This document shows positions 1-64,000 of a stretch of 64,000 nucleotides of DNA, in pieces. Position 1 is the first letter of the stretch; each line of letters starts with the position of its first letter. The stretch lies in the IMG/VR virus record IMGVR_UViG_3300045988_136451; one strand, 5' to 3'. Both the position numbers and the translations under genes were made by a program. The notes below the pieces were generated by a model that was given only the letters and a program-made list of their open reading frames with translations, was not told the DNA's origin and did not search any database. Source of the DNA: a virus.

Positions 1-1488
1 GCCCTCGCGCCCAGCGTCGGACATGAGCATGAGGTTGTAGGTGCTCCCCTCTCGGAAAGACCGCTCGATCACGCCGCGCTGCGCGTCCGTCTGCCCTCCC
101 ATGTACATGAGCGGGCGGTAGCGCTCCAAGTGCTTCGACAGCGGTATGAGGCAGTTGTGCGTGTGCTGGGCGAACACCACCATCTTCTCGCCGCCTCCCA
201 TGATCTGGTCTACCAGCTCCTCGGTCGCCTTCAGCTTCTCGCTGTTCTTAGACCCCGCAAGCTCCGGCGCGTGGCGCTGCACTATCCGGCGAATCTCGCG
301 CAGCTGCTCGTCCCAGAACGGGTTGTCGCCTTCGTAGCGCCACACGTCCTCCATCAGAAGAACCTCCGGCATCCTGCACACGCGCTGAAGCATGAGCATG
401 AACAGCGAGCGCTGCTTCTCGTCCCGGTCTACGCTGCCGCCGTACGCGGCGATCTCGTCGTACAGGGCGCGCTCCGGCGGCGACAGCTCCAAGTCAAGCA
501 CGATCTCCTGACGCTTGGGGAACTCCGCCGCTATCTCCGGGTTGGTCTTCTCCGCCATGAACACGCGGGGAGCCGAAAGCAGCCCCATAACGTCGAGGTT
601 CTGGAAGCCGAGGTAGCGGTTCCACATGTCGCGCTCGCCGTTGCCGTACGTGAAGTAGTGCTCGAAGTCCTTCACGGTGCCGTAGATCGAGGCATCGAGG
701 ATGCGCCATTCGTTGTAGTAGTCCTCCGGGCTTTTCTCCAACGGCGTGGCGGTCAGGCCGCACTTGAACCTGATGTCGAGCGTCTTTTCCAGCTTCTTGA
801 ACTTCTGGTGGCGGGGCCGCGCTCGGCTCTTCAACCGCTGAACCTCGTCGTACACGAAGAAAAGGTGCTTCCCGCGCAGGGCGCGCTCTATGAAGTTCCA
901 GTCCTTCGTGTTGGTTCGGTCGTAGTTGACGACCCATATGTCGGAATCGTCGGTGTTGTACCACGCTTGGCGCTTCGCGGGCTTCGCGTTGCGGTTGACC
1001 GTGCCGACCGTCAGGCTCGTCGCCTTCTCCAACCACGGCACCCACTGCTTGACGAGCGGGGCCGGGCAGAACACCACGATCTTATCGACGGTGCCACGGT
1101 CGAACTCGCGCACGGCGAGCATCGTCCCCATGGCCGTCTTCCCCGTCCCGCACGAGCATATGAGCATGGTGTTGGGAACTCCGTCGAGCGCGTGGCCGCA
1201 TCTGTTCTGAAACCTCTTCAGCTCGAACGGGAGCGTGAGGGACGGAGATTCGATGGGCGATTCGTCGCGCACCTGCCGCAAGCGCTCCGCCGCCCGCTCC
1301 GTGAACATGACCTCCATCGTCCTCGCCATGGTCTGGCACAGCTCGACGATGCGGTCGGAGTTCTTCAGCAGATGGTCGCGGGCGAGTATCCCGCTGTGGA
1401 CGAACGGCATCAGCGCCGCCTCGTCGCCGTTGATCTTGAACTGCCCTCGGAACTCCTCGGACAGGTCAACGCAGACCGTCTCTTTCAA
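1..1488 (-). CDS. SNF2/DEAD-like superfamily-2 helicase; C-terminal end cut by the window edge; possible TTG start near 1488
   Basis: Minus-strand translation gives Walker A (LICSCGTGKTAMG), DExx box (FFVYDEVQRL), motif III (GLTATPLEK) and helicase-C motifs (MVVFAQ, NLMLMSDAGREG). The supplied + ORF 130..1524 is its antisense shadow. Confidence 0.6.
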   Translation of the reverse strand, partial: MKETVCVDLSEEFRGQFKINGDEAALMPFVHSGILARDHLLKNSDRIVELCQTMARTMEVMFTERAAERLRQVRDESPIESPSLTLPFELKRFQNRCGHALDGVPNTMLICSCGTGKTAMGTMLAVREFDRGTVDKIVVFCPAPLVKQWVPWLEKATSLTVGTVNRNAKPAKRQAWYNTDDSDIWVVNYDRTNTKDWNFIERALRGKHLFFVYDEVQRLKSRARPRHQKFKKLEKTLDIRFKCGLTATPLEKSPEDYYNEWRILDASIYGTVKDFEHYFTYGNGERDMWNRYLGFQNLDVMGLLSAPRVFMAEKTNPEIAAEFPKRQEIVLDLELSPPERALYDEIAAYGGSVDRDEKQRSLFMLMLQRVCRMPEVLLMEDVWRYEGDNPFWDEQLREIRRIVQRHAPELAGSKNSEKLKATEELVDQIMGGGEKMVVFAQHTHNCLIPLSKHLERYRPLMYMGGQTDAQRGVIERSFREGSTYNLMLMSDAGREG

Positions 1489-1553
1489 CGCGCCTCCATC
1501 TCCCTTGGTTTTCCTCTAGTGTAAGACAAGAAGTTAAGAAAATCAAGTAAAAG

Positions 1554-1588
1554 AAGAACCCCCTCGGATTGCCGTAGGGGGTTCTCGG
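1554..1588 (-). terminator. Rho-independent terminator after the fibre-like gene 1638..3524
   Basis: GC-rich hairpin gaaccccct-N11-agggggttc, followed on the minus strand by a T-rich tract (ttcttttacttgattttctt). Confidence 0.5.
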
Positions 1589-1637
1589 CGCTCATTCAAG
1601 CAAGGAGATGGAATCACGCCTCGCTCATTATACCTCA

Positions 1638-3524
1638 TCAGAAGAAGGAATACATGTAGTTTATCGTGTGCGTCGTGCTTCCCCCGACCGCGCTCTTGTA
1701 CGTCACGACTATCTCGCCGTGCGAAAGGTCGATGGATGCCGGGAATGTCAGCGCTATGTCCTTCCCGACCGTGGCCGTTATGCCCGTCTGGGCCGTCTCG
1801 GAGCCGGGGTAGAAGCCGTTCACCTTGACCGACGATATGAAGGCCGTCGGCAGGACGGAGGGGTCGTAGCTCGCCTCCCCTTCGTATATGACGTACGCGC
1901 TGACGTGTATGGTGCGCGCCTGCACGCCGATCATGTTGAGCTGGTCGGTGACGCGCAGCCCGTCGGGGCCGACGTAGTACACGTCCGCGTAGCTGGCGAT
2001 GGCGTTGAACCTCGCGGTCTTCGCCGCCACTCCGGGGAAGGTGATTCCGAGCGTGTTGTTCGAGGTCGTCGCCGTCCCCTTCCAATGCACGAGGTAGTCG
2101 TTCCCCGCCACCGTCTCGAAGTCGGTGAGCGTCTTGGAGAACGTCGGCTTGTAGGCGCTCATGTACTTGTCGTGGACGCTCTTCACGTCCCCCGTTGACA
2201 GGCTCAAATGCGGGTTCAGCAGCACGTAGGAAGACGTGCTCCATATCGCCGCGCCGAAGCTGGCGCTCGGAAGGTAGAACTCGGCTCCGTCCATACTGCC
2301 CTGCGCGTCAGAATAGTAGAAGTAGCCGGGGTCGAACGCCGTGATGGCGGCCAGAGAGCTTGTTATGGCGAGCGTCGCCGTGCTCTGGTTCACCTTGACC
2401 GTGAGCGTCGCCGTGCCAGCGGCCACGTAATCGACGGAGCAGGTCTTGCCGACGGTCATGCGGAACGCCGTCGTGTTGCTTATCGTCCACGTCGCCGCCG
2501 ACGAGCCGTTGCGCGTGTCGTACCGGATGTCGCCGATGACGTAGGTCGCGTAGAACTCGTTCGTATAGCTCACGTAGTCCGTCGCGCCGAGGCGGTTGAT
2601 CTTCAGCTCCTTTATGTGGGGGTCGAGCGCAACGCCGGAGCTGTCGATGGCGGAGACCGTGTACGTCTTGGAAGGGTCGTAGTTCTCCAACTGGTAGGAG
2701 GTGAGGCGCGTCTTGCCCACCAGCTTGTCGTCCGCGTAGATGTAGTAGACGAACACGCCGTTGCCGCCCTTCGCCTCCGTCCACGTCGCATAGCCGACAA
2801 TCGACACGGCGAAGTCGCTCTCGCCGTCTGCGGTGTTCCACGTGAGCGCGTCAGGCGTTCCGAGCTGGTAGTCGGGCTGCGGTATGAGGGCGAACGCCTG
2901 AAGCCATTCCTCCGGGTTGTTGCTCATGACGCGCGCCTTCAGCGTGTTCGTCGGGCGCGGGAGCGTCATCCGGGAGTAGGCCTTGTTCGGAAGGTCGTAC
3001 CACTGGTACCACTTGTTGCCGCCGTCCGGGCTGAACTCCCACAGGAGGTTCGAGTAGAGGAACATCGAGTTGTCGAACCACGCGGTTCCCGCGCCGGTCG
3101 TGTACAGATCGAACGAGAGGCCCACGCTCTCCGTGGTGTCGTCGTTCTTGCCCCAGCTGCGCCCCTTCTCCATCTCCTGCGGGTAGTAGCCGAACGTCTG
3201 GCGCGTATGGTACTCCGGGCCTTCGCCCTGCGGGCCGATCTCGTCGAGGACGGCGAACATGTTAGCGCCCGTCGTCGCGCGCGGGTCGGTGGGCGGCTCG
3301 AACGTGGGTGTCCACGCCGACTTGGTGCGGGCGAAGAAGCGGGCGGCCTCGTCCACCGTCTTGCGCTCGCCGATGCCGGTCTCCACCGACGGGTCGAACA
3401 CGTTGTAGGAGTATTCGCCGAGCCGCCTCTGCCCGTAGCGCACCATGCGCACGAAGCCCTTGGCGGGCTTCCCGTCCTCGAAGCAGTTTCCTATCCTCAT
3501 CGTAGGGTTCACAGCGTCCTCCAT
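1638..3524 (-). CDS. Tail fibre / receptor-binding-like structural protein (about 628 aa from MEDAVNPTMRIGN)
   Basis: Long ORF with Gly/Ser/Thr/Tyr-rich composition at the distal end of the tail module. The first ~99 aa of the track ORF are upstream read-through and not counted. Confidence 0.4.
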   Translation of the reverse strand: MEDAVNPTMRIGNCFEDGKPAKGFVRMVRYGQRRLGEYSYNVFDPSVETGIGERKTVDEAARFFARTKSAWTPTFEPPTDPRATTGANMFAVLDEIGPQGEGPEYHTRQTFGYYPQEMEKGRSWGKNDDTTESVGLSFDLYTTGAGTAWFDNSMFLYSNLLWEFSPDGGNKWYQWYDLPNKAYSRMTLPRPTNTLKARVMSNNPEEWLQAFALIPQPDYQLGTPDALTWNTADGESDFAVSIVGYATWTEAKGGNGVFVYYIYADDKLVGKTRLTSYQLENYDPSKTYTVSAIDSSGVALDPHIKELKINRLGATDYVSYTNEFYATYVIGDIRYDTRNGSSAATWTISNTTAFRMTVGKTCSVDYVAAGTATLTVKVNQSTATLAITSSLAAITAFDPGYFYYSDAQGSMDGAEFYLPSASFGAAIWSTSSYVLLNPHLSLSTGDVKSVHDKYMSAYKPTFSKTLTDFETVAGNDYLVHWKGTATTSNNTLGITFPGVAAKTARFNAIASYADVYYVGPDGLRVTDQLNMIGVQARTIHVSAYVIYEGEASYDPSVLPTAFISSVKVNGFYPGSETAQTGITATVGKDIALTFPASIDLSHGEIVVTYKSAVGGSTTHTINYMYSFF

Positions 3525-4894
3525 TTGCCGCGAGCGAAGACGTAGACCGCCTCCGATTCTCTCCACTTGCCGTTGACGTACACGCTCGCGAGGCCCTGAT
3601 GCCATCTCGCGCCGTTCGGAACGTCGTAGCGCCATATCAGGCCGCCGTAGTAATCGACGACCGCCTGAACGTCCGCGCCGTTGCGCATATGAACCGCGCG
3701 CCCCTTCGCGTCGTAGGAGCGCAGCGTGAACGTCTGGGAGGTGCGCGGCCTCTGCCGCTTCAAAGCCACCTCGACCGACTTGATTCCGGCCTGCTCGCTT
3801 CGGGCATCGGATGCCTTCCACGAGCGCACGAGGCCGTCAACGCTCCCCACAAGCTCGTAGCGCGCCACGGGGTAGGAGCCGTCTTCCCAGCCGGAGTAGT
3901 AGAACCTCACGGTCTCCCCGGCGCACAGAACCTCGTTCCGCGTTCCCCTGCGACCGATGCACCAGAGCTGCGTCGGGCCGTAGCTGGGTATCTCGAAGTA
4001 GGACACCGCGTCAGACCAAGCGACCTGCTTGCTCCACGCCTGACCGTCGTAGGTGCGGATGCCGAAGAACAGCTTGTCGCCCGTCTTGATGTCGAAGAAC
4101 GACGACGGCTGAACGCTGGCCGACGTGCTGCCGATGCCCTCGACCGCCCGCACGAACTTCGCGTGCTGCGCAACGGTGTCGGGGTTGCGAGCGCCCGACG
4201 GCACCGAATCGCCACGGTAGACGAACAGGTCGTACCCCTTCGCGCCGTTGCAGCGGTTCCACGACACCGCCACGGGCTGCGTGGCGGCTTGGATTATCTC
4301 GATCTTCGGAGGCTCGGCCTTGACATACGACGGGGTTGCGGGGCGCGGGTACGCGCCCTCGTGCCACGTGACGGTGTACATGCCGTCCTTGTTGTTCATG
4401 AACGCGCCGTCCTGCGGGCACGGCCTGCTGGCGTAGTAGCCTTGGCCGTAGCGCCCTTCCCAGTTCGTGATCTCGTTGTCCTCGAAGCTGCCCGTCCACG
4501 GGCGCACGATCATGGGGCATATCGTCAGGTTCTCGTCGTCGGTTCCTATGGGAACGTCCGCGTCGAAGACGGTGTAGGGGCCGTGCCACATGGTGCCGTC
4601 CCGGTCTCCGGCCCACGAGCCGTTAAGCCCCCAGTCGGCGTACTGCCCCCAGAACTTCCGCCCGCTCTTGATGGTCGCGCTCTGGTACACGCCGTTGACC
4701 CAGCACTGGTGCCCGATGGCGTAGCTGAAGAACGAGTTGTAGTACCTCATGCGAACCCAGCACTTTATGCGCACATGGGTGGAGCGCGCGGTGCGGCCCC
4801 ACGTCTCCACGGTGTAGCTGTACATGGTGTTGGGCTGTCCGTTGCTCTGCGTCCAGCCCTCTAGCGGCATGCCTTTGACGAACCATCCCATCAT
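3509..4894 (-). CDS. Tail-associated structural protein, 461 aa, function unknown
   Basis: Long minus-strand ORF in the fibre region with Trp/Gly/Tyr-rich composition. Its ATG overlaps the HNH gene stop (ATGA). Confidence 0.35.
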   Translation of the reverse strand: MMGWFVKGMPLEGWTQSNGQPNTMYSYTVETWGRTARSTHVRIKCWVRMRYYNSFFSYAIGHQCWVNGVYQSATIKSGRKFWGQYADWGLNGSWAGDRDGTMWHGPYTVFDADVPIGTDDENLTICPMIVRPWTGSFEDNEITNWEGRYGQGYYASRPCPQDGAFMNNKDGMYTVTWHEGAYPRPATPSYVKAEPPKIEIIQAATQPVAVSWNRCNGAKGYDLFVYRGDSVPSGARNPDTVAQHAKFVRAVEGIGSTSASVQPSSFFDIKTGDKLFFGIRTYDGQAWSKQVAWSDAVSYFEIPSYGPTQLWCIGRRGTRNEVLCAGETVRFYYSGWEDGSYPVARYELVGSVDGLVRSWKASDARSEQAGIKSVEVALKRQRPRTSQTFTLRSYDAKGRAVHMRNGADVQAVVDYYGGLIWRYDVPNGARWHQGLASVYVNGKWRESEAVYVFARGKWRTL

Positions 4895-5469
4895 CTCACC
4901 GCCATATCTTCATATCTCCAAACATATCCAGCAGCCGTATGATGTCCACGTTTCCCGCTGCATATTAGGTATATGTTTTGAACGGTCGTCGATACATTTC
5001 TCGCCGCATCCGCAATGGAAGAGAAACGACCGATTTCCTTGCCACTCAACGGGTCTATCTGAACAACCGCCCTGCCACGCTGCTCGGTTTTGCTCCTCCT
5101 CATGCGCTCTTTCGTCGGGGCGTAATTGATATTGTCGGATGCAGTGACCCATTCGAGATTCGACACTCGGTTATTCGACCTGTCGCAATCAATATGGTTT
5201 ATAAAGGGCTTGCCGTCATCGTTCTGAATGAATGCAGCCGCTACAAGACGATGGACAAGCGCATTCTCAACGTTCTTGTTTCGGGTCAGCCGAACCACCA
5301 TGTAGCCGTTGGACATGACCTTCTGCTTTAGCACAATTCCCGCATATTCACGAACCGTGCCGTTCCTGTACCTAACAATTCGGTCAAGACTTCGCACGCG
5401 TCCAAGATCACTCACCTGATAGCAGCCCTCGTAGCCCTTTATGTCGCGCCACTCTTCCATCGTATGCAT
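4891..5469 (-). CDS. Free-standing HNH homing endonuclease (NUMOD4-like N-terminus plus HNH_3 domain)
   Basis: EEWRDIKGYEGCYQVSDLGRVRSL (NUMOD4-like) and HRLVAAAF...NHIDCDRSNNRVSNLEW (HNH_3). GC content clearly lower than the flanks. Sits between two structural genes with overlapping stop/start. Confidence 0.75.
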   Translation of the reverse strand: MHTMEEWRDIKGYEGCYQVSDLGRVRSLDRIVRYRNGTVREYAGIVLKQKVMSNGYMVVRLTRNKNVENALVHRLVAAAFIQNDDGKPFINHIDCDRSNNRVSNLEWVTASDNINYAPTKERMRRSKTEQRGRAVVQIDPLSGKEIGRFSSIADAARNVSTTVQNIYLICSGKRGHHTAAGYVWRYEDMAVR

Positions 5470-5472
5470 CCT

Positions 5473-6069
5473 TTAGTCGATGTAACGAATGTACAGATCG
5501 CCGTCGCGCAGGTCTTTCGGCAGCGATGCCCTGTCCGGGTCTGCCGTGCCGTAGAAGATGCGGTAGAGGTCGGTGATCTGGCTCATGGTGTGGGTGTGAA
5601 CCTTGGCGGCGGCGGGAAGCGTAACGTCTTCAGCGCCGTCGATGAACGTGTCGGCAGCGCCGTCTATCTTGATCGTGAAGCCGGGGTCGAGCTTCCCCGA
5701 CGCGCTGGCGCTGTCGGCGTTGGGGACGTGCTCCGGCGTTGGATGGTAGTGCTGGGTCGTGACCCATCGCGTCATGCCTCCGGGCTTGCCGTCGTCCGCG
5801 CGCTTCTGAAGGTAGGCATCGACCATGAAGGTGCCGTCGGCGGGAACGGTCGCCACCACGATGGGGTCGCCGTTCTCGTCCTTGCCGACGGTTATGTTCG
5901 CGCTGCCCCCGTTCGAGACGAGCTTGGCCTTCTCGATCTTGTCGAAGATCGCGCCGCCCACCTGTTTGCGGAACAGCGCCACGTCCTGCGCGGTGTCGGC
6001 CTCCCCCTGCTGCGGGGCCGGGAAGTCCCAATCTCGGTCGGCTGCGTCGATTTCGAGGGTGTAGGCCAT
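5473..6069 (-). CDS. Small virion structural protein (about 198 aa from MAYTLEIDAADRDW)
   Basis: Strong RBS taaggagaggtaagATG. Located between the large baseplate/fibre protein and the HNH gene. Confidence 0.35.
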   Translation of the reverse strand: MAYTLEIDAADRDWDFPAPQQGEADTAQDVALFRKQVGGAIFDKIEKAKLVSNGGSANITVGKDENGDPIVVATVPADGTFMVDAYLQKRADDGKPGGMTRWVTTQHYHPTPEHVPNADSASASGKLDPGFTIKIDGAADTFIDGAEDVTLPAAAKVHTHTMSQITDLYRIFYGTADPDRASLPKDLRDGDLYIRYID

Positions 6070-6080
6070 CTTACCTCTCC

Positions 6081-9000
6081 TTAGTACACGCCGTTGTCGT
6101 AGACGGCTTCGTTGTACACGTTGTTTATGCACTCGCGCTGCACGCCGTCAATCCACACGTCCATGCTGCGCCTGTTCTTGTCGTTCGGGTCGATGCGCCC
6201 CGGCGCGGAATGCACCGGCTCGCTGCCCTGCTCGCCCCATTGTATCAGCACGTAGGACTTCACGCCCGCCTTGAACGGCGCGGGGCTTTTGTCCGCGAAG
6301 GTGTTCACGAAGCCGTCAGGCTCGACTATGCGCACCATGAGCTGCTGTTCGTAGGTGTAGACGCTGAAGCGCCTGCTCTCGTCCATGTAGTCGATGATGT
6401 AGCGCTCCTCGGCGGTGCCGCGCTGCCCCGACGGCACGCGGGCCAATGCCTCGTCCGGGATGTACTCGAACGTCAGGAAGCCCGCGCCAGCGTCGATGCG
6501 GAACGCCTCCTCGATCTGAAGCGACGCTTCCGCGTCGTCGATGTGAGCGCCCTTCTTCGCCTCGTAGGATATGGTTCCCCTCGGGTCGTTCACGGCCATC
6601 TCGTAGCACGGCTGCTCCAAGGGCTTGAACACCTTGTGGTAGTCCCTCATCGGAGCGCGCGTCTCGTTCGGGTTCCCGAAGTACACGTAGTACGCCCCCA
6701 CGAACTGGTTGAGGTCGTAGTCGTAGTAGCCCTCCGCTTTCGTGCCTGCGGGAATCTCGTCCTGCACCCGGAACCACAGCTCCATGTTGTCCGTGATGTC
6801 GCAGTCGATCTCTTGGCACTCCACGCCGTTGTAGTAGATCACGCGGAAGTCCTTCAGGTCTTGGCGCACCATGGGCGCTGTCTGCGCCCGCAGGATGGAG
6901 AAGTCGATGTTCGGCACGAACACCGTGGTTCCGGTCGGCACGAAGCCCGACAGCGGTATGCGCAGGCGGTAGTCGTACGCGTTGCTCCACCACATGCCGC
7001 CGGTCTGGGGCGTGAACACCGTGCCGATGGTCGTCCACTTGCCGCCCTCGACTTCGTAGCGCATGTTGAACACTTCCTCGTCGGAGAGGTCTTTGCAGCG
7101 CAGGTTCCACGTCCGCGCCTCGACGCTGAACACGTCAACCTGAACCGACGCTATGGCCTGCGAGCGGACGAGCTTGCTCTGCGACTGTATGCCGATCTCG
7201 TCGCCGTCGTCGGGTGCCGGTGTGTACGGTGTCGCCTTGCTCCCCGATTCCAGCTTCAGGGTGCCCTTCCTCACCTCGACCCATTTGGTAGCGTCGTACG
7301 AAGCGAGCCCGTAGAACAGCAGGACTTGGTAGTTCGTCCTGACGTTCGCGTTCGCCATGCTGAACGTCCATTCGTACCTGTTCCACTCGGTCTCCGACAT
7401 GGCGGACGGGTTCTTCGACGCTATCGACACGTTCGGTGCCGTCTTCTGCAAGAAGTAGAACGAGCCGAACGAATCTATGTTCCCACGGTACTCGAAGGAC
7501 AGCGTTACCGTCTCGCCGTCCTGCACGCAGCCGGGGAACGCGAGCGGCACCGACATGTTCGCGCCTCTGCCGAACGTCAGGCGCAGGGCCTCCCCCACGT
7601 CGGTCAGCTTGCCCGAACTTGCGATGTACATGCTTATGCCGTCCTGCCCGTTCGCCGTCGCCGTTATGGGCATCTCCTTGGTGAACTTCAGCAGGTTCAC
7701 CCCCGGCCCGCTGGCGGGAGCGTCCATCTTCAGCACGGTTCCCGAAACGCCGAACTCGGTGCTCTCAACCTCGGCGTTCAGGCCGCTCCACTCCTCGATC
7801 ATGTCGGAAGGGTGGTCGAACACCTCGCGCGGCGGGTTCTGGTTCACGGCGAAGTCGAAGCTCTTGAACGCCACCGCGCTGTTCATGTTGACGAACTCCA
7901 AGCTGTTCATCTCCTCGGTGGAGGGAACCATGCGCTCGTCGCGCGTCAGCTCGAAGCCCACGTTCTTGTCGATCACCGAAGCGTCGTTGGCGAACGCTAG
8001 GAACTCGCTGTCAGGCTCGACCGCCGCGCGGAGGCCCGACAGGCCGAACGACACCTCGCGTATGGCCGCGACGAACGCAAGCTCGTCGGAGCGCTCGCGG
8101 CGCACGGTCTTGTAGGCGTGCCGCCCGTCTTCGTAGAAGCGCATCTTCACCGTCTTGCCCTCGACCGGCTCGCGCGGCGACTGCGGAAGCTGCCGCTCGT
8201 AGCGCATGTTCTCCGCGAGGACGGAGCTGATCGCCCCGTTGTCCGTGAAGCGCCAGCTCGCCGGTGTCACCAGCGAGGGGAGGTACAGGGGATTGTAGCT
8301 CTGCGATATGATGTCCTCGATGCCGCGCTGGCGCTCGGCCTCTTGGTAGATGTTCGACGTTCCGATGGCATCGTACACCCCGAGCCGGTCTTCGTAGATC
8401 GGGCTGTCCTGCGTGGTGAGGAGCTGGCGGTACAGCTCGGTCGCGTAGGTGCTGGCGGGCTGCTGCTCGAAGTAGTGCTTCACCTCGTAGGGGTATTCCA
8501 GCTCCTCGACCTCGATGCCGTCCGACACAACCGTGTAGGGGATGGCCGACAGGCCGGTGAACTCCAACTTGACGAACGTGCACTTGCGCAGCGGCAGCGA
8601 GTAGTCGGCGCTCTGCAAGGAGTACACGGCGGGGTACGGCTTCCACGATGCCGTCTCCCAGTCGCCGTCCTCCGTCGAGTAGACGTTCATCTGGCATCCG
8701 CCGTAAACCGCGTCGATTCTCATGGAGTTCACGCGCGAGGCGTTGCCGCTCGCGTCCCTCAAATCGAACACGAGCCATTCTAAGGCGCTCTGCGTGACGT
8801 TCGGCTTGCTGCACCAGAACGTGGACGGCATGCCGTCGTGCAGCCTCTCCGGGCCGCTCACGGCCATCTCCGTCTCCACCTTGTTGCCGAACGGGTCGGA
8901 GAACACGGCGGGCGCGAAGTCATCTGCGTCCATCACGTCGTAATGGAGCGACAGACCGGCCATGTCTATGGAGAACGGGAAGTCGTCGGCCTTCAGAGCG

Positions 9001-10469
9001 CCGTCCGGCAGCGTCTTGTAGTAGGGCGCTTCGAGGCGCGTGAAGACGAGGCGGAAGCCGTAGGCCGTCGCGAGGTTGAAGCGGAACGTAACCGTCGCCA
9101 TGTCGCCCGTCACCGAAGCGCCGCCCCACGAGCGCGAGGTGTAGGACAGCGGCGTGCCAAGCTCGTTGGTGAGCCGAAGCCACGTTCCGGCCTCCTCGTC
9201 CACGAGGACGTACGGGACGATCTCCACGGGCTTCTTCGACACCTCGAACTCCAAGCGGTTCACCGGCACGCCCTTCTGAAGGCGAACCTCGAACCACTCG
9301 TGCGGCCTGTCCGCCGGATAGGCCTCGTCGCTCGACCAGATGCGCGAGCTGCGCGCGTCCTCGCTGAACTGGCGCTGCACGACGAGGATGTACTCGACGG
9401 GGTACGACCAGTCCACCATGCCGTCGGAGCCGTAGTACGAAGCGCTGTAAAGGCGGCTCGCAACGTCGGACACGGCGTTCGCCGCCTTCTGCAAGTCCGT
9501 CCGCTCCGACGTGCCGAGCGACCTGAACGCCGCCGCATGGCGCACGTCGTACGCCCCTATGTGCTCCGTCGATGCCGTCGCGTCCTCGATGGTGTAGGTG
9601 AAGTCGAACGTCTCCTCCTGATGGTTCACGAGGGCCTGCGTGGGGGCCTCGCGCCGCTCGTTGGGGGAGACCCACAGGTTCAGGTCGTCGTCAACGTCGT
9701 ACTCCCAGTCGGGCCGCCCCGTGACGTAGCGCTTGATCTGCCACAGGGAGCTTGACGCGAAGACATCTGCCACGGGCACGTCGGAATCGGGCCTCGTCTC
9801 CAAGATGAGGCTGTTGAAGAACTCGTCGCGCTGCACGACGGTTATGACCGCATCCTGCGGCCTTATCCTCTTCGTTACCTTGTTGATGTTGTAGCGCTCC
9901 GCCTCGGTCACCTCGTCGGCATCGACGACCACAACGTACTCGTTGTAGTCGGCCTGCGGGTACACGCCGGGCCGAAGGCTCGCCTGATCGCCGTCGTCCA
10001 CGTTGACGCTCTCGTAGAACTTCCACGCTTCGAGAACCTTGCACGGCTTTCCGCACGCCGCCTCCGATGCGAGGCGTATGCCGAAGGCGGTGCCGCCGTA
10101 CTGGAAGGCCGTCACGTACTTGTGGATGCGCGCGCGGTACTTGGCATCCTTCGCGTCGGCCTCGTCCTCCTGCTCCTTCGTGACGAGGCGCGTGCGCGGG
10201 TCGAACGCGTACGATTCGCTTTCCAGCCGCCTGAAGCCGAGCACGCGACCGTAGAACTCGTCGAGGTCGTTGTAGTGCGTCTCGTCGAGGCTCGTCTGCA
10301 AGCGCTTCAGCATGAGGTGGTTGCGCGCGGCCTCGACACCAGCGCCGCCGCAGAGAGCGTCGAGCAGGCGCACCATGTGCGACGAGCGCTTCTTGCTGTA
10401 GACCTCCTCCGGGAGGCCGGAAAGGTACTCCGCCCTGTTCGTCGGGCGCAGCTTGTTCACGCCGCCCAT
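6081..10469 (-). CDS. Large baseplate / tail fibre-associated structural protein, 1462 aa
   Basis: Very long ORF immediately downstream of the baseplate J-like gene. No enzymatic motif recognised. Confidence 0.4.
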   Translation of the reverse strand: MGGVNKLRPTNRAEYLSGLPEEVYSKKRSSHMVRLLDALCGGAGVEAARNHLMLKRLQTSLDETHYNDLDEFYGRVLGFRRLESESYAFDPRTRLVTKEQEDEADAKDAKYRARIHKYVTAFQYGGTAFGIRLASEAACGKPCKVLEAWKFYESVNVDDGDQASLRPGVYPQADYNEYVVVVDADEVTEAERYNINKVTKRIRPQDAVITVVQRDEFFNSLILETRPDSDVPVADVFASSSLWQIKRYVTGRPDWEYDVDDDLNLWVSPNERREAPTQALVNHQEETFDFTYTIEDATASTEHIGAYDVRHAAAFRSLGTSERTDLQKAANAVSDVASRLYSASYYGSDGMVDWSYPVEYILVVQRQFSEDARSSRIWSSDEAYPADRPHEWFEVRLQKGVPVNRLEFEVSKKPVEIVPYVLVDEEAGTWLRLTNELGTPLSYTSRSWGGASVTGDMATVTFRFNLATAYGFRLVFTRLEAPYYKTLPDGALKADDFPFSIDMAGLSLHYDVMDADDFAPAVFSDPFGNKVETEMAVSGPERLHDGMPSTFWCSKPNVTQSALEWLVFDLRDASGNASRVNSMRIDAVYGGCQMNVYSTEDGDWETASWKPYPAVYSLQSADYSLPLRKCTFVKLEFTGLSAIPYTVVSDGIEVEELEYPYEVKHYFEQQPASTYATELYRQLLTTQDSPIYEDRLGVYDAIGTSNIYQEAERQRGIEDIISQSYNPLYLPSLVTPASWRFTDNGAISSVLAENMRYERQLPQSPREPVEGKTVKMRFYEDGRHAYKTVRRERSDELAFVAAIREVSFGLSGLRAAVEPDSEFLAFANDASVIDKNVGFELTRDERMVPSTEEMNSLEFVNMNSAVAFKSFDFAVNQNPPREVFDHPSDMIEEWSGLNAEVESTEFGVSGTVLKMDAPASGPGVNLLKFTKEMPITATANGQDGISMYIASSGKLTDVGEALRLTFGRGANMSVPLAFPGCVQDGETVTLSFEYRGNIDSFGSFYFLQKTAPNVSIASKNPSAMSETEWNRYEWTFSMANANVRTNYQVLLFYGLASYDATKWVEVRKGTLKLESGSKATPYTPAPDDGDEIGIQSQSKLVRSQAIASVQVDVFSVEARTWNLRCKDLSDEEVFNMRYEVEGGKWTTIGTVFTPQTGGMWWSNAYDYRLRIPLSGFVPTGTTVFVPNIDFSILRAQTAPMVRQDLKDFRVIYYNGVECQEIDCDITDNMELWFRVQDEIPAGTKAEGYYDYDLNQFVGAYYVYFGNPNETRAPMRDYHKVFKPLEQPCYEMAVNDPRGTISYEAKKGAHIDDAEASLQIEEAFRIDAGAGFLTFEYIPDEALARVPSGQRGTAEERYIIDYMDESRRFSVYTYEQQLMVRIVEPDGFVNTFADKSPAPFKAGVKSYVLIQWGEQGSEPVHSAPGRIDPNDKNRRSMDVWIDGVQRECINNVYNEAVYDNGVY

Positions 10470-10470
10470 G

Positions 10471-12465
10471 CTACATCCACCCCTGCTGCGTGCGGCTGTA
10501 GAAATGGACGTACTGGACGTAGAAGCATTCGTTGCCCTTCTGCCTGAAGTCGGTCGTGTACTGCGCCTTCTGCGTCTTCCCGTCGCGTTCGTACTCCACG
10601 ATGCCGTACGCGCCGAAGGTGCCGGAGCCGTCGGCCACCTTACCGGCAGCGTCGGCCTGCGTCGAAACCCTCACGTTATCGACACCGGCGACGTTGGCCG
10701 CCACCGTCTCGATGTCGGAGAACTGGATTGTCTGGCCGAACGGAAGCGAGTTGGCCCAGTCTATCACGGCCTTCTCCACCGATGCCTTTATCGCGTCCCG
10801 CGTGTACACGCTGAACATGAGCGTGAGGTGAACGCCGTACCTGCGTCGGCGCACCTCGTGAACCAGCGTGTTGGCCGTGACCACGCTCTGCTTCCCCACG
10901 AGCTTCTGCACCTCGGAGGGCACCGTGTTGTAGACGAACGGGATGTTCAGCGGTGTCTCGTTGGTCAAGCTGATGTTCGTGCCAGCCGGAACGAAACTGT
11001 TCTTATCGCCGCTGTAGGTGCCCATAAGCTCCACAGCGTCCATGGCGCGCGAGCTGCCGTCTCGGTTCGCGTAGCCGGAATCGTACAGCATGCGGAACTG
11101 CTTGCCTTCTTGCAGGATGATGTCCGCGCCGACGTTTATCATGCCGTTGTAAGAGCGCATGACGGGCTGGTAGGACAGGGGTATGTACAGATTGTTCTCG
11201 GTCGGCATCGTCCCGTCGTCGTGCCGCCAGTTCCCACGGTTCTGCGCCGTGACGAGCTTGTTGAAGTCGATGAACTGAAGGTCGGCGACCGTCTGCCCGC
11301 TCTCGCCGTCCACGAACACCTCGACCGTCTTGATGCCGCCACGGTTCAGGTTGGACAGGTAGTCGTACTCGATGGTGATGAAGTCGCCGATGCTCGCCGC
11401 CTTGTAGACGTAGGACACCAGAACGGTCTGGCCCACGTAGTCGGCGGGGAACGAGGACGTTATCGTGATCTGGTTCCCGGACACCGTGAAGCCCGTCGTG
11501 ATCGGCGTAACGCCGTCGTTCGACGTGATGCCGGACACGCGCAGGACGTTGGGCTGCGAAAGCGAGTAGGAGTTGCCCCGCATGACGGGGCCGATAAGCT
11601 CGGTCGTCGCCACGTCGTGGAAGGTTATCACGGCGTTCTCCGCGTCAACGTCGTACTCGCCGCGAGAGTACAGCTTGTCGGTGTCCGCGTTGCGCACCCA
11701 GAAGCGGTTCTGCACATCGAGCATTTCGGCAACCTCGTCGATTGAGTACGTCGCCGTGTAGTTGCTCTGGACTGCCACCGTCTCCGTCCACGTGCTCTCC
11801 TGCCCGATGACCGATGCGCGGCTGTCGGCGGCATGCGCGAGCGCGAGGCCCAAGTACTGGTCTACGGTGCCGAACTCGCCACGGAATATCGTGTTCACGA
11901 TTCGGGTGCGGAACTCCGCGTCCGTCTCCAAGTCGCGCCCGCCGGTCATGGGGAGGTCGTTCGTCACGCCGAAGTAGCCGGTGTAGCTCACGGAGTACGT
12001 GACGGTGTTGGCCGCGACGTTCGCCGCGCTGCCAGCGACGGTGGCGACCACGGGTATCTCCGCCTTGGTGACCCCCTTCGCCATCTCCTGATAGCTCGTC
12101 GTCTGGAAGTACACGGCGGCCTGCGTCGCGGTCGCGGGCTTGTAGAACTGCGCGCCGTAGGCTATCGCCTGCACGCTGTCGGCGTTGTCGCGCGTGATGG
12201 AGATTGTGCCGCTCGCCGCCTGCGCCTGCTGGCGCGCGAAGCCGAACATCGCGCCGAAAGCGTCAAGCTCGGAGCCGCTGTAGGAATCGACCGACCACAG
12301 GGTGGTCGTTGTGTTCTCGTCAACCACGAGGCTCGCGAGCTGCGATGCCACGGCGGTGATGATCTTGCGCGTCGGAGTGCCGAGCGTCGTGCTCAACGTG
12401 GGGTCTACCGTCGCGAGCTGGTTTATGATGCTGGCCTCGAATTGCGCCTGCGTTTGTGCTGCCAT
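10471..12465 (-). CDS. Baseplate J-like (gp47/XkdT-like) baseplate wedge protein
   Basis: 664 aa. N-terminal MAAQTQAQFEASIINQLATVDPTL...TRKII resembles the baseplate-J family. Sits directly after a gp25-like gene, the conserved contractile-tail order. RBS aaggagaagg. Confidence 0.5.
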   Translation of the reverse strand: MAAQTQAQFEASIINQLATVDPTLSTTLGTPTRKIITAVASQLASLVVDENTTTTLWSVDSYSGSELDAFGAMFGFARQQAQAASGTISITRDNADSVQAIAYGAQFYKPATATQAAVYFQTTSYQEMAKGVTKAEIPVVATVAGSAANVAANTVTYSVSYTGYFGVTNDLPMTGGRDLETDAEFRTRIVNTIFRGEFGTVDQYLGLALAHAADSRASVIGQESTWTETVAVQSNYTATYSIDEVAEMLDVQNRFWVRNADTDKLYSRGEYDVDAENAVITFHDVATTELIGPVMRGNSYSLSQPNVLRVSGITSNDGVTPITTGFTVSGNQITITSSFPADYVGQTVLVSYVYKAASIGDFITIEYDYLSNLNRGGIKTVEVFVDGESGQTVADLQFIDFNKLVTAQNRGNWRHDDGTMPTENNLYIPLSYQPVMRSYNGMINVGADIILQEGKQFRMLYDSGYANRDGSSRAMDAVELMGTYSGDKNSFVPAGTNISLTNETPLNIPFVYNTVPSEVQKLVGKQSVVTANTLVHEVRRRRYGVHLTLMFSVYTRDAIKASVEKAVIDWANSLPFGQTIQFSDIETVAANVAGVDNVRVSTQADAAGKVADGSGTFGAYGIVEYERDGKTQKAQYTTDFRQKGNECFYVQYVHFYSRTQQGWM

Positions 12466-12474
12466 GCCTTCTCC

Positions 12475-12912
12475 TTAGAGCGTCTGCGCGACGGAGACCT
12501 GCGTGGCCGCCGCCGTGCTCACGATGACGAGGACGTTCACGTTCGTGCCGGTCGCGCTGACCGTTATGCTGTTGAGGGTGGAAACTATGTCGTCGTCCGT
12601 CCAGACCTGTAGGAACTCGTTGTCCGAGAGGCGCTGCTTGTCCCTTGCGATCTGCTCGTTCTGGGCCGCTATGTAGTTCGTCACGACGCGGTTGACCTCC
12701 GAGCGGATGGCCGTCAGGTTGTCGTCGAACGCGGGTGCCCCTATGTAGTTCCAGAGGTCGGAGCCGAACTTGGGGTAGACGGCATCCGTGCCGATAGGTT
12801 CGAGCAGCCAAAGCGCCATCTCCTGCTGGATGCGCGCGGCCCCCTCGACCATCACGGGCTTGCCGTCCCCTCCTATGACTATATCGCCATCCGCGACCTT
12901 GATACACTTCAT
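12475..12912 (-). CDS. Baseplate wedge gp25/W-like protein, 145 aa
   Basis: Size and position (directly upstream of baseplate J). Motif DGDIVIGGDGKPVMVEG...PIGTDAVYPKFGSDL resembles the GPW/gp25 family. Confidence 0.4.
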   Translation of the reverse strand: MKCIKVADGDIVIGGDGKPVMVEGAARIQQEMALWLLEPIGTDAVYPKFGSDLWNYIGAPAFDDNLTAIRSEVNRVVTNYIAAQNEQIARDKQRLSDNEFLQVWTDDDIVSTLNSITVSATGTNVNVLVIVSTAAATQVSVAQTL

Positions 12913-12980
12913 GCGGTCGTCTCCTTACCCTAGTCGTCTTACGGACATTCTAGCAGCAAGGGCGGTCGGCGGCGACGGCC

Positions 12981-14864
12981 TTACGCGTCGCGGGAAACGG
13001 AGAACACGAACAGCTCGCTCGCAAGCTCGGTGAGCATGCTTTCCGCGAGAACGTCTATCCCCATGTACACGTGCCTGTCGCGGACGAGGACGGGTGCGTT
13101 CACGACCACATTGACAATGTTTTCAGCGCTCTGCACCTGATCGTAGCCCGTCGCCCTCCCCTTTCCCATGACGGTGAGCAGCCCGGTTGCCCCAAGCCCT
13201 ATGTAGAACGAGCGGTCGTAGTCCGAAACCAAGCCGCCGTCGAGCGTGACCGAGTAGATGTACTCGCGGATGTTCGCTGCGCTCTCGCCGAACAGGCCGA
13301 CGAACGGGTACGGTCGCATCTCCACGGTGTCGTCCACGTAGTATCCGCACCGACCGACGAGGCAGACGTACTTCCCGCCGCTCTCGATTATTTTATCGAC
13401 AACCGCAATCGCGTCGGCCTCCATGTTCGACACCATGAACAGGCATGTGGCGGCGTTCCGGCTGTACTTGTCCTCATGCTTCAGATCGTCATCGAAGAGA
13501 ACCCTCATGCGGTTGCTCGTCTTGTCGATCATGAGCGATGCCATGGAGTACCACGCCTCCATGTACGACACGTTGGCCTCGGTCTGCCAGTTCGCCGCCT
13601 GAAGCGAGCGCATGGACAGCGCCATGCCGTTGTAATCGGAGGCGTTGCGCTCCGATATGCGGTACTTGTCCATCGCGGCCCACAGCTCGATCACCTTCTC
13701 GTCCGATAGAAGGCGGTAGTCGGAGTAGTCGCCCACGACGACCTGCGAGGCGTTGTACTTCGCGAGCACGGAGAACATTCCGTCGGGCTGCGTTATGTCG
13801 GGCACGTCGAGCACGAATACCGGCTTGCACGCCTCCCCGATGCGGCAGCACACGGCGGTCAACGCCTCGAAGCTGCGAAGCTCGCTCTGCTCGTCGGTGC
13901 TCTTCTGGTACTTCATGGGCATGCCCGCATAGGCCCAGCCGTACGTGCCGAAGTCGGACGCTATGCCGCTCCTCGCATACCCGGCACCGTCGGAATCGAC
14001 TAGGCAGTAGGCGTAGTCGGGAACTATTGCCGTGAGGGCCGTCTGCCCTATCTTGGACTTGATCGAGACGCACAGCGCGCGCTGCTCCTCCGCGAGGAAC
14101 GAGCGCCACAGCAGGTAGTCGTCGTCCACCCCGTTGATGACGTAGCGGTCGCTGGGCATGACGCGGTTCCGCTCGTAGAAGTTCCTGTCAGCCGTCGCGT
14201 TGCGGTCGTATCGCAGACCGGCAAGCCCGATGCCGTCGAGGCAGTACCCGTACACGTCGGTTCCGTGCATCGTGCGCAGCTCGTCGATGAGGGCGGTGAG
14301 CGCGTCCTTCGCCCCGGACGGCGAAAACATGCGCGAGTACTCGCCCGTGCTCGACCTCTGCTGGTACGGATGGAAGTCGGGGTTCGTCGTGTCGCTCCAC
14401 AACTCTGACGACACGGCGCACGTCACGGCCACGTTGCGGTGCCTGAAACGGTCGAGCAGCTGCTTCAGAACCGGGTTCTTGCCCAGCCCGTAATCGGCGG
14501 CGACCTCGCTGTCCCAGTAAACCATGCCGTCCTTTGCGACGGTCAGAAGCACCTCGTCGAAGCCTGCGGACGCTATGTCCTCGACCACGACCCGCTCCTT
14601 GCCCACGCAGTCCGCCGCGTTCAGGCGGATGGCGTACCGCATCACGTTCGTCTCGCCGTTGGTGACGCGGTTCCACAGCTTCCACTTGTTCGAGGCGATG
14701 CGCTGGATGAGCCACACTTCGTTGACCTTCGGCGGCTGGTCGAAGCCCGACAGGTCGAACGATATGGTGAGCTTGCCGGTCTGCGTCATGCATGTTATTC
14801 CGTCGCTGCCAACGTTGGTTATCATCGCGGGCAGCATCTCGTTCTTGTTCATGTTCCTCTGCAT
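12981..14864 (-). CDS. Tail/baseplate-associated protein, 627 aa, possibly glycoside-hydrolase-like (GHL10/DUF187-like TIM barrel)
   Basis: YGYCLDGIGLAGLRYD resembles the G-x-hLDyIRYP signature of glycoside-hydrolase-like family 10. Weak call. Confidence 0.3.
   Translation of the reverse strand: MQRNMNKNEMLPAMITNVGSDGITCMTQTGKLTISFDLSGFDQPPKVNEVWLIQRIASNKWKLWNRVTNGETNVMRYAIRLNAADCVGKERVVVEDIASAGFDEVLLTVAKDGMVYWDSEVAADYGLGKNPVLKQLLDRFRHRNVAVTCAVSSELWSDTTNPDFHPYQQRSSTGEYSRMFSPSGAKDALTALIDELRTMHGTDVYGYCLDGIGLAGLRYDRNATADRNFYERNRVMPSDRYVINGVDDDYLLWRSFLAEEQRALCVSIKSKIGQTALTAIVPDYAYCLVDSDGAGYARSGIASDFGTYGWAYAGMPMKYQKSTDEQSELRSFEALTAVCCRIGEACKPVFVLDVPDITQPDGMFSVLAKYNASQVVVGDYSDYRLLSDEKVIELWAAMDKYRISERNASDYNGMALSMRSLQAANWQTEANVSYMEAWYSMASLMIDKTSNRMRVLFDDDLKHEDKYSRNAATCLFMVSNMEADAIAVVDKIIESGGKYVCLVGRCGYYVDDTVEMRPYPFVGLFGESAANIREYIYSVTLDGGLVSDYDRSFYIGLGATGLLTVMGKGRATGYDQVQSAENIVNVVVNAPVLVRDRHVYMGIDVLAESMLTELASELFVFSVSRDA
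13384..13399. repeat. Copy of the AT-rich motif TCGATTATTTTATCGA (inside a coding region)
   Basis: One of six copies of TCGAT-TA(A/T)(A/T)T(A/T)A-TCGA. Encodes DKIIE here. Confidence 0.5.
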
Positions 14865-14865
14865 G

Positions 14866-16284
14866 TCACTTCTCCCACGAGACCATGCCGGGGAACCGAG
14901 TGTCGCCCTTCTCGCACTGCGGGCACACGAGCGTCACGCTCGTGCTGTACTGGCCCGCGTTCGGGCCTCCGCTGTGCTGCACGTTGGTGACGTACCCGGA
15001 AAGCCCCAAGCTCTTCACCTTCACGCGCATGCCGGGCCAGATGTTCGGCATCCACGTTATCTGCAAGCTCATCTGGTACTGGTTGGCCCAGTTTCGCATG
15101 AACTCGTACAGCGCGTAAAGGAACGGGAGGATGTACTGCGGGTTCGCGTCCGTCCCTCCGCTCGTCCCGCTGTCGTTCGGCTTCTCGATGACGTGCTGAA
15201 GCTGCTTCTTGGCGGGCCTCGCCCCGTAGCGGCGGTACAGCTCGCGCGGCGTGAACCGCCACTCCTCGCCCTCCGGTATGTTGATGAGCTTCTTCAGCAG
15301 CTCGCTCGGCTCGTTCGATATGGCGTTCTCCCCGACATCGTTCAAAACGCCCGACGACAAGGCGGCTGTGTTGCTCTCGATGGACACCACGCCCTGCGTG
15401 AGCGCCCATTGCATGTCGGAGGTCTGGCCGCTGCTTGTGAGGTACTGCCCGCCGGTGTTCACGCCTGCGCAGAACTGATGGCTCACGAACGTGTCGTCGG
15501 ACTGGGTTATCTTCAGGTCGATCAGCTCGATGTCGTCGAGCAGAAGGCACGGCGTGTTGCCAGAAACGCCCCAGTAGTCGGGATACCACGCCATGAAGGT
15601 ACCGTCCGGCCCGGCCATCACCGTGCGCATGGACGAGTTGAATATGTCCTTGACCGTGTTCCACACCGGCTCGTCGTTCGCCAGCGCGCGCTCGCCGACG
15701 AGCAGCTGGGATGCCGCCGCGTTCATCGTGTCGCCGAAGCTCGATGCGAAGAACCACGCCGTCGAGGCGAGGGAGCCTGACGAGGAGTTCGCCCCTCCGC
15801 CCTGCGCCTCGGCCTCCTCGGTGCTGTCAGCATCGCCGCCGTACTCGCTCGCCGTTATTCCGTCCTTGCTCTGAACGTACCTCGGCGTAACAAACAAGAA
15901 GCCGCCGCTGTCGTACACGTTCACCGACAAGTTGTACTTCAGGGCATAGGACGATATTGCGTTGACGGCGTTCAACTTGGTTCGCTCGCCAACGTCGATA
16001 AGGGAGAACTCCCATGCAAGCCCGTAGCCGAAATAATGTATGTACTGCAAGAACTTGACGTTGCCGTCCTCGGCCCACCTCTCGGCGCTCTCCTTTGACA
16101 CGTAGCCTGAATAGCCGAAGTCTATGGTAAGCCCGTTGTAGTTCTTTTCGAGGTCTGCCGCAAACAGGCGACACGCCGCCTCGAACGCGCCTTGGAGGCC
16201 GTTCGTGCCCTCTCCGCGCGTTTCGGCCTCGTTAACCCCCGCGTACTTGTCGTCGTCGGTTGGCACGAAGTACTTCCCTAGCAT
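14866..16284 (-). CDS. Baseplate-associated structural protein (about 472 aa from MLGKYFVPTDDDKY)
   Basis: RBS ggaggatagg before the ATG. Located between the hub-lysozyme paralog and the 627 aa protein. Confidence 0.35.
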   Translation of the reverse strand: MLGKYFVPTDDDKYAGVNEAETRGEGTNGLQGAFEAACRLFAADLEKNYNGLTIDFGYSGYVSKESAERWAEDGNVKFLQYIHYFGYGLAWEFSLIDVGERTKLNAVNAISSYALKYNLSVNVYDSGGFLFVTPRYVQSKDGITASEYGGDADSTEEAEAQGGGANSSSGSLASTAWFFASSFGDTMNAAASQLLVGERALANDEPVWNTVKDIFNSSMRTVMAGPDGTFMAWYPDYWGVSGNTPCLLLDDIELIDLKITQSDDTFVSHQFCAGVNTGGQYLTSSGQTSDMQWALTQGVVSIESNTAALSSGVLNDVGENAISNEPSELLKKLINIPEGEEWRFTPRELYRRYGARPAKKQLQHVIEKPNDSGTSGGTDANPQYILPFLYALYEFMRNWANQYQMSLQITWMPNIWPGMRVKVKSLGLSGYVTNVQHSGGPNAGQYSTSVTLVCPQCEKGDTRFPGMVSWEK

Positions 16285-16285
16285 C

Positions 16286-17431
16286 CTATCCTCCGAACTG
16301 GTCGTACGCCGACCGGGCATATGCGATGCGCTTCTCCATCATGGGGACGGAACCGCGCGTGTACACCCGCTCGAACGCCTCCGTTGCCCATGGCAGATCG
16401 GTGATCGCCTTGAACTGGTCGAACGTCATCTTCTCCGCTATCCACGCCTGCGCGCCGTTCGGATACGTGTAAACTCCGTTGCCGGTGAAAGCGTCGAACT
16501 GGGCGGGTGCCTCGCTGACGAAGAACAAGAGCTGCGCCTGTATGTCCGTCCATTCGGTGCCGCGCTCCGACGCGAAGGCGCACAGGTCGCTGAACCGGCC
16601 AGAACCGGCCTCCCACTGAAGCAGCCCGCGTCCGGGGCCTCCGCCTCCTTGGCACGCCGCCGGGTCTACGCCGCTCTCCTGCTGCATGTTCCCGATCACG
16701 CCAGCCGCCGCCTGCTTGCTGAAGCCTTGGCTCATGCAGAAGTTCCACACCACCTCCGCGTTGCTGTTGCCGCTGAAGTCGGCAGCGCCGCCGGACGACG
16801 AGCCTCCGCTTGCGCCGCCTATGGTCGGCCCCGACGTTTGGAGCATCGCGTAAATCTGCGCCACCATGTCCGCGCCTTGGGTGTCCGATAGCTTCGCTTG
16901 GTACATGGATGTCGCCCACTCGATCACGTCGCTCGGTATCTGGCCCACGCTGATCTTCGACGCGGGCCAGTCCGCGACCGCTTGGAGCACCTTGACCCCG
17001 CTCTTCCAATAGCCGCCGTCCTGCTCCGCATCGTCCTGTCCACGGTAGACGAGCCAGAAGCTCTCCTCCAAGCCCGCGTCCCAGTAGAGCTTCTGCAAGC
17101 GGTACAGGACATCGCGCCCCCTTATCTCAACCTCGTCGGTGTTGAGGTTGTAGTAAGGGGCCTTCGTGACGTAGCCCGCGAGGACTTGGTAGCGGTCGGC
17201 CTTGGAGAGGTATATGGCTATCTTGTCCATGGGCATGAGAAGCCCGGTGTACTTCTTCCCCTCGTTCTTCAGATGCAGGATGAAGTCGCTCGAATCGTCC
17301 GTCTTCAGGTTGACGGTGAACCGCGTGATGTCGTCCGAGAGGTCGTACGCGGTCGTCCTCCCGTCGCGCGTCAGCGACACGTTGGCCTCGACCATGGGGG
17401 TGTATGTAAGGATAGCCGTCATGGCTGACAT
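16286..17431 (-). CDS. Tail-associated lysin paralog 3: shared N-terminal module plus phage tail lysozyme-like domain
   Basis: N-terminus MSAMTAILTYTPMV is paralogous to 22452..23552 and 21364..22455. After a Gly/Ser linker comes AAGVIGNMQQESGVDP...GRGLLQWE, the G-N-x3-ESG lysozyme-like signature. Confidence 0.5.
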   Translation of the reverse strand: MSAMTAILTYTPMVEANVSLTRDGRTTAYDLSDDITRFTVNLKTDDSSDFILHLKNEGKKYTGLLMPMDKIAIYLSKADRYQVLAGYVTKAPYYNLNTDEVEIRGRDVLYRLQKLYWDAGLEESFWLVYRGQDDAEQDGGYWKSGVKVLQAVADWPASKISVGQIPSDVIEWATSMYQAKLSDTQGADMVAQIYAMLQTSGPTIGGASGGSSSGGAADFSGNSNAEVVWNFCMSQGFSKQAAAGVIGNMQQESGVDPAACQGGGGPGRGLLQWEAGSGRFSDLCAFASERGTEWTDIQAQLLFFVSEAPAQFDAFTGNGVYTYPNGAQAWIAEKMTFDQFKAITDLPWATEAFERVYTRGSVPMMEKRIAYARSAYDQFGG

Positions 17432-17472
17432 TCTACCATTCGCGGCGCTCCCCCTCCATGCAGCTCGGCACC

Positions 17473-17488
17473 TCGATTATTTTATCGA
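17473..17488. repeat. Copy of TCGATTATTTTATCGA (overlaps the stop of the C39 peptidase gene; about 45 bp upstream of the lysin-paralog-3 start)
   Basis: Identical 16-mer, read in a different frame from the other coding copies. Confidence 0.5.
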
Positions 17489-18184
17489 GCGGAGACTGTA
17501 GAAGTAGAGCCACTGCGTGGCGTTAAGCTCCTCATCGGAATAAGGGCGCTGCGAGTTGTCGCCGCTCTTGGGGTCGCGGACGCGAACGTCGCCGTCGAAG
17601 CTCTGCCACAGCAGCACGACGTGGCCGCCGTAGCAGTTGCCCTGCCCGCCGAGCTGCCCGGTCATACCTGCGAACACCACCGCGCCGTCCGCGCACTCCG
17701 CCAGCGCCTCGTCGAGCGTCCAGTAGATTTCGGAGCCGTCGAGGCCGTAAGCCTCCTCCGCGTACGCGCAGAACTTGCCGGGGTCGTTGACCCCATCGGT
17801 CAGGCACGTGTCGCCAACGACCGCCGCGAGGTCGCGCGGGTAGGTGATCTGGTTCGTAAGGTACTCTATCGCCATGGCGGCGCACACGAGGCCGCACCCG
17901 GCCTGCGAGATCGACGAGCCTGCGTACTCGATTCCTCCCCACTGCGGGTCGTCCTGAAGGTACAGCGGCATGTTGTAGCCCGTCGGTATGGCCCTCTGGG
18001 CCTCTGTGGCGGGCGCTGGGAGGTCGTTAGCGTCGAAGTCGAGATAGGGTTCATCTTCGAGCCAAACGGGGGTTCTGGGAGGCTCTGCGTCCGTCTGTGG
18101 CACATCGGAGAAAACCGAATAGCCGATGATCGCCGCGAACAGCGCGGCGACCGCCAGACATTTTATGTAGCCGTTTCGTCTCAT
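17477..18184 (-). CDS. Membrane-anchored C39-like cysteine peptidase (candidate endolysin / cell-wall peptidase)
   Basis: N-terminal hydrophobic segment CLAVAALFAAIIGY. QDDPQWGG...SISQAGCGLVCAAMAIEYL (C39_2-like Cys motif) and downstream GGHVVLL His. Confidence 0.5.
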   Translation of the reverse strand: MRRNGYIKCLAVAALFAAIIGYSVFSDVPQTDAEPPRTPVWLEDEPYLDFDANDLPAPATEAQRAIPTGYNMPLYLQDDPQWGGIEYAGSSISQAGCGLVCAAMAIEYLTNQITYPRDLAAVVGDTCLTDGVNDPGKFCAYAEEAYGLDGSEIYWTLDEALAECADGAVVFAGMTGQLGGQGNCYGGHVVLLWQSFDGDVRVRDPKSGDNSQRPYSDEELNATQWLYFYSLRSIK

Positions 18185-18217
18185 GGCCGATGATTATACC
18201 CCAGCGGGAGCCAAGCG

Positions 18218-18637
18218 TCACCCGGTTCGCTCCCACAGCGGCACCGCCACCGACAACGGCATGTTGTTGTGAGGCCGGTTCTGCGCCATGGGCACGTCGT
18301 CCCTGTGGTTCTCCTCGTCGTTGATGAAGCCCCACCCGGAGGTACCGGTGCCTTGGAAGAACTCGACCCCCGACATGCTCGAACCAGAGGCTAGGTTGCA
18401 CAGGAGCGCGTGCGCATGCCACGGAAGCTCCGCAGCGGTGAGCGCGTGCGCGTTCTCCCCGTACCTTCCGCCCGTCCGGTACGTGCCGCCAGCCGCCACG
18501 AGGTACACGCCCTCGTCGTGGCGCTCCCACGTGGTGCCGGGCCACTCCGCGTTCGGGTCGCCCTTGCAGAACACGAACTCGCCGACGGCGTGCGGGCAGT
18601 AAACGGAGCGCTTCGGCCCGAAGAGGATGCTAGTCAC
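18218..18637 (-). CDS. Tail collar-domain paralog 1, 139 aa
   Basis: YCPHAVGE...WPGTTW...HALTAAELPWHAH...RPHNNMPLSVAVPLWERTG. GTG start with RBS gaaggagg. Confidence 0.5.
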   Translation of the reverse strand: MTSILFGPKRSVYCPHAVGEFVFCKGDPNAEWPGTTWERHDEGVYLVAAGGTYRTGGRYGENAHALTAAELPWHAHALLCNLASGSSMSGVEFFQGTGTSGWGFINDEENHRDDVPMAQNRPHNNMPLSVAVPLWERTG

Positions 18638-18649
18638 GATGCGCCTCCT

Positions 18650-19108
18650 TCAGAGCGAGAAGCCCCCCCCCGACGTGCACTTCCACACGTAGGCTGCGAT
18701 GTACGGCGGAACGTTGTTGTGAGGCTTGTCGCCGCCCGTGTAGTAAATCAGGTTCTGCACCCAGTTCGACCACGCCCCCTCCGTGTAGGCCACGGTGCCG
18801 TCGTCCACCCTGTAGTCCCCGGAAGCGCTCATGTTGAACTTCTTCCCGTTCGGATTGTCGGGGGAGTGCGTGTGCCGGGGCATCTCATCGACCGTGAGGA
18901 CGTGCGCGGCCTCGCCGCCCGTGCTGCCGACTGCGTACGCTCCGGAGGCCGCGCCCGCGCACACGAACGTCCCGGCGGCCAAAAGCTCCCACTTCGTCCC
19001 CGGCCATCTTGCTGACGGGTCGGTGTCCGACAGCGTGAAGTACAGGTCTCCCGCGTCGTACGGGCACAAGACCGATTTACCGCCGCCGCTCTGAACCTTG
19101 ACCGTCAT
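18650..19108 (-). CDS. Tail collar-domain paralog 2 (about 152 aa from MTVKVQ), variant C-terminus
   Basis: LCPYDAGD...WPGTKW...HVLTVDEMPRHTH...KPHNNVPPYIAAYVWKCTSGGGFSL. A G9 homopolymer encodes the last residues. Confidence 0.45.
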   Translation of the reverse strand: MTVKVQSGGGKSVLCPYDAGDLYFTLSDTDPSARWPGTKWELLAAGTFVCAGAASGAYAVGSTGGEAAHVLTVDEMPRHTHSPDNPNGKKFNMSASGDYRVDDGTVAYTEGAWSNWVQNLIYYTGGDKPHNNVPPYIAAYVWKCTSGGGFSL

Positions 19109-19129
19109 AGCGGCATCGCCCCGCACAGA

Positions 19130-19531
19130 TCACGCGGTGCGCCTCCACAGCGGGACGCATACGGAGTACGGCATGTTGTTGTGGGGCTGGCCTCCGCCCG
19201 TGTGGACGGAACTGCTGTCAATCCAGTTGTTGCCAGAAACAGCGGCGTACCTCCCCGTGTTGCCGCCCTTCGACAGCTCGACGTTCCAGTTGTTGCCGCC
19301 GTCGCCGGTGTGGCTGTGGCTCGGAATCTCCTCGATGGTGAGGATGTGCGAGTTCTCCCCACGGTTCGTGAGCGTCTTGAAGTTGTCGCCGGAAGAGACG
19401 AGGTAGGTTGCCTCCTCGTATCTGGCCCATGTGGTGCCGGGCCACTCGCCGTTGGGGTCGAACTCGCAGTGCAGCCACGTTCCAACAGGATGCGGGCAGT
19501 AGTAGCCCTTCCCCTTGACGTTAAGCCGCAT
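19130..19531 (-). CDS. Tail collar-domain paralog 3, 133 aa
   Basis: YCPHPVGT...WPGTTW...HILTIEEIPSHSH...QPHNNMPYSVCVPLWRRTA. Confidence 0.5.
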   Translation of the reverse strand: MRLNVKGKGYYCPHPVGTWLHCEFDPNGEWPGTTWARYEEATYLVSSGDNFKTLTNRGENSHILTIEEIPSHSHTGDGGNNWNVELSKGGNTGRYAAVSGNNWIDSSSVHTGGGQPHNNMPYSVCVPLWRRTA

Positions 19532-19549
19532 GGCGCATCACGGAGGCGG

Positions 19550-19990
19550 CTATGCCCCCCCCCTGATCGTGCGCAGGTTTATCTTCACGGGCCAATTAGA
19601 CCCGTTGCAGGTTCCGTCGACATCGGAGAACGTCACCTTCGTCCCGGATATGGCGGCCCTCGCGCGCCAAAGGCACGAGTTGCCCCCAATCGCGGTTCCG
19701 AAATGGAGGTCTACCGTCTTGCCGTTCGGTGAGTACACGCGGAAGGTCGGGAGCCAAACGCCGTCTTCGTACATGAACTCGAAGTCGAGCCACTGGTAGC
19801 TCGCGGCGCTCGCGCTCAACGCGTACACGTTGCCGTTGCTCAAAAGATGGCTGCCGCTCCACAAGGTCGCTACGCCCTGCTTCGAGTACGGGATGGTCGG
19901 TATCTTCGCGAGCGTGAGCGTCGGTATCTGCGCGATGTTGAGCACGGGCGTTTGAACGCCGGACGAGTTACGGTACTTCAGGTACATCTC
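19550..19990 (-). CDS. Small unrelated structural protein inserted in the collar array (about 146 aa from MYLKYRNSS)
   Basis: ORF without the collar motifs. A G9 tract encodes its last codons (RTIRGGA). Confidence 0.3.
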   Translation of the reverse strand, partial: EMYLKYRNSSGVQTPVLNIAQIPTLTLAKIPTIPYSKQGVATLWSGSHLLSNGNVYALSASAASYQWLDFEFMYEDGVWLPTFRVYSPNGKTVDLHFGTAIGGNSCLWRARAAISGTKVTFSDVDGTCNGSNWPVKINLRTIRGGA

Positions 19991-20007
19991 ATGCCTCCTC
20001 TCGGAGG

Positions 20008-20445
20008 CTACGCGGTGCGCCTCCACATATCGACGGAAAGGTACGGGGGCCTGTTCTCATGCGGCTTGTTCCTTCCGGGGAGCCGAACGTACGTATCTTC
20101 CCACTTGACCTTACCGTATTCGCTCGCAATGCCCCAAGCGTCTGCTCCGCCGCTATTGTCGCGCTGCTTCGATTGCAGATTGATTTGCGGCAAAGCGTCT
20201 GCCGACAACGTGACGGAGGCAGCGCCTCCGGTCTTGCCGACGGCGTAATCGCCGGTCGTCGCGCCTCCGCTCGACACGAGGAAGGTGCCCGCAGCGATGC
20301 GCGTCCAAGTCGTCCCCGGCCAGAGAGCGGACGGCGTGACGTTGGATGCGCTGATGTAAACCCCTCCCACCGGGAACGGGCAGAACTGCTGAACGGATGC
20401 TCCGTTGCGCCATTTGAGGACGGACAGGTTAGCCATGCAGACCAC
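20008..20445 (-). CDS. Tail collar-domain paralog 4, 145 aa
   Basis: FCPFPVGG...WPGTTW...RNKPHENRPPYLSVDMWRRTA. Confidence 0.45.
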   Translation of the reverse strand: MVCMANLSVLKWRNGASVQQFCPFPVGGVYISASNVTPSALWPGTTWTRIAAGTFLVSSGGATTGDYAVGKTGGAASVTLSADALPQINLQSKQRDNSGGADAWGIASEYGKVKWEDTYVRLPGRNKPHENRPPYLSVDMWRRTA

Positions 20446-20457
20446 CGCCCGAAGATG

Positions 20458-20870
20458 CTACGCGGTGCGCTTCCACATGTACACGGCGAGCCAAGGCGGC
20501 ATGTTGTTGTGCGCCGCGCCGCGCCGCCGGTATTTGCGATTCCGCCGTCCTGCCACCTGCTGCTGGGCGGCGACGGAGTATGCCACTCCCAGCCCCATGT
20601 GGCGACGTTGCCGCCGTCCTCGACCGCAAGAAGCTGATGATGATGGCTCGGCATCTCGTCGATTGTGAGCACGTGCGTGTTGGAGCCGTACGTATTGTTG
20701 ACCTTGTAGGTGTCGCCCGCCGAGACGAGGTAATGGCCCTCTCCATGCCGATGCCACGTCGTGCCCGGCCAGACCGCGTTGGGGTCGTACAGGCAGAAAA
20801 GGCACGTGCCGACAGGGAACGGGCAGTACTCCTCGAACGACGCGCCTTGGCGGAACTTGATCTTAGCCAC
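20458..20870 (-). pseudogene. Tail collar-domain paralog 5, frame-disrupted at a (GGCGC)3 pentanucleotide repeat (plus-strand GCGCC x3 at 20511..20525)
   Basis: N-terminal part (MAKIKF...YCPFPVGT...WPGTTW...HVLTIDEMPSHHH) is in the frame that starts at 20870. The conserved C-terminus GAAHNNMPPWLAVYMWKRTA is in the -1 frame ending at 20458. Removing one 5-nt unit gives ...IANTGGAAHNNMPP... in frame. Confidence 0.55.
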
Positions 20871-20885
20871 GGGAAGCCTCCCGCG

Positions 20886-21308
20886 CTACGCCGTCCTCTT
20901 CCAGACGTTGACGGAGATATGCAGGGGGTAGTAATCTGCCCCCCCTCCCGTCGCTCTACAGGCATCCATGTCCCAGTTGTACTTTTTATCTTGGGCGATC
21001 CATGGCGGGTAAGAGCCTCTAAGCGTTGTCGTACCAGCCTCGCTGTTGTAGCCGTAATACTCGTGAGTATGCGACGGCATCTGCGCGATGCCTATCTTCT
21101 TCGAGCCTCCGGTTGAACCCGCTGCGGCATAACCGGCCGTTCCGGCGCAAGCCAGTACGCCGCCCGTCAGCTTCGCCCACGAACCGCCCAAGACGGTGGC
21201 GGGGTTCTCCGAGCCGACGGTGAGGTAGAGGCTGTTCACCGGGTACACGAGGTCGAGCATCGTCTTGCCGATGCCGCCCTCCAGATGGAACCCGCTCAAT
21301 CTTGCCAT
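20886..21308 (-). CDS. Tail collar-domain paralog 6 (about 140 aa from MARLSGF)
   Basis: RBS aggagg. ...KIGIAQMPSHTHEYY...ADYYPLHISVNVWKRTA. Confidence 0.45.
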   Translation of the reverse strand: MARLSGFHLEGGIGKTMLDLVYPVNSLYLTVGSENPATVLGGSWAKLTGGVLACAGTAGYAAAGSTGGSKKIGIAQMPSHTHEYYGYNSEAGTTTLRGSYPPWIAQDKKYNWDMDACRATGGGADYYPLHISVNVWKRTA

Positions 21309-21363
21309 TGCCGCCTCCTGTGGTGTCGAATGCTGAAATGATAGCACAGGGCCGCGCGCTCGG

Positions 21364-22455
21364 CTACGCCGCCTTCTCGTAGCGGAAGAAGTGCGTCCAG
21401 CTGCCGGAGATTTTCACCACGGATATCTCGTCGCCCGTCTGGTCTCCGCCCTGCCCGTATATGCCGCCGTCCTCGGCGCTGTGAGCGCCCGCCGTCTCGC
21501 CGTTGCCGATATACCATTCCGTGTGAGCGGCGCGCCACATGATGTCGCCGCGCTTCAGCGAGCCGACGTTGCCGTCGTACGGGTACATCTTCCATCCGAT
21601 GGGCGGAAGAACCTCCTGCATGCGCGTCGTGTTGAACGTCCAGCTTCCAAGCTCCTCGCGCGTCCATCCACCGGCGAGGAGCGAGTAGAAGACCAATGAC
21701 GAGCAGTCGTAGTCGGGGTTCCCGTCGCGGTTCCCCTGACTGTACCCGTGGCTGTCGTCGTTGCATATCTGTATGGCCCACTGCACGGCCTTCTCGACCG
21801 CCTCGTACGAGGCGGTTCCCCCTCCGGCTGACGACGAGCCGCCGGAGCCTATGGCGGGGCCTGACGTTTGCAGCATCTTGTAAATCTGGTTCACCATGTC
21901 CGCGCCTTGGGTGTCGGCCAGCTTGACGCGGTACATCGACGTTGCGAACTCGATCACGTCGTCGGGCAGCTGCCCTATGGCGATCTTCGACGCGTCCCAG
22001 TTGGCGACGTTGGTGAGCACGTTCGCCCCCACGCGCCAGTACTCATCGTGCGTCTTCCACGTCGAGCTGTTCGTGAACAGGAGCTGCTGCGATTCGTACA
22101 GCCCCGCGTCCCAGTAGAGCGCTTGGAGGCGGTAGAGCGCGCACTTCCCGGACATCTCGAAGTCGGCGTTGTAAAGCCGCCAGAAGTCGCACTTGGTGAT
22201 GTACCCGGCGAAGACCGGGTACTCGTCGCCCTTGGACAGGCGTATGACGATTCTGTCCATGGGGGTGAACGCCCCGTTGTACTTCCCTCCCTTGTTCTGA
22301 AGGGACAGGGAGAACGTGGAGCAGCTATCGACGTTCAGGTTTATCTTGAAGCCGGTGATGTCGTCGGTGAGGTCGTACGCGCGCACGGAGCCGTCCGGCT
22401 GGCGCACCGCCACCTCGGCCTTGACCATCGGCGTGTAGGCGAGTATGGCCGTCAT
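21364..22455 (-). CDS. Tail-associated lysin paralog 2: shared N-terminal module plus CHAP/NlpC-P60-like cysteine peptidase domain
   Basis: MTAILAYTPMVKAEV... N-terminal module. C-terminus DCSSLVFYSL (Cys) and HTEWYIGNGETAGAHS (His). Start overlaps the stop of 22452..23552. The track ORF 21364..22731 includes upstream read-through. Confidence 0.5.
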   Translation of the reverse strand: MTAILAYTPMVKAEVAVRQPDGSVRAYDLTDDITGFKINLNVDSCSTFSLSLQNKGGKYNGAFTPMDRIVIRLSKGDEYPVFAGYITKCDFWRLYNADFEMSGKCALYRLQALYWDAGLYESQQLLFTNSSTWKTHDEYWRVGANVLTNVANWDASKIAIGQLPDDVIEFATSMYRVKLADTQGADMVNQIYKMLQTSGPAIGSGGSSSAGGGTASYEAVEKAVQWAIQICNDDSHGYSQGNRDGNPDYDCSSLVFYSLLAGGWTREELGSWTFNTTRMQEVLPPIGWKMYPYDGNVGSLKRGDIMWRAAHTEWYIGNGETAGAHSAEDGGIYGQGGDQTGDEISVVKISGSWTHFFRYEKAA

Positions 22456-23552
22456 GGCAGAAGCCCCGGCCTGCACGGATAGGCCTCGTCGAGTATAACG
22501 CCGCCGTTCCAGCCCCACCCGGTGCCCTGCGGCACGTAGGTGTTGCCGGAGTTCACCCATTCCGTCAGCGACCACTCGTGCACGTACCCTATGTTGTCGA
22601 GAACCACGCCGTTGCCGACGTAGATTCCCACATGGCCGTACACGCATCCGGGGTTGCCGGAGTTGTCCCAGCCGTAGCCGAACACGGCTGCTCCGACCTT
22701 GACCTTGCTCCAATCCGTCGATGCGCCCCACGCCCGCGCCGCCTCGCGCGCCGAAGACTTGCGGGGTATCTTGATTCCGGCAGCGTCGAACACGTCGTCA
22801 ACCCACTTCTGGCAGAAGCCGCCCTGCGTGGTTATGCCGTACCTCTCGGAGTTCTTCGCGACCTCGACGATCTTCTTCTGCGCCTCGGTCACGTCGCCGT
22901 CGAACACGTCCCCGCCGAGGCCCCCGATGTCCCCCGTCGCCTCCGTGAAGGTAGGCCCCGACACCTGCAACATCGAGTAGATTTGATTCACCATGTCGGC
23001 TCCCTGCGTGTCGGCCAGCCTCGCATCGTACATCGACAGCGCCCACTCGATGACCTCGGTCGGTATCTGGCCCACGCTGATGCGCTCGGCGGGCCAACCG
23101 GCGACGCTCATCAGGACGTTGGCTGCGGCGCGCCAGTAGCCGCCGTCCTGATCGGAGCTTTCGGCGCTCTGGAAAGTGACAAGCTCGCGAGACGCGAGAA
23201 GGCCGCTGTCCCAGTAAAGGGCCTGCAAGCGCCATAGAACGTCCTTGCCCGTTATGGTGACGGGCTGCGAGTTCAGCATGAACATGGGAACCTTCGTGAC
23301 GTAGCCCGCTAGGACTTGGTAGCGGTTCGCCTTGGAGAGGTATATGGCTATCGCGTCCATGGGCTTGAACGCCCCGTCGTACTTGCCGCCGACGTTCTGA
23401 AGCGTGAGCGAGAACGTGGAGCAGCCGTCGGTGTTCAGCGTCACGGAGAAGTCGGTGATGTCGTCGGTGAGGTCGTAGTACTTGTAGCCGTTCGCCGTCT
23501 GCGCCCTCACCTGCGCGCTCACCATCGGCGTGTAGGCGAGTATGGCCGTCAT
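22452..23552 (-). CDS. Tail-associated lysin paralog 1: shared N-terminal module plus CHAP/NlpC-P60-like domain
   Basis: MTAILAYTPMVSAQV... N-terminal module. C-terminus GFCQKWVDDVF (Cys) ... YGHVGIYVGNG (His). Confidence 0.5.
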   Translation of the reverse strand: MTAILAYTPMVSAQVRAQTANGYKYYDLTDDITDFSVTLNTDGCSTFSLTLQNVGGKYDGAFKPMDAIAIYLSKANRYQVLAGYVTKVPMFMLNSQPVTITGKDVLWRLQALYWDSGLLASRELVTFQSAESSDQDGGYWRAAANVLMSVAGWPAERISVGQIPTEVIEWALSMYDARLADTQGADMVNQIYSMLQVSGPTFTEATGDIGGLGGDVFDGDVTEAQKKIVEVAKNSERYGITTQGGFCQKWVDDVFDAAGIKIPRKSSAREAARAWGASTDWSKVKVGAAVFGYGWDNSGNPGCVYGHVGIYVGNGVVLDNIGYVHEWSLTEWVNSGNTYVPQGTGWGWNGGVILDEAYPCRPGLLP

Positions 23553-24061
23553 GCCCCGGTCGCCTCCCCACGGAACGCAGCGTCGCCCTGCGCCTTGATA
23601 TCGTCCTGCTCAACCTTGTCGGCGGGGATGTCGCCAACGCCTCCGGTGTTCTCGCTCTCGTTGCCCTCCTCGCCCGTCTCGTCCTTGACGATGACGCACT
23701 GGTAGGAGTTCTGATAGACGGAATCGCCGAACTTCACGTCAACCGGGAAGCTGGTGAACGCGATGGAGTAGGACTTCTTTATGACGGGGATGGACAGCAC
23801 CATGTGGCTCGGCTTGGTCATCGAGGTGAGGTACATGTGGTACTCGGCTATCCAGCGCGAGAACTCCAAGTACTCCTCCCGGCTCCTGAACGCGAGGCCG
23901 AGCGTTATGTCGCTCTTGCGCCAGTTGCGGGGGTACGCCGTCTGCCCCTGCCGCGCGTACGACGTTGCCGTGAGGCCGAGCGACATGCCGAAGGCGAAGT
24001 CCTCGACTATGACATCCTTGCTCCTGCCGTTGTACGTCAGCGTCCCGTTGAACGTTCCCAT
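23549..24061 (-). CDS. Baseplate/tail assembly protein, 170 aa
   Basis: ORF between the post-tape-measure gene and the hub-lysin paralogs. Confidence 0.3.
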   Translation of the reverse strand: MGTFNGTLTYNGRSKDVIVEDFAFGMSLGLTATSYARQGQTAYPRNWRKSDITLGLAFRSREEYLEFSRWIAEYHMYLTSMTKPSHMVLSIPVIKKSYSIAFTSFPVDVKFGDSVYQNSYQCVIVKDETGEEGNESENTGGVGDIPADKVEQDDIKAQGDAAFRGEATGA

Positions 24062-24062
24062 G

Positions 24063-24776
24063 TCAGCTCACCCTGTTGTAGGAGCCGTCTTCGTTCCACA
24101 CGTAGCGAACCATCTCCGACGTGCCGCCCGACACTTCGAGGCGCACCACGCCGTCGTCGGTCGTGACCTCTCCCTCGTCGTTCTGCCTGATCTTCTCGTA
24201 CTGCTCGTAGAGGCTCGCGCCGTAAGCATCGTAGCTCCCGCTGTTCTCCACGACCTGCTTCAGCGCCTTCAGCATGTCTTCCCAGTTGTTCGTGTCGGGC
24301 GTGTTGTACACGCTGCGCGTCCACCCAACGCCGTCGGGGATGGCGTTGAGCGCGTCGGTCGCCACGATCTCCTTGATGGTGTCGAAGCCGGTATCGACGA
24401 AGAACGTGAGCTGGTAGCTTATGGCCGCGACCTTCGGGCTGTAGCTGAACTTCGACACGTCCTTCAGGAACACCTTCCCGTTCCATCCGAGCACCGGGAA
24501 GTAGAACGTGACCGGGTTGCCGGTGTCCACGTGGTACTGCATGATGTCGGCCATCTTCTGCTGGAACTCCTCCATGCGCTGGTAGCGGTTCTCGTTCGTG
24601 AGGCCGCGCGCCGAGAGGTAGCCGGTGATGGTGAGGTCGCTGATGTTGCGCGCGATGATCTGGACGACGGTGCCGCCCTTCGTCTGAATCTTGTTCGTCT
24701 TCAGCTCGTAGCCCCATTTCGCCGTGCTGGGGTCGATGCCGAACGCGTAGTTGCCGAGCCTCGCCGTAGCCATCAC
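24063..24776 (-). CDS. Tail protein immediately downstream of the tape measure, 237 aa
   Basis: Position (XkdP/gpU-equivalent slot). Overlaps the tape-measure stop. Confidence 0.3.
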   Translation of the reverse strand: MMATARLGNYAFGIDPSTAKWGYELKTNKIQTKGGTVVQIIARNISDLTITGYLSARGLTNENRYQRMEEFQQKMADIMQYHVDTGNPVTFYFPVLGWNGKVFLKDVSKFSYSPKVAAISYQLTFFVDTGFDTIKEIVATDALNAIPDGVGWTRSVYNTPDTNNWEDMLKALKQVVENSGSYDAYGASLYEQYEKIRQNDEGEVTTDDGVVRLEVSGGTSEMVRYVWNEDGSYNRVS

Positions 24777-26983
24777 ATGCCCCCGTTGTCCGACTGCATC
24801 TGCTCGCGCCCGTTCTCGACCATGATGGCGAGCACCTTTTCAGCGTCGTCCTGCCACCTCACGGTCAGCGCCACGGGCGTTTCTCCCGTGTCGGAATCGG
24901 AGTAGCCGTACCACGCGCCCTTGTCCTGCCAGTCGAACTTGCCCGACAGGAACGACGCAGCGCCCGTCTGGTTGCCGAGCCAGTCCTTGCCGTACTCGCC
25001 GTAAGACCACGCGGTGTCGCTGAACATGCGGGCCATGCCCTCGTCGGTCATCCCGGCCATGTCCTCTGCGGTCACTTCGCCGGAAAGCTCCATGGCCTGC
25101 ATGAAGATGGCCTTCTCGTCGTCCGACAGGCTCGCGTAGTCCTTCGACAGGATGTCCTTCAGAACCGCGTCGCCCTTCTTGTCGCCCATGCTAAGGCCGC
25201 TCACGTAGTTGGACATCCCGCTGACCTCGATGATGCCCGCCTCGGAGTACGTGTTGATGCTCGATGCCTCGGTGCTTCCGCCAAGCTCCTTCGCACGTTC
25301 GAGCATGGAGTTCACGCCGTCGCCGCCCACCGATTCCTGCTGGGCGCGGTTCGCGCCGCCCACGAGAACGTCGGACAGCATGTCGAACACCCCGTCGGGG
25401 TCTTCTATGAGGCTCATTGGAAGCTGCTTCATGCCGAACAGGGACGCGAGCTGCTGCTGCACGCTTATCTGCTTCGCCATGCCGTCGATGCCGAGGCCGC
25501 TTGCGCTCTTCAGCTCGCCCACCACGCTGTTGAACTTGTCCCGGTCGCCGCTCATGACCGCGCCGATGAGCGCTTCCACGTCGCCGCCCTTCGTCTGCGC
25601 GGCGTACCCGACCGTCTGCTGTATGGCGGCTGCGTACGCCTGACCGGTGTCCATGCCCTGCGCGATGTTCTGCGACACGTTGTTCTGGAACATGGGGTTG
25701 CTCCCGTACGCGCTTATGAAGCCGTTGGCGGCGCTGTAGGTGTTGCCGCTCGCGTCGCCGAAGAAGCGGGTGAGGTCAACGCCGACCTCCTGCGCCTCGA
25801 CCGACGAGCCGGTAAGCCCCTCCATGGTCTTCGCGAAGCCCTCCTGCTGCTCCTGTATGGACGACAGGGACGCGCCCGTGCTCTCCGCCACCTGCGCGAG
25901 CGTGTCGAACTTCTCGTTCAGGTAATCGACGCTCTTGCCGCCCTTCACGACGGCCTTCACGTACTCGTCGGTCGCCTTCGAGGCGGACAGGCCGCGCTCC
26001 TGCGTCGCGTTCACGACCCAATCGTATCCCTGTCCGTACGTCTCGCTGCCGTAGGTCGCGCCGCCCGACATGAGGCCCTGCTGAATCGTCTGCACGTCCT
26101 TGTCCGAGAGGTTGGTCGTGAACTCCGTGAGCTTCGACTGGATGCCCTGCTCCACGCCGACGTTGAGGTTGCCGGTGCCGCCGGTCGCCTCCAACGAGGC
26201 GTTCTTCAGACCTTGGAACTGGTCGATGCCGCTCTCCACGAGGTTGAGACCCGCAACGGCGGTGCCGAGCACCGCGCCCACGGGGCCGAGGAACTTCAGC
26301 ACGCCGCCCGCCTTTGAAAGGACGTTGGCGATGGTGCCCATGCCGCGCGTGCCGCCAGCCCCCAGAGCGCCTATGACGGACGTAGCGCCCTGCGCGACCT
26401 CCGCTGCGGTTCCCGCGCCCTGCATGACGCGATCTGCCGTGCTAGGCCCTTCATAGCTCTCCACAAGCCTATCGAAGGAGCTTTGCTGCGCAGACGCGCT
26501 GCCCTGACGCACGACGTTCGAGTACAGCTTGTCCATGAACTCGTCGTCGCGCGCCCGCATGTCCTCCGCCATCTGTCGGCGGTCGTCGTCGAGGGCGCGT
26601 ATGAACTCATCGACCTTCTTGGTTCGCTCCGCCTGCTCCTTGTCGATCTTCTCCTGAAGACTGGCGAACGTCTCCCTCGTCTCGCGAGCGGCATCCGTCT
26701 GCTCCTCAACCGCCTTGGTGAGTTCGGGGGTTTCGAGAACCATGGCCGCGCCGGTGCCGTTGCCGTCGATGCCGACGCTGCCGCCTAGGTCGCGTATCTC
26801 CTCGATGTAGTCTTGGAACACCCCTATCTGCTTGGTCATCTTATCGACCTCGGAGACGAGGGAGGTTGCCGCCTCCTCGACAACGCTCTTCGACGCGTCG
26901 GCGCGCTGCACCAGCTCGCCCATGCGCTGCGCAACGTCCGTGGAGGACGTTACGGGCCTGCGTACCACGTTGTCTTCGGCCAT
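24773..26983 (-). CDS. Tail tape measure protein
   Basis: 736 aa, alpha-helical and Gly/Ala/Gln-rich repetitive sequence. Directly downstream of the frameshifting chaperone pair and the tube/sheath genes. Confidence 0.6.
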   Translation of the reverse strand: MAEDNVVRRPVTSSTDVAQRMGELVQRADASKSVVEEAATSLVSEVDKMTKQIGVFQDYIEEIRDLGGSVGIDGNGTGAAMVLETPELTKAVEEQTDAARETRETFASLQEKIDKEQAERTKKVDEFIRALDDDRRQMAEDMRARDDEFMDKLYSNVVRQGSASAQQSSFDRLVESYEGPSTADRVMQGAGTAAEVAQGATSVIGALGAGGTRGMGTIANVLSKAGGVLKFLGPVGAVLGTAVAGLNLVESGIDQFQGLKNASLEATGGTGNLNVGVEQGIQSKLTEFTTNLSDKDVQTIQQGLMSGGATYGSETYGQGYDWVVNATQERGLSASKATDEYVKAVVKGGKSVDYLNEKFDTLAQVAESTGASLSSIQEQQEGFAKTMEGLTGSSVEAQEVGVDLTRFFGDASGNTYSAANGFISAYGSNPMFQNNVSQNIAQGMDTGQAYAAAIQQTVGYAAQTKGGDVEALIGAVMSGDRDKFNSVVGELKSASGLGIDGMAKQISVQQQLASLFGMKQLPMSLIEDPDGVFDMLSDVLVGGANRAQQESVGGDGVNSMLERAKELGGSTEASSINTYSEAGIIEVSGMSNYVSGLSMGDKKGDAVLKDILSKDYASLSDDEKAIFMQAMELSGEVTAEDMAGMTDEGMARMFSDTAWSYGEYGKDWLGNQTGAASFLSGKFDWQDKGAWYGYSDSDTGETPVALTVRWQDDAEKVLAIMVENGREQMQSDNGGM

Positions 26984-26984
26984 G

Positions 26985-27350
26985 CTACACTCCCTGCTGC
27001 TCCATCATCCGCATAAGGCCCTCCATGGTGTCGGACGTGATGCACACGTCGTCCGCCTCCTGCGACTTGCGCCATTGGCGCATCTCAATCGACTTCTGGT
27101 AGCTGTCCGGGTGCTCGTAGGAAAGCCAGAAGTCCTTGTCCTCCCTATTATCGAGGAGTTCGCGCGCCCGTTCAAGACGCTTGGCGATGTCGAGCGCCGT
27201 GATCTGCACGACGTTCAGGTCTCCTTCGAGCATCCGCCGATGATAGGCCTGCTGGCACTGCGAGAAGGCGAGCGCGACACCTCGCGGCAGCTCGTCCTCG
27301 CTGCCAGTCAGGCCGATTATTTTTTTAGCGCGCCCGCCACCTCGGCGCAC
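26985..27350 (-). CDS. Tail assembly chaperone, frameshift extension (GT-like), made by -1 frameshifting from 27317..27720
   Basis: ORF in the -1 frame overlapping the 3' end of the upstream chaperone across an A7 slippery run (plus-strand T7 at 27320..27326). Confidence 0.5.
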   Translation of the reverse strand: MRRGGGRAKKIIGLTGSEDELPRGVALAFSQCQQAYHRRMLEGDLNVVQITALDIAKRLERARELLDNREDKDFWLSYEHPDSYQKSIEMRQWRKSQEADDVCITSDTMEGLMRMMEQQGV

Positions 27351-27720
27351 GACCTGCTCATGGCCTTGTACTCGTCGTAAAGGAACTCGACGACCGTGGC
27401 GTACCAGTTCTTCATCTGCTCCGCCTTGGTCGCGATGGGGTCTACCTCCGGCTGTATGCCGCCGAGCATCGACTGGCCGTCAACGCTCTGCACCGCCGCC
27501 GCGACGGTGTAGAGCTTCAGAGCGCTTATCTCGTTGCGGCAACCCACGTACTCGCGCGTGAGCTGCCCCACGCGCAGCTCCTCGCCCTGCGTGAGCGTCT
27601 TCAGCGCGATCTTGTGCCCCGCGTACTCAACGGTCTTCGTCATGGCCCCGACGTAAAGCAGCCCTAGGAAGGGCTGCTTGTATTCTTCGGGGAAGACCTC
27701 GCCGATAGCTTTCTCGGCCA
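27317..27720 (-). CDS. Tail assembly chaperone (gpG-like, about 134 aa from MAEKAIGEVF)
   Basis: Located between the tube and tape-measure genes. Ends ...AGALKK-stop inside the A7 run. Confidence 0.5.
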
Positions 27721-27741
27721 TTGTTCGTCCTCCCTGTCGCG

Positions 27742-28317
27742 TTAGTATGTGATGCCGCCTGCGGTGTCGCGCTCGGCGACGGTGAGCGTCTGCACGAGGC
27801 GGCGGGTGTACTTGATCTCGATGTCCACGGTCATCTCCATGGTGCGGCTCTCGAACGTCTCCGGCTGGATGCAGTTCGTGATGACCGCGCCTTCGTAGGT
27901 GATGACCCTCCAAAGGTTGTCGCTCGCGCCGCTACCGGCCCGCTCGAACTTCTTCACGAGGATGCGGTTGCCCGCCTTGCGCTGCGCCTCGAACACCTCG
28001 TAGATGTTCACGAGGCGGTTGGCCTCCGTGGGGCCGCCGAGCACGTTGGTGTTCTCCAACGCCGTCGCGATGCCCTCCTTTCCCCAGAGCTGCCATACGC
28101 GGCAGCGGATGGTGCCGGAGCCTTGCACGACGGGCGGAACGATCTCGACGGGGCAGAACGAGCCTACCGGGATGATGTCAACGGCGCTCGTGACGGCGGT
28201 GCCGGGGGTGTCGGTCGCCTGCGCCATGAAGCGCATGGGCTTGGTGGAACCCCCTTCGTCGCCGATGGCGATGAACGTGTTGCCGCCGCCTGCGACGCGT
28301 ACTTGGGAATCAGGCAT
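27742..28317 (-). CDS. Tail tube protein
   Basis: 191 aa, immediately downstream of the sheath gene. Confidence 0.5.
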   Translation of the reverse strand: MPDSQVRVAGGGNTFIAIGDEGGSTKPMRFMAQATDTPGTAVTSAVDIIPVGSFCPVEIVPPVVQGSGTIRCRVWQLWGKEGIATALENTNVLGGPTEANRLVNIYEVFEAQRKAGNRILVKKFERAGSGASDNLWRVITYEGAVITNCIQPETFESRTMEMTVDIEIKYTRRLVQTLTVAERDTAGGITY

Positions 28318-28330
28318 TTCTCACTCCTTC

Positions 28331-30262
28331 CTAGACTGCGGTGGTGCCGTTGATGGAGAACTTGATGTAGATGCGGTTGATGCCGTAGGTCGGCGTGTAC
28401 CCCAAGCTGATGTTCACCTGCGTGGGGTCGGTCGCATCCTGCTCCACCGACGGGTCGGTGTACTCGGTCAGGTACCCGTCGGTCTGCATGCGCGACAGGA
28501 GCGCGGCGGTGCTGGACTTGATGTCGAGGAGCACCTGCGCGGTGGCGACAGAGCCGATGAAGCCCGACGCGAACGCGCGGCGCAGCGACTTCACGATGTA
28601 GAGCTTGCACATCTGGATGTTCAGCTCGCGCTTGACGACGGACGCGGTGGACGTGGTGATTCCTTGGATGACCGTCATGGCCGCGTTGATGTAGTCGATG
28701 AACAGAAGGCCGTTGTTCACTTGGTTCGTCTTGACCGTGGTGGTGAACGTCTCGTTCGGGCCGTACAGCCCGAGCACCTTCTTGTGCGTGAGCGGGTTGT
28801 ACTGCGCCATGGATGACGCGAGACCGGCGACCGCCGCCGCGCCGTAGAAACCGGCGATTGCCTCGACCACGTTGGTCTGGCGGTTGCGGAACTGGAACGT
28901 CGCGGGCGAGACCAGCACGCAGTCCTCGCTCGCGATGGACTTCGCGTAGGCGATCATCTGGTCGGAGGTCACGGCCTCCTCGGTTCCGTCAGCGCCCATG
29001 AACGCTATGCGCTCGTCCGCGTTCTCCTTCATGGTGCGGATGTGCGCCTGCGCGGCGTTCCACACCTCCGGTGAGCCGGACACGGGGACAACGATGTCGA
29101 TTCCCGAGACCTTGGTAAGCTGCTCGAACGCGTCCTCGAACGACTGGACGGTGTAGGTCGCGGCGCTGCCGCCCTGCGTGGCCGGGTTGCACGCAGCCGC
29201 GTAGAAGCCCGACAGGCCGCACAGCGACGCGATGTAGATCGCGAGGGACAGCGGGGACTGCACGTTGCCCGCAGCGTCCCACGGCACGCCGTACACGTCG
29301 ATGCACTCGTTGTAGGACGCGAAGTACTGCGGTGCGGTGTAAGCGTCCCCCTTGTAGTTGTACGAAACGACAACGCGGTCGCCGCTGCGGATGCCGCAAT
29401 AGGCGTACGCGGCGTACATGTAGTTGCCCTTCGATTCGTCGAACGTCGGGATGCGGCTCGACGGCGTGCGCGATATGCGCCCCGTCTGGTAGTCCACAAC
29501 GAAGTCGATGCCCTCGACGTATCCGCCCTCGACCTGACCGCTGCCGTTGCCGTCCGGAGTGTCGCCGTAGGCGTTGCCGTCGGTCGCGCTGGACACGATG
29601 ACCACGGTGCTCTCGCCCGATTCGTCCTTCGACACGTAGGGATGGGAGAGCGTGTAGGCCGCCTCGCCGTTGAGCTGGACAGGCTCCGCCGTCGCCCAGT
29701 CGAACGATATGGACAGCTTGGTGTTGTTCGCCAGCGCCCCGCCGATCTTGGACGAGAACGTGCCCGTCTGGTAGTTGATGATGTAGTCGGTTCCCTCCAC
29801 GTAGTTCTTCGACTTGTCGTCCTTGACCACGACCGTACCGGCGATGACGAAGCCCTCGATGGGGTTGTTCTCGCCGTCGAAGAGGATGGAGAAGCTGGGC
29901 TGCGCGGAGAAATAGGTGTACTGCTTCTCCGTCACGGTATTCTTCGTGGTTGTGCTGCGCAGCAGCTTTCGCGCGATTGTCGCCTTCTGGTCTGCGCCCT
30001 GCACGACGGTGTAGTCCTGCTCGTTCACGAACTGAACGCCGCTGGACGCACTTGTGACGGTGTAGCTGTCGGCTATAACGCCCGCGTTGTTCAGCGGCAC
30101 AGCGGTCACGCCTTCGAGCGTGATCTGCTGCGTGGCCGTGCGGAAGCCGATTGCGGGGCCGACGAAAGCGACCACGGCGTTCCCACCCACTGTGGTATTC
30201 AGACGGGGGCCTTCTACTTCCTCCGTGTAGATACCCGGCAGCGAGTTGTTCAAATCAGCCAT
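28331..30262 (-). CDS. Contractile tail sheath protein (about 644 aa from MADLNNSLPGIYTEE)
   Basis: N-terminal LPGIYTEEV motif and size typical of tail sheaths. Followed by the tube gene. Confidence 0.6.
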   Translation of the reverse strand: MADLNNSLPGIYTEEVEGPRLNTTVGGNAVVAFVGPAIGFRTATQQITLEGVTAVPLNNAGVIADSYTVTSASSGVQFVNEQDYTVVQGADQKATIARKLLRSTTTKNTVTEKQYTYFSAQPSFSILFDGENNPIEGFVIAGTVVVKDDKSKNYVEGTDYIINYQTGTFSSKIGGALANNTKLSISFDWATAEPVQLNGEAAYTLSHPYVSKDESGESTVVIVSSATDGNAYGDTPDGNGSGQVEGGYVEGIDFVVDYQTGRISRTPSSRIPTFDESKGNYMYAAYAYCGIRSGDRVVVSYNYKGDAYTAPQYFASYNECIDVYGVPWDAAGNVQSPLSLAIYIASLCGLSGFYAAACNPATQGGSAATYTVQSFEDAFEQLTKVSGIDIVVPVSGSPEVWNAAQAHIRTMKENADERIAFMGADGTEEAVTSDQMIAYAKSIASEDCVLVSPATFQFRNRQTNVVEAIAGFYGAAAVAGLASSMAQYNPLTHKKVLGLYGPNETFTTTVKTNQVNNGLLFIDYINAAMTVIQGITTSTASVVKRELNIQMCKLYIVKSLRRAFASGFIGSVATAQVLLDIKSSTAALLSRMQTDGYLTEYTDPSVEQDATDPTQVNISLGYTPTYGINRIYIKFSINGTTAV

Positions 30263-30336
30263 GGGTACTCTCCTTCGATTGCTCGACATTGACAATGACC
30301 CCATTTTAGACGAGAAAGATGCCCTCCGCCATGCCC

Positions 30337-31026
30337 TTAGATCGCAGGCTCGACGAACATGCCCTCCTCCGCCTGCTTCTCGCCCGTGATTATCACGTCA
30401 AGCTCGTCGGCGTCTATCATGAGATGCAGCTTGATCTTCTCGATGAACGTGGGGTTCACGCGGTCGATGTAGTAGAACTCGCCGCGCACCTTGAACGAGA
30501 ACTGCTTGAACACCGTCACCAAGTCGTCGTCCCACGGAGTGCCCTTGCTGTCGTTGTTCGTCGTGTTCGATAGCGTCGCCATGTTAGGCTCTATGTTCAC
30601 GTACGGGTTGTCCCGCAGGCACTGGCGGTACTTCGGGTCGATTCCGATTCCGCTCACGATGCAGTCGGCGAGGATGGCACCCTCGACGGGGGAGTTCGCG
30701 TACACGTCGATGGTCACCCTGCCGCTGAAAACGTAGGCCGCAACGTCAACCCTGCCGCCGGTGCTCTTGTCGGTCACCATGACCCACTCGTTCGGGGCGG
30801 CTGGCTGGAAGTCCTCGTTCACGTATCCCACGCGGACGTAGGGCCACGCCTCGGCCACGATGGGGTAGTCCGATTCGACCTTCAGGTCTTTGTAGCCGTG
30901 GACGGCGACCATCTCGGGAGATTGCAGGAACTTCCTGATGCTGTCGGTCGCAGCCGTAAGGCAGCTGTAGAAGTACCCCACGTGCTTCGGCTCGTGCCAT
31001 ACCATGTGCCCGTCGTTACTCATCAA
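30337..31026 (-). CDS. Neck / tail terminator-region protein, 229 aa
   Basis: ORF between the intein-containing small protein and the sheath. Confidence 0.3.
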   Translation of the reverse strand: MMSNDGHMVWHEPKHVGYFYSCLTAATDSIRKFLQSPEMVAVHGYKDLKVESDYPIVAEAWPYVRVGYVNEDFQPAAPNEWVMVTDKSTGGRVDVAAYVFSGRVTIDVYANSPVEGAILADCIVSGIGIDPKYRQCLRDNPYVNIEPNMATLSNTTNNDSKGTPWDDDLVTVFKQFSFKVRGEFYYIDRVNPTFIEKIKLHLMIDADELDVIITGEKQAEEGMFVEPAI

Positions 31027-32635
31027 TCCACTCCATCATCCCGCCGACGAAGGCGTAGTCTATGTCCTCGCTGTGCATCGCTATCGCGTCGTCTATCGCG
31101 TCGGCGATGAACTGCACGGGGCCGTGGCCCGGATGCACCCAGCTCCTCGATTGGCGCGTCTCCGGCATAAGCTCGCCGTCCTGACCGCGCACCCAGTACG
31201 TCTTCTCGCCCTTGCGCCACTGGTTGATGTTCGTCACCTTGCGGAACACGAGCTGGCCGCCGATCACCATGGGGACGGTGTTGTGCGTGACTATGTAATC
31301 GTTCGTGACGTACAACCCGTCCGCACTATCGACGAGGATGCAACGGCACTCCTCGCGTCCGGAAAAGGAAACGCTCTTGAATCTCCTGCACCAACACTTT
31401 GCGCTCTGATGCGCAACGTTGTCAAGATAGCGCTTCAGCTTCTTTTCGTAAGGGGCGAGGAACGGCACAACGCCGTTGTCGAACCTCATCTCGACGATGT
31501 ACGCCACACCGTTTCGATATTTGCCGCTGCGCCTGTCCTCGTGAATATACGCATGGCCTCCGAGCGAAAGCGCTAGGCTCCGCACCTGCACCGCGAGGTC
31601 GCGGCACACCGTGGTGTACTGGCATATCGCACCGCGAGCGGCGCACGAGCCGTCCGTGTCCATGAGGCCCTGCAATAGAAGGACGCGATCTTCGACGCAC
31701 GAAAGCATGTACTCTTCTGGGATGGTCTTGCCGTATGCGTCATGCCCCCATAGTCCGAGCGACCTGAACGCATCTATGAGCGGCGATGTCGAATTGCCGC
31801 CGCGCCCCCAACGCGACGGCGCGGCATTGTAGCCGGGAGCGCCGCACGCCAACGCTATTCTAGCTCCATCTTCAGCGACCGCATGGGGGGTGACGCACTC
31901 CGGCACGAACCTCATGAACGTGTCGATGCCAGCCCCGTCATAACAGCAGAAGTACGGATACGGCCCCCGGAGGCATCCATCGCCTATCATCGCTCCGACA
32001 AAATATGGATGCAATGGAAGATCGCGCTTGTCGAACATGATCTTCGGGGCAAGACGGATGCGCCAGCTATCGCCGTGCGTCCTCCCTATCCTTCCCATGA
32101 AGTCTTCTAACGGCATCACCCGATCATCGACCCATGCCCCGTTGCGCCTGACAGACCATAAGTGCTCTTTCGTGCATCTTGTATGGCCGCCGTCCGTGAA
32201 CTCGACATCGTAAACGTCGCACATGCCCTGATCGTAAACATCGATCACCTTCACAGGCGCTCCGTCCGAGCCGATGACCAAGCATCCCGGCTCTATCTCC
32301 CCCATCGGCTTGAAGCCGTCGGGCGTGAGCACCGGCTCCGAGAGCGGCTGCGCCTTCCCGTACAGGCTCTTCATCGGGAACGTCTGGAAGCCGTTCTCTT
32401 GGTAGATGAGGTAGTGGTGCTCCGGCACGATGCCGACACCCGCGTAGCCAGCCGCGTAGTCGGGCGACGGGTAGAACGCCATCCTGCCGCCCTTGAACGT
32501 GGCGAATATGCCGCTTCCGTACTCCGCCGCGAGGTCGCATGCGGTCTCCGAAACCATGTCGAGCACGCGGTTCGCCAGACTTGTCCCGGTTAGGGGCATG
32601 TCGGCGTAAACGTCCTCGATCACTCGCTCGTCCAC
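31016..32635 (-). CDS. Small neck-region protein (about 205 aa after splicing) interrupted by a LAGLIDADG intein
   Basis: Hint N-block CLVIGSDGAPVKVIDV and block B GGHTRCTKEH. LAGLIDADG motifs FVGAMIGDGCL and LLQGLMDTDGSC. C-terminal ...YIVTHN followed by Thr. Confidence 0.5.
   Translation of the reverse strand: MDERVIEDVYADMPLTGTSLANRVLDMVSETACDLAAEYGSGIFATFKGGRMAFYPSPDYAAGYAGVGIVPEHHYLIYQENGFQTFPMKSLYGKAQPLSEPVLTPDGFKPMGEIEPGCLVIGSDGAPVKVIDVYDQGMCDVYDVEFTDGGHTRCTKEHLWSVRRNGAWVDDRVMPLEDFMGRIGRTHGDSWRIRLAPKIMFDKRDLPLHPYFVGAMIGDGCLRGPYPYFCCYDGAGIDTFMRFVPECVTPHAVAEDGARIALACGAPGYNAAPSRWGRGGNSTSPLIDAFRSLGLWGHDAYGKTIPEEYMLSCVEDRVLLLQGLMDTDGSCAARGAICQYTTVCRDLAVQVRSLALSLGGHAYIHEDRRSGKYRNGVAYIVEMRFDNGVVPFLAPYEKKLKRYLDNVAHQSAKCWCRRFKSVSFSGREECRCILVDSADGLYVTNDYIVTHNTVPMVIGGQLVFRKVTNINQWRKGEKTYWVRGQDGELMPETRQSRSWVHPGHGPVQFIADAIDDAIAMHSEDIDYAFVGGMMEWIDE
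31280..32284 (-). mobile_element. Intein (about 335 aa, LAGLIDADG homing endonuclease type) inside 31016..32635
   Basis: Boundaries from Cys1 (IEPG|C) to the terminal HN|T, counted by hand. Confidence 0.45.
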
Positions 32636-32645
32636 GGGGAGCCTC

Positions 32646-33359
32646 CTACGGCCAAGACGGCTCGGACTGCCACTTGCCGCCGCTCTGGTTGTCGGAGTTC
32701 ATGAGCTGCGGCGGGTCGCATACGTGGTCGCGCGACACCGTGAGCGAGTGCGGAGCGCCGCCCCACAGCTCGTCGGAATAGCGGAAGTCGGTAGGGAGCA
32801 GCAGCTTCGCCGTCCCGCTCTGCGACACGAGCATGCGCTGCAAGTTGGTCGTCATCTCGGTGTTGTTCGACGACACAACGCCCTGAATCGTCTGGTACTT
32901 CACGGGGCCGTCCAGCTGGAAGATGCGACCGCGAAGCGTCACGAGCGTGCCGGTCATCTCCAACACCTCGCACAGCAGGTCGCCGTCGTGGTAGATCGGC
33001 TCGACCGCCATCTTCACCGTAACGTCGAACTTCTCGCGCGTGCCGTGGTTGTCGTACTCGGTGTTGTCGCTGCCGTTCTCGTTCACCACCATGCGGCGCA
33101 TCTCCAAAGGGCGGTAGCCTCCGTCGAACGTCGTGCCGTAGCAGTTCGGGCAGTCGTTCGGTCGCTTCGACTGGTGGTTCACCTCGTCCCAGCAGACCGG
33201 GCAGCGCTTCACGAGGCCGTCCGCGAGGTCTTGCAGCGTCCACATGCGGCGCACGAGCCACGTTGAGCCGCACAGCCTCATGCCGTCCTCGACGGCCTTC
33301 CTCGTGTAGAGGACTTCGCGGGAGACGTGCCCCGCGTCCCAGTAGGCGACCCGTCCCAT
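32646..33359 (-). CDS. Neck/head-completion-like protein with zinc ribbon, 237 aa
   Basis: CPVCWDEV...CPNCYG four-Cys motif. Located downstream of the capsid genes. Confidence 0.3.
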   Translation of the reverse strand: MGRVAYWDAGHVSREVLYTRKAVEDGMRLCGSTWLVRRMWTLQDLADGLVKRCPVCWDEVNHQSKRPNDCPNCYGTTFDGGYRPLEMRRMVVNENGSDNTEYDNHGTREKFDVTVKMAVEPIYHDGDLLCEVLEMTGTLVTLRGRIFQLDGPVKYQTIQGVVSSNNTEMTTNLQRMLVSQSGTAKLLLPTDFRYSDELWGGAPHSLTVSRDHVCDPPQLMNSDNQSGGKWQSEPSWP

Positions 33360-33360
33360 C

Positions 33361-33933
33361 CTAGCGCCCCCACCAAGGCAGGGCCTTCTCGTAGGAGCGG
33401 AAGAAGGGCCATCCCAGAGAGGCGTAGGGGGTGGATGCCCAGTCGATGAGCGCGATGGTGTTGTGCGCCGCGCTCATGTCCTGAAGGACGGTGGACAGCT
33501 TCTTGCCCGCCTCCTTCAGCTGGTTCTGGTAGTCGGTCAGCACGGACTGCCAGCGGTTGAGGTAGTCGCGGCGCACCACGTCCGGCGCGCCGACGCGGGA
33601 CGTGTCCGGTATCTCGACGTAGCCGATTATGTACTGGCGTATTATCTCGATCTTCAAGGCGACCTCGAACGCCGCCGACAGGAATGGAACCGCCCACGGG
33701 AACGACTGCATGTCCCAGTTCGCGCTGGGGTGCATGCAGTACGTCATGAGGGTGCCGAGCGCCGCCGGGACGAGGGCAGCGTCAGCGTCGATGCTGTACG
33801 GCGTTACCTCTTCCAGAAACGGCCCCCAGTCGTTGTTGTCGAACTGCATGGTGAAGTAGGCGGCGACGTTGCGCACCGCCGACTGCGCGCCCTCCGGCAG
33901 GTCTGCGAACTTTATGCTTCCCTCTATCTCCAT
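33361..33933 (-). CDS. Head-tail connector/adaptor-like protein, 190 aa
   Basis: Position downstream of the major capsid protein. Confidence 0.3.
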   Translation of the reverse strand: MEIEGSIKFADLPEGAQSAVRNVAAYFTMQFDNNDWGPFLEEVTPYSIDADAALVPAALGTLMTYCMHPSANWDMQSFPWAVPFLSAAFEVALKIEIIRQYIIGYVEIPDTSRVGAPDVVRRDYLNRWQSVLTDYQNQLKEAGKKLSTVLQDMSAAHNTIALIDWASTPYASLGWPFFRSYEKALPWWGR

Positions 33934-33963
33934 GGTGCAGGCTCCTTCCCGCCGCGCCCAGAA

Positions 33964-34545
33964 CTACTCGTTGTCGAACACGGGACGCGCGTCTGCGGGC
34001 GCGAGGGGCGACGTGGCGGCCTCTGCGGGCTTGGAAGCGTCCGAACCCTCTCCTTCTGCGTTCCCCGCCTCTGCGGGCTTCACAGGTGCCTCTGCGGGCT
34101 TCTTGGCGGCCTTCTCGTCGGCCTTCTTCGCCGCCGCGCCGGTCTTCGTCCACTTCCCGTCGATCAGCTCGTAGTCGTCGGGATTCTCGTCCTTGTGGCG
34201 ACCGCAGAAGCGCGGAGCGTCCTCGTACCTCTCGCCCTCCGCGAGCTGCACGACGGCGTTGCACGGGTTGCCGTTCTTGAACACTCCGGGGCAGTGCACG
34301 GTGGTAAGAACCTCGGTGTCGCCCGCGTCGATGAGGTCGGCGACGGTCTCCTGCTCCTTCGCGGCCTTCGGCTTCTCGCCGTCCACGATCTCGACGTAGC
34401 CGAGCGACACGAGCGTTCTGATCGCAGTGTCGTCCTCCTTCGCGTCGATCAGCGCCACGGTCTCGCCGGGTGCGATCTGGCGCTGGCGCTTGCCGTCGTT
34501 GTAGGCGAAGTTCTGGAATGTCTTGGACACGTTCTTCAAAAACAT
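33964..34545 (-). CDS. Hypothetical protein with Lys/Ala/Pro/Glu-rich tail (about 194 aa from MFLKNVSK)
   Basis: ORF with a low-complexity C-terminus, located after the major capsid terminator. Confidence 0.3.
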   Translation of the reverse strand: MFLKNVSKTFQNFAYNDGKRQRQIAPGETVALIDAKEDDTAIRTLVSLGYVEIVDGEKPKAAKEQETVADLIDAGDTEVLTTVHCPGVFKNGNPCNAVVQLAEGERYEDAPRFCGRHKDENPDDYELIDGKWTKTGAAAKKADEKAAKKPAEAPVKPAEAGNAEGEGSDASKPAEAATSPLAPADARPVFDNE

Positions 34546-34628
34546 GGCTTTCTCCTTACTTGCGGGTTGACTTTCCCTTGGTTGCAAAGTCTACCTCAAA
34601 ACGGGAAGACGTGCGACATGCGCGGTGT

Positions 34629-34644
34629 CGATTAAATAATCGAG
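34629..34644. repeat. Copy of the perfect palindrome TCGATTAAATAATCGA (intergenic, downstream of the major capsid gene)
   Basis: 7-bp arms tcgatta/taatcga around a 2-bp centre. Confidence 0.5.
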
Positions 34645-34726
34645 GCCCTTGACAGGCCGTGCCCCCCCCCATAACGGTTCCTTCGGGCGGCCAGATCAAC
34701 ATAGTCAGGCTCCCGACACCGGCGTA

Positions 34727-34758
34727 AAAAAAAGAACCCCTCTCGCGAGGGGTTCTTC
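34727..34758 (-). terminator. Strong rho-independent terminator after the major capsid gene
   Basis: Hairpin gaacccctctcgcgaggggttc, followed on the minus strand by T8. Confidence 0.6.
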
Positions 34759-34769
34759 TCTTGCTGCGG

Positions 34770-35723
34770 TTAAGCTACATTCAAGTCCATGCGGACGACA
34801 CCGTAGGAGTTGGCGATGATCTCGTTGATGAGTTCGCTGTACACCCAGCCGATGGTGAAGTTCTCGGCCTTGGGGTTGTCCACGCCGTCGAGCTGCTTCA
34901 GAATCGGCATCCAGCCAAGATACTCCGGCTCCGGAACGAGGTAAATCTTGTTCATCGGGCAGATGATCGAGGTCATGATGGAGAAGCGGCCCATCTTGGT
35001 GATCGGCTTGCCGTCCATCACGTCGTCGAGGAACTTAACGCCCGTGGTGTCGAGCTTCCACTTGTACAGGTCGTTCGCCGTCGCCGGGTTCATGATGACG
35101 CGGTTGGACTGCAAGCGGTTCTGGATGGCGATCTTCTCGGCATCGTAGAACGCGCCGGGGTTGATCTCGCCGGTGACCGTGGTCACATGCGAGGTGAGGC
35201 CCGCCCAGTCCGGGTTTTCGGAGGTGATCTTGGACACGGCAGCGTCGAGCGAGGAGAACAGGTAGCCGTCCTCCTGCTCCATGATGCGCTGCTCGGCCTC
35301 GCCCTTGGCGTAGTCCACCATGTTGATGGCGAGCTTGTAGATGTCCTCCTCGGCGATCTGGGGGAACGCCGCGATGCGGATGACCTCGTAGCGTACGCGG
35401 TTGCCCTCGTACTGCGCGATCTTCACTTCGTTGTCGTGCGGTTGCAGCTTGTAGGCCGCGCCGAACTCGGTGGTGATGTCGTAGAACAGGCCAGCGCCCT
35501 GCGGCAGCGGGTCTTCCATCAGAACGGAGCGCACGATGCCCTCGTAGCGGAGACGCATGATGATCGGGCCTACCACGCCCTGCGCGACCTTGGTGGACGC
35601 GAGACGCATGTCGTGGCGGTTGTCCGTCAGAATCTTGTTGAGCGCCGCCTGACGCTTCGCGGGGGACGACGGTTTCGCACCCATCTCCGCGACGATCTCG
35701 GCGGAAGTCTTAGGCATTGCCAT
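34770..35723 (-). CDS. Major capsid protein (HK97-fold-like)
   Basis: 317 aa. Follows the scaffold and decoration-like genes and precedes a strong terminator. Composition typical of major capsid proteins. Confidence 0.5.
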   Translation of the reverse strand: MAMPKTSAEIVAEMGAKPSSPAKRQAALNKILTDNRHDMRLASTKVAQGVVGPIIMRLRYEGIVRSVLMEDPLPQGAGLFYDITTEFGAAYKLQPHDNEVKIAQYEGNRVRYEVIRIAAFPQIAEEDIYKLAINMVDYAKGEAEQRIMEQEDGYLFSSLDAAVSKITSENPDWAGLTSHVTTVTGEINPGAFYDAEKIAIQNRLQSNRVIMNPATANDLYKWKLDTTGVKFLDDVMDGKPITKMGRFSIMTSIICPMNKIYLVPEPEYLGWMPILKQLDGVDNPKAENFTIGWVYSELINEIIANSYGVVRMDLNVA

Positions 35724-35747
35724 TTCTCTGCACCTTCCCTTCTTATC

Positions 35748-36257
35748 TTAGCGGGCGAACGTGACGATGAGGGTGGAACCCTCCATGCCGAGCAGTTCGC
35801 AGATGGTGTTCTCGGTCTTGGTCTGCGGCGCGGTTTCGAGCGTCAGCAGGCCCTTGGCGTTGGACTTCAGGTAGACGTTCTTGCCAGCCTTCAGGTTGGC
35901 GATCTCCGCCGTCCAACCGGCGCCCGTGTCGTACGCCGGGGGATAGATGGCGAACTGGCTGTCTTCGCCGCCGACCCACACGCCCATCAGGTTGAGGCCG
36001 TTTTCGCGCACCTCGTCGATGTTCATGCCGGGAGCGCAGAAGCTGTCTGCGAGGCCGTAAGGGGCCTTCGTGCCGTCGCACAGGGTCACAACGCCGTTGC
36101 CGAGATAGGACATGACGCAGCCGGGGAGGATGTCTCCGGATGCGGCGGTGAACGTCGGGTCGAGCGTCATGGACTGGTTGGTGGCTTGGGTCTTCGCGTA
36201 CAGCGGCTTGATGGTGCGGTGCTGCAAGGGGTTGTTGGCAGGAACCATGAGTGCCAT
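35748..36257 (-). CDS. Capsid decoration/cement-like protein (about 170 aa from MALMVPANNPLQHRT), paralog of 42212..43123
   Basis: RBS aaaggag. N-terminal HRTIKPLYAKTQAT is shared with 42212..43123 (HRTLKPLFTKTQAT). Confidence 0.4.
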   Translation of the reverse strand: MALMVPANNPLQHRTIKPLYAKTQATNQSMTLDPTFTAASGDILPGCVMSYLGNGVVTLCDGTKAPYGLADSFCAPGMNIDEVRENGLNLMGVWVGGEDSQFAIYPPAYDTGAGWTAEIANLKAGKNVYLKSNAKGLLTLETAPQTKTENTICELLGMEGSTLIVTFAR

Positions 36258-36280
36258 AGTAACCACTCCTTTCTTTCGTC

Positions 36281-37228
36281 TTAGTAGAGCGCACCGAGTT
36301 CGGTGCGGGTTGCGGATACGGCCTTGCTCGCGGTCTTCGCCGCGACGTGCCGGGCCGGTGCGACACCGGCGACGCGCTGGGCGCTGCCCACGGCGCGCAG
36401 CTTCTCGGTCGCCAGCTTCATGGCCTCGACGGAGTAGCGGTTGGCGTACTCCTCGCACACGGCGGCATCGCGCACCGTCGGGGCGAGGACACCTGCGGCC
36501 TTCTCGACCTTCACGAGGTCGAGCGCGGCGCAGAACGTCGCCTTGGCGGCCTCCACGGACGCGGGCGGCTTAACGCCCTCGCCGTTGTCCTTGGTGGTGC
36601 CGTCGGGGGCGATGGACTTCTCTTCGAGGTCGTCGGAAACGGCGACCTCGGTTGCCGTGTCCTTCTGCGGAAGATCGGGGGCCTCTGCGGTGTCCTTCAC
36701 GAGGTCGTCGGAGATTTCGCCGTCGGCGGTCTCCGCCTTCTTGCCGCGAGAGGCCACGCGCGCCCTGCGCGCCAGCTTCTTCTTCGACGCGCTGCGCTTG
36801 ACAGCCGCTTCCACGGCATCCTCCACAGCGTCCTCGATGATCTCGGCCAGCTCCTCCTCCGGCAGCGCTGCGGCTTCCGGTATCGCATCGACGATGGCCT
36901 GCACGGCCTCGTCGGAAACGGCATCGGCAACGTCGTCTGCCACGTCCTCCTCCTCGTCATCCACGATGCGCTCGATCTCCTCGGCGTGCTCGTCCTGCGC
37001 GATCTTGTAGGCACGGCGCTTCAGCTTGCGGGCGAAACGCTTTGCCTCCTTGTCGTCGTCGGTCACGTCCTTGGTCTCGGTCTCCGTGACTTCCTTGGTC
37101 TCGTCGTAATCCTCTTGGGAAGTCTTGGCCGTGGGGCGAGCGGACTTGGGCATGGCGGATGCGTTCTTGCGCTTGGCAGCGATGGAGGCCAGCATAGACC
37201 TGCGCTGCTCTGCATTGAGCTTACCCAT
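36281..37228 (-). CDS. Scaffolding protein (about 316 aa from MGKLNAEQRRS)
   Basis: Highly acidic Ala/Glu/Asp/Lys-rich helical sequence immediately upstream of the decoration-like and major capsid genes. RBS gaaaggagcg. Confidence 0.5.
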   Translation of the reverse strand: MGKLNAEQRRSMLASIAAKRKNASAMPKSARPTAKTSQEDYDETKEVTETETKDVTDDDKEAKRFARKLKRRAYKIAQDEHAEEIERIVDDEEEDVADDVADAVSDEAVQAIVDAIPEAAALPEEELAEIIEDAVEDAVEAAVKRSASKKKLARRARVASRGKKAETADGEISDDLVKDTAEAPDLPQKDTATEVAVSDDLEEKSIAPDGTTKDNGEGVKPPASVEAAKATFCAALDLVKVEKAAGVLAPTVRDAAVCEEYANRYSVEAMKLATEKLRAVGSAQRVAGVAPARHVAAKTASKAVSATRTELGALY

Positions 37229-37263
37229 GTAACGCTCCTTTCGTGAAACTAGTGTCTCCTGAA

Positions 37264-37282
37264 CGTGCACGCATGGTGCACG
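37264..37282 (-). promoter_or_regulatory. 7-bp inverted repeat cgtgcac-N5-gtgcacg in the scaffold/capsid operon leader
   Basis: Lies between a hairpin (37322..37345) and the scaffold RBS. Confidence 0.3.
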
Positions 37283-37408
37283 GCTCCATTTTGACACATA
37301 CAGAAAATCGCGCAACATAGAAAGCGCCCCTCCGAAGAGGGGCGCTGCCGGTCTACCACTGGCCGTTCGGCTTATCAGGCTCGTTTCAACCCACGCCCTC
37401 GCGGGCGA

Positions 37409-37657
37409 CTAATCGTAGAAGTACAGTATGCTGCTGTCGTCGGTCACCATCGACGGGCTTACGCCGCCCCTATCGACGAACGGGTCGAGCACGGGCGTTG
37501 TGAACACCGCGTCGCCCTTCACGAAGTAATGCTCGCCGTCGGCGTAGAACGTGTCGTCCCACCTCGTCGATTCGAGCGCGCGGACGAACGCGTTGTCCGC
37601 CGGGGTGCTCCTGTCCCAAGCCTCGCGCAGGAAGTTGTAAAGTTCGAGGTCTGTCAT
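37409..37657 (-). CDS. Small hypothetical protein (about 83 aa from MTDLELYNF)
   Basis: ORF with plausible RBS. Confidence 0.3.
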   Translation of the reverse strand: MTDLELYNFLREAWDRSTPADNAFVRALESTRWDDTFYADGEHYFVKGDAVFTTPVLDPFVDRGGVSPSMVTDDSSILYFYD

Positions 37658-37670
37658 CGCAAGCCCCTTC

Positions 37671-40517
37671 CTACGCACCCAATGCCGCCTTGGAGCCGGT
37701 GCGCCTGCCGACCTCCTCGGTGACGGCGCTCTTCGCGCCCTCCAACGTGTCCTCGTCGCCCTCGGCCATCTTCTCGCCGGACGCGCCGCCGCTCGTCATG
37801 TCGATCAGCTCCCAGTGGTACTTTCCGGGCGTGGAGTAGTCGTAATCGACCTCCATCTCGTACGGGTGCTCGAACTTGGCCCACACGCCGTCCTGCTCCT
37901 CCCAGCCGTCGTCGGCGGTCTTCGCGGAGGCGGTGCGGCCCAGAGCGTCGTCGATGGCGGCCTGCGCGCTCGGGAAGTACCCTTGGCGCGGATAGCCCTT
38001 CACTCCCACGTCTTCGGTGACCCAGTACCAGTTGTAGGTTCCGTCGGCCTCGACTTCGGCGTTCACGATCTTGCCGTCGCCCGTGAAGCGCCACGGGCTT
38101 CCGAGAGCGCCGCCGCCCATGGTCTCGAACTTCGTCCAGCCGTCGGGCGCGGGCGTTGAGCGCCCGGTGTCGTGCCCGTCGCTCGCCGCCGTCTTGGCGG
38201 GGAGGCGCTGGGCGTTCTGCGCCAGCCACTCGTCCGCGAGCCTCGCGCAGTACTCCATGGCAGGCTCGATCATGCAGAAGCCGTCCTCCGGGTTGTCGTA
38301 CTTCGCCAGCAGCTGGTCGTACGGCATGCTTTCGACCTCGGCGTAGGGCAGGCCGTCGATTGAGACGGTCTTGACGCGGGCGATCTCCAAGCTCGGCTCG
38401 TACGCGCCGTCCAGCGTTCCGTCGTAATAGGCGTAGCAGCCCTTCGCGTCGTAGTAGAGGTTTCCGGGAAGGTTCGTCCAGCCAGCCCACGACACGTTGA
38501 CGGTGGAGCCATCGCTTCCGACGTACTTGTACCAGTAGTCTTCGCCCGCATGCTCCCATCCGCCCATCTGCGCGGTCTTTCCGCCGACGAGATGCAATCC
38601 TTCCGCCCTGTCGGAAAGCCAGTCGTGGGCATCGTACGTGGTGTCGAAGTACTCGACATCTTCGCCATCGGAGGCTTGCCAGCAATCGTACTGGTCGTTC
38701 CACTCTATGGCATATCCGTCATAAGTGTACTTGGTGGTGCCGTCAGGCCCCGCGCCCGTCTGCCATGAATCGAGCGACGGAAGCGATGCGGTCTTCGATG
38801 CCGTGGTGACGCGCACGGTCTTGGGAGGCGCTGCGGAAACGACCTCGTTGTACGTCATCTTCTCGAACCGCTCCGCCTGACGCAGGGCGTAGTCCATGTT
38901 CGGCATCATGCCGAACTCGTGCACCTGACCCTTGTCGGAGATGACGGTGAGCTGCGGCTTGGAGCCGATCTGCTGCTGGACGACACCGATGGTCGCCCTC
39001 TTGTCCTTCGTCTGCCCTTCGTAGAAGGCGTAGAACGGCAGCTCCTCGTCATGGTAGCTAATCTCCGGGGCGAGGCCGCCGCTGGCCGTCTTGCGCGGCG
39101 CACGCCTCGCCTCCCTCATTATCCTCTCGATCTCGCTTTTCGCATCTTCCTCATAATCGTCCTCGCCCTCTGCGAGAACGTATCCATAGGCATCCTCGAC
39201 GAACCAAACCCCGTCTTCCGACAGAACCGCGCGGGTTCCGTTGTCGCCGGTCGCCTTCCACCCGTTATATCCGTTGTCCTTCCACACGACATCAGCCGTC
39301 TTGCCGCGCGACGCGCGTTTTGCAGCGCCGACGAAAGACCGGACGGAAACGTCGATGTCCTTCCCGTCGTTGTATTCCTTCTCGAAGGAAACCGTGTATT
39401 CGTCCCAAACGGAGAAGTCGTCGAAAGGCGCTTCCCTGCCGGAGACCATCTGGGATATTTTGCGCGTCATCTCGCCGTCCAGCTCAACGTCGCTCCGCAT
39501 GTGCACGTTGATGCCGTCAAACACCTGCCCGTAATTGAACTCGGACGACACCTTCCTCGATGCCGTGCGGCGCGCGGAGCGCTTGCGCCCTGCGGAGCGG
39601 GCCGCCCTGTTCTCCGCGCTCTTCTTCTCCATGTCGTCGTCCTTTCCATCGGTCTCCCGCTCGACCTCTCCGATGCCTTCGTTGAACTCGTCCTCCTCGG
39701 ACGGGTCGAGGTCGATGAGCAGCTTGTGAAGCTCTCCGGCGTGCTCCTTCTCCTCGTCGCGTATGTCCTCCAAGCCCTTGCGCACGGGGTCGCCCTCGGG
39801 CAGGAGGTCGATGTAGGCGCTGTACATCAGGATAGCGTCGTTCTCCGCCTTCATGTTGTCGCGGATGGCGCGCTTCTTCAGCTCCTCCTCCGAAAGCTCC
39901 TCGGGGTCAACCGGCATCTGCTGCGCGGTCTTCCCCTCCTTCCATTCGCCCTCGATGCCGTCGGCTTCGAGCTTCGCCACGACGGCATCGTACAGCTCGC
40001 CGCCGAGCGCGTCTTGGACGATCTGCCAGTAGCGGTTGTCGTGCTCCTCCATGGCGGTGCCGTGGTCGTATCCGGCCAAGTCCCCCGCCACGAGCCAGTC
40101 AACGACGGCCTGAACCGTGCGGTCGTCCGGCATGGACGCGCTCTTGGGCATCCTGCCGCTCCCTGACACCTCTTCTGTGTCCCTGCCGTACTCCGGCAGC
40201 GTTTTGAACTCGACGCGCCCCACATCGGCTCCTGTTCCCTCGGAGGCGGCGTTGCGCCCCATGCACAGGGGCAGCTTCCCGCTGCCCTCGATCAATTTGC
40301 AGAACTCGCGCGCCTCGTCCTCGTCCGCGCACACCTTGAACCGCGCCGCCTCGTTCGGCTTGTCCTTCTCGAAGACACCGGCCCACACGGTGTCGCCGGT
40401 CTTGTCTATCGAGTAGTTGAACGCCTCGCCGCACGATGTCAGGACGCGGGGCATCTCCTCTTTCCATCGCAGGGCCGTCTTCGCGCCCCGCTCGATTATT
40501 TTATCGGGCTTGCCCAT
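37671..40517 (-). CDS. Giant acidic protein, 948 aa, with a ferritin/rubrerythrin-like ExxH motif; candidate virion-internal or anti-defence protein
   Basis: RBS gaaggag. Very Asp/Glu-rich. ENDAILMYSAYIDLLP...EDIRDEEKEHAGELHKLL resembles a ferritin-like diiron motif. Confidence 0.35.
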   Translation of the reverse strand: MGKPDKIIERGAKTALRWKEEMPRVLTSCGEAFNYSIDKTGDTVWAGVFEKDKPNEAARFKVCADEDEAREFCKLIEGSGKLPLCMGRNAASEGTGADVGRVEFKTLPEYGRDTEEVSGSGRMPKSASMPDDRTVQAVVDWLVAGDLAGYDHGTAMEEHDNRYWQIVQDALGGELYDAVVAKLEADGIEGEWKEGKTAQQMPVDPEELSEEELKKRAIRDNMKAENDAILMYSAYIDLLPEGDPVRKGLEDIRDEEKEHAGELHKLLIDLDPSEEDEFNEGIGEVERETDGKDDDMEKKSAENRAARSAGRKRSARRTASRKVSSEFNYGQVFDGINVHMRSDVELDGEMTRKISQMVSGREAPFDDFSVWDEYTVSFEKEYNDGKDIDVSVRSFVGAAKRASRGKTADVVWKDNGYNGWKATGDNGTRAVLSEDGVWFVEDAYGYVLAEGEDDYEEDAKSEIERIMREARRAPRKTASGGLAPEISYHDEELPFYAFYEGQTKDKRATIGVVQQQIGSKPQLTVISDKGQVHEFGMMPNMDYALRQAERFEKMTYNEVVSAAPPKTVRVTTASKTASLPSLDSWQTGAGPDGTTKYTYDGYAIEWNDQYDCWQASDGEDVEYFDTTYDAHDWLSDRAEGLHLVGGKTAQMGGWEHAGEDYWYKYVGSDGSTVNVSWAGWTNLPGNLYYDAKGCYAYYDGTLDGAYEPSLEIARVKTVSIDGLPYAEVESMPYDQLLAKYDNPEDGFCMIEPAMEYCARLADEWLAQNAQRLPAKTAASDGHDTGRSTPAPDGWTKFETMGGGALGSPWRFTGDGKIVNAEVEADGTYNWYWVTEDVGVKGYPRQGYFPSAQAAIDDALGRTASAKTADDGWEEQDGVWAKFEHPYEMEVDYDYSTPGKYHWELIDMTSGGASGEKMAEGDEDTLEGAKSAVTEEVGRRTGSKAALGA
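40492..40507. repeat. Copy of TCGATTATTTTATCGg (codons 4-8 of the giant acidic protein gene)
   Basis: Encodes DKIIE, as at 13384. Confidence 0.45.
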
Positions 40518-40575
40518 GCTCGCTCCTTCAAAAGTCCGAAGGGGAGGGGCCTCGCCCTCCCCTGAAAGCTGTCTC

Positions 40576-42201
40576 CTACCGGTTCCACGCCGGGTCGTAC
40601 GCGAACGGAACCTCGTACCACGGTTTGCCGTCGATCTCGTCGATGAACGTGCTCACTTGGTTCTTGAACTCGTATCCGTCGATGATCGCGGTCGTCTCCG
40701 GGGTCACGCGCAGGTACAGATCGCTGTTCCAATGGCTGATGTCGCTGTCGGGAACGCCGCTGCGCTCGATCTCCTCGAACAGGCTTGCGGTCTTCTTGGT
40801 CATGGATGCGGCCTTCCTCTTGGTTTTCCTCGCTGCCGCCATCTTACCACAAGTCTTAACTTTTGTCTTAACTTTTTCTCCGACTTTTTCCCTTACGTTC
40901 TTCTCCGCCAAAGCGACCAGCATGCGCGCGTGGATGTCGTTGCCGAGCGCGGTGCGGGAGGCGACGCGGAACGCGAAGCCGTTGTCGATGGTGTAGCCGT
41001 CGTTGATAACGATGTCGCGCCCGAAGCCCTCGTAGTCGAAGTACATCTCCTTCTCGTCGTCGCTGATGCCGTCGAAGCCAAACTCATCGACGATGCGGTA
41101 CCCCAAGTCGCGCTCGTCGTACACGTCGCTCCAATAGTCAACGTCGTCGATGTGCTCGGCGACGTATTCAAGGCTTTCGTAGTCGAGCAGCGCGTCGAGC
41201 AGATCGTCGTCGAGGTCTGCGTCCTCTATGGCCTCCACCCACTCGTTCACGCTGTATATGTCGTCGTACTCGCCGACGCTGCTGCCAAGCCCGTCGGTGT
41301 CGGAGATCATGACCTCCTCGTAGAACTCGCCGTCGGGGCCGGTCTGCGCGCGCTCGATGGCCTCCTCGATCTCGCTCTCGGAGGCTGGCAGCTTCAACCA
41401 GTCGCCGTTGGTGGGGTTGGACACCGCGCCGATGAATATCTCGCAGTCGCCGCCGAACGCCACCTTGCGCGCGGCCCATGCCCTGTAGCGCGCCTCCTTC
41501 GTCGCGAGGCGCGGCTTGCGGGACGCGTGCTTCGGCATCTTCTCGACCTCGGCCTTGTACTCCGCATAGGCCTCCTTGTCGGTCAGCTTCGCGCAGGCGA
41601 CCATGCCCACGGCGCAGCCCATGCCCGCGAGGTGGTGCAGCACCTCGTCGTTGACCTTCCTCGCCATGCGGCGCTCCGCCATGCGGGACGCAACCCATTC
41701 CGCCTTGGCGATCTCCCCTGCGGGCACGCCGTCGGGGTCTCCGTCCATGAGGTCGTCAGCCGCGTCGGTAAGCTCGTCGATGTCCTGCGCGACCCTGAAC
41801 GCGGCGCTCTCCTTCTCGTGCGCCTTCAGGTGCTCTTCCAAAGCGTCGTCGGCATCGTTCTTGGCATCCTCGATGCTGTCGGAATGCCCGCTGTCCACGG
41901 TGCGGTCGTCGGTGTCCAGCACGTCCCAGCGGTAGCGCTTCTCGCCGCCGTCGTCCCACTTGACGGTCGCCTGATAGCCGCCGTCGTGCTTGCGCCACGT
42001 GGTGTCCTTCTCGTCCGGGTTCCCCTCGTTGTCTGCCTTCCATTCAGCGGCCATCTTGCGGCCTCCTTCCATGCGCTTCAGGCGCTTCAGCTCGTCTCGC
42101 TGGTGGTCTGTCTCGTCGTAGTCGTAAGGCAGCGCGAAGTCCGTCACGCAGTCGCCGTCGCCCTCGCGAGCCTTGCGGCTCATACCCTTAACAAGCTCCA
42201 T
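40576..42201 (-). CDS. ardA: ArdA-like anti-restriction domain embedded in a 541 aa fusion protein
   Basis: Central region IFIGAVSNPTNGDWLKLP ... EKEMYFDYEGFGRDIVINDGYTIDNGFAFRV matches the ArdA family signature (compare Tn916 ArdA VYIANLGKYNEGELVGAW ... YIDYQAYGRDLDLSGTFISTNHGIFEI). Acidic N-terminal and basic C-terminal extensions. RBS taaggagag. Confidence 0.55.
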   Translation of the reverse strand: MELVKGMSRKAREGDGDCVTDFALPYDYDETDHQRDELKRLKRMEGGRKMAAEWKADNEGNPDEKDTTWRKHDGGYQATVKWDDGGEKRYRWDVLDTDDRTVDSGHSDSIEDAKNDADDALEEHLKAHEKESAAFRVAQDIDELTDAADDLMDGDPDGVPAGEIAKAEWVASRMAERRMARKVNDEVLHHLAGMGCAVGMVACAKLTDKEAYAEYKAEVEKMPKHASRKPRLATKEARYRAWAARKVAFGGDCEIFIGAVSNPTNGDWLKLPASESEIEEAIERAQTGPDGEFYEEVMISDTDGLGSSVGEYDDIYSVNEWVEAIEDADLDDDLLDALLDYESLEYVAEHIDDVDYWSDVYDERDLGYRIVDEFGFDGISDDEKEMYFDYEGFGRDIVINDGYTIDNGFAFRVASRTALGNDIHARMLVALAEKNVREKVGEKVKTKVKTCGKMAAARKTKRKAASMTKKTASLFEEIERSGVPDSDISHWNSDLYLRVTPETTAIIDGYEFKNQVSTFIDEIDGKPWYEVPFAYDPAWNR

Positions 42202-42211
42202 CTTTCTCTCC

Positions 42212-43123
42212 TTACTCGCCGAAGACGCAGGCGGTAAAATCGAACGTGTATTCCGTGCCGTCCGTCTTGCTCTCGGCATCCTCGGCGCTCGCGTACAGCG
42301 TCGCCGTGAACTCCTTCACATCCTTCTGAATGGCGGCGACGAGGTTGATGGCTCCCGGCCCGTCGCCCGTCTGGCCGAACACAAGCGTCTTCTCGCCGCT
42401 GCCGAGCGTCTGGCGGACGAACGCGGAGCCGTCAGCCGCCTTCATCTCGAACGCGGCGTAGTAGCCCGTTCTGTCCTCCTCTGCGGCGAAGAACTCCGTC
42501 CAGTCGGGAACGTGGTTGACGGTTCCACCGAAGACGACGTTCGTGCCTTCGACTCTCGCGGTGAGGCCGCTCGTCAGCTCGCCTAGGTTCTTACCGGCGA
42601 AGTTCGTTCCGGCGAAGTCCGTCTTCCCTATCGTCAGCGCCGCTGGCTGCGGCGGCTCCGCGACGAGGGCTTCCGGCGCTTCTGAAACGGTTATCTTCGC
42701 CTGACCGACCGACATCAGCATGCACACCGGGTTCCCGTCGCCGACCGTCAAGCGACCGTTGGCATCCGATTCGAGCAGCACGCGGCCTCCCGACTTCAAC
42801 GTCGCCTCCGCCGCCTCCCAGTCAGCATCCTTGTCGATGACGGAGCGCGACACGTCCGCCATCGCCCCGCCTCCGAAGACGAGAACGCCAGCGCTGGGAA
42901 CCTCCCAGACATTGTGCGTCCTGTACGTCGAGAACAGCCCCAAGGGGCGCTCCGCCCCGGTTGACGGCCTCACCCCGTCAGGCCCCATGCAGGCGACCAT
43001 GCCCGGCATGATGTCGTGCCTCGAAGGGTCAACGGGCCAATCTTGGAACGTCGCCTGCGTCTTCGTGAACAATGGTTTCAGGGTTCGATGCTCCTGCGTT
43101 GCGAAATTTGACACTATAGCCAT
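42212..43123 (-). CDS. Capsid-associated protein, 303 aa, paralogous to the decoration-like protein 35748..36257, with a C-terminal extension
   Basis: Shared N-terminal HRTLKPLFTKTQAT and central W.AE.A.LK.G..V.L.S.A.G.LT blocks. Confidence 0.35.
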   Translation of the reverse strand: MAIVSNFATQEHRTLKPLFTKTQATFQDWPVDPSRHDIMPGMVACMGPDGVRPSTGAERPLGLFSTYRTHNVWEVPSAGVLVFGGGAMADVSRSVIDKDADWEAAEATLKSGGRVLLESDANGRLTVGDGNPVCMLMSVGQAKITVSEAPEALVAEPPQPAALTIGKTDFAGTNFAGKNLGELTSGLTARVEGTNVVFGGTVNHVPDWTEFFAAEEDRTGYYAAFEMKAADGSAFVRQTLGSGEKTLVFGQTGDGPGAINLVAAIQKDVKEFTATLYASAEDAESKTDGTEYTFDFTACVFGE

Positions 43124-46100
43124 CTGCTTTCCTTTCCGATAACTCCGCCGCGCATCAATTCGTCAAGCGATGCGGAGTAAGAGGCGATCTTACCTCCGCT
43201 CGCAAGATCGTAGTCTATGCCCTCTGCGTACCCGGCATCGGCGAGCGCCGCGAGCACGGTGCCCTGATCGTCCGGAACGTCGAACAGGCGGGCCGCGATG
43301 CGGGCATCGTCGGTGTCCTCCGCGTACTCCTCCTCGGCATCTTCGGTCACCTCCGCGTCAGGCTCCTCCGCATCGTCCAAGTCCTTGCGCAGCTCCTTGT
43401 TCTCCTGCGCCTCCTCCGTGTCGATGTCGCCGAAGCCCTCGGCGTACTCGACGTACTCGCACACGTCGCAGTAGATGCCGTCGAAGTCGGGGCTTCCGCA
43501 TATCGGGCACACGCGGTCGGAGTTCTGCATGTCCACCTCTTCGGGGATGCGCAGCTTGTTCACCATGTTGTCGGCCAGCTTGTAGTGACCGGCGATCTCT
43601 TGGAGGGCATCGGCGTAGAACTCCTCGTCGGCATCGGCGGCCTCCTCGACGGCGCTCCACACCTCTGCGGCAAGCTCGTCGTAGCTGTCGAAGGACAGGC
43701 CGAGGCTGTCGTACTCCTCGATGAAGTCGTTGGCGAAGCCGCTTGCGTCGTCTGCGGAGCCTTCCTTGCCCTCGCCGAACGGCTCGATGCCGAACCTCCT
43801 GCACGCGGCGTTCACCTTGTCGATGACGGCCTGCCTGTCATCGGACGGTATCTCGACCTTGTTCCCGCGATAGCCCTTGCCGAGCGCGGCCTTCGCCGCA
43901 GCGGCATGGTCTTTGTCCGAGATGTCCAGCTTCCAATCGCTCGGATTGTCGGTCGGAGTGTACGCATAGTCCGACTTGCTCTTCTCCGCCGCCGTCACCC
44001 GAAGCAGCGTCCGCGCCTCGTCGTATACTTCATCGTTCATGTCGGTGTGCCTCCATTGCATCGTCCCGAACATATGGTCGGCAAGCGTCCCGTCTGCTCC
44101 GCTGCCCACGTAGCTCTCCACCACGTCGTTCACTTTCTTGTCGAAGATGCAGTCGTAGTTCTCCGTGTTCTCGAAGTCAGACCACCTCGCATAGCCGTAC
44201 AGCTCGCCGCCGTACATCTGCCTGTTGATGCCGTCGAGGTACCAGTTGCACCCGCCAACGCCGTAGCCCCAATGGTCGGAGCCGCGAACAACGCCGTCAG
44301 GGAAGTACCAGTACTCGGAGCCTGATTCGCTCGTGTAGTCGGGAGCGCCCTGCGGCCTGTCCTCCACCTCCGCGAAGTCCGCCTCGGTCTCTATGTAGAA
44401 GTTGTCGGGGCCGAACTCCCTTTCCTTCGCGGCGACCTTGGCGGTCTTCGCCTCGGCCTCCAACGCCTGCACGGTGGCCGTCGGGTCTGCCGGGTCGTAC
44501 ACCCAGCTCTCCTCGAAGAACGCTATGCCGTTGCATATCTCGAACGCGAGAACGCCGTCGAACTCGCGCCCCTTCTGCTTGATGTGGTTGCAGAACTGGG
44601 CGGGCTGCTCTGCCACGTTCCCGCACACCGAGCACGTCGTGGTCTCGCAATTATGAACGGCATACCCCTCGGCAATATAACTATGATCTTCCTCAACTTC
44701 AAAGTTATACACCATCCCCGTGTACGGAAGAACCCTTATGCGGTCTATGCGCCTCCAAGTGCCTTGTTCGTCAACATAGCACATCATCATTTTCTTCTGT
44801 TCTTCGGAGCGATCTCCATAAGAGACGTAACGTGTGTGTTTGGCAATATCGGATATTCTCTCGGAAGACCTAGCGATTGGTTTGGACATCTTGATGCCAA
44901 GTTGAGTGCATATTGAAAATATCTGATATGCAAGGTCTTTTGAAACGGTGGAATATGCGACCCTGCGATCATCAATGTAATGTCCGTCTCCATTAAGATA
45001 CGCTTCGACAAGATCGCCAAGACACTCATCATCCCAGCGCATTGCTTCGTCGCTTATTCTTTTCCCATGGGAATACTTCCCACCATGCTCTAACATCATA
45101 TTTGCAAGTTCCGGTGAATTGCACCTTATCGTAGCAGCTCCACGCTTGATATACGGCCCAACCGCCTTATATCCGAGTTCAGAGCAAAGCGCCATGACTT
45201 CATCGTGATAATCAGTCTCGCTATCGCAAAACGTCCACTCGACAAACGCTGGTGCGCCAACACCAATGTTCAGCTTTTTGTCATATCCGAAGTTTCCCTC
45301 TGCGAGATAGTATCCAAGGAGCCTTGCGAACGCGCGATTCCCGCCACGCGATGTGCGAACGGGCTTCGGGTCGAGAACGTAATCTCCAACCTCCAAGTCA
45401 CTCGCAATGACCCATCCTTCAAAATCGGGCTGGTATCCATGGCCGTCAACGCCGTTCTTCGCGGCCTCGCGCACATGCGCCGCAAGGCTTCTATGGCTCT
45501 TGAACGAGCGCCCGCAAATGCAAGAATGCTCTGCATTGTCGCCATCATGAGCTATCCTGCTTTCACGTATGGTTCGCATCGCGTCGTTCTTCATTCGACG
45601 CACCCAGACGGGATGCTCGTCGGTAAGAACCATCGGACGTTTGCTTCCATAAGATCGCACCTCATACACGATTCCGGAATGCAAGCTCGCCATCGTGTCG
45701 GCAACCCTTCGCACGTTCCCAAGATGCGTTATAACCTCATCGCCGACCGCAACGTCTTCGATGTTTTTGACGGTGCCGTTTGACATAGTTATATGCGTTC
45801 CGGGAACAAAGCAGTTGAGGCCCATGGAAACGGTGTCGATGTCGCCGCTGCGGATGAGCGCGCACAGCCTCGGGAACGTAACCTCGTCCATCTCCATCAG
45901 AATCTCTATCCAACGGTCTTCCGGGTCTTCGTCGTGGTACACCGCGTCGATGATGTAGCCGCGCGCCCTGTCGAGGTTCGTGTTCGAGTGGTTCACGTAC
46001 ACCGGCTTGCCGACGAACGTGCGGTACGCGGTCTTCAGCTCCTCGTGCGGCAGCATGTCGAAGTTCAGGTTCGGAACGTCTGCGGTGCATGCGCGGACGG

Positions 46101-46227
46101 AGACGTACAGGAACCCGTCGCCGCGATCATCGTACTCGAACGAGCCGAGGGCCTTGCGCGCGGCGACGCGCCCGGTCGTCCCGAAGCTCGTTCCGATTAT
46201 GGAGCAGTTGGAGAACTTAACGAACAT
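43114..46227 (-). CDS. Head morphogenesis protein (possible prohead protease / minor capsid protein) with LAGLIDADG intein, zinc ribbon and long acidic C-terminus
   Basis: Hint block CFVPGTHITMSNGTVKNIEDVAVGDEVITHLG. LAGLIDADG motifs LLGYYLAEGNF and LVEAYLNGDGHY. C-terminal ...EGYAVHN followed by Cys. CPICGSPDFDGIYCDVC zinc ribbon. Confidence 0.45.
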   Translation of the reverse strand: MFVKFSNCSIIGTSFGTTGRVAARKALGSFEYDDRGDGFLYVSVRACTADVPNLNFDMLPHEELKTAYRTFVGKPVYVNHSNTNLDRARGYIIDAVYHDEDPEDRWIEILMEMDEVTFPRLCALIRSGDIDTVSMGLNCFVPGTHITMSNGTVKNIEDVAVGDEVITHLGNVRRVADTMASLHSGIVYEVRSYGSKRPMVLTDEHPVWVRRMKNDAMRTIRESRIAHDGDNAEHSCICGRSFKSHRSLAAHVREAAKNGVDGHGYQPDFEGWVIASDLEVGDYVLDPKPVRTSRGGNRAFARLLGYYLAEGNFGYDKKLNIGVGAPAFVEWTFCDSETDYHDEVMALCSELGYKAVGPYIKRGAATIRCNSPELANMMLEHGGKYSHGKRISDEAMRWDDECLGDLVEAYLNGDGHYIDDRRVAYSTVSKDLAYQIFSICTQLGIKMSKPIARSSERISDIAKHTRYVSYGDRSEEQKKMMMCYVDEQGTWRRIDRIRVLPYTGMVYNFEVEEDHSYIAEGYAVHNCETTTCSVCGNVAEQPAQFCNHIKQKGREFDGVLAFEICNGIAFFEESWVYDPADPTATVQALEAEAKTAKVAAKEREFGPDNFYIETEADFAEVEDRPQGAPDYTSESGSEYWYFPDGVVRGSDHWGYGVGGCNWYLDGINRQMYGGELYGYARWSDFENTENYDCIFDKKVNDVVESYVGSGADGTLADHMFGTMQWRHTDMNDEVYDEARTLLRVTAAEKSKSDYAYTPTDNPSDWKLDISDKDHAAAAKAALGKGYRGNKVEIPSDDRQAVIDKVNAACRRFGIEPFGEGKEGSADDASGFANDFIEEYDSLGLSFDSYDELAAEVWSAVEEAADADEEFYADALQEIAGHYKLADNMVNKLRIPEEVDMQNSDRVCPICGSPDFDGIYCDVCEYVEYAEGFGDIDTEEAQENKELRKDLDDAEEPDAEVTEDAEEEYAEDTDDARIAARLFDVPDDQGTVLAALADAGYAEGIDYDLASGGKIASYSASLDELMRGGVIGKESRWL
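44650..45813 (-). mobile_element. Intein (about 388 aa) within 43114..46227
   Basis: Boundaries MGLN|C ... AVHN|C, hand-counted. Lower GC than the flanks. Confidence 0.5.
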
Positions 46228-46813
46228 GCTTGCCCTTCTTCCTCGCCTTATACGCCATGTAGCAGTTCACGATCAAAGCGGCCTCCATGAGCGCCACCAG
46301 AGCCATTTTGACGACGAGAAGCGCGTTCGGGCCCGGCAGGCCTATGAACGCGCTGTCGGCCAGCGTCACGACCGCGAGAACGCCCATTATGAGCGCTATG
46401 AGCATCTTGTCGTTCGCATAGTAGCGGATTGCCATGACGGCGAAGCCCGCGAAGACGACGAACGCCGACGGCATGACGACCGAGTGCGGCGCTCGCGTGA
46501 AGAAGCCGCCGATGACCGACGACATGAAGACGAACACGACGAGCAGCAGCATGTCTATCGAACGCCAGCTCTTGTCGGTCGCCCCCGCGAACATGAAGAC
46601 ACCCGCCATGCCGTAGGCTGCGAGCGAGAAGAAGCGGGCGAACATGTCGTGCTCGCCCGCCGATGCGATGATCGAGGCGGAGAGCGCCATCGAGGCGAGC
46701 GCTGCGGCCATGTAGGGCATGCTCTTGTCCCCGCACGTCCTGACGCTCAACGCGGACGCGATGACGAATATCGGAAAAGTCGCTCCGAAGATCGAGAGGA
46801 CAGCGGCGTTCAT
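46217..46813 (-). CDS. Polytopic membrane protein (about 198 aa from MNAAVLSIFG)
   Basis: About 5-6 hydrophobic helices. ATGA overlap with the upstream membrane protein gene. Confidence 0.4.
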   Translation of the reverse strand: MNAAVLSIFGATFPIFVIASALSVRTCGDKSMPYMAAALASMALSASIIASAGEHDMFARFFSLAAYGMAGVFMFAGATDKSWRSIDMLLLVVFVFMSSVIGGFFTRAPHSVVMPSAFVVFAGFAVMAIRYYANDKMLIALIMGVLAVVTLADSAFIGLPGPNALLVVKMALVALMEAALIVNCYMAYKARKKGKHVR

Positions 46814-47178
46814 CGCTTTTCGCCTCCCTTCGAGGAGCTTGCTTCGTCCTTCGAGCCTCCGAACTTCGATTCGAGCGAGTTTATGATCTGCTCCAATATC
46901 ATGGGGGCTATGATGGCCGAAGAGAAGGCCGTCCAGATCGACTGATCGACTATCACGCCGACCGCGCCGCCCATTATCAGCGACGCTACGAAGCCGAGAT
47001 GGACGTACACGCCTCCGTCGTCCTTGCGCTCGATGCGCAGCGGAAGCTCCAAGCAGCCGTCGTTCACGCAGATGTCGCGGACGAACGCACCGCAAGCACC
47101 GGCGAGGAACAGGAACAAAGCCTGCTCGAAGCTGGTTATCTCGCTCATGTGCACGAGCGATGCGAAAAGTTCGTCCAC
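46810..47178 (-). CDS. Small membrane protein, 122 aa, two predicted TM helices, charged C-terminus
   Basis: Hydrophobic segments ALFLFLAGACGAFV and LGFVASLIMGGAVGVIV. Confidence 0.4.
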   Translation of the reverse strand: MDELFASLVHMSEITSFEQALFLFLAGACGAFVRDICVNDGCLELPLRIERKDDGGVYVHLGFVASLIMGGAVGVIVDQSIWTAFSSAIIAPMILEQIINSLESKFGGSKDEASSSKGGEKR

Positions 47179-47193
47179 GCTACGCTCCCTTCT

Positions 47194-48180
47194 TTAGTAA
47201 AGGGAGGCATCTTCTCCCTTGTAGCGGTCTCTGTTGCGAGCCAACTGGCCGGTGCTCTCCTCTTGGAGTTCCTTCTGCTCCTGCTGGCTGAATATCCTTG
47301 TGGCGCTTTTATTGTATCCGCTGTTGCTTTTCGCCGCCACTGGCAACGCGACGCGCCGAGCGCCCGCAGACACGCACATGACACCGCCGTACTCGTGGAC
47401 GCGCATCGCCTCGCGGATGCCGCGCTGCATCGTCTCGGGGGCCGATTCGTCGAGGAACGCGACGGCCTCGCGCCTCTCGCCCTCGTTGGTCGAGTACAGG
47501 CGCGCGACCATGGCGTTGAACACCTCGTCCTCGAAGCAGTCGGGGCACAGTTCGTGCAGCCCATCGCGCTCGCCGTATTTCCCGCAGTGCGAGCAGAAGC
47601 CCGTCTCGTTGTAAACCATGCTTGCCGTCCTATCTCCGAAGAACTCTTTCCTCGCCCTCGCGTTGCTCACCATGAGCGTCGCGAGCGCGTGGCTGCACAT
47701 CCTGCCGCCCCAGCCGCTCCTGCTGCTGTGGCCCGGAGCGCCGTCGTAGTAGCTGCCCCACTTGCAATCGCACAGGTAGCCCTGAACCCATCCGCCGTAG
47801 TTAGGCGACTTGTTCCATCCCTTGCGCGCGAGTATCACGCCGTAGGGGCCTCCGCGATAGACGGGGAAGCGCCCCGCCACCTGCGCGCTCGTGACGACGG
47901 CATCGACCTCCTCGCTGTCGTCGCGGGTGATGACAACGCCGCCCGTGGCGGCTATGGCCTCGGCCTTCGCCTTCACGTCCGCCCATGCCGCGCGCTTCTC
48001 CAACATCGACGTTTTCCGCATGTCGTCTGCCACCGCGAGCGGGCAGTGCAGCAGGCGCTCGTCGGAGCGTTCGTAGGAGCATGCGCCAAGCTCGACGCTC
48101 GCCGTCCTCTCCGACACGTCAACCCTCTGCACGCACCGCCCGCAGTCCCAGAACATGCAGTCGCATCCGCTACTCATCGC
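47194..48180 (-). CDS. SWIM zinc-finger protein (about 328 aa)
   Basis: CDCKWGSYYDGAPGHSSRSGWGGRMCSHALATL fits the SWIM CxCx(n)CxH motif. Confidence 0.45.
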   Translation of the reverse strand, partial: AMSSGCDCMFWDCGRCVQRVDVSERTASVELGACSYERSDERLLHCPLAVADDMRKTSMLEKRAAWADVKAKAEAIAATGGVVITRDDSEEVDAVVTSAQVAGRFPVYRGGPYGVILARKGWNKSPNYGGWVQGYLCDCKWGSYYDGAPGHSSRSGWGGRMCSHALATLMVSNARARKEFFGDRTASMVYNETGFCSHCGKYGERDGLHELCPDCFEDEVFNAMVARLYSTNEGERREAVAFLDESAPETMQRGIREAMRVHEYGGVMCVSAGARRVALPVAAKSNSGYNKSATRIFSQQEQKELQEESTGQLARNRDRYKGEDASLY

Positions 48181-51100
48181 CGCCGTCCTCCGCGACCAAC
48201 GGCACGCCCTGCTCCACCAGAGATGCCGTTCGCTTGCTGCGGACGCTTGCGCGGTGGTTGGCGACCACGGAGCGCTTCGTGCTCCCAACGTCCTTCATGG
48301 CGCTTCTGGCGGCCTCGTGCGGGATGTCTCCGCCCTTCGCCGCGAACGTGCCCGGAGCGTCCATGTCCTCGCGCCTCTCGTCCGACACGTCGGGTCTTGC
48401 GCCGTCTCCGGGGGCGTACTCCTCCTCGTCCACCACGTCGGTCACCGCTTCGAGCTGCGATACCGCCTCCTCTTCGGGCGACTTCCCGAACGGGCCGTCC
48501 TTGCCGTCGTCCTCCTTCGGGGCTATCTTCTTCAGAAGCTCCTGCTCTTCCAACGGCGCTATGCCGTCCTTCATGAACTTCACCGTGTCGGGAGGAACGG
48601 GAACGCCCTTCTCGACGCACGCGCGGAAGATCGCGGCGTGCTCCTCCGCGCGCTGCACGGCATCGTGTATGGCATCCTGCGATGCCTGCTCCGCCGTCGC
48701 ACGGTAGTCGATGTCGGTTCCCATGAAGAACGCCTGACGGGCGATTGGCACGCCCTGCTTCTGCAACTGCATGAGGAAGTCGCGCGTCTTCTCCGTCGTG
48801 TTGAAGTTGATCGTCTCCATGCGCAGCTCCGGATAGAGCAGCTTGGGAACCTCCTTGATGACGTAGCCGCCCTCTCCGTCGTTGACCGATTCGTCCCACA
48901 CCTCGCGCCACTCGGTCTTGTCGATCTTGACCCCGCCTATGATGTCGTAGTCGTAGATGCCGTTCGCCTCGGCGACGAACGCCGCGCGGCGGTTGTACAG
49001 CTCGCACAGGCACTTCTGGTAGCTGCGGAGCATCTGGCTCGCCAGCTCGAACTCCATGGCCGACGTTGCGTACGGGCCGCTCGCAGGCTTCAAGATCGAC
49101 GATGAGAGGCCCCACGCCATGAACAGGCGGTCGTCGTACATGTCGATGTCGTTCTTGAAGTTCGCCATCTTGTCGCCGCGTATGACCTCCTGCACGTTCA
49201 CAAACTGGTTTGTGACCAAGGCTCGGAAGTCGGACGAAAGCGCCTCGTCGAGACGCGTTCGGAAGGTAGCTATGGCGTTCGGAGACGGGATGTAGGGGCT
49301 TCCGTCGGCAAGGTTGCCTCCGAGCGAGAACAAGAGGAGCGGCGCGTACATGCGGTCTGCCGTCGCGAGCATGGCCGACTGAAGGCGCTCCTCCAACCGC
49401 AGGGTGTTCCAAGCGCGCAGGGCGACCGGCGTTCCGTGAAGGTCTCGCACGCTGTCCTTGTTCGCGAGGTGGACGCATCGGTCTGGCGATATGAGGATGT
49501 CCTTTCCGGTCTTCACCAGCTCGGCGAACTCCGGGTTCTCCTCCTCGAAGATGCGCCCTGCAACGTCCATGCTGTTGACGATGCGCTTCATGTCCTCGTC
49601 GGGAACGAACTTCAAGATGTTCTCCGATGAGAACGGCACCCTTATTATCTCCATCTGGCGCGGGTCTAAAAGCTCCTCGCCCGTCCATATGCCCAAGCTG
49701 TCGTCCCACACGCCGTTGGCGAACACCTCTCCGTACTGCCAGTACTCGCGGCCAACGTCGATCAGGAAGTTCTCGTAGTCCAAGTCCTCGAAGAAAATCT
49801 GCTCGAAGAAGTCTTTCACGTCCTTGTTCTTGCATTCGAGGTGCGCGCCTGCGGTGGGGTACCTCGCGTACACCTCCAAGCAGTTGTGAGACGCGAAGCC
49901 GTCGGCTAGATAGCTATGGTCTTCATCGACCTCCAAGTTGTACACGGCCCCCTCGAACCTCTCGACGGACACCGACTTCACCGCGAAGTGCATGTAGTCG
50001 CCGCTTAGGAAGCCGAGGGAGACGCGCGAGTACGGGCGCTTCTCGCGCTCGTGCCGTATACCATTGTCGTCGCGAAAAGAGCATGCCGATGCCCCGCTGT
50101 ACCTCACAGCGCCGAGCGACGTTTGCACGATGGACGCTTTCTCATTGTCCGCGACGAACCTCTCGAACATGCAGTTCCGAGGCCATTTCACGCACACCTC
50201 GTAACCGCACCTGATCGAAATAGCGGCAAGGCCGTTCACAAGATCGCGGGAGACGCTGTTCATCACGATCTCGTTCTTCCCGTTGCAGCCGTCTCCACGG
50301 AAGAACCCGACAAGCAGCTGACGCTGCTTCTCGATTGGAAGCTCCTGAACCCATAGCGGTATGCGCTTCGAGTGAGCGCCGCACAAAAACTCATCGCGCA
50401 GCCATTGGGCGAGCGGCGCGGAGTTCACATCGACGACCCACATGTTCCTGCGCCCGTCTCTGCGAGCCTTCGCCTCGATGCCGAGGCATTCGCGGCATAT
50501 CCTCTTAACGTCATCAACGTACTCGACCTCATGCGCGCCGAAGCAGATGCTCGTCCTGTTGCCCGATGCCGCTCCGTCAGAGAGATGGTATCCCACGAAC
50601 CTGAAGAAGTCTGCATTCGCCTTGATCTCCAACCGCATCGAACGCTTCGACTTCGTTGGGGGGACGACCTTGCCCGTCTTCGTCTTGTACGAACCCTGAA
50701 CCCATTCGACATCGCGCTTCGCGACGATACGCTCGACATCCTCGACGCTTTTGCCGACCGGCATCACAAGATAGTCTCCGATGCGAACCTCGCTCGCCGA
50801 AACCCACTTGTACTCGCCCTCCGGCAGCGCTCCGTCAAGGTACGTCGTGCCGCCCGTGCGTCTGAACACGTACAGGTTGTGGTCTTCGGTGCAGCGCAGC
50901 TCCGAATCGCTCTGATGCACCTTGAACGAATACATGTCCCCGTCATACCCGAACGCCATTGTTTCGAGAACCTTGCGGTAGCGCCCAGCATGCGTCTTTA
51001 CCTCGTCTCCGACCGCCACGTCCTCGATGGGCACGAGAGACCCTTCGACATCGACGAGCGTCCCGGCGGGGTGGCACGCGCGCATGACGGGGTTGGTCTT

Positions 51101-51391
51101 CATGATGACCTCAACGCCGTCGAGGAGGTTCTTCCTCGCCTCCTCGTTGTGGTCGATGTCCATGTAGTTGTTGTAGCCGTAGCCTCTAAGGCCGATGCGC
51201 TTCTGGCGCGCCGGGTCGAATATGCGCGGTATGGCGAACTCCGCCCCCGGCTCCCCGAACGCCGCCGTGTGCTCGAACTTCGAGCTTGCCGGTGCCGCCT
51301 GCTCAACGAGCACGCGAAGATGGGACGCGTCGTGCGCCTGCACCTGACGGGTGGGGAGGTTGACTATCGCCTTCTTGCCTTTAGATTCCAT
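48170..51391 (-). CDS. Portal protein interrupted by a LAGLIDADG intein
   Basis: Extein has portal-like features (size, acidic C-terminus, position after terminase). Intein CHPAGTLVDVEGSLVPIEDVAVGDEV... ; FVGYHLSDGAAS and LLVGFFRGDGCNG; ...DGFASHN followed by Cys. Confidence 0.55.
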   Translation of the reverse strand: MESKGKKAIVNLPTRQVQAHDASHLRVLVEQAAPASSKFEHTAAFGEPGAEFAIPRIFDPARQKRIGLRGYGYNNYMDIDHNEEARKNLLDGVEVIMKTNPVMRACHPAGTLVDVEGSLVPIEDVAVGDEVKTHAGRYRKVLETMAFGYDGDMYSFKVHQSDSELRCTEDHNLYVFRRTGGTTYLDGALPEGEYKWVSASEVRIGDYLVMPVGKSVEDVERIVAKRDVEWVQGSYKTKTGKVVPPTKSKRSMRLEIKANADFFRFVGYHLSDGAASGNRTSICFGAHEVEYVDDVKRICRECLGIEAKARRDGRRNMWVVDVNSAPLAQWLRDEFLCGAHSKRIPLWVQELPIEKQRQLLVGFFRGDGCNGKNEIVMNSVSRDLVNGLAAISIRCGYEVCVKWPRNCMFERFVADNEKASIVQTSLGAVRYSGASACSFRDDNGIRHEREKRPYSRVSLGFLSGDYMHFAVKSVSVERFEGAVYNLEVDEDHSYLADGFASHNCLEVYARYPTAGAHLECKNKDVKDFFEQIFFEDLDYENFLIDVGREYWQYGEVFANGVWDDSLGIWTGEELLDPRQMEIIRVPFSSENILKFVPDEDMKRIVNSMDVAGRIFEEENPEFAELVKTGKDILISPDRCVHLANKDSVRDLHGTPVALRAWNTLRLEERLQSAMLATADRMYAPLLLFSLGGNLADGSPYIPSPNAIATFRTRLDEALSSDFRALVTNQFVNVQEVIRGDKMANFKNDIDMYDDRLFMAWGLSSSILKPASGPYATSAMEFELASQMLRSYQKCLCELYNRRAAFVAEANGIYDYDIIGGVKIDKTEWREVWDESVNDGEGGYVIKEVPKLLYPELRMETINFNTTEKTRDFLMQLQKQGVPIARQAFFMGTDIDYRATAEQASQDAIHDAVQRAEEHAAIFRACVEKGVPVPPDTVKFMKDGIAPLEEQELLKKIAPKEDDGKDGPFGKSPEEEAVSQLEAVTDVVDEEEYAPGDGARPDVSDERREDMDAPGTFAAKGGDIPHEAARSAMKDVGSTKRSVVANHRASVRSKRTASLVEQGVPLVAEDGGDE
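49883..51076 (-). mobile_element. Intein (about 398 aa) within the portal gene
   Basis: Boundaries MRA|C ... SHN|C, hand-counted. Confidence 0.55.
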
Positions 51392-53741
51392 GGACTTCGC
51401 ATCCTATCTCCTTGTAGCTGCTGCCGTCGCTTAGTATGTACGGCTTCACGCTGTACTCGACCTCGCTGTTCATCAGCGTGGCGCTCGACTGCTCCAACCG
51501 CAGCGCGTTCTTTCCGCTAATTATACAGTCTTCAACGGTGAACCCGTCGCAATCGTAGAGGTACACGCCGGTGTCCACCGCCCGGTAAGAGTAGTAGACG
51601 GTGTTGGAAAGCTCGGAGACGGTGCCCTGCTTGTCTATCGCCCCTATGCGGAACGCGTTGTCCTTCGAGGAAAGGGCGGTCTCCATGAACACGACGGTGC
51701 CGTAGCTCGCCTTGCCCTTGCGCCAATCCGTCGCCGCCAGACCGTTCACGTAGATTCGGTACTTGTAGTACGTTCCGTCGTCCGTCCACGGCGCGCCCTC
51801 GCTCGCCGGGTTGAAGGCGAGTATCGCCTTCGAGCTGTCGGTTGACGAGCGCGTGACCGTGAGCAGCACCGGCGGCTTCACGTGCGGCGGGTTGTACTGG
51901 TACTCCACGCGCCCCGGCACGCTGGCCCAGTCGTTGTACGCCGTGACCGTGAAGGTCGTCAGCTCGACCTCGAACCAATCGACGGCCAGCGTGTAGTCGG
52001 TCTGCCCGCTCACGTATTGGACGGTGAACGAGCGCGAGTTCACGTTGTTGGTTATCACGAACCGCGTGGGGGCAACGTCGATGATCGCGGAGAACGACAG
52101 CACCAGCTTCGTTATCTCCCGATCTTCGTAGTTGTTGTCCTGACGCGCGCGCACCCAGTTGAAGCCCATGGGAGGGCTTTTCAGCGTGAGGGTGGCGCTG
52201 TAGGGCGAGTATCGACCGGACACGGAGCTGTAGACGCGCGCCCTCACGTAATAGGTGAGGTACTGCGTCGTGAGCGAGCCGTTGAACGATGTCCACGTGC
52301 TGTTGTTCGTCGAGTATTCGAGCTGCACGACCGAGCTGTAGGTGTTTCCAGCGTCGTTCTTCGACGATGCGGACAGCGACGTGCCGGAGCGCGAGCCTGT
52401 CGGGGTCGCCGGGGCGTAGAGGGTGCCGTACCCCGTGACGCTGCCGGAGTTCGCCGTGCCGCCCGTGCCGTACGCCTGCACGTACACGCTGCCGGTCTTG
52501 CCCTTGATCGAGGAGGGCCAGCTGATCGAATAAGATGCGCCGGAAACCGCGCCCGAAGCGCTCGCCACCGTCTTGACCAGCGAGCCGCCAGCGTAGATTC
52601 TGAACCCCGTTCGCGGCTTCGACGCGGTTGGCGCGTTCGCCGAGAACGTGACGGTCGCCGTCGTGTCGGTGACCGACGAGAGCGAAAGGCCGTAGGGAGC
52701 GTCGGGCGCTACCGCGCCGTTCGCCAGCGAGACCGTCGATATGCTTCCCGCGAAGCCGTCGAGGTGCGCGTACGTCGCGTAGCTCGCTTTGTCGGAGCGC
52801 TTCCAAGCGGCGTAGCTCGACACCTGCACGAGGCTGAACTTCTTCGTCTCGTAGCCGCCCGTGGTGCTCCAAATGCTCGCGTTGCTGTAGGTCGCAACGC
52901 CGGGTTCCAGCTTCGCAAGCAGCTTCGCGCTGCCAGCGTTCAGCTTGCCGTTCGAGGAGACGGACACCGTTCCCTCGTAGATGTAGGTGTAGTAATCGGT
53001 GAGCGACTGGGTGTTCTTCCACGTGAACGTAGCCCCGAACGTGGTGTTCGCCTTGACCGAGAAGCCGGTGGGGGCGCTCGGCCTCGTCAGGAGCGCAACG
53101 GTCTGCGACAGCTTCCAAGAGCCTGTCTTGCCGTACGTCGCTATCCTTCGAGAGCTGACGTTGCCGTTCGCGCTCACGCTGTTCGTCCACGGGTTGGCGC
53201 TGATCTGCGAGCCAGACCATCCCGGAGATGCCGCGTCGCTGCCGAACACGGCAACGTCAACGTTCGTCTGCGTGGCGGGTGCCTGCGCGGTCGAATGCGT
53301 GTCGTACGCAAGGCTCTCGCTCGTGCCGTTCGACGACGTGTACGACGTGATCGTCGGGGTCGCCTGCGTCGCCCAAGTAGCGTCGAAGTAAGTCCTGAAG
53401 TCGGGAATATCGACGGAGCCTGTCACGTTCGACGAGCCGGAAACGCCGCCGTCGCAGAACGTCGTGTAGTAGTCGGCATCGTAGCCGGGGTACAGCGTCA
53501 CGCTCCACGTCTGGCTCCCGCTGCCAGCCTCGGTGTTGCTCCACGAGAACCGATGGGAGTTCCCGCCGATGGTGACGTTCACGTACCTCTCGTCGGAGTA
53601 GAGCCACGCGTTGTAGGTCTCGTAGTAGGCCGTGACCCTGAACGTGACTGCGGTGCCGGAGCGGGACGTGACCGACGTATCGACGTAGAAGCGAACGCCC
53701 CATCCTCCCTTGTTGTACGCAGACCAGCCGGAGTTAGCCAT
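51381..53741 (-). CDS. Ser/Thr-rich protein with FN3-like repeats, 786 aa (candidate head fibre or adhesin)
   Basis: Repeated APTGFSVKANTTFGATFTWKN / PDAPYGLSLSSVTDTTATVTFSANAPT blocks typical of fibronectin type III domains. Confidence 0.4.
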   Translation of the reverse strand: MANSGWSAYNKGGWGVRFYVDTSVTSRSGTAVTFRVTAYYETYNAWLYSDERYVNVTIGGNSHRFSWSNTEAGSGSQTWSVTLYPGYDADYYTTFCDGGVSGSSNVTGSVDIPDFRTYFDATWATQATPTITSYTSSNGTSESLAYDTHSTAQAPATQTNVDVAVFGSDAASPGWSGSQISANPWTNSVSANGNVSSRRIATYGKTGSWKLSQTVALLTRPSAPTGFSVKANTTFGATFTWKNTQSLTDYYTYIYEGTVSVSSNGKLNAGSAKLLAKLEPGVATYSNASIWSTTGGYETKKFSLVQVSSYAAWKRSDKASYATYAHLDGFAGSISTVSLANGAVAPDAPYGLSLSSVTDTTATVTFSANAPTASKPRTGFRIYAGGSLVKTVASASGAVSGASYSISWPSSIKGKTGSVYVQAYGTGGTANSGSVTGYGTLYAPATPTGSRSGTSLSASSKNDAGNTYSSVVQLEYSTNNSTWTSFNGSLTTQYLTYYVRARVYSSVSGRYSPYSATLTLKSPPMGFNWVRARQDNNYEDREITKLVLSFSAIIDVAPTRFVITNNVNSRSFTVQYVSGQTDYTLAVDWFEVELTTFTVTAYNDWASVPGRVEYQYNPPHVKPPVLLTVTRSSTDSSKAILAFNPASEGAPWTDDGTYYKYRIYVNGLAATDWRKGKASYGTVVFMETALSSKDNAFRIGAIDKQGTVSELSNTVYYSYRAVDTGVYLYDCDGFTVEDCIISGKNALRLEQSSATLMNSEVEYSVKPYILSDGSSYKEIGCEVHGI

Positions 53742-54201
53742 GGTTTCCCCTCAACGTCATGCGGTATATGCCGGAGCGCGAGCCGCTTACCGACAGTATG
53801 GCGGAATCTTCCCCGGCCTTCTGCTTCAGAACGGTGTGCTCCTTGCTCTGACCTTCGAGCGACACGTTCCCGCTCACGACGATGCGCGTCACGACGTACA
53901 CGCCGATGGAGAACTCGACTATCCCGCCGCCGAATCCCTCAACGTAGTCGATGGCCGACTGTATCGCCAGCGTGTCGTCGGCTATGCCGTCGCCCTTCGC
54001 GCCGAAGTCGGCGACGGACGCGTGGCGAAGCCCCGATTCGTACGCCGAAACGCTTATGGGGAGGGCGGACAGGTCGTTGCCCATCGCTATCGACAGGTAG
54101 TCGTCGTACGGCATCGACACCGAGGCGTTCGGGGCTATCGACTTGTCCCCGACCTGAATGCGGTAGTTCGCCAAGTTGCGTATTTCCATGAAACGAAGCA
54201 C
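53734..54201 (-). CDS. Pectate-lyase-fold (Pectate_lyase_3-like) N-terminal module, 155 aa; may be fused to 51381..53741 if a frameshift is present
   Basis: SVADFGAKGDGIADDTLAIQSAIDYVEGFGGGIVEFSIGVYVV is the classic N-terminal motif of right-handed beta-helix depolymerases. Its stop overlaps the next ATG by 8 nt. Confidence 0.4.
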   Translation of the reverse strand: MLRFMEIRNLANYRIQVGDKSIAPNASVSMPYDDYLSIAMGNDLSALPISVSAYESGLRHASVADFGAKGDGIADDTLAIQSAIDYVEGFGGGIVEFSIGVYVVTRIVVSGNVSLEGQSKEHTVLKQKAGEDSAILSVSGSRSGIYRMTLRGNHG

Positions 54202-54211
54202 TGGCCGCCCT

Positions 54212-54240
54212 TTGCCCTTCTCTCGCTTTTACCCGATAAT
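54212..54240 (+). promoter_or_regulatory. Sigma70-like promoter TTGCCC-17-GATAAT driving the plus-strand DUF192 gene
   Basis: -35 at 54212..54217, 17-nt spacer, -10 at 54235..54240, about 45 nt upstream of the RBS. Confidence 0.45.
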
Positions 54241-54286
54241 TGTACTCAAAACAAGGTCGCTCGGATAGCGGCCCGGAAGGAGCGCC

Positions 54287-54634
54287 ATGAAGTACAGGGT
54301 TGACGATATATTCGCAACGCCGAGCGAGCAGGCGCGCGGCCTCATGTTCAGGGAGGACTATCCGGAGGACGCTTGCGCCGCGTTCCTCTACCACGACGAG
54401 CCGCGCGTGCTGTCGTTCCACGGGCGCAACTGCCTGTTCCCGATCATCGCGGCGTTCTTCAGGAAGGACTTGACGCTCGACTGCTGGCACGTCCTCGAAC
54501 CCGACGGGGAACCGGCCTCGTCGGTCGGCGAATGCTCCCTCGTCGTCGAGGTCAAGGCGACCGAGCGCAACATCGCGGTCGTCTCGCAGTGCGTGAGGGC
54601 CGCAATCGACAAGAACTGCATATCCCTCCTGTAA
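54287..54634 (+). CDS. DUF192-family protein, 115 aa; the only convincing plus-strand gene (moron)
   Basis: RBS ggaaggag. QARGLMFRE...LFPIIAAFF...LDCWHV matches the DUF192 (COG1430) signature. Confidence 0.5.
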   Translation: MKYRVDDIFATPSEQARGLMFREDYPEDACAAFLYHDEPRVLSFHGRNCLFPIIAAFFRKDLTLDCWHVLEPDGEPASSVGECSLVVEVKATERNIAVVSQCVRAAIDKNCISLL

Positions 54635-54642
54635 AACGAAAG

Positions 54643-54662
54643 AGGCCCCTCACGGGGCCTCT
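54643..54662. terminator. Bidirectional rho-independent terminator hairpin
   Basis: gaggcccctcacggggcctc. T-rich run follows on the minus strand (terminates 54678..55055). Also closes the plus-strand DUF192 gene. Confidence 0.5.
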
Positions 54663-54677
54663 CGCTGCCTCTTACGG

Positions 54678-55055
54678 CTATTCTTTCTTCGCGTGCTTCG
54701 CCTCGCCAACGTCCTCGGCCTCGCCGCCGATGGGCAGCTCCGCCTTGTCGTCGCTTGTGAAGTGAAAGAACTTGTCGAGCCATTCGTCTGTAACGCCAAT
54801 CGCCTTGAACAGGTTGTAAGCCGCCTGAACTCCGCCCACCACGGCGGCCACCCAGAGCACGAACGTCTCCGGTGTCGGCGCTCCGCTGATGAAGGCGGTG
54901 AAAACGCCAGCGGCCAGCGATATGACCACGGCTATCGTCCAGTTGACCTTCTTAGACCAACCGCCGCGCTTGACGAGCTGAACGACATAGGGCAGGAAAA
55001 GCGAGAAGAACACGGCAGCGATAGCCGGAACCCACGCCTCGAAACCCTCGAACAT
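54678..55055 (-). CDS. Holin-like three-TM membrane protein, 125 aa
   Basis: Three hydrophobic helices and a highly charged C-terminus (AKHAKKE). Confidence 0.35.
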   Translation of the reverse strand: MFEGFEAWVPAIAAVFFSLFLPYVVQLVKRGGWSKKVNWTIAVVISLAAGVFTAFISGAPTPETFVLWVAAVVGGVQAAYNLFKAIGVTDEWLDKFFHFTSDDKAELPIGGEAEDVGEAKHAKKE

Positions 55056-55125
55056 AGCGTCTCCTCTCTTCGGGGTCTTTCCGCCCCGCCTCGCGGGGCC
55101 TTCGGGACATTATACGCCGAAGCCG

Positions 55126-58113
55126 CTACAGGCCGCCACACCACGGCCTCCCGGCCCATCCGTCGGTGAGGCCCATCTGCCTCTCGAACTCCATGGAGCG
55201 CTCGAAGTAGAACTGCTCCTTCGCAAGGTTCTCCCTCATGCCGACCTCCGGCATGTAGCCGCCCTGCGCCGCGCCGGTGATGCGCAGCAGGGTTCCCTCT
55301 CCAAGCGCCTCGACCTGATCTGACAGGAGGTTCACGCACACCGTCGAAACGCAGTCCGCCATGTCGTTGTGACAGTTTCCGGAAATGAGAATCTTGCCGT
55401 TCCTGCGCGTGACAAGCGTTCCATTTTGAACCTCGAAGCAATACACCATGCCGTCGTATCGGCTTATATCGACCTTACTTCTCTCAACCGCCGATTCTTT
55501 GCGACCGAGAAGGCATATTTCGTGAAATTCCCCGCCCGACGGCGTTTTGCAATCATAGTATGACGTTGCGGTTCCGTTTGTCATAAATACGGCCTGCATC
55601 GCATCGGCAACGCCCTTGTCCTTTATCCCCGCTCTGATGTAAGCGTTCTTGTCCTTGCTAAAGGTGCCGTCTCCATGCAGGAAGCCATCTATGAAGCAGT
55701 CCTGCTCCTTCTTGCCCCATTCCACGAAAATCTCCGAAGGTATTGCAAGGTCACCAGCTCCATCGAAAAACCTTTCCAGCGTCCAGTCTGCAAGCCATTT
55801 GCTATACACCTTGTATTCGTATAGCACTTTCCTCTGATATCCGCTTTTCTTGCACTCTCGTTTAGACCACTCGAAGCCAGACCCATCAAGAGCCGCCTCG
55901 ATATACACGATTCCATCTTCCTTCGACTGCGAGATTATAAAAACTCCATCACGCCGAAGCGCAATCTTTCCGCCATCCGCCAACCAGAAACCGACGATCC
56001 TTGCAAAGCAGCCGAAATCAACTCCGCTCGGAAGATCGACCAAAGCACCTGCATTCCCGTTTTCACCACACCTTGGGATGAAGAACTTAGACCGATTGGC
56101 CAAGATGCCATCAATAGGGGACTTCATAAGCTCAGTCATCTTCCCGTGGTTGCACAGCCTGTACAGCATCCTATGATTCGGTGTCACCTTGAAATCGACA
56201 AGACGGTTCGAGTATCCGTACATTTCGCCATGGTACTCGTATGCGATTTTCCTGATCGGCTGCTGCCACTCGATCTTGCCGTCCTTTGAATACGTTGCGA
56301 CGCGTCTGCCCATGACGGCATCTTTGAACAGAACCCATCCATCCTCCGTCAAAACCTCCGTTGCGGCATCGTGACATACGTCGCCCGTCTCCGGGTGGTC
56401 TACCTTCTTGCCGTTCTTCAGGATGAGGAACTTCAGCTCCTTCTCCAACATGCACACCTCGCCGAGACCCAGTATGTCGTCTATCACGAACGGGGCGTGA
56501 ACCCATCCTTGGTAGAGGGCCTGCTTGAACCGCTCCCAGCGCTTCATGTTCTTCTTCTCGGTGGCGGTGTCCTCCTCGATGACGACCGAGCCGTTGAGGA
56601 ACGTCCCCATCGTCCTCTCCAAGTTCAGCGTGTCGATGAGCGACGCGCTCTGGTACTGGTCGAACGTGCAGCGGACGATGTTGAACAGCTTCAGGTACTC
56701 GATGATCTGCTTCTGCACGACCGTGTAGTTGATGCGCCGAACGCCGTGCTCGTCGGGAGGGAAGTCCTTCGCTTGGAAAATCTTCTGCACGTCGATGAAG
56801 GCGTGGAAGAAGCCGTCCTCGCACAGCTCCTTGTGGCCGATTGCTATGCAGAAGTTGTCGTTCACGCGCCCAGCGTCGCAGTGCATGACGTACTGGCGGT
56901 CGATGCGCCCGTGCCTAGCCGGGACGTTCGCGTTGCCCTGAAGGTCTGGGTACGCGTTGAACATCTTCTCAACCATGTCGGGGTTCAGGTACGCGTCCTG
57001 CGACTTGGCGAACTGCGCGCGGTACTCAACCCTGAACTTCTCCGGGTCGCGCTCCTCCTCCATGGCGAACGATTCGTCCTGCTCCGGAGGAAGCAGCAGG
57101 GGCTTGCCTATCGCCGGTACGTACTGGCCGTCCGTGAACAGCTCCCACGACGGCGCTTGCATGCAGAACATGTCGGGGTGCTTCGAGCTGCCGTCCTCGT
57201 CGCGCTCGAAGGCGTTCTTGAACAGCTTGTAGAACATGCCCACCTCCGACACGGGGGTGGACGGGACGACTATCATGGCCTCCTTGCCGACCTGACGCAG
57301 CGACGGCGTTAGGGCCTTCCAGATCGCCTCCGACGATGCCTTCAGGCCGTCGTCGCGACCGTAGGCGAACTCGTCGTACGCCTGTATGATCGAGGCGTTG
57401 CCTCGCGCGGAATCGGGGTTGGCGGCCTTCGGCTCGACGAGAAGCGATGCCCTGCGCCTTATGTTCTTCCTGATGCCCGATTCGATCTGCCGCATCTCCT
57501 CGCGCTCGTTGAACACCTTGTCCGCAGCCGTTTCCAGCTTTATCGCGGTCTCGGACAGCGAGCTAGTCCACGGGTCGAACCACGAGCACTCTATGATGGT
57601 GTTCAGGATGTCGAGGTACAGCGCGGACTTCGCTTGGCTGAACGTCGTCGCCATGACATCGACGTGCATCTCCTTGCCGTCCGGCAGGTGGAGGACGCGC
57701 TGGGGGTTGCCGAGCGAGAGCATCTGGGCCAGCTTGTAGTCGATGAGGTGCGACACGGTGAAGCCCTTTGAGCCGCGTCGCCCGAGGCAGAAGATGTTCT
57801 CGCGGAAGTGCTTGTATCCGCGCTTCTTCAGCCACTCGATGCGGTCGAAGATGTCGAGCGGAATCTTCACCGGGCCGCCGTTGCGCGTGCTCTCGCGCCA
57901 CCCTTCTATCACTTGGAAGTCGTACCGGTTCATCTGGTCGATCTCCAAGAAGATGATCTTCATGAGCGTCTTCTGGCGGGGGTACAGCGGTGTCCATTGC
58001 AGGGACGGCGTGTACATGTCGTAGAAGTCGCAGATCGGCGGGAGCCGTTCGAGCGCCAGCTTCGGGGCCGCCAGCGACGAGAAGACATCTATGCCGTGCT
58101 TGATCTCGCCCAT
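55126..58113 (-). CDS. Terminase large subunit interrupted by a LAGLIDADG intein
   Basis: Position after a small coupled gene and before portal. Extein of about 660 aa. Intein CHDAATEVLTEDG... with FWLADGG and FIDGFLHGDGT motifs, ending ...ILISGN followed by Cys. Confidence 0.55.
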   Translation of the reverse strand: MGEIKHGIDVFSSLAAPKLALERLPPICDFYDMYTPSLQWTPLYPRQKTLMKIIFLEIDQMNRYDFQVIEGWRESTRNGGPVKIPLDIFDRIEWLKKRGYKHFRENIFCLGRRGSKGFTVSHLIDYKLAQMLSLGNPQRVLHLPDGKEMHVDVMATTFSQAKSALYLDILNTIIECSWFDPWTSSLSETAIKLETAADKVFNEREEMRQIESGIRKNIRRRASLLVEPKAANPDSARGNASIIQAYDEFAYGRDDGLKASSEAIWKALTPSLRQVGKEAMIVVPSTPVSEVGMFYKLFKNAFERDEDGSSKHPDMFCMQAPSWELFTDGQYVPAIGKPLLLPPEQDESFAMEEERDPEKFRVEYRAQFAKSQDAYLNPDMVEKMFNAYPDLQGNANVPARHGRIDRQYVMHCDAGRVNDNFCIAIGHKELCEDGFFHAFIDVQKIFQAKDFPPDEHGVRRINYTVVQKQIIEYLKLFNIVRCTFDQYQSASLIDTLNLERTMGTFLNGSVVIEEDTATEKKNMKRWERFKQALYQGWVHAPFVIDDILGLGEVCMLEKELKFLILKNGKKVDHPETGDVCHDAATEVLTEDGWVLFKDAVMGRRVATYSKDGKIEWQQPIRKIAYEYHGEMYGYSNRLVDFKVTPNHRMLYRLCNHGKMTELMKSPIDGILANRSKFFIPRCGENGNAGALVDLPSGVDFGCFARIVGFWLADGGKIALRRDGVFIISQSKEDGIVYIEAALDGSGFEWSKRECKKSGYQRKVLYEYKVYSKWLADWTLERFFDGAGDLAIPSEIFVEWGKKEQDCFIDGFLHGDGTFSKDKNAYIRAGIKDKGVADAMQAVFMTNGTATSYYDCKTPSGGEFHEICLLGRKESAVERSKVDISRYDGMVYCFEVQNGTLVTRRNGKILISGNCHNDMADCVSTVCVNLLSDQVEALGEGTLLRITGAAQGGYMPEVGMRENLAKEQFYFERSMEFERQMGLTDGWAGRPWCGGL
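55375..56376 (-). mobile_element. Intein (about 334 aa) within the large terminase gene
   Basis: Boundaries GDV|C ... SGN|C, hand-counted. Unusual GN rather than HN terminus. Confidence 0.45.
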
Positions 58114-58114
58114 G

Positions 58115-58519
58115 CTACTGAAGCAGGTTGGTGTCCCAACCCATGTCCTTCATCTGCTTCGAGCTGTAGCGCTGCGCGTCGTACGCCTTGCGCTCGATGT
58201 CCACGCCCTCGTCGAGGTACGCCTGCTGGCGCTTGTCGAGGCGGCCCGTGACCGTCACGACCGGGTAGAAGGTCTCGGTCTCCCTGCCGGGGACGATGAG
58301 GCCGGCGACGGCCACCGGCTCCTTCTTCGATTCTATCCCTATGTAGCCGTCGAGGCCGAGCCTGTCGTGGAGGTAGGCGAGCGACCACTTCAGCATGTCG
58401 GCAACCAAGTCGATCTTCTGCTTGCGGTCGTCGCAGGTGCGGCCTTCGTACCGCGCGGAGAAGTCCCGCTTGAACTGCTCTATGCGCCTCTGGTCGTCGG
58501 AGTTGATTCCCACGTTCGC
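58115..58519 (-). CDS. Putative terminase small subunit (about 134 aa from MANVGINSDD)
   Basis: Translationally coupled immediately upstream of the large terminase. No diagnostic motif. Confidence 0.3.
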   Translation of the reverse strand, partial: ANVGINSDDQRRIEQFKRDFSARYEGRTCDDRKQKIDLVADMLKWSLAYLHDRLGLDGYIGIESKKEPVAVAGLIVPGRETETFYPVVTVTGRLDKRQQAYLDEGVDIERKAYDAQRYSSKQMKDMGWDTNLLQ

Positions 58520-58568
58520 CATTCTGTCCTCCAAAAGTGAAACGGCGCTCCCGCGCCAAGTCGATTCC

Positions 58569-58793
58569 CTATGACGGGCCGTTGCCCATGTACCGCTCCG
58601 TCCAGTCGCCTATCTCGTCGTCGCGGTTGGCGTAGCCCCCGCAGTTGCCGGAGTTCGGTTCGACGATCAGCTCCGGAACGTCGGCATCGCAGGCGCAGCC
58701 GAAGAAGCAGACGGCGAAGTTGTTCACGCCGTCTATCCTCCTCCCGTGGAAGCACGAGAAGCACGACTGTTTCCTGTTGCCCGCCTTTTTCAA
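58569..58793 (-). CDS. Small Cys-rich protein, 74 aa, TTG start
   Basis: RBS aaggag 4 nt before TTG. CFSCFH...CFFGCAC...CGG cysteine cluster. Confidence 0.25.
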   Translation of the reverse strand: MKKAGNRKQSCFSCFHGRRIDGVNNFAVCFFGCACDADVPELIVEPNSGNCGGYANRDDEIGDWTERYMGNGPS

Positions 58794-58861
58794 ACCGCTC
58801 CTTCAAGAAAGCCCCGGCACGGATGCCGGGGCATAGTATCGCACAGAACAGCGCGCCGCCG

Positions 58862-59953
58862 CTACACCTCGTCTATCAGGATGGCGTCGCAGTTGTTGCA
58901 TCGGTGCTCCTTGTGAGACTTCACCACGACGTAACCGGCGAGGCGCTGTAGCTTGCGCACGCTGTTGGGCTTGATCTCGGCGATGAAGCAGCTCGACGTG
59001 ATGAGGTCGATAAGCTCGCCGGTCGTCCCGTGCTCGCCCGCCGACGTGCCGAGGCGGTATTCGTCGAAGCACGTGAGCGACGTTGCGCGCACGCGGGCGG
59101 GCAGTCCGTGCTCGGAGTACATGTGCATGATGCGCTTGCGCATGCGCGGTATCTCCTCGCCGTAGACCTCCCTCATGGTGTACGCGAGGCCTTCCAAGCT
59201 GTCAACGGCGTTCTCGACCTTCTCGCCGATGACGCGGAGGATGTCGTCGTACGATAGGTCGCGGATGTTGATCGGGTCTAGGTAGTCGTCGCACTCGATG
59301 ATGCCGCAGCTCGCCTCGTTGAGGAAGATCGGGGACACCTCCGGCGCTTGGAACTTGCGCTTGTGTACGAAGCGGATGCCAGCCATGTAGGTCTCCCCCA
59401 CGTCGTAGCGCTTGTCGGGGATGAGGATGTCGATCTGGGTGTGCCCCAGCGAGCTGTCGGTTCGGATGATCTGGGCGCTTCCGCCGACCTTCTCGTAGAG
59501 CACCTTCAGGCAGTCCACGAAGTCGATGTTCTGGCGCTTCGCCTCGCCGAACTCGACGAGGTTGGGGGTCGTCTCGTCGCCGGAGCGGCGCGTTCCGAGC
59601 GCGAACTTCCTGTCGCCCTCCTTCTTCAGCCAGTAGTTGATGTTGTCGGCCCGCATGTCAGGCCCCAAGCGCACGAGGTACGGCACGGGAATCTTCAGCA
59701 GCGCGCCGATCTTGTCGTAGCACGCGATGTGCCCGACCAGATCAAGCTTCTCCTCGCCCATGGCGTTCTTGCCCACGAGGTACATGTCCTCGTTCTTCAC
59801 GCGCATCTCGCTCCCGAGCGCTTCGGAGCGCTCGACCGCATCGTAGGCCTTCTTGGCGCGCTCGTAGGCCTGCCTGACCGTGATGATCTCCTTGCCAGCC
59901 TCGTTCACGTACTCCTCTATCGTCTTGCCGAGGTCTGTGTATGCGTCTGCCAT
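58862..59953 (-). CDS. Hypothetical protein, 363 aa
   Basis: ORF with a downstream hairpin (58816..58840) and T-tract. No family recognised with confidence. Confidence 0.35.
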   Translation of the reverse strand: MADAYTDLGKTIEEYVNEAGKEIITVRQAYERAKKAYDAVERSEALGSEMRVKNEDMYLVGKNAMGEEKLDLVGHIACYDKIGALLKIPVPYLVRLGPDMRADNINYWLKKEGDRKFALGTRRSGDETTPNLVEFGEAKRQNIDFVDCLKVLYEKVGGSAQIIRTDSSLGHTQIDILIPDKRYDVGETYMAGIRFVHKRKFQAPEVSPIFLNEASCGIIECDDYLDPINIRDLSYDDILRVIGEKVENAVDSLEGLAYTMREVYGEEIPRMRKRIMHMYSEHGLPARVRATSLTCFDEYRLGTSAGEHGTTGELIDLITSSCFIAEIKPNSVRKLQRLAGYVVVKSHKEHRCNNCDAILIDEV

Positions 59954-59957
59954 CTCC

Positions 59958-60392
59958 CTAGCCTTCCTTCGATTGTCTCTCTATGGTCTCGACGGCGACA
60001 GCCGCCTTCCTCGCGGAGTTCATCATGTCGGCGTAAAGCCCTCCGCGCGAAACGCCCATGCTCTCCGGCGTGAGCTGCGCCACCACGTTGACCGTCCCGA
60101 CGGGGACGAGCAGGCAGCTAACGCCAGCGCCCACCATCGCGTCGCTTATCGCGCCGACGGCCTCTTGGCCGATGTCCGCGCTCACCTCGACGACGTAGGT
60201 GGGCCTGCCTATGTCGTTCTGAAGCTCCATGACGCGCTCGACGTACTCCGCCGCCGCCCCGACGGCATCGAACCCGGCCTTGTCGGCGACGTACTCCGCA
60301 AGCGCCGCCCTGTCCCACACGACGCATCCGCCCTGCGGCTCCCGCCGTGGTGCCTCGTCGCGCTCCTCGCGCCTCCTACGGAACAAGCCCAT
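59958..60392 (-). CDS. Hypothetical protein, 144 aa
   Basis: ORF in the early-region operon. Confidence 0.3.
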   Translation of the reverse strand: MGLFRRRREERDEAPRREPQGGCVVWDRAALAEYVADKAGFDAVGAAAEYVERVMELQNDIGRPTYVVEVSADIGQEAVGAISDAMVGAGVSCLLVPVGTVNVVAQLTPESMGVSRGGLYADMMNSARKAAVAVETIERQSKEG

Positions 60393-60699
60393 GCGGCACC
60401 TCGCCTTCTATCTCCTTGAACATGTCGAGCGCCATGGAGAGCGCCTTGCGCGACGGGTTGCCGAACTCGTCGCCGTCGGGAACCGCCCAAGCTGGCGCGG
60501 ACATGTCGATAGGCTCGCACCGCCTCTTGCACGGGTACCACTTCCGGTCGATGCGGACGCTGAAGGTGAACTCCCATTCGGCCCCCAAGTCATCGTAGCC
60601 GATCAGGATGCCGTCCGCGCCGTCCGTCTTGACGCAGTTGCGCCACCCGTTCACCAGAGAGCGCTCGACGAGCGCGGAAAACCTCTCGAAGTCGTTCAT
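60376..60699 (-). CDS. Hypothetical protein, 107 aa
   Basis: ORF overlapping its neighbours (operon). Confidence 0.3.
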   Translation of the reverse strand: MNDFERFSALVERSLVNGWRNCVKTDGADGILIGYDDLGAEWEFTFSVRIDRKWYPCKRRCEPIDMSAPAWAVPDGDEFGNPSRKALSMALDMFKEIEGEVPHGLVP

Positions 60700-61022
60700 G
60701 CGAACACCTCCTCGTCCGCCATGCCGCCGCTGGCGACGTGAACGCCCATGATTCCCTTCACGTTGTCGGAGACTATGGCGTTGATCTCATCGACGGCCTG
60801 CGGGTCGTCGGCGTGCGAGGATGCCATCGACCGGAACTTCTCCCTAGCCGCCTCCTCGCGGTTGGCAGCGTCGGCGGACTTGACTTCGAGCGCCCGAATC
60901 GTCTCCGCGAGCGACGCTATCCTGCCCTCGCACTCCGAGCACTCGTCGAACGCCTCGCGCCATTCCTGCATGACCTTGGTGATCGCGCTCCGCGAAGCGC
61001 CGTCAAGACCGGGCATCGTCAC
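60696..61022 (-). CDS. Hypothetical protein, 108 aa
   Basis: ORF with ATGA overlap. Confidence 0.3.
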   Translation of the reverse strand: MTMPGLDGASRSAITKVMQEWREAFDECSECEGRIASLAETIRALEVKSADAANREEAAREKFRSMASSHADDPQAVDEINAIVSDNVKGIMGVHVASGGMADEEVFA

Positions 61023-61660
61023 ACCGCCGGTGTCGTAGTCGAGAAGTCGTACACGGAGGCGAGCGATGGTTCTATCAGCGTCTCGGCACCGTCGTCTTCG
61101 AGGGTCGCCGCGACCGCTCCGGGCTTCGCCTGCTCCTGCTTCCGGTTCTGCTGCGCCGCGCGCTTCAGCGGCTTAGGCCCGGAAGATGCCCTCTGCGGGG
61201 CGCTGACGGCCTTCTGGGGGGCGCTGGGCTGCTTTTCGGGTTCGGGTGCCGCCTCGTCCGCTTCGGGGGCGCAGAACAGCTTTGAGGGCTTCACGGCTAT
61301 CTCCGCCGCCGCCTCGCTCCTTCCCCTGCTCTCCGCAGCCACCTCCTCGATGCCGCCGGGAATCTTCACCTCGCGCTTGCGGGAGGGCTTCTGCCCCTCC
61401 GCCGGTGCGGCCTTCTTGGCCGGTGCGGCCTTCTCGGAGTTCGCTGCGCCGCCCTGCGAGAGGAAGCCCTTCACGACCGCCTCGAACTGCTCGCGGTGCC
61501 TCGCGCACACGTCGTCGAGGAGCATGTACCTCTCGCCGTCGATAAGAACCTCGATTGCGGCGGGCTTGTCCTCGCCGTACTCTTCCAGAATCGCCTCGGT
61601 CTCCTCCGGGGATATGACATCCCCGCAACCGGGCACGTCGCACACCAACGCTATGCCCAT
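61019..61660 (-). CDS. Lsr2-like (?) nucleoid-associated protein with Lys/Pro/Ala/Glu-rich linker, 213 aa
   Basis: N-terminal IEVLIDGERYMLLDDVCARHREQFEAVVKG resembles the Lsr2 dimerisation segment (VEFGLDGVTYEIDLS..NA..LR..L..WV). Central SRGRS. Histone-H1-like low-complexity region. Confidence 0.3.
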   Translation of the reverse strand: MGIALVCDVPGCGDVISPEETEAILEEYGEDKPAAIEVLIDGERYMLLDDVCARHREQFEAVVKGFLSQGGAANSEKAAPAKKAAPAEGQKPSRKREVKIPGGIEEVAAESRGRSEAAAEIAVKPSKLFCAPEADEAAPEPEKQPSAPQKAVSAPQRASSGPKPLKRAAQQNRKQEQAKPGAVAATLEDDGAETLIEPSLASVYDFSTTTPAV

Positions 61661-61683
61661 GAGCTTCCATCTCCTTTGAACGC

Positions 61684-61699
61684 TCGATTATTTAATCGA
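61684..61699. repeat. Copy of TCGATTATTTAATCGA (intergenic, 24 bp upstream of the Lsr2-like gene start)
   Basis: Perfect palindrome variant. Confidence 0.5.
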
Positions 61700-61706
61700 C
61701 ATTGTA

Positions 61707-62528
61707 TCACAGCCACTTGCCCTCGGTTGAGAATCTTTGCCAGTCGCCGGAGGCGAGCACGTTGCCGAGCGTCGGGCACCAGTCGCCGCGCCTGTTGTCC
61801 ATGAGCCACTTCCGGAAGTCGGGGTTGCGAAGCGCCCGCAGAACGTCCTCCCTCCAACGCCCAACGCCGTCGCCCGCAGCCTCTGCCGCCTCGGCCACGA
61901 TCTCCCGCTCGCGCTCCAAGAAGCTCTCGTTCTGGTACCGCAGCGGAACGTCCGGGTACGCCTCCCTGAAGTCCCGATGCGCAGCGTCGATTAAATAATC
62001 GAGTTCTGCGGTGCCCTGCCCTTGGGTGTCTGCGGAGATTTTCCGCGCGCGCGCGCGTTCATTCGTTCCTCCCTCATGTCCATCTCTGTCAGGAGTGGTT
62101 TGGTTGTTACAGGTGGGGCTTTGGTTGATGTTACTTTGGTTGATATTACTTTGTGTCGTGTTATCCGACGACGGGTTATCCGATGACGGGTTTTCCGTCA
62201 TCGGGGCTGAACTGGTGTTTTCCGTGTACGGCCTGATAAAGTATCTTACGCCGCTGAACGTGCCGTCATTCTCGCTTTTAACGGTTTCTCGTCGGACGTA
62301 TCCAAGCTCTTCGAGTTCCTTGACGGCGCTGCGCACGGCATCGCGCCCGTCGGCCATGCACTTCGATATGCCGTTGATCGAATAGTCCCACTCTTCGGAG
62401 CAGGAGAGCATGAAGGCGAGAACCCCCATCGCTTTGGCGCTCAACCTCTTGTCTCGTAGAAAGTCGATCTTGACGACCATGAAGCCGTCTGCGCCGGTGT
62501 CCACCATGCATTGCTTGTCTGCTCTCAT
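61707..62528 (-). CDS. Replication initiator / replisome-organiser-like winged-helix protein (about 274 aa from MRADKQC), with internal repeat region
   Basis: N-terminal MGVLAFMLS...GISKCMADGRDAVRSAVKELEELGYVRRE fits a winged-HTH initiator N-domain. Central linker NPSSDNPSSD...NINQSNINQS is encoded by direct DNA repeats. Confidence 0.45.
   Translation of the reverse strand: MRADKQCMVDTGADGFMVVKIDFLRDKRLSAKAMGVLAFMLSCSEEWDYSINGISKCMADGRDAVRSAVKELEELGYVRRETVKSENDGTFSGVRYFIRPYTENTSSAPMTENPSSDNPSSDNTTQSNINQSNINQSPTCNNQTTPDRDGHEGGTNERARARKISADTQGQGTAELDYLIDAAHRDFREAYPDVPLRYQNESFLEREREIVAEAAEAAGDGVGRWREDVLRALRNPDFRKWLMDNRRGDWCPTLGNVLASGDWQRFSTEGKWL
61986..62001. repeat. Copy of TCGATTAAATAATCGA (inside the 3' part of the initiator-like gene; encodes ELDYLIDA)
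   Basis: Perfect palindrome variant. Confidence 0.5.
62044..62210. repeat. Iteron-like repeat cluster inside the initiator-like gene (candidate origin of replication)
   Basis: (CG)7 at 62044..62058. Two 15-bp direct repeats tttggttgat(g/a)ttac. Two 15-bp repeats ccga(c/t)gacgggtt. Inverted repeat ccgatgacgg-N5-ccgtcatcgg. Locally AT-richer. Confidence 0.45.
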
Positions 62529-62570
62529 TGCACACCCCATAACAAAAAAAAAGAACCCGTTGCATGTCTT

Positions 62571-62637
62571 CGCGTAGGGGTGCACGATAGAATACAATGG
62601 GTCTAACCGAAATTGTATCCTATCACGCACCCCTACG
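62571..62637. promoter_or_regulatory. Long imperfect palindrome (27-bp arms, 13-bp spacer) between a promoter-like TTGTAA-16-TATACA (minus strand, about 62640..62672) and the initiator-like gene
   Basis: Arms gcgtaggggtgcacgatagaatacaat / attgtatcctatcacgcacccctacgc. A9/T9 run at 62543..62551. Confidence 0.4.
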
Positions 62638-62678
62638 CAAGACCCCATTGTATACCCAAGCGCCCAGAGATTACAAGA

Positions 62679-62994
62679 TCATAACGCGTCGGACGGCATC
62701 CATTCGATTCTGTCCATCACGGCGCGCTCGGTTCTCCCGTCAATCGCGTCGCCCTCGAACCGAAGCTCGATGCCCGTCTTCCCTCCAAGGCCGCGCTCGA
62801 TGTACGCTTCGAGCACCTTCTGCGCCTCGCTGTCGATGACCGATGCCCTGTGCATCTGCTCGACGGTCAGGCCGCAGCCGGTGAGCATGTCTATCCACTC
62901 CTTGGTGGCGACGGTCGAGTATGCTATGGGGCGCTTCAGCCCCGGAGCGTGCCACTCCACGTCGTGGCAGTCCCAATCGCTCTTCCTCGTCATC
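62679..62994 (-). CDS. Hypothetical protein (about 105 aa from MTRKSDWDCHD)
   Basis: ORF. Confidence 0.3.
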
Positions 62995-63308
62995 GCGGCA
63001 GCCTCGCTCCCGGCGCGTAGCGGCAACGGCAGCGGTTGCGGTCGTACACGTCGCGCCCCGCCTGCTCCATGGACGCTCCGTAGCGCTCCAAGAGCCTCTT
63101 GCCCTGCTCCACGGCGTGGTCGATGTCCATGAACTCCTCGACGAGCCGCACGTGGTCTGCGTGGTCGCCGGTCTTGGCGAACTCCTCGAACGCCTCGCGC
63201 GCCTCGGCCAGCTCCTCGGCGACCTTGCGCAGCTGCGTGTCGATGTCGGCGTACTCGCAGCCCGTGAAAAGCCCCGGCATCTCCGGGTAGTTGTAGCGGT
63301 GGCGCATG
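62990..63308 (-). CDS. Possible MazG-like NTP pyrophosphohydrolase (about 106 aa from MRHRYNYPE)
   Basis: All-alpha sequence with EELAEAREAFEE ... EEFMDIDH acidic motifs reminiscent of small phage MazG proteins. Confidence 0.3.
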
Positions 63309-63388
63309 CCAGATTCCTCCTTACTCGGAACGTGAAAAGGGCACCCTCTCGGGTGCCCTTCGATGTTACATCCCATAGGCGCTCGGCG

Positions 63389-63967
63389 CTAGATGGCGAC
63401 GTAGCCCTTTTCGTCGATCATGGCGTAGAACTCCTGCACCGGGAGCCACTTGGCGGCACCCTCGTTGAACATGGAGGCAGCGCTGGCGGTGTCTGCGTAC
63501 TGCACCATGCCCTCGCCCTTCGCCATGACCTCTATCACGTTGCCGTCGTCGCCTTGGTACTGGCTCCCCTCGACGGCAACGTCGGCGTACACGTCGTGGC
63601 GGGCGCTCCTGATGATGTCGCCGCGCTCGATCTGCCCGACGAGGGCGGCTGCGGTCGCGGTGAACAGCGCGCCGCTGTCGAGCTGCACGCCGCTCACGGA
63701 GTTGCCGGAGACGGACGCTATGCGCATCTTGGAACCGGTGTGGGCCGACGCGTACACGTCGCCCTCGGCGATGCCTATGTAGCGGTCGTACCACGTCTGG
63801 CAGTGGTCTAGCGCCTCCGCGTACCCCTGCGCCGAACCGCTCGACACCTCGATGCCCTCCAACGTCACGCACCACGACACCCCGTCAGGCCCGAACGAGA
63901 TGTGCGATTCTATGCCGGGGCTGAACTCCATCGTGTCGGTCACCGGCTCGACGGCCATCGTGCCCAT
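63389..63967 (-). CDS. Hypothetical protein, 192 aa
   Basis: ORF. Confidence 0.3.
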   Translation of the reverse strand: MGTMAVEPVTDTMEFSPGIESHISFGPDGVSWCVTLEGIEVSSGSAQGYAEALDHCQTWYDRYIGIAEGDVYASAHTGSKMRIASVSGNSVSGVQLDSGALFTATAAALVGQIERGDIIRSARHDVYADVAVEGSQYQGDDGNVIEVMAKGEGMVQYADTASAASMFNEGAAKWLPVQEFYAMIDEKGYVAI

Positions 63968-64000
63968 CGAATGGTCTACCGAGAAGGACGTTCCGCACTC

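Follow-up and report, generated by a model that had tools for sequence, protein, structure and literature searches.

In the stoperators of temperate mycobacteriophages, asymmetric sites of 13-14 bp, strictly oriented with transcription, are read by a monomer of a known repressor. Once bound, the Cluster A protein stops transcription at the initiation stage as well as during elongation, and one stoperator overlaps an early promoter. P2 Ogr, acting at TGT-N12-ACA centred at -55, and phi29 p4 are dual-function switch regulators with dyad sites near -55 or over early promoters. For the LexA/SOS box the consensus is GAAC-N4-GTTC in Firmicutes and TCGAAC-N4-GTTCGA in Actinobacteria. The Cluster A stoperators are described as sites of L5 gp71-type immunity repressors (PMC9283540), and start-associated sequences (SAS) are mentioned for Cluster K mycobacteriophages (PMC4351075). 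The Cluster O mycobacteriophages carry 17-bp palindromic repeats, 5'-TGTTCGGNNNCCGAACA (TGTTCGG-N3-CCGAACA), about 40% of them intergenic, about 30% at gene 5' ends and about 30% inside genes (PMC4351075). The Cluster O repeats are among the closest analogues of the motif considered here, sharing with it invariant inverted-repeat arms, a short and mostly A/T centre, and dispersal over an actinobacteriophage genome.

The motif was studied in a window of 64 kb, the whole stretch of viral DNA that was analysed, from a close relative of Eggerthella phage LE2-3 (112 kb myovirus, 63% GC), a phage of a gut bacterium. The genes of the window are on the minus strand, and the gene strand has an A>T skew. 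A motif search with YCGAT-W6-ATCGA finds six copies in the window, given here with their 16-bp coordinates:

13384..13399, minus strand: copy 1, TCGATAAAATAATCGA on the gene strand, inside a 627-aa baseplate-region gene (LE23_106 homolog, 12981-14864, minus strand), encoding VDKIIE
17473..17488, minus strand: copy 2, overlapping the stop codon (TAA) of the LE23_103 homolog
34628..34643, minus strand: copy 3, intergenic, 126 nt past the stop of the major capsid gene (34770)
40492..40507, minus strand: copy 4, CCGATAAAATAATCGA, codons 4-9 of the 948-aa LE23_74 homolog (ATG at 40517)
61684..61699, minus strand: copy 5, TCGATTAAATAATCGA, intergenic, starting one base after an extended -10
61987..62002, minus strand: copy 6, TCGATTATTTAATCGA, in the region of a replication-initiator-like gene that codes for the C-terminal domain, encoding LDYLID

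All six palindromes claimed in the initial annotation are present in the sequence; four of its coordinates hold, and two (34629 and 61986) were one base off, the copies lying at 34628 and 61987. The copies are near-identical and AT-rich, sited at the starts of gene blocks and in some cases within genes, and the motif is the most AT-rich recurring element of a 63% GC genome (a value of 68% had been given; GC is about 62-63%, ranging from 0.55 to 0.66 per 2 kb). At full length it is an 18-bp palindrome, C-TCGATWA-WW-TWATCGA-G. Dinucleotide-preserving shuffles of the window yield 0.00-0.02 matches and never attain the observed count. With a weight matrix built from the 15 copies of LE2-3, the six sites score 33-34 bits, and because the next-best position scores below 10 bits, the window has no degenerate intermediates. 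Chance frequency and absence from relatives had been named as grounds for dismissing the motif, but its count is far above that of the shuffles and its copies are kept in relatives, which marks it as a real element. Multi-copy contigs in IMG/VR are relatives of this phage only, and no repeated palindrome was found in a clade whose capsid protein is 49% identical. The motif is a lineage-restricted element.

The whole genome of LE2-3 holds 15 copies, eight fully intergenic, two overlapping gene ends (75103, 111195), one at a gene 5' end and four inside genes, one of these in the doubtful ORF LE23_140. Non-coding DNA, which makes up 5.65% of the genome, contains 9 of the 15 (binomial P = 2e-8). 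This spread over intergenic DNA, gene 5' ends and gene interiors is similar to that of the Cluster O repeats, and in neither is a clear-cut orientation relative to transcription apparent. The arms are of 7 bp in both, with a 2-bp centre in the motif and a 3-bp centre in Cluster O, whereas the sequences differ and the copy numbers are 15 per 112 kb versus 34 per about 70 kb (PMC4351075). The motif is not the Cluster O repeat itself, since its sequence is another one and its phage is a myovirus of Coriobacteriia rather than a mycobacteriophage; only the kind of element is common to the two. Arms that change together in 40% GC relatives, and a promoter geometry that can be read at several sites, are particular to the motif. 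It belongs to a kind of element known from other phages of high-GC bacteria. Six of the 15 LE2-3 copies stop 14-27 nt short of a start codon with a Shine-Dalgarno sequence directly next (e.g. TAATCGAgaaggagcaaagacATG) and in this recall the SAS, which are likewise conserved repeats just upstream of the ribosome-binding sites of a gene subset. However, the SAS lack symmetry, take in the ribosome-binding site itself and are closely tied to start codons, and more than half of the motif copies are not so tied.

Site positions are kept in relatives of 64% to 40% GC whose proteins are 25-87% identical, namely at the LE23_54/55 junction, ahead of LE23_50 and of PolIII-alpha, downstream of the capsid gene and within LE23_106. 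In the low-GC relatives the motif is TCAAT-W6-ATTGA, both arms being altered jointly from TCGAT/ATCGA. Palindromy reaches positions 7/10 and mostly 6/11, leaving as free W the two central bases only; as they are 2-4 nt apart, these inner palindromic positions cannot pair in a hairpin. Symmetry is imperfect at the ends, position 1 being C in 8/29 high-GC sites and position 16 almost always A, then G. The low-GC relatives also have tandem arrays of 2-3 copies, 24-46 bp apart, an arrangement typical of operator clusters, interleaved with a second palindrome, GAAC-N4-GTTC. The explanation we favor, and hold to have about an even chance of being correct, is that the motif would be an 18-bp dsDNA operator for a dimeric, sequence-specific and lineage-specific regulator, probably phage-encoded. 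An operator for a phage regulator was also among the proposals of the initial annotation; we infer that a protein binds the motif, and likewise which one it is and whether regulation is positive or negative. The motif differs from both LexA consensuses and is not a LexA/SOS box; GAAC-N4-GTTC boxes stand beside it in low-GC relatives only and have 0 occurrences in the window. As with stoperators, many near-identical sites are dispersed through intergenic and coding DNA, and one copy lies over an early promoter. Nevertheless, the motif is not a Cluster A stoperator: stoperators are asymmetric and have a known repressor, whereas the motif is a palindrome with symmetry to the inner positions, and no HTH repressor and no integrase were found in LE2-3 or the window. 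Integrase occurs in low-GC relatives only.

The copies that touch coding sequence are four in the window, not three as first counted, and they are informative about the level at which selection acts. Their codon usage is rare (P(GAT AAA ATA ATC given DKII) = 0.002; TTA is 0.7% of Leu codons), and residues at homologous sites follow the motif variant (LDYLIE versus LDKIIE, VDKIIE versus VNKIIE). It is strongly supported that selection acts on the motif DNA, overriding coding. Rare codons, residues that shift with the motif variant and the concentration of copies in non-coding DNA bear out the earlier proposal of a DNA-level function, although the frame-independent conservation cited for it was overstated. 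Copy 2 does lie in another frame, shifted by one base (TCG ATA AAA TAA), and gives the upstream gene its stop codon, but the three internal copies (13384, 40492, 61987) share the frame xTC GAT WWW WTA ATC GAx, translated as VDKIIE, PDKIIE and LDYLID, which is the only frame open for all motif variants. L074 and L077 keep a site at the position of copy 1, as does L075, a relative of 41% GC in which the sequence is TCAATAAAATAATTGA and the residues are VNKIIE. Copy 4 is a 5-aa insertion (KPDKI) missing from the low-GC homolog; it is conserved in L065 and is not at the homologous start in L007. Copy 6 is kept in L070, L072, L073 and LE2-3 with different encoded residues (DYLIE versus DKIIE), and low-GC L008 has only a degenerate relic at its position.

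In the structural region, the copies are accompanied by the following elements:

17430..17438, minus strand: extended -10-like TGGTAGAAT, assigned by eye, with no call by the two-hexamer scan
34588..34593, minus strand: -10-like TAGACT, assigned by eye, starting 35 nt after copy 3
34644..34658, minus strand: small GC hairpin GGCCTGTCAAGGGCC, directly upstream of copy 3
40541..40562, minus strand: GC-rich hairpin GGGGAGGGcgagGCCCCTCCCC, upstream of the LE23_74 homolog start, seen in the sequence

Copy 2 ends 50 nt (rather than the roughly 45 bp first reported) before the ATG (17422) of the LE23_104 homolog, the lysin paralog of the initial annotation, which indeed has a phage tail lysozyme domain (PF18013). 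The TAGAAT within TGGTAGAAT starts 38 nt after copy 2 and 7 nt before the ATG, which places the centre of the copy near -58; L077 keeps both the site and TGGTAGAAT. No Shine-Dalgarno sequence is present before the tail-lysozyme gene, so its transcript is likely leaderless. Between the end of copy 3 and the ATG (34545) of the LE23_79 homolog lie 82 nt, and the offset of TAGACT puts the centre of the copy near -54. Its position is occupied in L065/L066 (hybrid TCGATTATTTAATTGA), L007 (TCAAT type) and L076 (three copies); TAGACT is conserved in L065, and TATTAT / TATCAT stand at the equivalent offset in L007 and L076. Both TGGTAGAAT and TAGACT keep a fixed offset from the motif while the sequence between has diverged. 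Hairpin GGCCTGTCAAGGGCC and the T-rich stretch of copy 3 are together terminator-like. Copy 4 lies directly downstream of a terminator-like hairpin and a ribosome-binding site; the terminator scan made no call at GGGGAGGGcgagGCCCCTCCCC, whose T-run is weak.

At the LE23_54/55 junction, the relevant features are:

61701..61711, minus strand: extended -10 TGTGATACAAT, conserved, which overlaps the upstream gene's stop codon
61019..61660, minus strand: LE23_55 homolog, with a CDxPxC...C..H N-terminus, a basic PAK-rich linker and a C-terminal IEPSxAxxxDFSxT
61707..62528, minus strand: replication-initiator-like gene, with an HTH_36 domain

Copy 5 is separated by 23 nt from the ATG (61660) of the LE23_55 homolog, which the initial annotation called Lsr2-like, and is predicted to span the transcription start, from about -5 to +11. 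Four diverged genomes of 52-64% GC share the block TGTGATACAAT-N-motif-RBS without variation, and the low-GC relatives have two copies at the junction. Two geometries are seen, each at 3/15 LE2-3 sites, with the -10 elements near the motif assigned by eye; examples from the window and LE2-3 are:

window 61684; LE2-3 97650, 109207: 'on the start' sites, the motif covering the transcription start, with a strong -10 immediately upstream
window 17473, window 34628, LE2-3 27443: '-55' sites, at -35-less promoters, the motif centre at about -54 to -58

Gene-strand TGNTANNNT elements number 11 in the 64 kb, two of them within 40 nt of a motif copy. The motif is non-random and is associated with promoters, with its positions and symmetry conserved.

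A late-promoter element, also among the initial proposals, is a rival to be taken seriously, though unlikely in our judgment: the motif would itself form the core of a middle or late promoter specific to the phage, at which a phage factor redirects the host polymerase, as at T4 late promoters, with the start just after ...TAATCGAG. The placement of six LE2-3 copies immediately before Shine-Dalgarno sequences is consistent with such a core, as is the equally close spacing of motif and RBS ahead of the tail chaperone gene in low-GC relatives. Some copies come after a terminator-like hairpin where no other promoter can be seen (as for PolIII-alpha in LE2-3 and L079); LE2-3 sites 13430, 100846 and 111607 lie between a hairpin and a ribosome-binding site, again with no visible promoter. 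The right half plus G is under tighter constraint than the left half. Furthermore, the structural region needs other promoters, because the sigma-A-like early class (TCTTAAyTT repeats, TTTACT-17-TGTAGAAT) is almost absent there. The asymmetric variant has its A-run on the gene strand at 9/10 independent high-GC site positions. However, the A>T skew of the gene strand can account for this bias, and in low-GC relatives the variant occurs in both orientations relative to genes, roughly 10 to 6. Symmetric conservation and joint change of the arms are unexpected for a one-directional promoter, and tandem triplets 30-46 bp apart would be odd. Conserved promoter elements are found elsewhere, the extended -10 just upstream at 61684 and the -10-like elements 34-37 nt downstream at 17473 and 34628. 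A Pfam search of 104 LE2-3 proteins detected no sigma-like factor, RNA polymerase or classic HTH repressor. The motif is not a sigma-70/sigma-A promoter (-35/-10, 16-18 nt spacer) either, as the two-hexamer scan called no gene-strand promoter at the copies and the TATTTA variants have no TANNNT hexamer; the only call at the copies, 34613-34640, is on the opposite strand.

We consider it improbable that the motif acts in RNA. On this view, 5' leaders and intercistronic stretches would contain a small hairpin with a 5-6 bp stem and an A/U loop, to which a phage RNA-binding protein would bind or at which an RNase would cut, tuning translation, mRNA stability or termination. A hairpin is predicted at 6/6 copies, two coding copies tip longer helices (z = -4.05 at 13384, z = -3.3 at 61987), and the copy upstream of LE23_50 caps a long hairpin that is conserved, with a T-run after it, in LE2-3, L070, L072 and L073. 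Many copies lie just upstream of ribosome-binding sites, and the single hybrid site (TCGAT...ATTGA, L065) would retain a G-U pair on the gene strand. By contrast, the hairpin of the motif alone is weak (about -4 kcal/mol; z -0.7 to -1.7 at 4/6 sites), and the extended flanking helices are not conserved, window and LE2-3 differing at 61987. The inner palindromic positions are conserved without being able to pair, C at position 1 facing A at position 16 disrupts the outer pair in those 8/29 sites, both loop orientations are found, and the predicted start at 61684 lies within the left arm. Rfam 15 gave 0 matches over the window at the gathering score. An intrinsic (rho-independent) terminator is rejected, given the motif's own AT-rich stem of 5-6 bp, its weak folds and a separate GC hairpin only at 34644-34658.

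Copies 6 and 5, 303 bp apart, lie inside and just after the replication-initiator-like gene, as they do in every high-GC relative, and origin iterons within the initiator's own gene are known for lambda O and SPP1 G38P. Nonetheless, we regard it as very improbable that the copies are binding sites of this protein, be it as origin iterons or for another DNA transaction (recombination, packaging). LE23_53 and LE23_54 do match PHROG 'replication initiation' families (E = 1e-17 and 3e-14), the window homolog (which probably starts at M41 of the listed ORF) has the HTH_36 domain, and a module swap between window and LE2-3 ends about 110 bp from copy 6. Yet there are just two copies, 291-309 bp apart, and they form no cluster; the surrounding DNA, at about 0.60 GC, lacks an AT-rich unwinding region; thirteen further copies are found at gene starts throughout the genome; the internal copy is missing in low-GC relatives; and the genes for helicase, loader and primase lie 65 kb away. 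In addition, the N-terminal DNA-binding domain of the initiator is of different types in window and LE2-3 (HTH_36 or wHTH) with the motif identical, so that the LE23_54 homolog, the one clear DNA-binding protein nearby, is unlikely to be the motif reader. Lambda-type origin iterons, with at least three repeats and an AT-rich unwinding region, are rejected on the number of copies, the local GC and the domain swap. A packaging or partition site had also been proposed; nothing was found in its favour.

The product of the gene downstream of copy 5 had been considered an Lsr2-like, AT-preferring nucleoid protein, which would coat AT-rich patches. The exceptional AT-richness of the motif in a 63% GC genome, the basic Pro/Ala/Lys-rich linker of this lineage-restricted protein, and the constant presence of the motif over its gene's promoter would fit such a role. 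We hold it to be highly improbable: an AT-patch binder has no need of invariant CG-containing arms or 33-bit information, and the motif persists at 40% GC, where AT-richness is not distinctive. Moreover, the label has no support in Pfam, NCBIfam, PHROG, PDB sequences or BLASTP; the protein has no family match in the first four, with no Lsr2 domain in Pfam/NCBIfam, and BLASTP found no similarity to an M. tuberculosis Lsr2 query sequence.

If the motif is an operator, the copies would flag transcription-unit starts genome-wide in the two geometries. A protein bound over the transcription start (61684-type) would shut off the promoter, bound near -55 of the -35-less structural-gene promoters it could recruit RNA polymerase, and the internal copies 13384, 40492 and 61987 may be auxiliary or roadblock sites. 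The arrangement resembles that of P2 Ogr and phi29 p4 in having a dyad centred about -55 of -35-less late promoters, with -10s assigned by eye here, and the same class of site over early promoters. Unlike the sites of those regulators, many motif copies fit neither position, and there is no sequence or family match to Ogr/Delta or p4. The LE23_55 homolog, with 8 matches at E<=0.001 and 5 at E<=1e-10 among 1.84 billion representatives, is a candidate for a lineage-restricted reader or target of the motif. A fuller version, quite unlikely as a whole, is that this Cys/His, basic-tail family is the reader; that one protein silences sigma-A-type early promoters from start sites and activates -35-less structural promoters from about -55; that the operator has co-drifted from G:C to A:T in both arms between 63% and 40% GC hosts; and that host LexA acts alongside at composite operators in the integrase-bearing low-GC relatives. 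Both the N-terminal CDxPxC...C..H and the C-terminal IEPSxAxxxDFSxT are conserved in the LE23_55 family, and its Cys/His N-terminus loosely recalls small zinc-finger activators.

The 18-bp AT-rich palindrome, with the 16-bp core YCGAT-W6-ATCGA (also written YCGATWAWWTAATCGA), is present in the window in six copies, starting at 13384, 17473, 34628, 40492, 61684 and 61987. The initial annotation had listed the same six, four of them at the exact base and two (as 34629 and 61986) one base off, and the comparison with shuffled sequence that it proposed comes out in its favor: dinucleotide shuffles give essentially zero matches. With a weight matrix the six sites score 33-34 bits and the next-best position in the window less than 10 bits; copies are all-or-none. 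Copies 34628 (after the capsid gene) and 61684 (before the homolog of LE23_55, a gene of Eggerthella phage LE2-3) lie between genes, copy 17473 runs over a stop codon, and the coding copies 13384, 40492 and 61987 share one common reading frame. The whole LE2-3 genome has 15 copies of YCGATWWWWTAATCGA, nine of them in non-coding DNA, which makes up 5.65% of the genome (binomial P = 2e-8). When 185,579 species genomes were scanned for TCGATTAWWTAATCGA, the matches listed were single random ones in unrelated genomes, with none from Eggerthella. In IMG/VR, several copies are carried only by relatives of this phage.

The window is 97-99.7% identical to LE2-3 (MW679026, 111,961 bp, host E. lenta DSM 2243), relative to which it is reversed and from which a few indels separate it. 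It spans approximately the terminase-to-baseplate portion of the genome, with almost all genes on the minus strand and, following the annotation of the LE2-3 record, a structural region of the myovirus type. GC content is 0.55-0.66 per 2 kb in the window and 0.63 in LE2-3 overall, so the 68% attributed to this DNA earlier is too high. A literature search found LE2-3 mentioned in no paper; PhiKL11, the E. lenta phage for which RNA-seq of infection exists, has a 44-kb genome and is unrelated to LE2-3.

Relatives' loci of 40-64% GC (numbered with the prefix L) were collected with homologs of the capsid, LE23_50, tail-lysozyme and PolIII-alpha genes, and gene order is kept among them. High- and mid-GC relatives (L070, at 52% GC, L072, L073, L074 and L077) have TCGAT-W6-ATCGA at the same places. 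The form TCAAT-W6-ATTGA is found in low-GC relatives, namely IMG/VR contig 3300045988_115635, ERZ16021092 NODE_246, ERZ28563967 scaffold_170 and L067 (47% GC). Low-GC counts far exceed chance, with six copies against none expected in each of two 21-kb loci. Together with the shuffles and the weight-matrix gap, these counts rule out a chance origin. The TCGAT type occurs at one low-GC site, adjoining a TCAAT copy, and a hybrid, TCGAT...ATTGA, occurs in one relative of 59% GC. Positions common to both sides of the GC divide are the junction of LE23_55 with the initiator-like gene (an HTH_36 replication-initiator-like gene, 61707-62528, minus strand), upstream of LE23_50, downstream of the capsid gene, inside LE23_106, and upstream of PolIII-alpha; the remaining positions are clade-specific. 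Conservation in related phages, another check proposed at the outset, is thus found from 40% to 64% GC. The lineage amounts to a natural experiment, in which the same sites are kept across this range while both arms change together. In the distant L068 clade, whose capsid protein is 49% identical, neither the motif nor any other repeated palindrome is found in 21 kb.

The relatives differ in other respects as well. Those of 40% GC encode a tyrosine integrase (L071, 757-1629; L021, 3-308), a gene absent from LE2-3 and the window, and in them GAAC-N4-GTTC palindromes resembling LexA or Cheo boxes directly adjoin motif copies, which suggests a temperate or SOS-linked lifestyle for the low-GC clade. 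The 59% GC relative (L065, 11088-12407; L066, 4597-5571) has an extra AT-rich gene between the terminator of the capsid gene and the motif copy; there the motif remains with the downstream gene and not with the capsid gene.

In coding sequence the motif is kept at the expense of the protein. All three occurrences of the peptide DKII are encoded by GAT AAA ATA ATC (P = 0.002 under the phage's own codon usage), whereas other DKI and KII peptides use GAC AAG ATC codons. TTA accounts for 0.7% of Leu codons; the genome has 17 TTA codons, two of which fall inside motif copies. At the homologous site inside the initiator-like gene, relatives have LDYLIE or LDKIIE, tracking the motif variant carried. 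At the site inside the LE23_106 homolog, a 41% GC relative has VNKIIE in place of VDKIIE, exactly the change that its arm variant requires. At the N-terminus of LE23_74 the motif coincides with a 5-residue insertion, which the low-GC homolog lacks. Selection, as read from these sequences, acts on DNA and not on protein; keeping the motif in coding sequence costs rare codons and altered residues. The general idea of the initial annotation, a regulatory site at the DNA level, holds, but its specific link to Lsr2 does not.

The consensus of 29 high-GC and 29 low-GC sites is C-T-C-R-A-T-W-A-W-W-T-W-A-T-Y-G-A-G. Position 7 is invariably A and position 10 invariably T, and both belong to the symmetry, as positions 6 and 11 mostly do; only the central two bases are free A/T. 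The right end (A16, G17) is under tighter constraint than the left, which has T or C at position 1 and C at -1 in about 60-75% of sites. Without exception in LE2-3, the A-run of the asymmetric variant is on the gene strand; in low-GC relatives the variant is found in both orientations, and the gene strand is A- and G-rich generally. The site is therefore treated as functionally symmetric. The anatomy also bears on whether the motif acts as an RNA hairpin. A hairpin is predicted at the motif, though a weak one, and extended hairpins around the coding copies are significant at two sites. However, the extended forms differ between the window and LE2-3, the C1/A16 mismatch is frequent, and the conserved inner positions 7/10 and 6/11 are too close together to pair. 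Rfam has no match in the window either, and we consider a function in RNA improbable.

The very high information content, the symmetry through the center, tandem arrays in relatives, auxiliary copies (a pair 303 bp apart at the LE23_55 promoter) and the placement of copies argue instead for an operator-type site for a dimeric DNA-binding protein, a reading to which we give about an even chance. Placement was judged against the following -10-like elements.

Putative -10 elements at motif copies in the window
61701-61706, minus strand: TACAAT, within the extended -10 TGTGATACAAT; this overlaps the upstream gene's stop codon, and copy 61684 starts one base past it
17430-17435, minus strand: TAGAAT of a TGGTAGAAT element, starting 38 nt after copy 17473
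34588-34593, minus strand: TAGACT, starting 35 nt after copy 34628

Copy 61684 ends 23 nt ahead of the ATG of the LE23_55 homolog, and the block of -10, motif and ribosome-binding site is invariant across four genomes, while the upstream coding sequence varies. The same junction in low-GC relatives has TATAAT, 11-16 nt, and two motif copies with a GAAC-N4-GTTC box. At 17473 the ATG lies 7 nt past TAGAAT and there is no Shine-Dalgarno sequence, so the downstream transcript is likely leaderless; L077 keeps this -10 and its offset despite a different spacer sequence. A small GC hairpin precedes copy 34628, and the element that follows it lies 1 nt farther downstream in L065 (TAGACT) and 1-2 nt farther in L007 and L076 (TATTAT/TATCAT). 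In LE2-3, copies 97650 and 109207 lie just past -10-like elements of an AT-rich early promoter class, and copy 27443, which sits at the tip of a conserved hairpin resembling a terminator, precedes TAAAAT by 35 nt. The sequence TGNTANNNT is rare (22 in the window, 11 of them on the gene strand), and two of the 11 are within 40 nt of a motif copy (P ~0.007, a rough estimate). These -10 elements were assigned by eye, and a two-hexamer promoter scan of the window calls none of them. A candidate -35-like box, GGTGCR-N18-TANNNT, found after the motif in several relatives (at their LE23_50 and LE23_79 sites), was set aside, having no match in the window.

The motif would thus lie either on transcription starts or near -55. 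A protein bound at these two placements may repress some promoters and activate others and so act as a timing switch. The motif might instead be the core of a promoter read by a phage-modified polymerase, with transcripts starting a few nt after ...TAATCGAG at most copies. Such a core would account for copies directly ahead of ribosome-binding sites and behind terminator-like hairpins, as at PolIII-alpha in both clades, but it leaves the symmetry, the mixed orientation and the tandem arrays unexplained, and we regard it as unlikely, if less so than an RNA hairpin.

As to the protein that would bind an operator of this kind, Pfam searches of 104 LE2-3 proteins gave no sigma factor, polymerase or classical repressor, and there was no transcription regulator among the first 25 of the 70 PHROG families listed for the LE2-3 proteome. 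The initiator-like protein, inside whose gene copy 61987 lies, matches PHROG replication initiation families and HTH_36, with nothing significant among PDB sequences. It is an unlikely reader, since its N-terminal domain is of two types in the window and LE2-3, with identical motifs in both. The motif could also consist of origin iterons for this protein, or of sites of another DNA transaction. Iterons fit the two copies at the initiator-like gene only and fail on clustering, AT-richness and the N-terminal domain swap; we find this very unlikely. For the operator, the most attractive candidate reader, by position alone, is the LE23_55 family. Its members have a basic linker, and Cys/His residues as well as a C-terminal peptide are conserved among them; there are eight matches at E<=0.001, five of which reach E<=1e-10, among 1.84 billion cluster representatives. 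The family matches no known family, including when a 7-homolog profile is compared with PDB sequences, and a single-sequence AlphaFold model has too low a confidence to be of use (pLDDT 44). The protein had been called Lsr2-like; it is not detectably Lsr2. LE23_55 and LE23_79 resemble each other over 24 aa (E = 0.003), too weakly for the similarity to be used.

Of the elements described so far, the 17-bp dyad repeat in Cluster O mycobacteriophages comes closest; it has more than 30 invariant copies, is of unknown function, and is similarly split among intergenic, 5'-proximal and internal positions (PMC4351075). Cluster A stoperators are functionally alike in being dispersed repressor sites, which also halt elongation, but they are asymmetric, have a fixed orientation and belong with a known immunity repressor (PMC9283540). 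In defining features the motif departs from Cluster O repeats, Cluster A stoperators and SAS elements, and likewise from LexA boxes, lambda-type iterons, terminators and sigma-A promoters. In sum, the element is genuine, under strong selection and conserved; it is of a known kind, but no example had been described from this phage group or host. Should it prove a conventional operator set and no more, this is useful annotation and not new biology. A single 18-mer marks about 15 control points and permits direct pull-down of the regulator, giving a concrete handle on the timing of gene expression in this 112-kb phage group, and it could help explain the Cluster O palindromic repeats. For a host that has few genetic tools, it also offers well-defined promoter/operator parts; virulent E. 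lenta phages are candidate editing tools for this drug-metabolizing, disease-linked gut bacterium.

A second repeat family, TCTTAAyTTyT, often occurs as tandem copies with TTTACT-17-TGTAGAAT after them, and resembles a class of early promoters of the sigma-A type that have AT-rich repeats upstream.

TCTTAAyTTyT repeats
1529-1539, minus strand: window
40854-40876, plus strand: window
8.1, 11.3, 12.7, 22.8, 90.5, 92.6, 98.6, 108.0 and 109.1 kb: LE2-3 record

In the window, one copy sits ahead of an SNF2 gene, after a terminator, and two tandem copies are antisense within an ArdA-like gene, at a distance of some 350 bp from motif copy 40492. Just upstream of copy 34628, past the stop of the capsid gene (window ~34660-34680, minus strand), a G9 tract precedes CACGG; this combination recurs just downstream of the motif copy before PolIII-alpha (LE2-3 record ~100870). 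The slippery sequence for frameshifting in the tail assembly chaperone, TAAAAAAATAATCGG, looks like the motif's right half (window ~27317-27350; L066 11801; L068 19287), probably by coincidence, since it is kept even in the distant clade without the motif.

Further stretches of the window merit separate mention. The terminase large-subunit ORF (55126-58113, minus strand) has 995 aa against 661 aa in LE2-3, owing to an insertion of about 1 kb at 55371-56378, of lower GC and with a weak LAGLIDADG match (residues 807-855); it is likely an intein or homing-endonuclease insertion. GC falls to 0.547 at 44001-46000, within a 1037-aa gene annotated "tRNA synthetase" in LE2-3, and this stretch may be foreign or mobile DNA. 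At 62114-62534 the N-terminal DNA-binding domain of the initiator-like protein is replaced relative to LE2-3 (the window has HTH_36 where LE2-3 has a winged-helix domain of another type) and the C-terminal domain is common to both, which by sequence comparison is a module swap between phages otherwise ~99% identical. Just upstream of the probable true start of this gene (MRADKQ..., from 62528), an inverted repeat at 62572-62638 (minus-strand context) has 27-nt arms that are 89% complementary and separated by 13 nt, and a T-run comes after it. TGATAGGATACAAT lies within the repeat, which in part is similar to the -10/half-motif block ahead of LE23_55; it could serve as an operator of the gene itself, as a terminator or as an origin element.

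Follow-up and report, generated by a model that had tools for sequence, protein, structure and literature searches.

Length-variable poly-G tracts set reading frames in a tandem array of small gp10-type head-domain genes of Eggerthella phages

Introduction

Fletchervirus phages of Campylobacter are said to carry hypermutable poly-G tracts in their tail and receptor-binding genes; a change in tract length shifts the reading frame and creates subpopulations. The Campylobacter host also phase-varies its capsule. Other switchable host-range systems are the inversions of the G segment of Mu and the C segment of P1 and the diversity-generating retroelement of Bordetella phage. In lactococcal siphophages the receptor-binding proteins, such as BppL of TP901-1 with 163 aa, are present in multiple copies on the baseplate. 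For the poly-G tracts of Campylobacter phages, passages of PMC12823448 and PMC10877375 cite Sorensen (2021, Cell Rep 35:109214). Contingency loci have also been proposed for phages T2 and T4, where each genome has far more than a hundred short repeats, in genes of all functional categories (PMC12633550), and Eggerthella lenta phase-varies its capsule against another phage (PMC13131767).

Here, we describe the anatomy, homology and reading frames of a tandem gene array in an Eggerthella phage and the polymorphism of its poly-G tracts between genomes. The window, i.e. the whole stretch of 64 kb that was analysed (IMG/VR record IMGVR_UViG_3300045988_136451), represents a phage of roughly 112-119 kb that has an annotated tail sheath and is common in the human gut. 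It was compared with about 30 related genomes, from Eggerthella phage LE2-3 and gut metagenomes. The locus, known here from sequence alone, resembles that of Fletchervirus in its long poly-G runs in tail-type genes, in the frame-shifting lengths of these runs and in a host that phase-varies its capsule. In contrast to Fletchervirus, the host phylum is Actinomycetota (Coriobacteriia), the genome is GC-rich and the protein family is a different one; moreover, the tracts belong to a row of tandem genes that each encode a minimal head domain on its own, and they are found also at the 3' ends of genes and, in LE2-3, in promoter-like spacers. Like the contingency loci of Neisseria, Haemophilus and Campylobacter, the locus has simple-sequence repeats in open reading frames, with others in promoter-like spacers; their lengths differ between close relatives, expression would depend on the frame, and the repeats cluster in genes for surface interaction. 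As in Mu, P1 and the Bordetella phage, one phage genome would give rise to particles with alternative receptor-binding ends, but the mechanism needs neither an invertase nor a reverse transcriptase and the alternatives are separate genes, not C-termini of one fibre. The proteins are similar to those of the BppL type in size (about 130-165 residues) and in having a short N-terminal segment, putatively for docking, followed by a head, which is trimeric in the lactococcal phages; however, the head fold is unrelated, and the lactococcal phages have one gene, no array and no repeat tracts.

Results

Layout of the array

Six paralogous units and one unrelated gene occupy positions 18218-21347 of the window on the minus strand, as the preliminary description had it. 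It had counted six genes; five are intact (133-152 aa), and unit G5 is frameshifted. The units are numbered G1 to G6 from the last to the first and are always called genes or units below; runs of G bases, whose lengths are also written as G8, G9 and so on, are called tracts or runs. Gene coordinates were set from starts supported by ribosome-binding sites.

20886-21308, minus strand: gene G6, first paralogue, 140 aa, intact and in frame; PF21939 50.0 bits, profile positions 3-137 in a single frame
20939-20949, minus strand: interrupted poly-G tract (GGGAGGGGGGG) encoding the TGGG motif of gene G6
20458-20870, minus strand: unit G5, frameshifted paralogue and probable pseudogene, 413 nt, N- and C-terminal parts in different frames
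20511-20525, minus strand: three copies of the pentanucleotide GGCGC, read from the sequence
20008-20436, minus strand: gene G4, paralogue, 142 aa, without tract and without the HxH histidines; PF21939 55.3 bits
19550-19987, minus strand: Gx, unrelated to the paralogues and confined to related phages, 145 aa
19555-19563, minus strand: tract D (G9), in the last codons of Gx (ending IRGGA, then stop), 23 nt upstream of the start codon of gene G3
19130-19531, minus strand: gene G3, paralogue, 133 aa, intact, PSHSH motif; PF21939 25.2 bits
18650-19108, minus strand: gene G2, paralogue, 152 aa, intact; PF21939 46.5 bits
18663-18671, minus strand: tract E (G9), at the 3' end of gene G2, just upstream of the ribosome-binding site of gene G1
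18218-18637, minus strand: gene G1, last paralogue, 139 aa, GTG start, intact in the window; PF21939 26.7 bits

Gene G6 starts with an ATG preceded by AGGAGG; the open reading frame tool starts it instead from a GTG at 21347. The strong divergence noted before is borne out by pairwise identities of 18-46% between the paralogues, and the array is therefore not an assembly duplication of near-identical copies. At this protein identity, synonymous sites between the paralogues are saturated. The motif blocks that had been given for all six units are less general: gene G6 is without CPxPVG, WPGTTW and PHNNMP, gene G4 is without the HxH histidines, and the ending W(K/R)RTA is replaced by WERTG in gene G1 and by WKCTS in gene G2. 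Gene G1 is frameshifted in two relatives (L005 and L007), in which a homopolymer at about 18371 has changed from G5 to G4, and gene G6 is out of frame in many relatives. The exact G3 protein was found in 451 blocks of the metagenome collection. Promoter and terminator scans gave nothing inside the array.

The array proteins have a gp10-type head domain

The units had been assigned to the Collar family PF07484, but none of them matched PF07484 at E<=1. Matches were to PF21939 (Gp10_C) instead, whose gathering cutoff is a whole-protein score of 27 bits: genes G2, G4 and G6 are above it, genes G1 and G3 just under it, and the score of unit G5 is split over two frames (26.0 and 16.1 bits). PF21939 is the C-terminal domain of T4 gp10; antireceptors and short tail fibres also match it at their C-termini. 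A PDB search with a profile built from 8 paralogues hit 2fkk, the C-terminal head domain of T4 gp10, with E=4.5e-4 and over the whole domain (profile positions 15-143 against chain residues 54-205). This full-length match identifies the domain as that of the T4 gp10 and gp12 heads; the conserved start F/Y-P-V-G and end N-x-x-P-Y...W-x-R are common to these heads and the array proteins. In T4, and in most of 37,188 representative clusters, the domain terminates a much longer protein. Here, in contrast, a single gp10-C/gp12-type head domain, set directly behind an N-terminal leader of about 15-25 residues, makes up almost the whole of each array protein and is present in six copies. Most array copies have an HxH motif, which gp10 does not have; the motif P-S-H-x-H of most copies may form a metal site on the axis of a putative trimer.

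Matches by tblastn were to KVP40-type short tail fibres, annotated as "tail collar fiber protein", and to the "putative antireceptor" of Lactobacillus phage Ld3, in each case at the C-terminus. The former are the sole link to "collar" proteins. PHROG matches were also to tail-protein C-termini, and NCBIfam had no family for any array protein or for the 235-aa neighbour. An AlphaFold2 monomer of gene G3 (alignment of 23 sequences) was of low confidence (mean pLDDT 63.6, pTM 0.43); a Foldseek search of the PDB with this model put gp10-type baseplate proteins on top, with non-significant scores (E 0.02-0.3, TM about 0.3).

The proteins could be structural parts of the baseplate, like the T4 gp10 C-terminal domain, or subunits of a hetero-oligomeric collar, and their number would then reflect baseplate architecture and not host range. 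In line with this, the best match among solved structures, gp10, is a wedge protein and no receptor binder, the array lies inside the baseplate module between baseplate hub-type genes and Baseplate_J, and genes G1-G4 are intact in nearly all genomes compared. A comparison suggested earlier, however, gave copy numbers of about 3 up to at least 13 in phages that are nearly identical otherwise, which is hard to reconcile with a fixed structural role; in addition, G1, G2 or Gx are absent from some genomes (L017, L018, L020). Relatives also carry strongly differing alleles of the loop that links the HxH motif to the TGGG motif, where variation is concentrated, and homologous domains terminate annotated short tail fibres and antireceptors. 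We consider a structural role unlikely. Judged from homology, the array proteins are most likely alternative receptor-binding heads that would be docked on the baseplate. A diversified host-recognition repertoire, as proposed before, would fit the homology, the position in the baseplate module and the variation in copy number and loops.

Unit G5 is a probable pseudogene

The N-terminal 118 profile positions of unit G5 are in one frame, and the C-terminal part, which ends with AHNNMPPWLAVYMWKRTA before the stop, is in the -1 frame because of the three GGCGC copies at 20511-20525. Two copies would restore the frame (...NTGGAAHNNMPPW...). All 11 of the 11 short-array genomes have three copies and hence the same frameshift, and one of the relatives, L022, has an additional frameshift in this unit. 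Inspection of the overlap by eye revealed no slippery site of the type X XXY YYZ. Programmed -1 frameshifting as a rescue of unit G5 was rejected: no slippery site was seen, the frameshift is fixed and the unit decays further in L022. Unit G5 is probably a dead copy.

Poly-G tracts in the window

The most informative feature of the array is its length-variable poly-G tracts, which set the reading frames; the tracts at 18663-18671, 19555-19563 and 20939-20949 had been overlooked in the preliminary description. The plus strand of the 64 kb has only four C runs of at least 7 bases, corresponding to G on the coding strand; they are its sole homopolymers of that length, and three of the four are within the 3.1-kb array. 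Run lengths are distributed bimodally, both in the window and in LE2-3. Outside the array, GGG accounts for 18% of the Gly codons and none of six Gly-Gly-Gly runs is encoded by GGG throughout; three GGG codons in a row have a chance of 0.006. The long homopolymers thus exceed what composition and codon usage would give, a hallmark of contingency loci.

The tract in gene G6 is interrupted by an A and the gene is in frame ("locked"). The uninterrupted form of this allele has G10 and is out of frame in L004, and has G11 and is in frame in L036; in other in-frame variants of the first gene (L010, L011, L017) the interrupting base is at differing positions. Tracts D and E are both at G9 in the window, the length that gives normal stops. 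At G8, tract D abolishes the stop of Gx, and the open reading frame crosses gene G3 out of frame up to the ATGA at the start of gene G2; at G10, 10 residues are added to Gx. Tract E encodes the C-terminal extension SGGGFSL of gene G2, and every length of it gives a different short tail and shifts the stop relative to the start codon of gene G1. Both of these uninterrupted tracts are at gene ends and change no more than the tail and the site of the stop, and an effect on expression is conjecture. A role of the array tracts as Shine-Dalgarno elements was rejected: the tracts in the window are at least 23 nt from the next start, or a canonical AGGAGG follows. It is plausible that some tracts in other parts of the LE2-3 genome, or in a distant lineage, have such a role.

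Tract length varies between genomes

Among the about 30 genomes the same tracts span G6 to G11, and every tract family is polymorphic. Tract D is G8 in 13, G9 in 15 and G10 in 2 of 30 loci, and tract E is G9 in 20 of 26 loci, with three each at G8 and G10. In a 3.8-kb alignment of 13 genomes all indels that are not multiples of three are at G runs of the array, none in the flanking 2 kb, and 342 kb of related loci contain a single non-G homopolymer of at least 6 bases. Mapped on the tree of the flanks, tract D requires 7 changes (mean of random assignments 6.9, minimum 2), i.e. there is no phylogenetic signal. Length therefore changes recurrently between near-identical genomes, as is also characteristic of contingency loci.

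It might be argued that the true lengths are fixed and that the differences are homopolymer miscalls. Homopolymers are error-prone, several assemblies have a coverage of only about 7-13x as judged from contig names, and random error would also leave no phylogenetic signal. Against this, the tract positions are the same in the isolate genome and in about 30 independent assemblies made with different assemblers, the spread depends on the locus (tract E mostly at G9, tract D nearly evenly at G8 and G9), unlike a uniform error rate, and lengths run from 6 to 11; furthermore, the interrupted variants and the 5-nt repeat frameshift common to 11 genomes are not homopolymer miscalls. Sequencing or assembly error is a highly improbable explanation.

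Changes in length at tracts A, A', C and F of relatives, and in the gene G6 allele that the window has, toggle between full-length and truncated or aberrant products. The internal tracts A, C and F are in frame solely at G7 or G10, and consensus genomes have them in frame in 1 of 11 (A), 1 of 12 (C) and 0 of 10 (F) cases. Most of these tracts, at G9, lack one base for the in-frame length of G10. A G run permits perfect re-pairing in any frame, and slippage of RNA polymerase or ribosomes could yield some full-length protein from out-of-frame genomes, so that the tracts would tune dosage and would not be heritable switches. However, tract length is not conserved, unlike that of a tuned recoding site, and the alternative frames read neighbour genes out of frame and encode nothing conserved; we regard slippage during expression as distinctly improbable. 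In annotation, the out-of-frame states lead gene callers, and the deposited LE2-3 record, to give spurious "tail proteins" of 290-306 aa or to skip genes. The single fused long fibre gene considered earlier as a possible state of relatives (e.g. LE23_93, 306 aa) is such a poly-G frameshift read-through and not a real fusion.

Tracts of G8-G10 are also found elsewhere in the LE2-3 genome, some beside start codons, and thus are not specific to the array. There are 16 tracts in 112 kb, more than half in two clusters of small tail-type genes. Unlike the repeats proposed for T2 and T4, the tracts are few, long (G8-G10) and bimodal in length. At the corresponding position, a distant lineage of 58% GC has an array of five genes, to which its G9-G11 tracts are confined.

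These data bear on the view that the tracts are tolerated mutational hot spots: the replicase would expand G runs beyond about 6 bases to an equilibrium near 9, tracts would persist only where frameshifts are harmless (between genes, at gene ends, in redundant paralogues), the array would consist partly of decaying duplicates and the ON/OFF states would be non-adaptive. The bimodal run lengths throughout the genome and the tracts outside tail genes are as expected from this, as is a G5 run in Gx that is G9 in two genomes, with no intermediate lengths seen. The fixed pseudogene G5, with its further decay in L022, also fits, and so do the internal tracts that are mostly out of frame, a state that counts against phase variation and is compatible with decaying, dispensable genes. 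On the other hand, tract sites are retained in orthologues (the RGG encoded by tract D is kept in Gx orthologues down to 62% protein identity), tracts recur in the distant lineage, and each of four promoter-like spacers in LE2-3 has a tract at the same offset. The tract of the first gene was interrupted repeatedly and independently, each time with the gene in frame, which speaks for selection on its expression state, and one allele occurs in frame and out of frame in different genomes. Altogether, we consider hot spots of this kind rather unlikely as the explanation; changes in tract length probably switch individual array genes on and off.

Gx and a second cluster of small genes

Gx had no sequence match in Pfam, PHROG, NCBIfam or the PDB, and its homologues were found only in related phages; scans of IMG/VR with Gx and with the 235-aa protein gave one contig each. 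The N-terminus of Gx, MYLKYRNSSGV, resembles that of the second small-gene cluster of LE2-3 (LE23_36-39). This is the best non-self match in the genome and a weak one (iE 0.089), and the N-termini of the array proteins score worse than Gx against the LE23_36-39 motif. As a lead, an N-terminal docking motif may be common to array proteins, Gx and LE23_36-39. The second cluster comprises four small paralogues, each with TTGAC(A/T)-N7-C8/9-N2-TTACGAT upstream, in which the C8/9 run would be a homopolymer in the spacer of a putative promoter, and this lends independent support to phase variation.

Discussion

It is rather probable, in our opinion, that the array provides a repertoire of minimal receptor-binding heads whose genes phase-vary through their poly-G tracts, in the manner of the Campylobacter phages. 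Such a repertoire could be generated in two ways. Duplication, divergence and recombination between paralogues would change the copy number and swap the loops between HxH and TGGG, and slippage at coding-strand poly-G tracts of about 8-10 bases would change the reading frames. Where a tract forms the TGGG codons, which immediately precede the final strands of the domain, its length would decide whether the C-terminus is in frame and the gene ON or OFF; where it forms the end of a gene, it would alter the tail and the position at which ribosomes stop relative to the next start codon. In the window, the first gene, G6, would be fixed ON by the interrupting A and the fifth unit, G5, would be dead. 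We infer frequent, reversible slippage within the phage population, incorporation of the proteins into the virion and a change of host range with switching.

It is tempting to speculate, and we do so tentatively, that the phage has a combinatorial, individually switchable set of up to a dozen or more heads, made up of the gp10-C-type array, Gx and the second cluster, with a short common N-terminal docking segment. A lysate would then contain particles with mixed tip sets, as a counter-move to the phase variation of the E. lenta capsule. Switching of the tracts can be tested directly, since the GenBank record gives both an isolate (LE2-3) and the strain that is its host, E. lenta DSM 2243.

Should the tracts indeed switch, phage host-recognition genes that phase-vary by way of repeats would be known from a second case, phylogenetically far from the first and without precedent among phages of gut Actinomycetota; in this case phase variation would be joined to a gene array of variable copy number. 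It would help to explain how a lytic phage persists with a host that phase-varies its capsule. The use of phages to edit E. lenta would also be affected, as lysates would be heterogeneous and their host range unstable.

Results

Nearly all long ORFs of the window lie on the minus strand, its GC content is about 63% and it contains no tRNAs. It is 88.6% identical to Eggerthella phage LE2-3 (MW679026.1, 111,961 bp) over the 73% covered, and 99.6% identical at 16001-20513. In the LE2-3 record the host is given as Eggerthella lenta DSM 2243, and a tail sheath protein is annotated. The window's major capsid protein shares 99.7% identity with its LE2-3 counterpart, against about 38% with Mycobacterium phage counterparts, e.g. 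of Dandelion and Myrna. The array sequence is found unchanged in the human-gut metagenome contig ERZ827508 NODE_98 (118.6 kb), and the exact protein of G3, one of its units, in 451 blocks of a public assembly collection, which marks the phage as common in the gut. A literature search found no paper on LE2-3 or its poly-G tracts. The relatives compared were LE2-3, one IMG/VR contig and roughly 28 other contigs of this phage from metagenomes, retrieved via exact-protein look-ups; a more distant lineage (58% GC) was compared in addition.

From 21347 to 18218 the minus strand encodes six units of one family (G6 to G1 in coding direction) and one unrelated gene (Gx).

Array genes; all starts are supported by ribosome-binding sites
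20886-21308, minus, G6
20458-20870, minus, G5
20008-20436, minus, G4
19550-19987, minus, Gx, unrelated gene
19130-19531, minus, G3
18650-19108, minus, G2
18218-18637, minus, G1

Six consecutive paralogues with one inserted gene had been proposed in the preliminary description, and the array and its coordinates hold, but G5 is not intact. Its 413 nt are split between two frames, the conserved C-terminus lying in the -1 frame relative to profile positions 1-118, because GGCGC is present three times at 20511-20525; two copies would keep the gene in a single frame. The triplication is present in 11 of 11 genomes with the short array form, and one genome (L022) has one more frameshift in G5. We read G5 as a probable pseudogene. 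The strong divergence described earlier is borne out by pairwise identities of 18-46%; the alignment has a length-variable region between P-S-H-x-H and T-G-G-G, with conserved blocks on either side. Copy number varies across relatives, from about 3-5 up to at least 13, with eight units in LE2-3. Two relatives (L011, L012) have lost eight residues of Gx (~19900-19935) through an in-frame deletion of 24 nt between short direct repeats (AGATACCGAC); these residues are also missing from protein cluster P0029.

The units had also been assigned to the phage tail collar domain PF07484, but a profile search gave no match to this family from any of them. Instead, all match PF21939, the C-terminal domain of gp10, a baseplate protein of T4; three scores are well above the cutoff and two slightly below. 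A profile of eight paralogues aligned with the solved gp10 domain (2fkk) over the whole domain length (E=4.5e-4). PHROG matches are C-terminal ends of long tail proteins, and tblastn matches are C-termini of KVP40-type short tail fibres, of the 'putative antireceptor' of Lactobacillus phage Ld3 and of streptococcal prophage tail proteins. The family comprises 37,188 representative clusters; among the best 150 matches, the domain is mostly the C-terminal part of a longer protein, and a minority are stand-alone proteins of at most 160 residues. The monomer structure model was poor, and a fold search with it was without significance.

The array lies in the baseplate module, with a Baseplate_J protein further along, and is bracketed by three paralogous tail proteins.

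Tail proteins bracketing the array
22452-23552, minus, tail protein
21364-22455, minus, tail protein
16286-17422, minus, tail protein

They have the same N-terminal domain (phrog_2810, about 210 aa), and each has a different cell-wall hydrolase domain (NlpC/P60-like, Amidase_5/ELLD and Phage_lysozyme2). The array is followed by a 235-aa protein (17477-18184, minus) whose N-terminus is hydrophobic and which matches Peptidase_C39_2 weakly; just upstream of it is GTGACG-17-TATAAT (18193-18221), the sole sigma-70-like site between 16 and 24 kb.

The poly-G tracts were overlooked in the preliminary description. Four runs of at least 7 C on the plus strand, i.e. coding-strand poly-G, occur in the 64-kb window, three of them within the 3.1-kb array; plus-strand C runs of length 6 or 8 are absent from the window. 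Outside the array, GGG accounts for 18% of glycine codons, and none of six Gly-Gly-Gly runs is all-GGG.

Long G runs in the window
18663-18671, minus, tract E, G9, last codons of G2
19555-19563, minus, tract D, G9, last codons of Gx
20939-20945, minus, run of seven G, part of interrupted GGGAGGGGGGG, encodes the TGGG motif of G6
34662-34670, C9 on the plus strand (G9), between the major capsid gene (34770-35723) and the next gene

Every tract family is polymorphic in length among relatives and window.

Tract lengths, with counts
Tract D, 3' end of Gx: G8 x13, G9 x15, G10 x2
Tract E, 3' end of G2: G8 x3, G9 x20, G10 x3
Tract C, internal, relatives: G8 x6, G9 x5, G10 x1
Tract A, internal, relatives: G6 x2, G8 x3, G9 x5, G10 x1
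Tract F, internal, relatives: G8 x3, G9 x7

In a 3.8-kb alignment of 13 genomes, all indels that are not multiples of three lie at G runs within the array; the 2 kb of flanking genes have none, despite 97 columns with substitutions. Non-G homopolymers of at least 6 bases occur once in 342 kb of related loci. On a tree of the flanks, tract states scatter as shuffled labels do (tract D: 7 changes vs a shuffled mean of 6.9, minimum 2). That such differences are purely sequencing errors is unlikely, since length spectra are specific to each locus and some variants are not homopolymer changes. A five-G run in gene G1 (window ~18371) is reduced to four in L005 and L007, where G1 is frameshifted, and a five-G run in Gx (~19687) has grown to G9 in L010 and L013; thus, short array G runs can turn into tracts or inactivate genes. 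In L008, L023 and L040, a deletion has fused the tract inside the first paralogue with the one at the 3' end of the second (AACGCAACA-G8/9-CAACCGCAA), and poly-G runs therefore double as recombination or deletion junctions that alter copy number.

Internal tracts encode TGGG directly before the conserved ...HNNMPPY...W(K/R)RTA end and are in frame at G7 or G10 only, so that the first gene of LE2-3 (G9) and LE23_97 (G8) are out of frame. LE23_93 (L001, 11091-12011), annotated as a 'tail protein' of 306 aa, is a read-through chimera in which the reading of the first paralogue continues out of frame across the next gene; LE23_97 finishes in the wrong frame and the G5-type gene is unannotated. Frameshift artefacts are thus present in the deposited annotation of LE23_93 and its neighbours. 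Single alleles occur in and out of frame depending on the genome: tract A is in frame in L006 and tract C in L005 (both G10), the window-type allele has G11 in L036 vs G10 in L004, and the AACAACACT allele has G10 in two of seven genomes. First-gene variants with an interrupting base at differing positions (window, L010, L011, L017) are all in frame, as if the ON state had been locked repeatedly.

The tracts D, E and B are situated in the last codons of their genes. At tract D, the G9 form ends in ...IRGGA*, the G10 form is ten residues longer and the G8 form loses the stop, the ORF then crossing G3 out of frame and stopping at the ATGA where G2 starts. At tract E, all three lengths stop within 6-13 codons (6-7 for G9), and length sets the stop position relative to the G1 start.

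The C-terminal RGG is kept in orthologues of Gx as low as 62% in identity. At the corresponding position the distant lineage carries an array of five genes, to which its G9-G11 tracts are confined; they occupy sites other than those of the window, including one just upstream of the Gx-orthologue start. The whole LE2-3 genome has 16 G/C runs of at least 8 bases and none of 7; five of the 16 are in the array and four in a second cluster, which lies outside the window.

Second cluster in LE2-3
16824-18902 of the LE2-3 record (L028), LE23_36-39, four small paralogues of 146-166 aa

These proteins share the N-terminus MAKLKYRGSGGVVELLD and have unrelated C-terminal parts; TTGAC(A/T)-N7-C8/9-N2-TTACGAT precedes each gene, placing a homopolymer in a promoter-like spacer. 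In the window, TTGACA precedes the fourth long run by exactly 7 nt on the plus strand (region 34649-34680); in LE2-3 this run is G10.

Several further features were seen. The TTGACA-C9 element has the architecture of the four LE2-3 motifs and is directed antisense toward the capsid-gene terminator hairpin (~34726-34755). The Gx N-terminus MYLKYRNSSGV has its best non-self match, though weak, in that of LE23_36-39. G8-G10 runs occupy the ribosome-binding-site position, 4-7 nt before start codons, in LE2-3 (100874-100882, 105282-105290, 109872-109879; DNA polymerase III alpha, LE23_127 and LE23_137) and before the Gx orthologues of the distant lineage (L031 6007, L032 5986).

Discussion

The main rival explanation takes the tracts as tolerated hot spots in dispensable genes, as the dead G5 and the few in-frame states at internal tracts would suggest; conservation of the tracts, homopolymers in promoter-like spacers and locked-ON variants argue against it. 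The best-supported reading of these sequences is that the array encodes a set of minimal head-domain proteins that most likely serve as alternative receptor binders, a repertoire that would be diversified by recombination between paralogues and by slippage at poly-G tracts. Switching of this kind would work as in bacterial contingency loci and as at the poly-G tracts known in Campylobacter phages (Sorensen 2021, as cited in PMC12823448 and PMC10877375); contingency loci have also been reported for T2 and T4 in a recent preprint (PMC12633550). Capsule phase variation in E. lenta allows escape from another phage (PMC13131767), and by inference this may be the biological rationale for a switchable phage array.

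Follow-up and report, generated by a model that had tools for sequence, protein, structure and literature searches.

Is a short pentanucleotide repeat, at which a phage tail-tip gene loses its reading frame, a switch that turns a receptor-binding protein on and off, or the trace of a gene copy that has been lost for good? The question is raised by par5, a gene of the IMG/VR virus record IMGVR_UViG_3300045988_136451, of which a stretch of 64,000 nucleotides was analysed as a whole (hereafter the window). An earlier note on this DNA, made from its letters, had proposed a slipped-strand contingency locus or else a sequencing or assembly indel. On balance, we regard par5 as probably a lineage-fixed frameshift pseudogene, located inside an array of tail-tip cassettes that is variable through poly-G runs.

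The tail-tip array and the frame break in par5

The window exhibits 99.3-99.7% identity across ~60 kb with Eggerthella phage LE2-3 (MW679026, 112 kb, host E. lenta DSM 2243) and is a strain of it. The phage carrying the array is an Eggerthella myovirus of roughly 112-119 kb, close kin of LE2-3. A scan of the genome collection returned distant relatives only and, within Eggerthella, no copy as a prophage, and no paper describing LE2-3 was found in the literature. Another phage of E. lenta, KL11, reported in a preprint, is a 44-kb siphovirus that is not related to LE2-3.

Several loci at a distance from the array also distinguish the two phages. The terminase large subunit encoded by the window (55126-58113, minus strand) counts 995 aa vs 661 aa in LE2-3, and its gene harbors an in-frame insertion of ~1 kb (~55371-56378) with intein-like ends and a weak LAGLIDADG_3 match below the Pfam cut-off; this insertion is a probable intein, present in the window's strain only. 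A gene for a 192-aa homing endonuclease of the NUMOD4 + HNH_3 type (4891-5469, minus strand) is inserted relative to LE2-3, and a (CG)7 dinucleotide repeat (62044-62057) is found within a patch that is divergent from LE2-3.

The array itself extends over 3.1 kb of the minus strand and is formed by six Gp10_C-type genes in a head-to-tail row, encoding stand-alone proteins of 133-158 aa, with a small ORF (orfX) among them that has no match in Pfam or PHROG (Table 1). Once repaired, par5 matches the Pfam family PF21939 (Gp10_C) with 44 bits (cut-off 27) over profile positions 6-139 of 139; par2, par4, and par6 also score above the cut-off of this family, par1 and par3 just below it. The paralogs had been labelled "collar" proteins, a name without support from Pfam, since none of them matched the tail collar family PF07484 at E <= 0.01 and Gp10_C alone was found. 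Repaired par5 and its five sisters match the family of the T4 gp10 C-terminal domain (PF21939; PDB 2FKK, 5HX2), but they stand alone in tandem, whereas the T4 domain forms the C-terminus of a 602-aa wedge protein. On either side of the array are three paralogous genes, all on the minus strand (16286-17431, 21364-22458, and 22452-23552), that share the same N-terminal module (MTAILAYTPMV...) and carry differing cell-wall hydrolase domains (Phage_lysozyme2, Amidase_5, and NlpC/P60-like).

Table 1. Features of the tail-tip array in the window
Feature	Position	Strand	Description
par1	18218..18637	-	Intact paralog
par2	18650..19126	-	Intact paralog; G9 run at 18663-18671, past the conserved C-terminus
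par3	19130..19531	-	Intact paralog
orfX	19550..20026	-	Small ORF unlike the paralogs; G9 run at 19555-19563, at its 3' end
Run-on ORF	19989..20870	-	293 aa, made by the frameshift; overlaps par4 out of frame
par4	20008..20445	-	Intact Gp10_C paralog
par5	20458..20870	-	Frameshifted Gp10_C-type tail-tip paralog
Displaced block	20511->20458	-	HNNMPPWLAVYMWKRTA + stop, shifted to the -1/+2 frame with respect to the start codon
Overlap of two LE2-3 homology blocks	20463..20513		Marks where recombination or deletion joined the DNA, within the conserved 3' end
(GGCGC)3.4 tract	20511..20527	-	Gly-Gly-Ala-Ala codons before the invariant His-Asn-Asn; site of the frame break
par6	20886..21347	-	Intact paralog; Gly-Gly-Gly motif encoded GGGA+G7 (G7 run at 20939-20945)

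The plus strand does show the three GCGCC units announced by the earlier note (20511-20525), followed by a partial copy that ends at 20527, which makes 3.4 units, or (GGCGC)3.4 on the minus strand. This 17-nt tract, GGC(GGCGC)3 minus the last C (GGCGGCGCGGCGCGGCG), is flanked by ACC and CAC. Starting with a GTG at 20870, par5 encodes 117 native residues followed by ...TGGAARRTTTCRLGSP..., and its N-terminal part (20870 to ~20526) and its C-terminal block lie in different frames, the latter being found in the -1/+2 frame in agreement with the -1 frame given before. As also foreseen, the three-unit ORF overruns the next gene, and an identical 293-aa run-on ORF is called on contig UMEI01033119.1. 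The deletion of one unit does restore a paralog, although the intact protein has 135 aa and not the 132 aa that had been announced; a fourth GGCGC unit added in silico leaves the frame broken.

In the window, no other tandem repeat has a unit of 4-7 nt in at least three copies. Markov-shuffled windows yield 0.10-0.18 such pentanucleotide repeats each, so that the repeat by itself is merely mildly unusual; the weight rests on the exact coincidence of repeat and frame break. Like a contingency locus, par5 presents a tandem repeat within the ORF, with a unit length indivisible by three.

The block that is put out of frame is the best-conserved one of the family. In an alignment of the paralogs with their database homologues, the most conserved stretch is TGGGxAHNNMPPYLAVYxWKRTA, and the H, N, N, P, W, R, and T of HNNMPPWLAVYMWKRTA correspond to invariant or nearly invariant columns of Gp10_C-type proteins; the segment from EMPSHxH to this C-terminal motif is hypervariable. 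In the window, the motif GGGxAHNNMPPY...W.RT is out of frame with the N-terminal part of par5, and it comes into frame only after the removal of one unit or in two natural alleles (P0130 and L014). AlphaFold2 modelled an intact ortholog (P0003) with moderate overall confidence (pLDDT 67.5), which peaks (pLDDT 91) in the block covering the C-terminal strand 126-134. A Foldseek search of this model against the PDB returned nothing significant (best E = 0.86), the top non-significant matches being a phage tail fibre and the T4 gp10 C-terminal domain. The family profile picks out T4 gp10 among solved structures (~40 residues, E ~1e-6), and in PHROG matches the domain forms the very C-terminal end of long tail and tail-fibre proteins. 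Since the lost block contains the best-conserved motif as well as the C-terminal core strand, the frameshifted par5 product is very probably non-functional, and the loss of this block should abolish folding.

Tract alleles and poly-G runs among related phages

The 17-nt tract is widespread. It occurs in a further IMG/VR contig (3300045988_116257), in eight of the nine unselected contigs from human-gut metagenomes that carry the par5 allele of the window, and in all 10 contigs of 51-119 kb, which were built with various assemblers in various studies. P0121, the frameshifted ORF that results, is recorded on 191 contigs and in 315 index blocks, and altogether the three-unit tract is found in ~190 or more independent human-gut contigs. 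Among relatives, the tract exhibits three states, one frameshifted (17 nt) and two in frame (12 and 15 nt). Counted by lineage, the ratio is milder than by contig, with ~3 lineages in frame to 4-5 frameshifted.

The 12-nt state (two units, TGGAAHNN) was recovered in six assemblies from six samples (L047-L052), which have one 5-nt unit fewer than the par5 of the window and otherwise differ from it by 1-4 nt. Repeat number is thus polymorphic, with two vs three units among otherwise near-identical genomes, and the in-frame allele expected from the loss of one unit does occur in nature, as P0130 is exactly the protein predicted by the repair. Only two of the six two-unit alleles are otherwise intact, and the fully canonical gene P0130 is restricted to two contigs. 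The other four carry a second, independent 1-nt deletion near codon 25, which is of two kinds (CTTTTCTG->CTTTTTG, or T4->T3). Both kinds share the CTTTTCTG site, at ~nt 72-75 of the par5 gene (L049-L052); such repeated deletions may mark a minor hot spot of mutation, or the loss of par5 may have been selected more than once. Further variants include a par5 truncated at 83 aa and another in which a +1 insertion (G4->G5) compensates the +5. Taken by their sequences, the additional frameshifts of the two-unit alleles give par5 the look of a dispensable, decaying paralog.

The 15-nt state, GGC GGC GGC GCG GCG (TGGGAAHNN, in frame), is known from one contig (L014). GGGAAHNN or GGGQAHNN is also encoded by more distant orthologs (P0003, P0145, P0146, and GGGQAHNN alleles), and because this state matches both the family consensus and the distant orthologs, it is probably ancestral. 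The 17-nt tract can be derived from it by duplication of GC, or from the 12-nt state by gain of a unit, and these two origins are equally parsimonious: the scenarios 15->17, 12->17, and 17->12 require two events each, and the locus is a recombinant mosaic. Across all 26 sequences examined, 2-3 units were observed only. The two N-terminal haplotypes of par5 (A, window-like, and B, LE2-3-like) both occur with two and with three units, a four-gamete pattern that requires either recombination or recurrent gain and loss of units, the latter favouring a switch.

Recombination also modifies the number of paralogs. LE2-3 (L001 5463-6398) holds ~835 bp with two extra paralogs that are absent from the window, and only four are present in the dominant metagenomic lineage, where par5 is joined to the 3' end of par3 by a deletion; paralogs are therefore gained and lost as the conserved ends of the genes recombine. 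The junction in par5 (Table 1) was considered as a cause of the frameshift and rejected, as the alignment places it further 3', at the WKRTA/stop codons and thus outside the tract.

A second type of variation concerns homopolymers. In conserved DNA, isolated indels between the window and LE2-3 were found only in G/C runs, at 18671 (9 vs 8) and 34671 (9 vs 10). The second of these runs (34662-34670; C9, and C10 in LE2-3) is intergenic and located downstream of the major capsid protein gene. The window contains three G/C runs of at least 9 nt vs 0.16-0.37 expected, and three of its four G/C runs of at least 7 nt fall inside the 3.1-kb array (P = 4.5e-4).

Within the array, run lengths differ among relatives. 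The run at the end of par2 counts G8, G9, or G10 among close relatives, which moves the stop codon relative to the start of par1, and the run at the end of orfX is G9 in the window and G8 in other assemblies. Similarly, the run at the end of the LE2-3-type par5 is G6, G8, or G9 across assemblies, and that of paralog A is G8 or G9. In one allele class of par6 homologues, the run encoding Gly-Gly-Gly is out of frame as G6, G8, or G9 and in frame as G10, par6 homologues as a whole being ON only at G7/G10; in the window-type class, the run is broken by differing synonymous substitutions (GGGAGGGGGGG, GGGGGGAGGGG, and GGGGGGTGGGG), all in frame. The length-variable runs of par2, orfX, and par6, which are poly-G as read along the coding strand, have homologous sites in L001, L003, L004, L024, L026, and L047-L063.

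According to an HMM survey, nearly every related genome harbors one to four out-of-frame paralogs, mostly with a G8-G10 run located 10-15 nt ahead of the C-terminal motif. A relative with 75% identity at the DNA level likewise presents out-of-frame paralogs and two G10 runs. LE2-3 itself has two paralogs out of frame and a third without a stop, lost at a G9 run. Its GenBank record contains two run-on ORFs that result from frameshifts at a G9 and a G8 run, LE23_93 (L001 6291-7211), a 306-aa "tail protein", and LE23_97 (L001 5429-5878), a 149-aa "baseplate wedge subunit" whose C-terminus is out of frame; the locus tags LE23_94 and LE23_95 are missing from this record. A G run of at least 8 nt inside or at the end of a tail-gene ORF, with length and frame differing among close relatives as in a poly-G contingency locus, is thus a trait of the neighbouring paralogs rather than of the window's par5. 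The best reading of these comparisons would be that the poly-G runs, rather than the par5 tract, are the truly hypermutable elements of the array, which makes them a candidate contingency system in a gut Eggerthella phage.

Stable null allele or reversible switch

The interpretation of the earlier note is upheld in part, as regards the frameshift and the slippage-type polymorphism. Active on/off toggling of par5, as first proposed, is not borne out by the relatives, given that the three-unit state is identical in the window, the second IMG/VR contig, 8 of the 9 unselected contigs, and the 191 contigs encoding P0121. All of eleven genomes with at most 0.6% upstream divergence carry the 17-nt tract, yet their par2 run is G8, G9, or G10. 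The three-unit tract is also kept beside at least five different downstream junctions, which arose when par5 recombined with the 3' ends of other paralogs and which give run-on tails of 142-154 and 293 aa. Ten hypothetical alleles (one, two, or four units and the 15-nt state, on the window, dominant, and B-type haplotypes) had no exact counterpart among ~15 billion proteins, in a look-up that misses variants with any further substitution or another called start. Likewise, no four-unit allele was found in an IMG/VR pattern scan, in the fetched contigs, or in the three haplotype backgrounds that were looked up. All these tract states are read from consensus assemblies, which cannot show minority variants within a population. 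At that level, the invariance of the dominant haplotype beside variable poly-G runs would argue against fast switching of the tract. The homologues share the disruption in large numbers and most two-unit alleles are decayed, a pattern close to the fixed pseudogene that the earlier note had itself named as a refutation of the switch.

Under the pseudogene reading that we favour, the lesion would most likely have arisen once, by replication slippage in a short GC-rich repeat, either through the gain of a GGCGC unit by a two-unit allele or through the duplication of GC in a 15-nt allele. The null allele would then have been inherited stably, the loss of the redundant par5 being tolerated or favoured, while the surrounding array evolves fast by two other routes, recombination at the 3' ends and length change of the poly-G runs.

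An unlikely rival is that (GGCGC)n acts as a slow, reversible slipped-strand switch, ON with two units and OFF with three. We likewise consider unlikely its suggested role in host-range bet-hedging, in which par5-ON variants would turn up now and then in the population while the poly-G switches of the neighbours act faster. Contingency loci have been described in phages before (Gomez et al., 2025, PMC12633550; Sorensen et al., 2021, as cited in PMC10877375). The tract has the position within an ORF and the unit length that a switch needs, it occupies the same codon positions as the length-variable poly-G runs of the sister paralogs, and natural alleles exactly one unit apart exist, both of them on both N-terminal haplotypes. 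However, no unit-number variant is seen on the dominant haplotype in spite of its 191 or more contigs; nor did a four-unit allele appear, and the three-unit state survived at least five rearrangements. The two-unit alleles are mostly inactivated elsewhere in the gene, and the 17-nt tract can be reached from a 15-nt ancestor by a 2-nt duplication without any unit slippage. Moreover, the tract has merely three units, whereas known pentanucleotide switches have many more, and with 2-3 units it falls short of the length expected of a hypermutable repeat.

A wider proposal, which seems to us rather improbable, is that the whole array of 4-10 paralogs forms a combinatorial phase-variation system, in which the poly-G runs at the Gly-Gly-Gly motif switch fast and the par5 (GGCGC)n tract more slowly but reversibly. 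If true, virion populations would show shifting subsets of receptor-binding tips, possibly countering the capsule of E. lenta, which is phase-variable (PMC13131767).

Translational recoding would leave the gene functional, through either -1 frameshifting by the ribosome or a +5 hop in which peptidyl-tRNA-Gly leaves one GGC and pairs again with the GGC of the following unit, and is very improbable. The shift that is needed (-1/+2/+5) suits both mechanisms, identical GGC codons 5 nt apart offer matching take-off and landing codons, and the frameshifted allele is as widespread and stable as would be expected of a programmed event. Nevertheless, ACC GGC GGC GCG GCG CGG CGC ACA contains no slippery heptamer of the X XXY YYZ type, and in folding stability the region ranks below its shuffles (z = +1.89, with 198 of 200 shuffles at least as stable). 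The three-unit alleles differ in sequence downstream of CACAACAACATGCCG, and there is therefore no conserved stimulator. In addition, in-frame alleles of par5 exist, and the out-of-frame sister paralogs would need shifts of differing direction, +1 in one and -1/+2 in others. A frameshift or hop was thus rejected, owing to the absence of a slippery site and of a stable or conserved downstream structure and to the inconsistent shift directions of the paralogs.

Finally, GC-rich repeats can be difficult for some sequencing platforms, but a sequencing or assembly artefact hiding a two-unit, intact gene is scarcely credible and is excluded because the same 17-nt tract was obtained with SPAdes, MEGAHIT, and Logan from many samples and studies, some at 18-24x, and a 5-nt insertion is not typical of Illumina errors.

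Known contingency loci and significance for gut Eggerthella phages

The opa genes of Neisseria harbor a coding pentanucleotide repeat, (CTCTT)n, with many units and high-frequency switching. As in opa, par5 has a 5-nt unit within the ORF, of which each gain or loss shifts the frame so that one state in three is ON; unlike opa, its tract counts 2-3 units and is located near the 3' end rather than in a leader peptide.

Among phages, the receptor-binding and tail genes of Campylobacter Fletchervirus phages contain poly-G tracts that are hypermutable (Sorensen et al., 2021, Cell Rep 35:109214, as cited in PMC10877375). That system resembles the present one in that simple repeats in tail or host-recognition genes set the frame, the G6-G10 runs of the neighbours of par5 deciding here between ON and OFF. 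It differs from the present one in that the par5 tract is an apparently stable three-unit pentanucleotide, the host is a Gram-positive gut actinobacterium, and the locus is known from sequences alone. Mononucleotide runs of 6 nt or more vary in T2/T4 and other phages at measured frequencies of ~1e-4 to 1e-1, with reversion demonstrated (Gomez, Barrick and Waters, 2025, bioRxiv, PMC12633550). These loci, for which bet-hedging has been proposed (PMC12633550), have in common with par5 that slippage at short repeats shifts the frame of phage genes, but par5 is known from consensus sequences, which argue for stability. By analogy, the array looks like a new example of the poly-G/homopolymer kind of variable tail gene, in a phage of a Gram-positive gut bacterium.

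The par5 tract alone amounts to an ordinary frameshift that slippage produced in a redundant paralog, and a more promising lead is offered by the poly-G runs of the array. For annotation, par5 is best entered as a pseudogene, and the "tail protein" ORFs of 293 aa (or 145 aa) in its relatives are run-on artefacts. The phage species is common in human-gut metagenomes, and its strains differ in the copy number of their tail-tip genes and in which copies are in frame, mostly via poly-G. If the poly-G tracts switch within populations, phage contingency loci would be extended to a Gram-positive gut host, and such switching would bear on the prediction of host range and on the phage-based editing of Eggerthella lenta.
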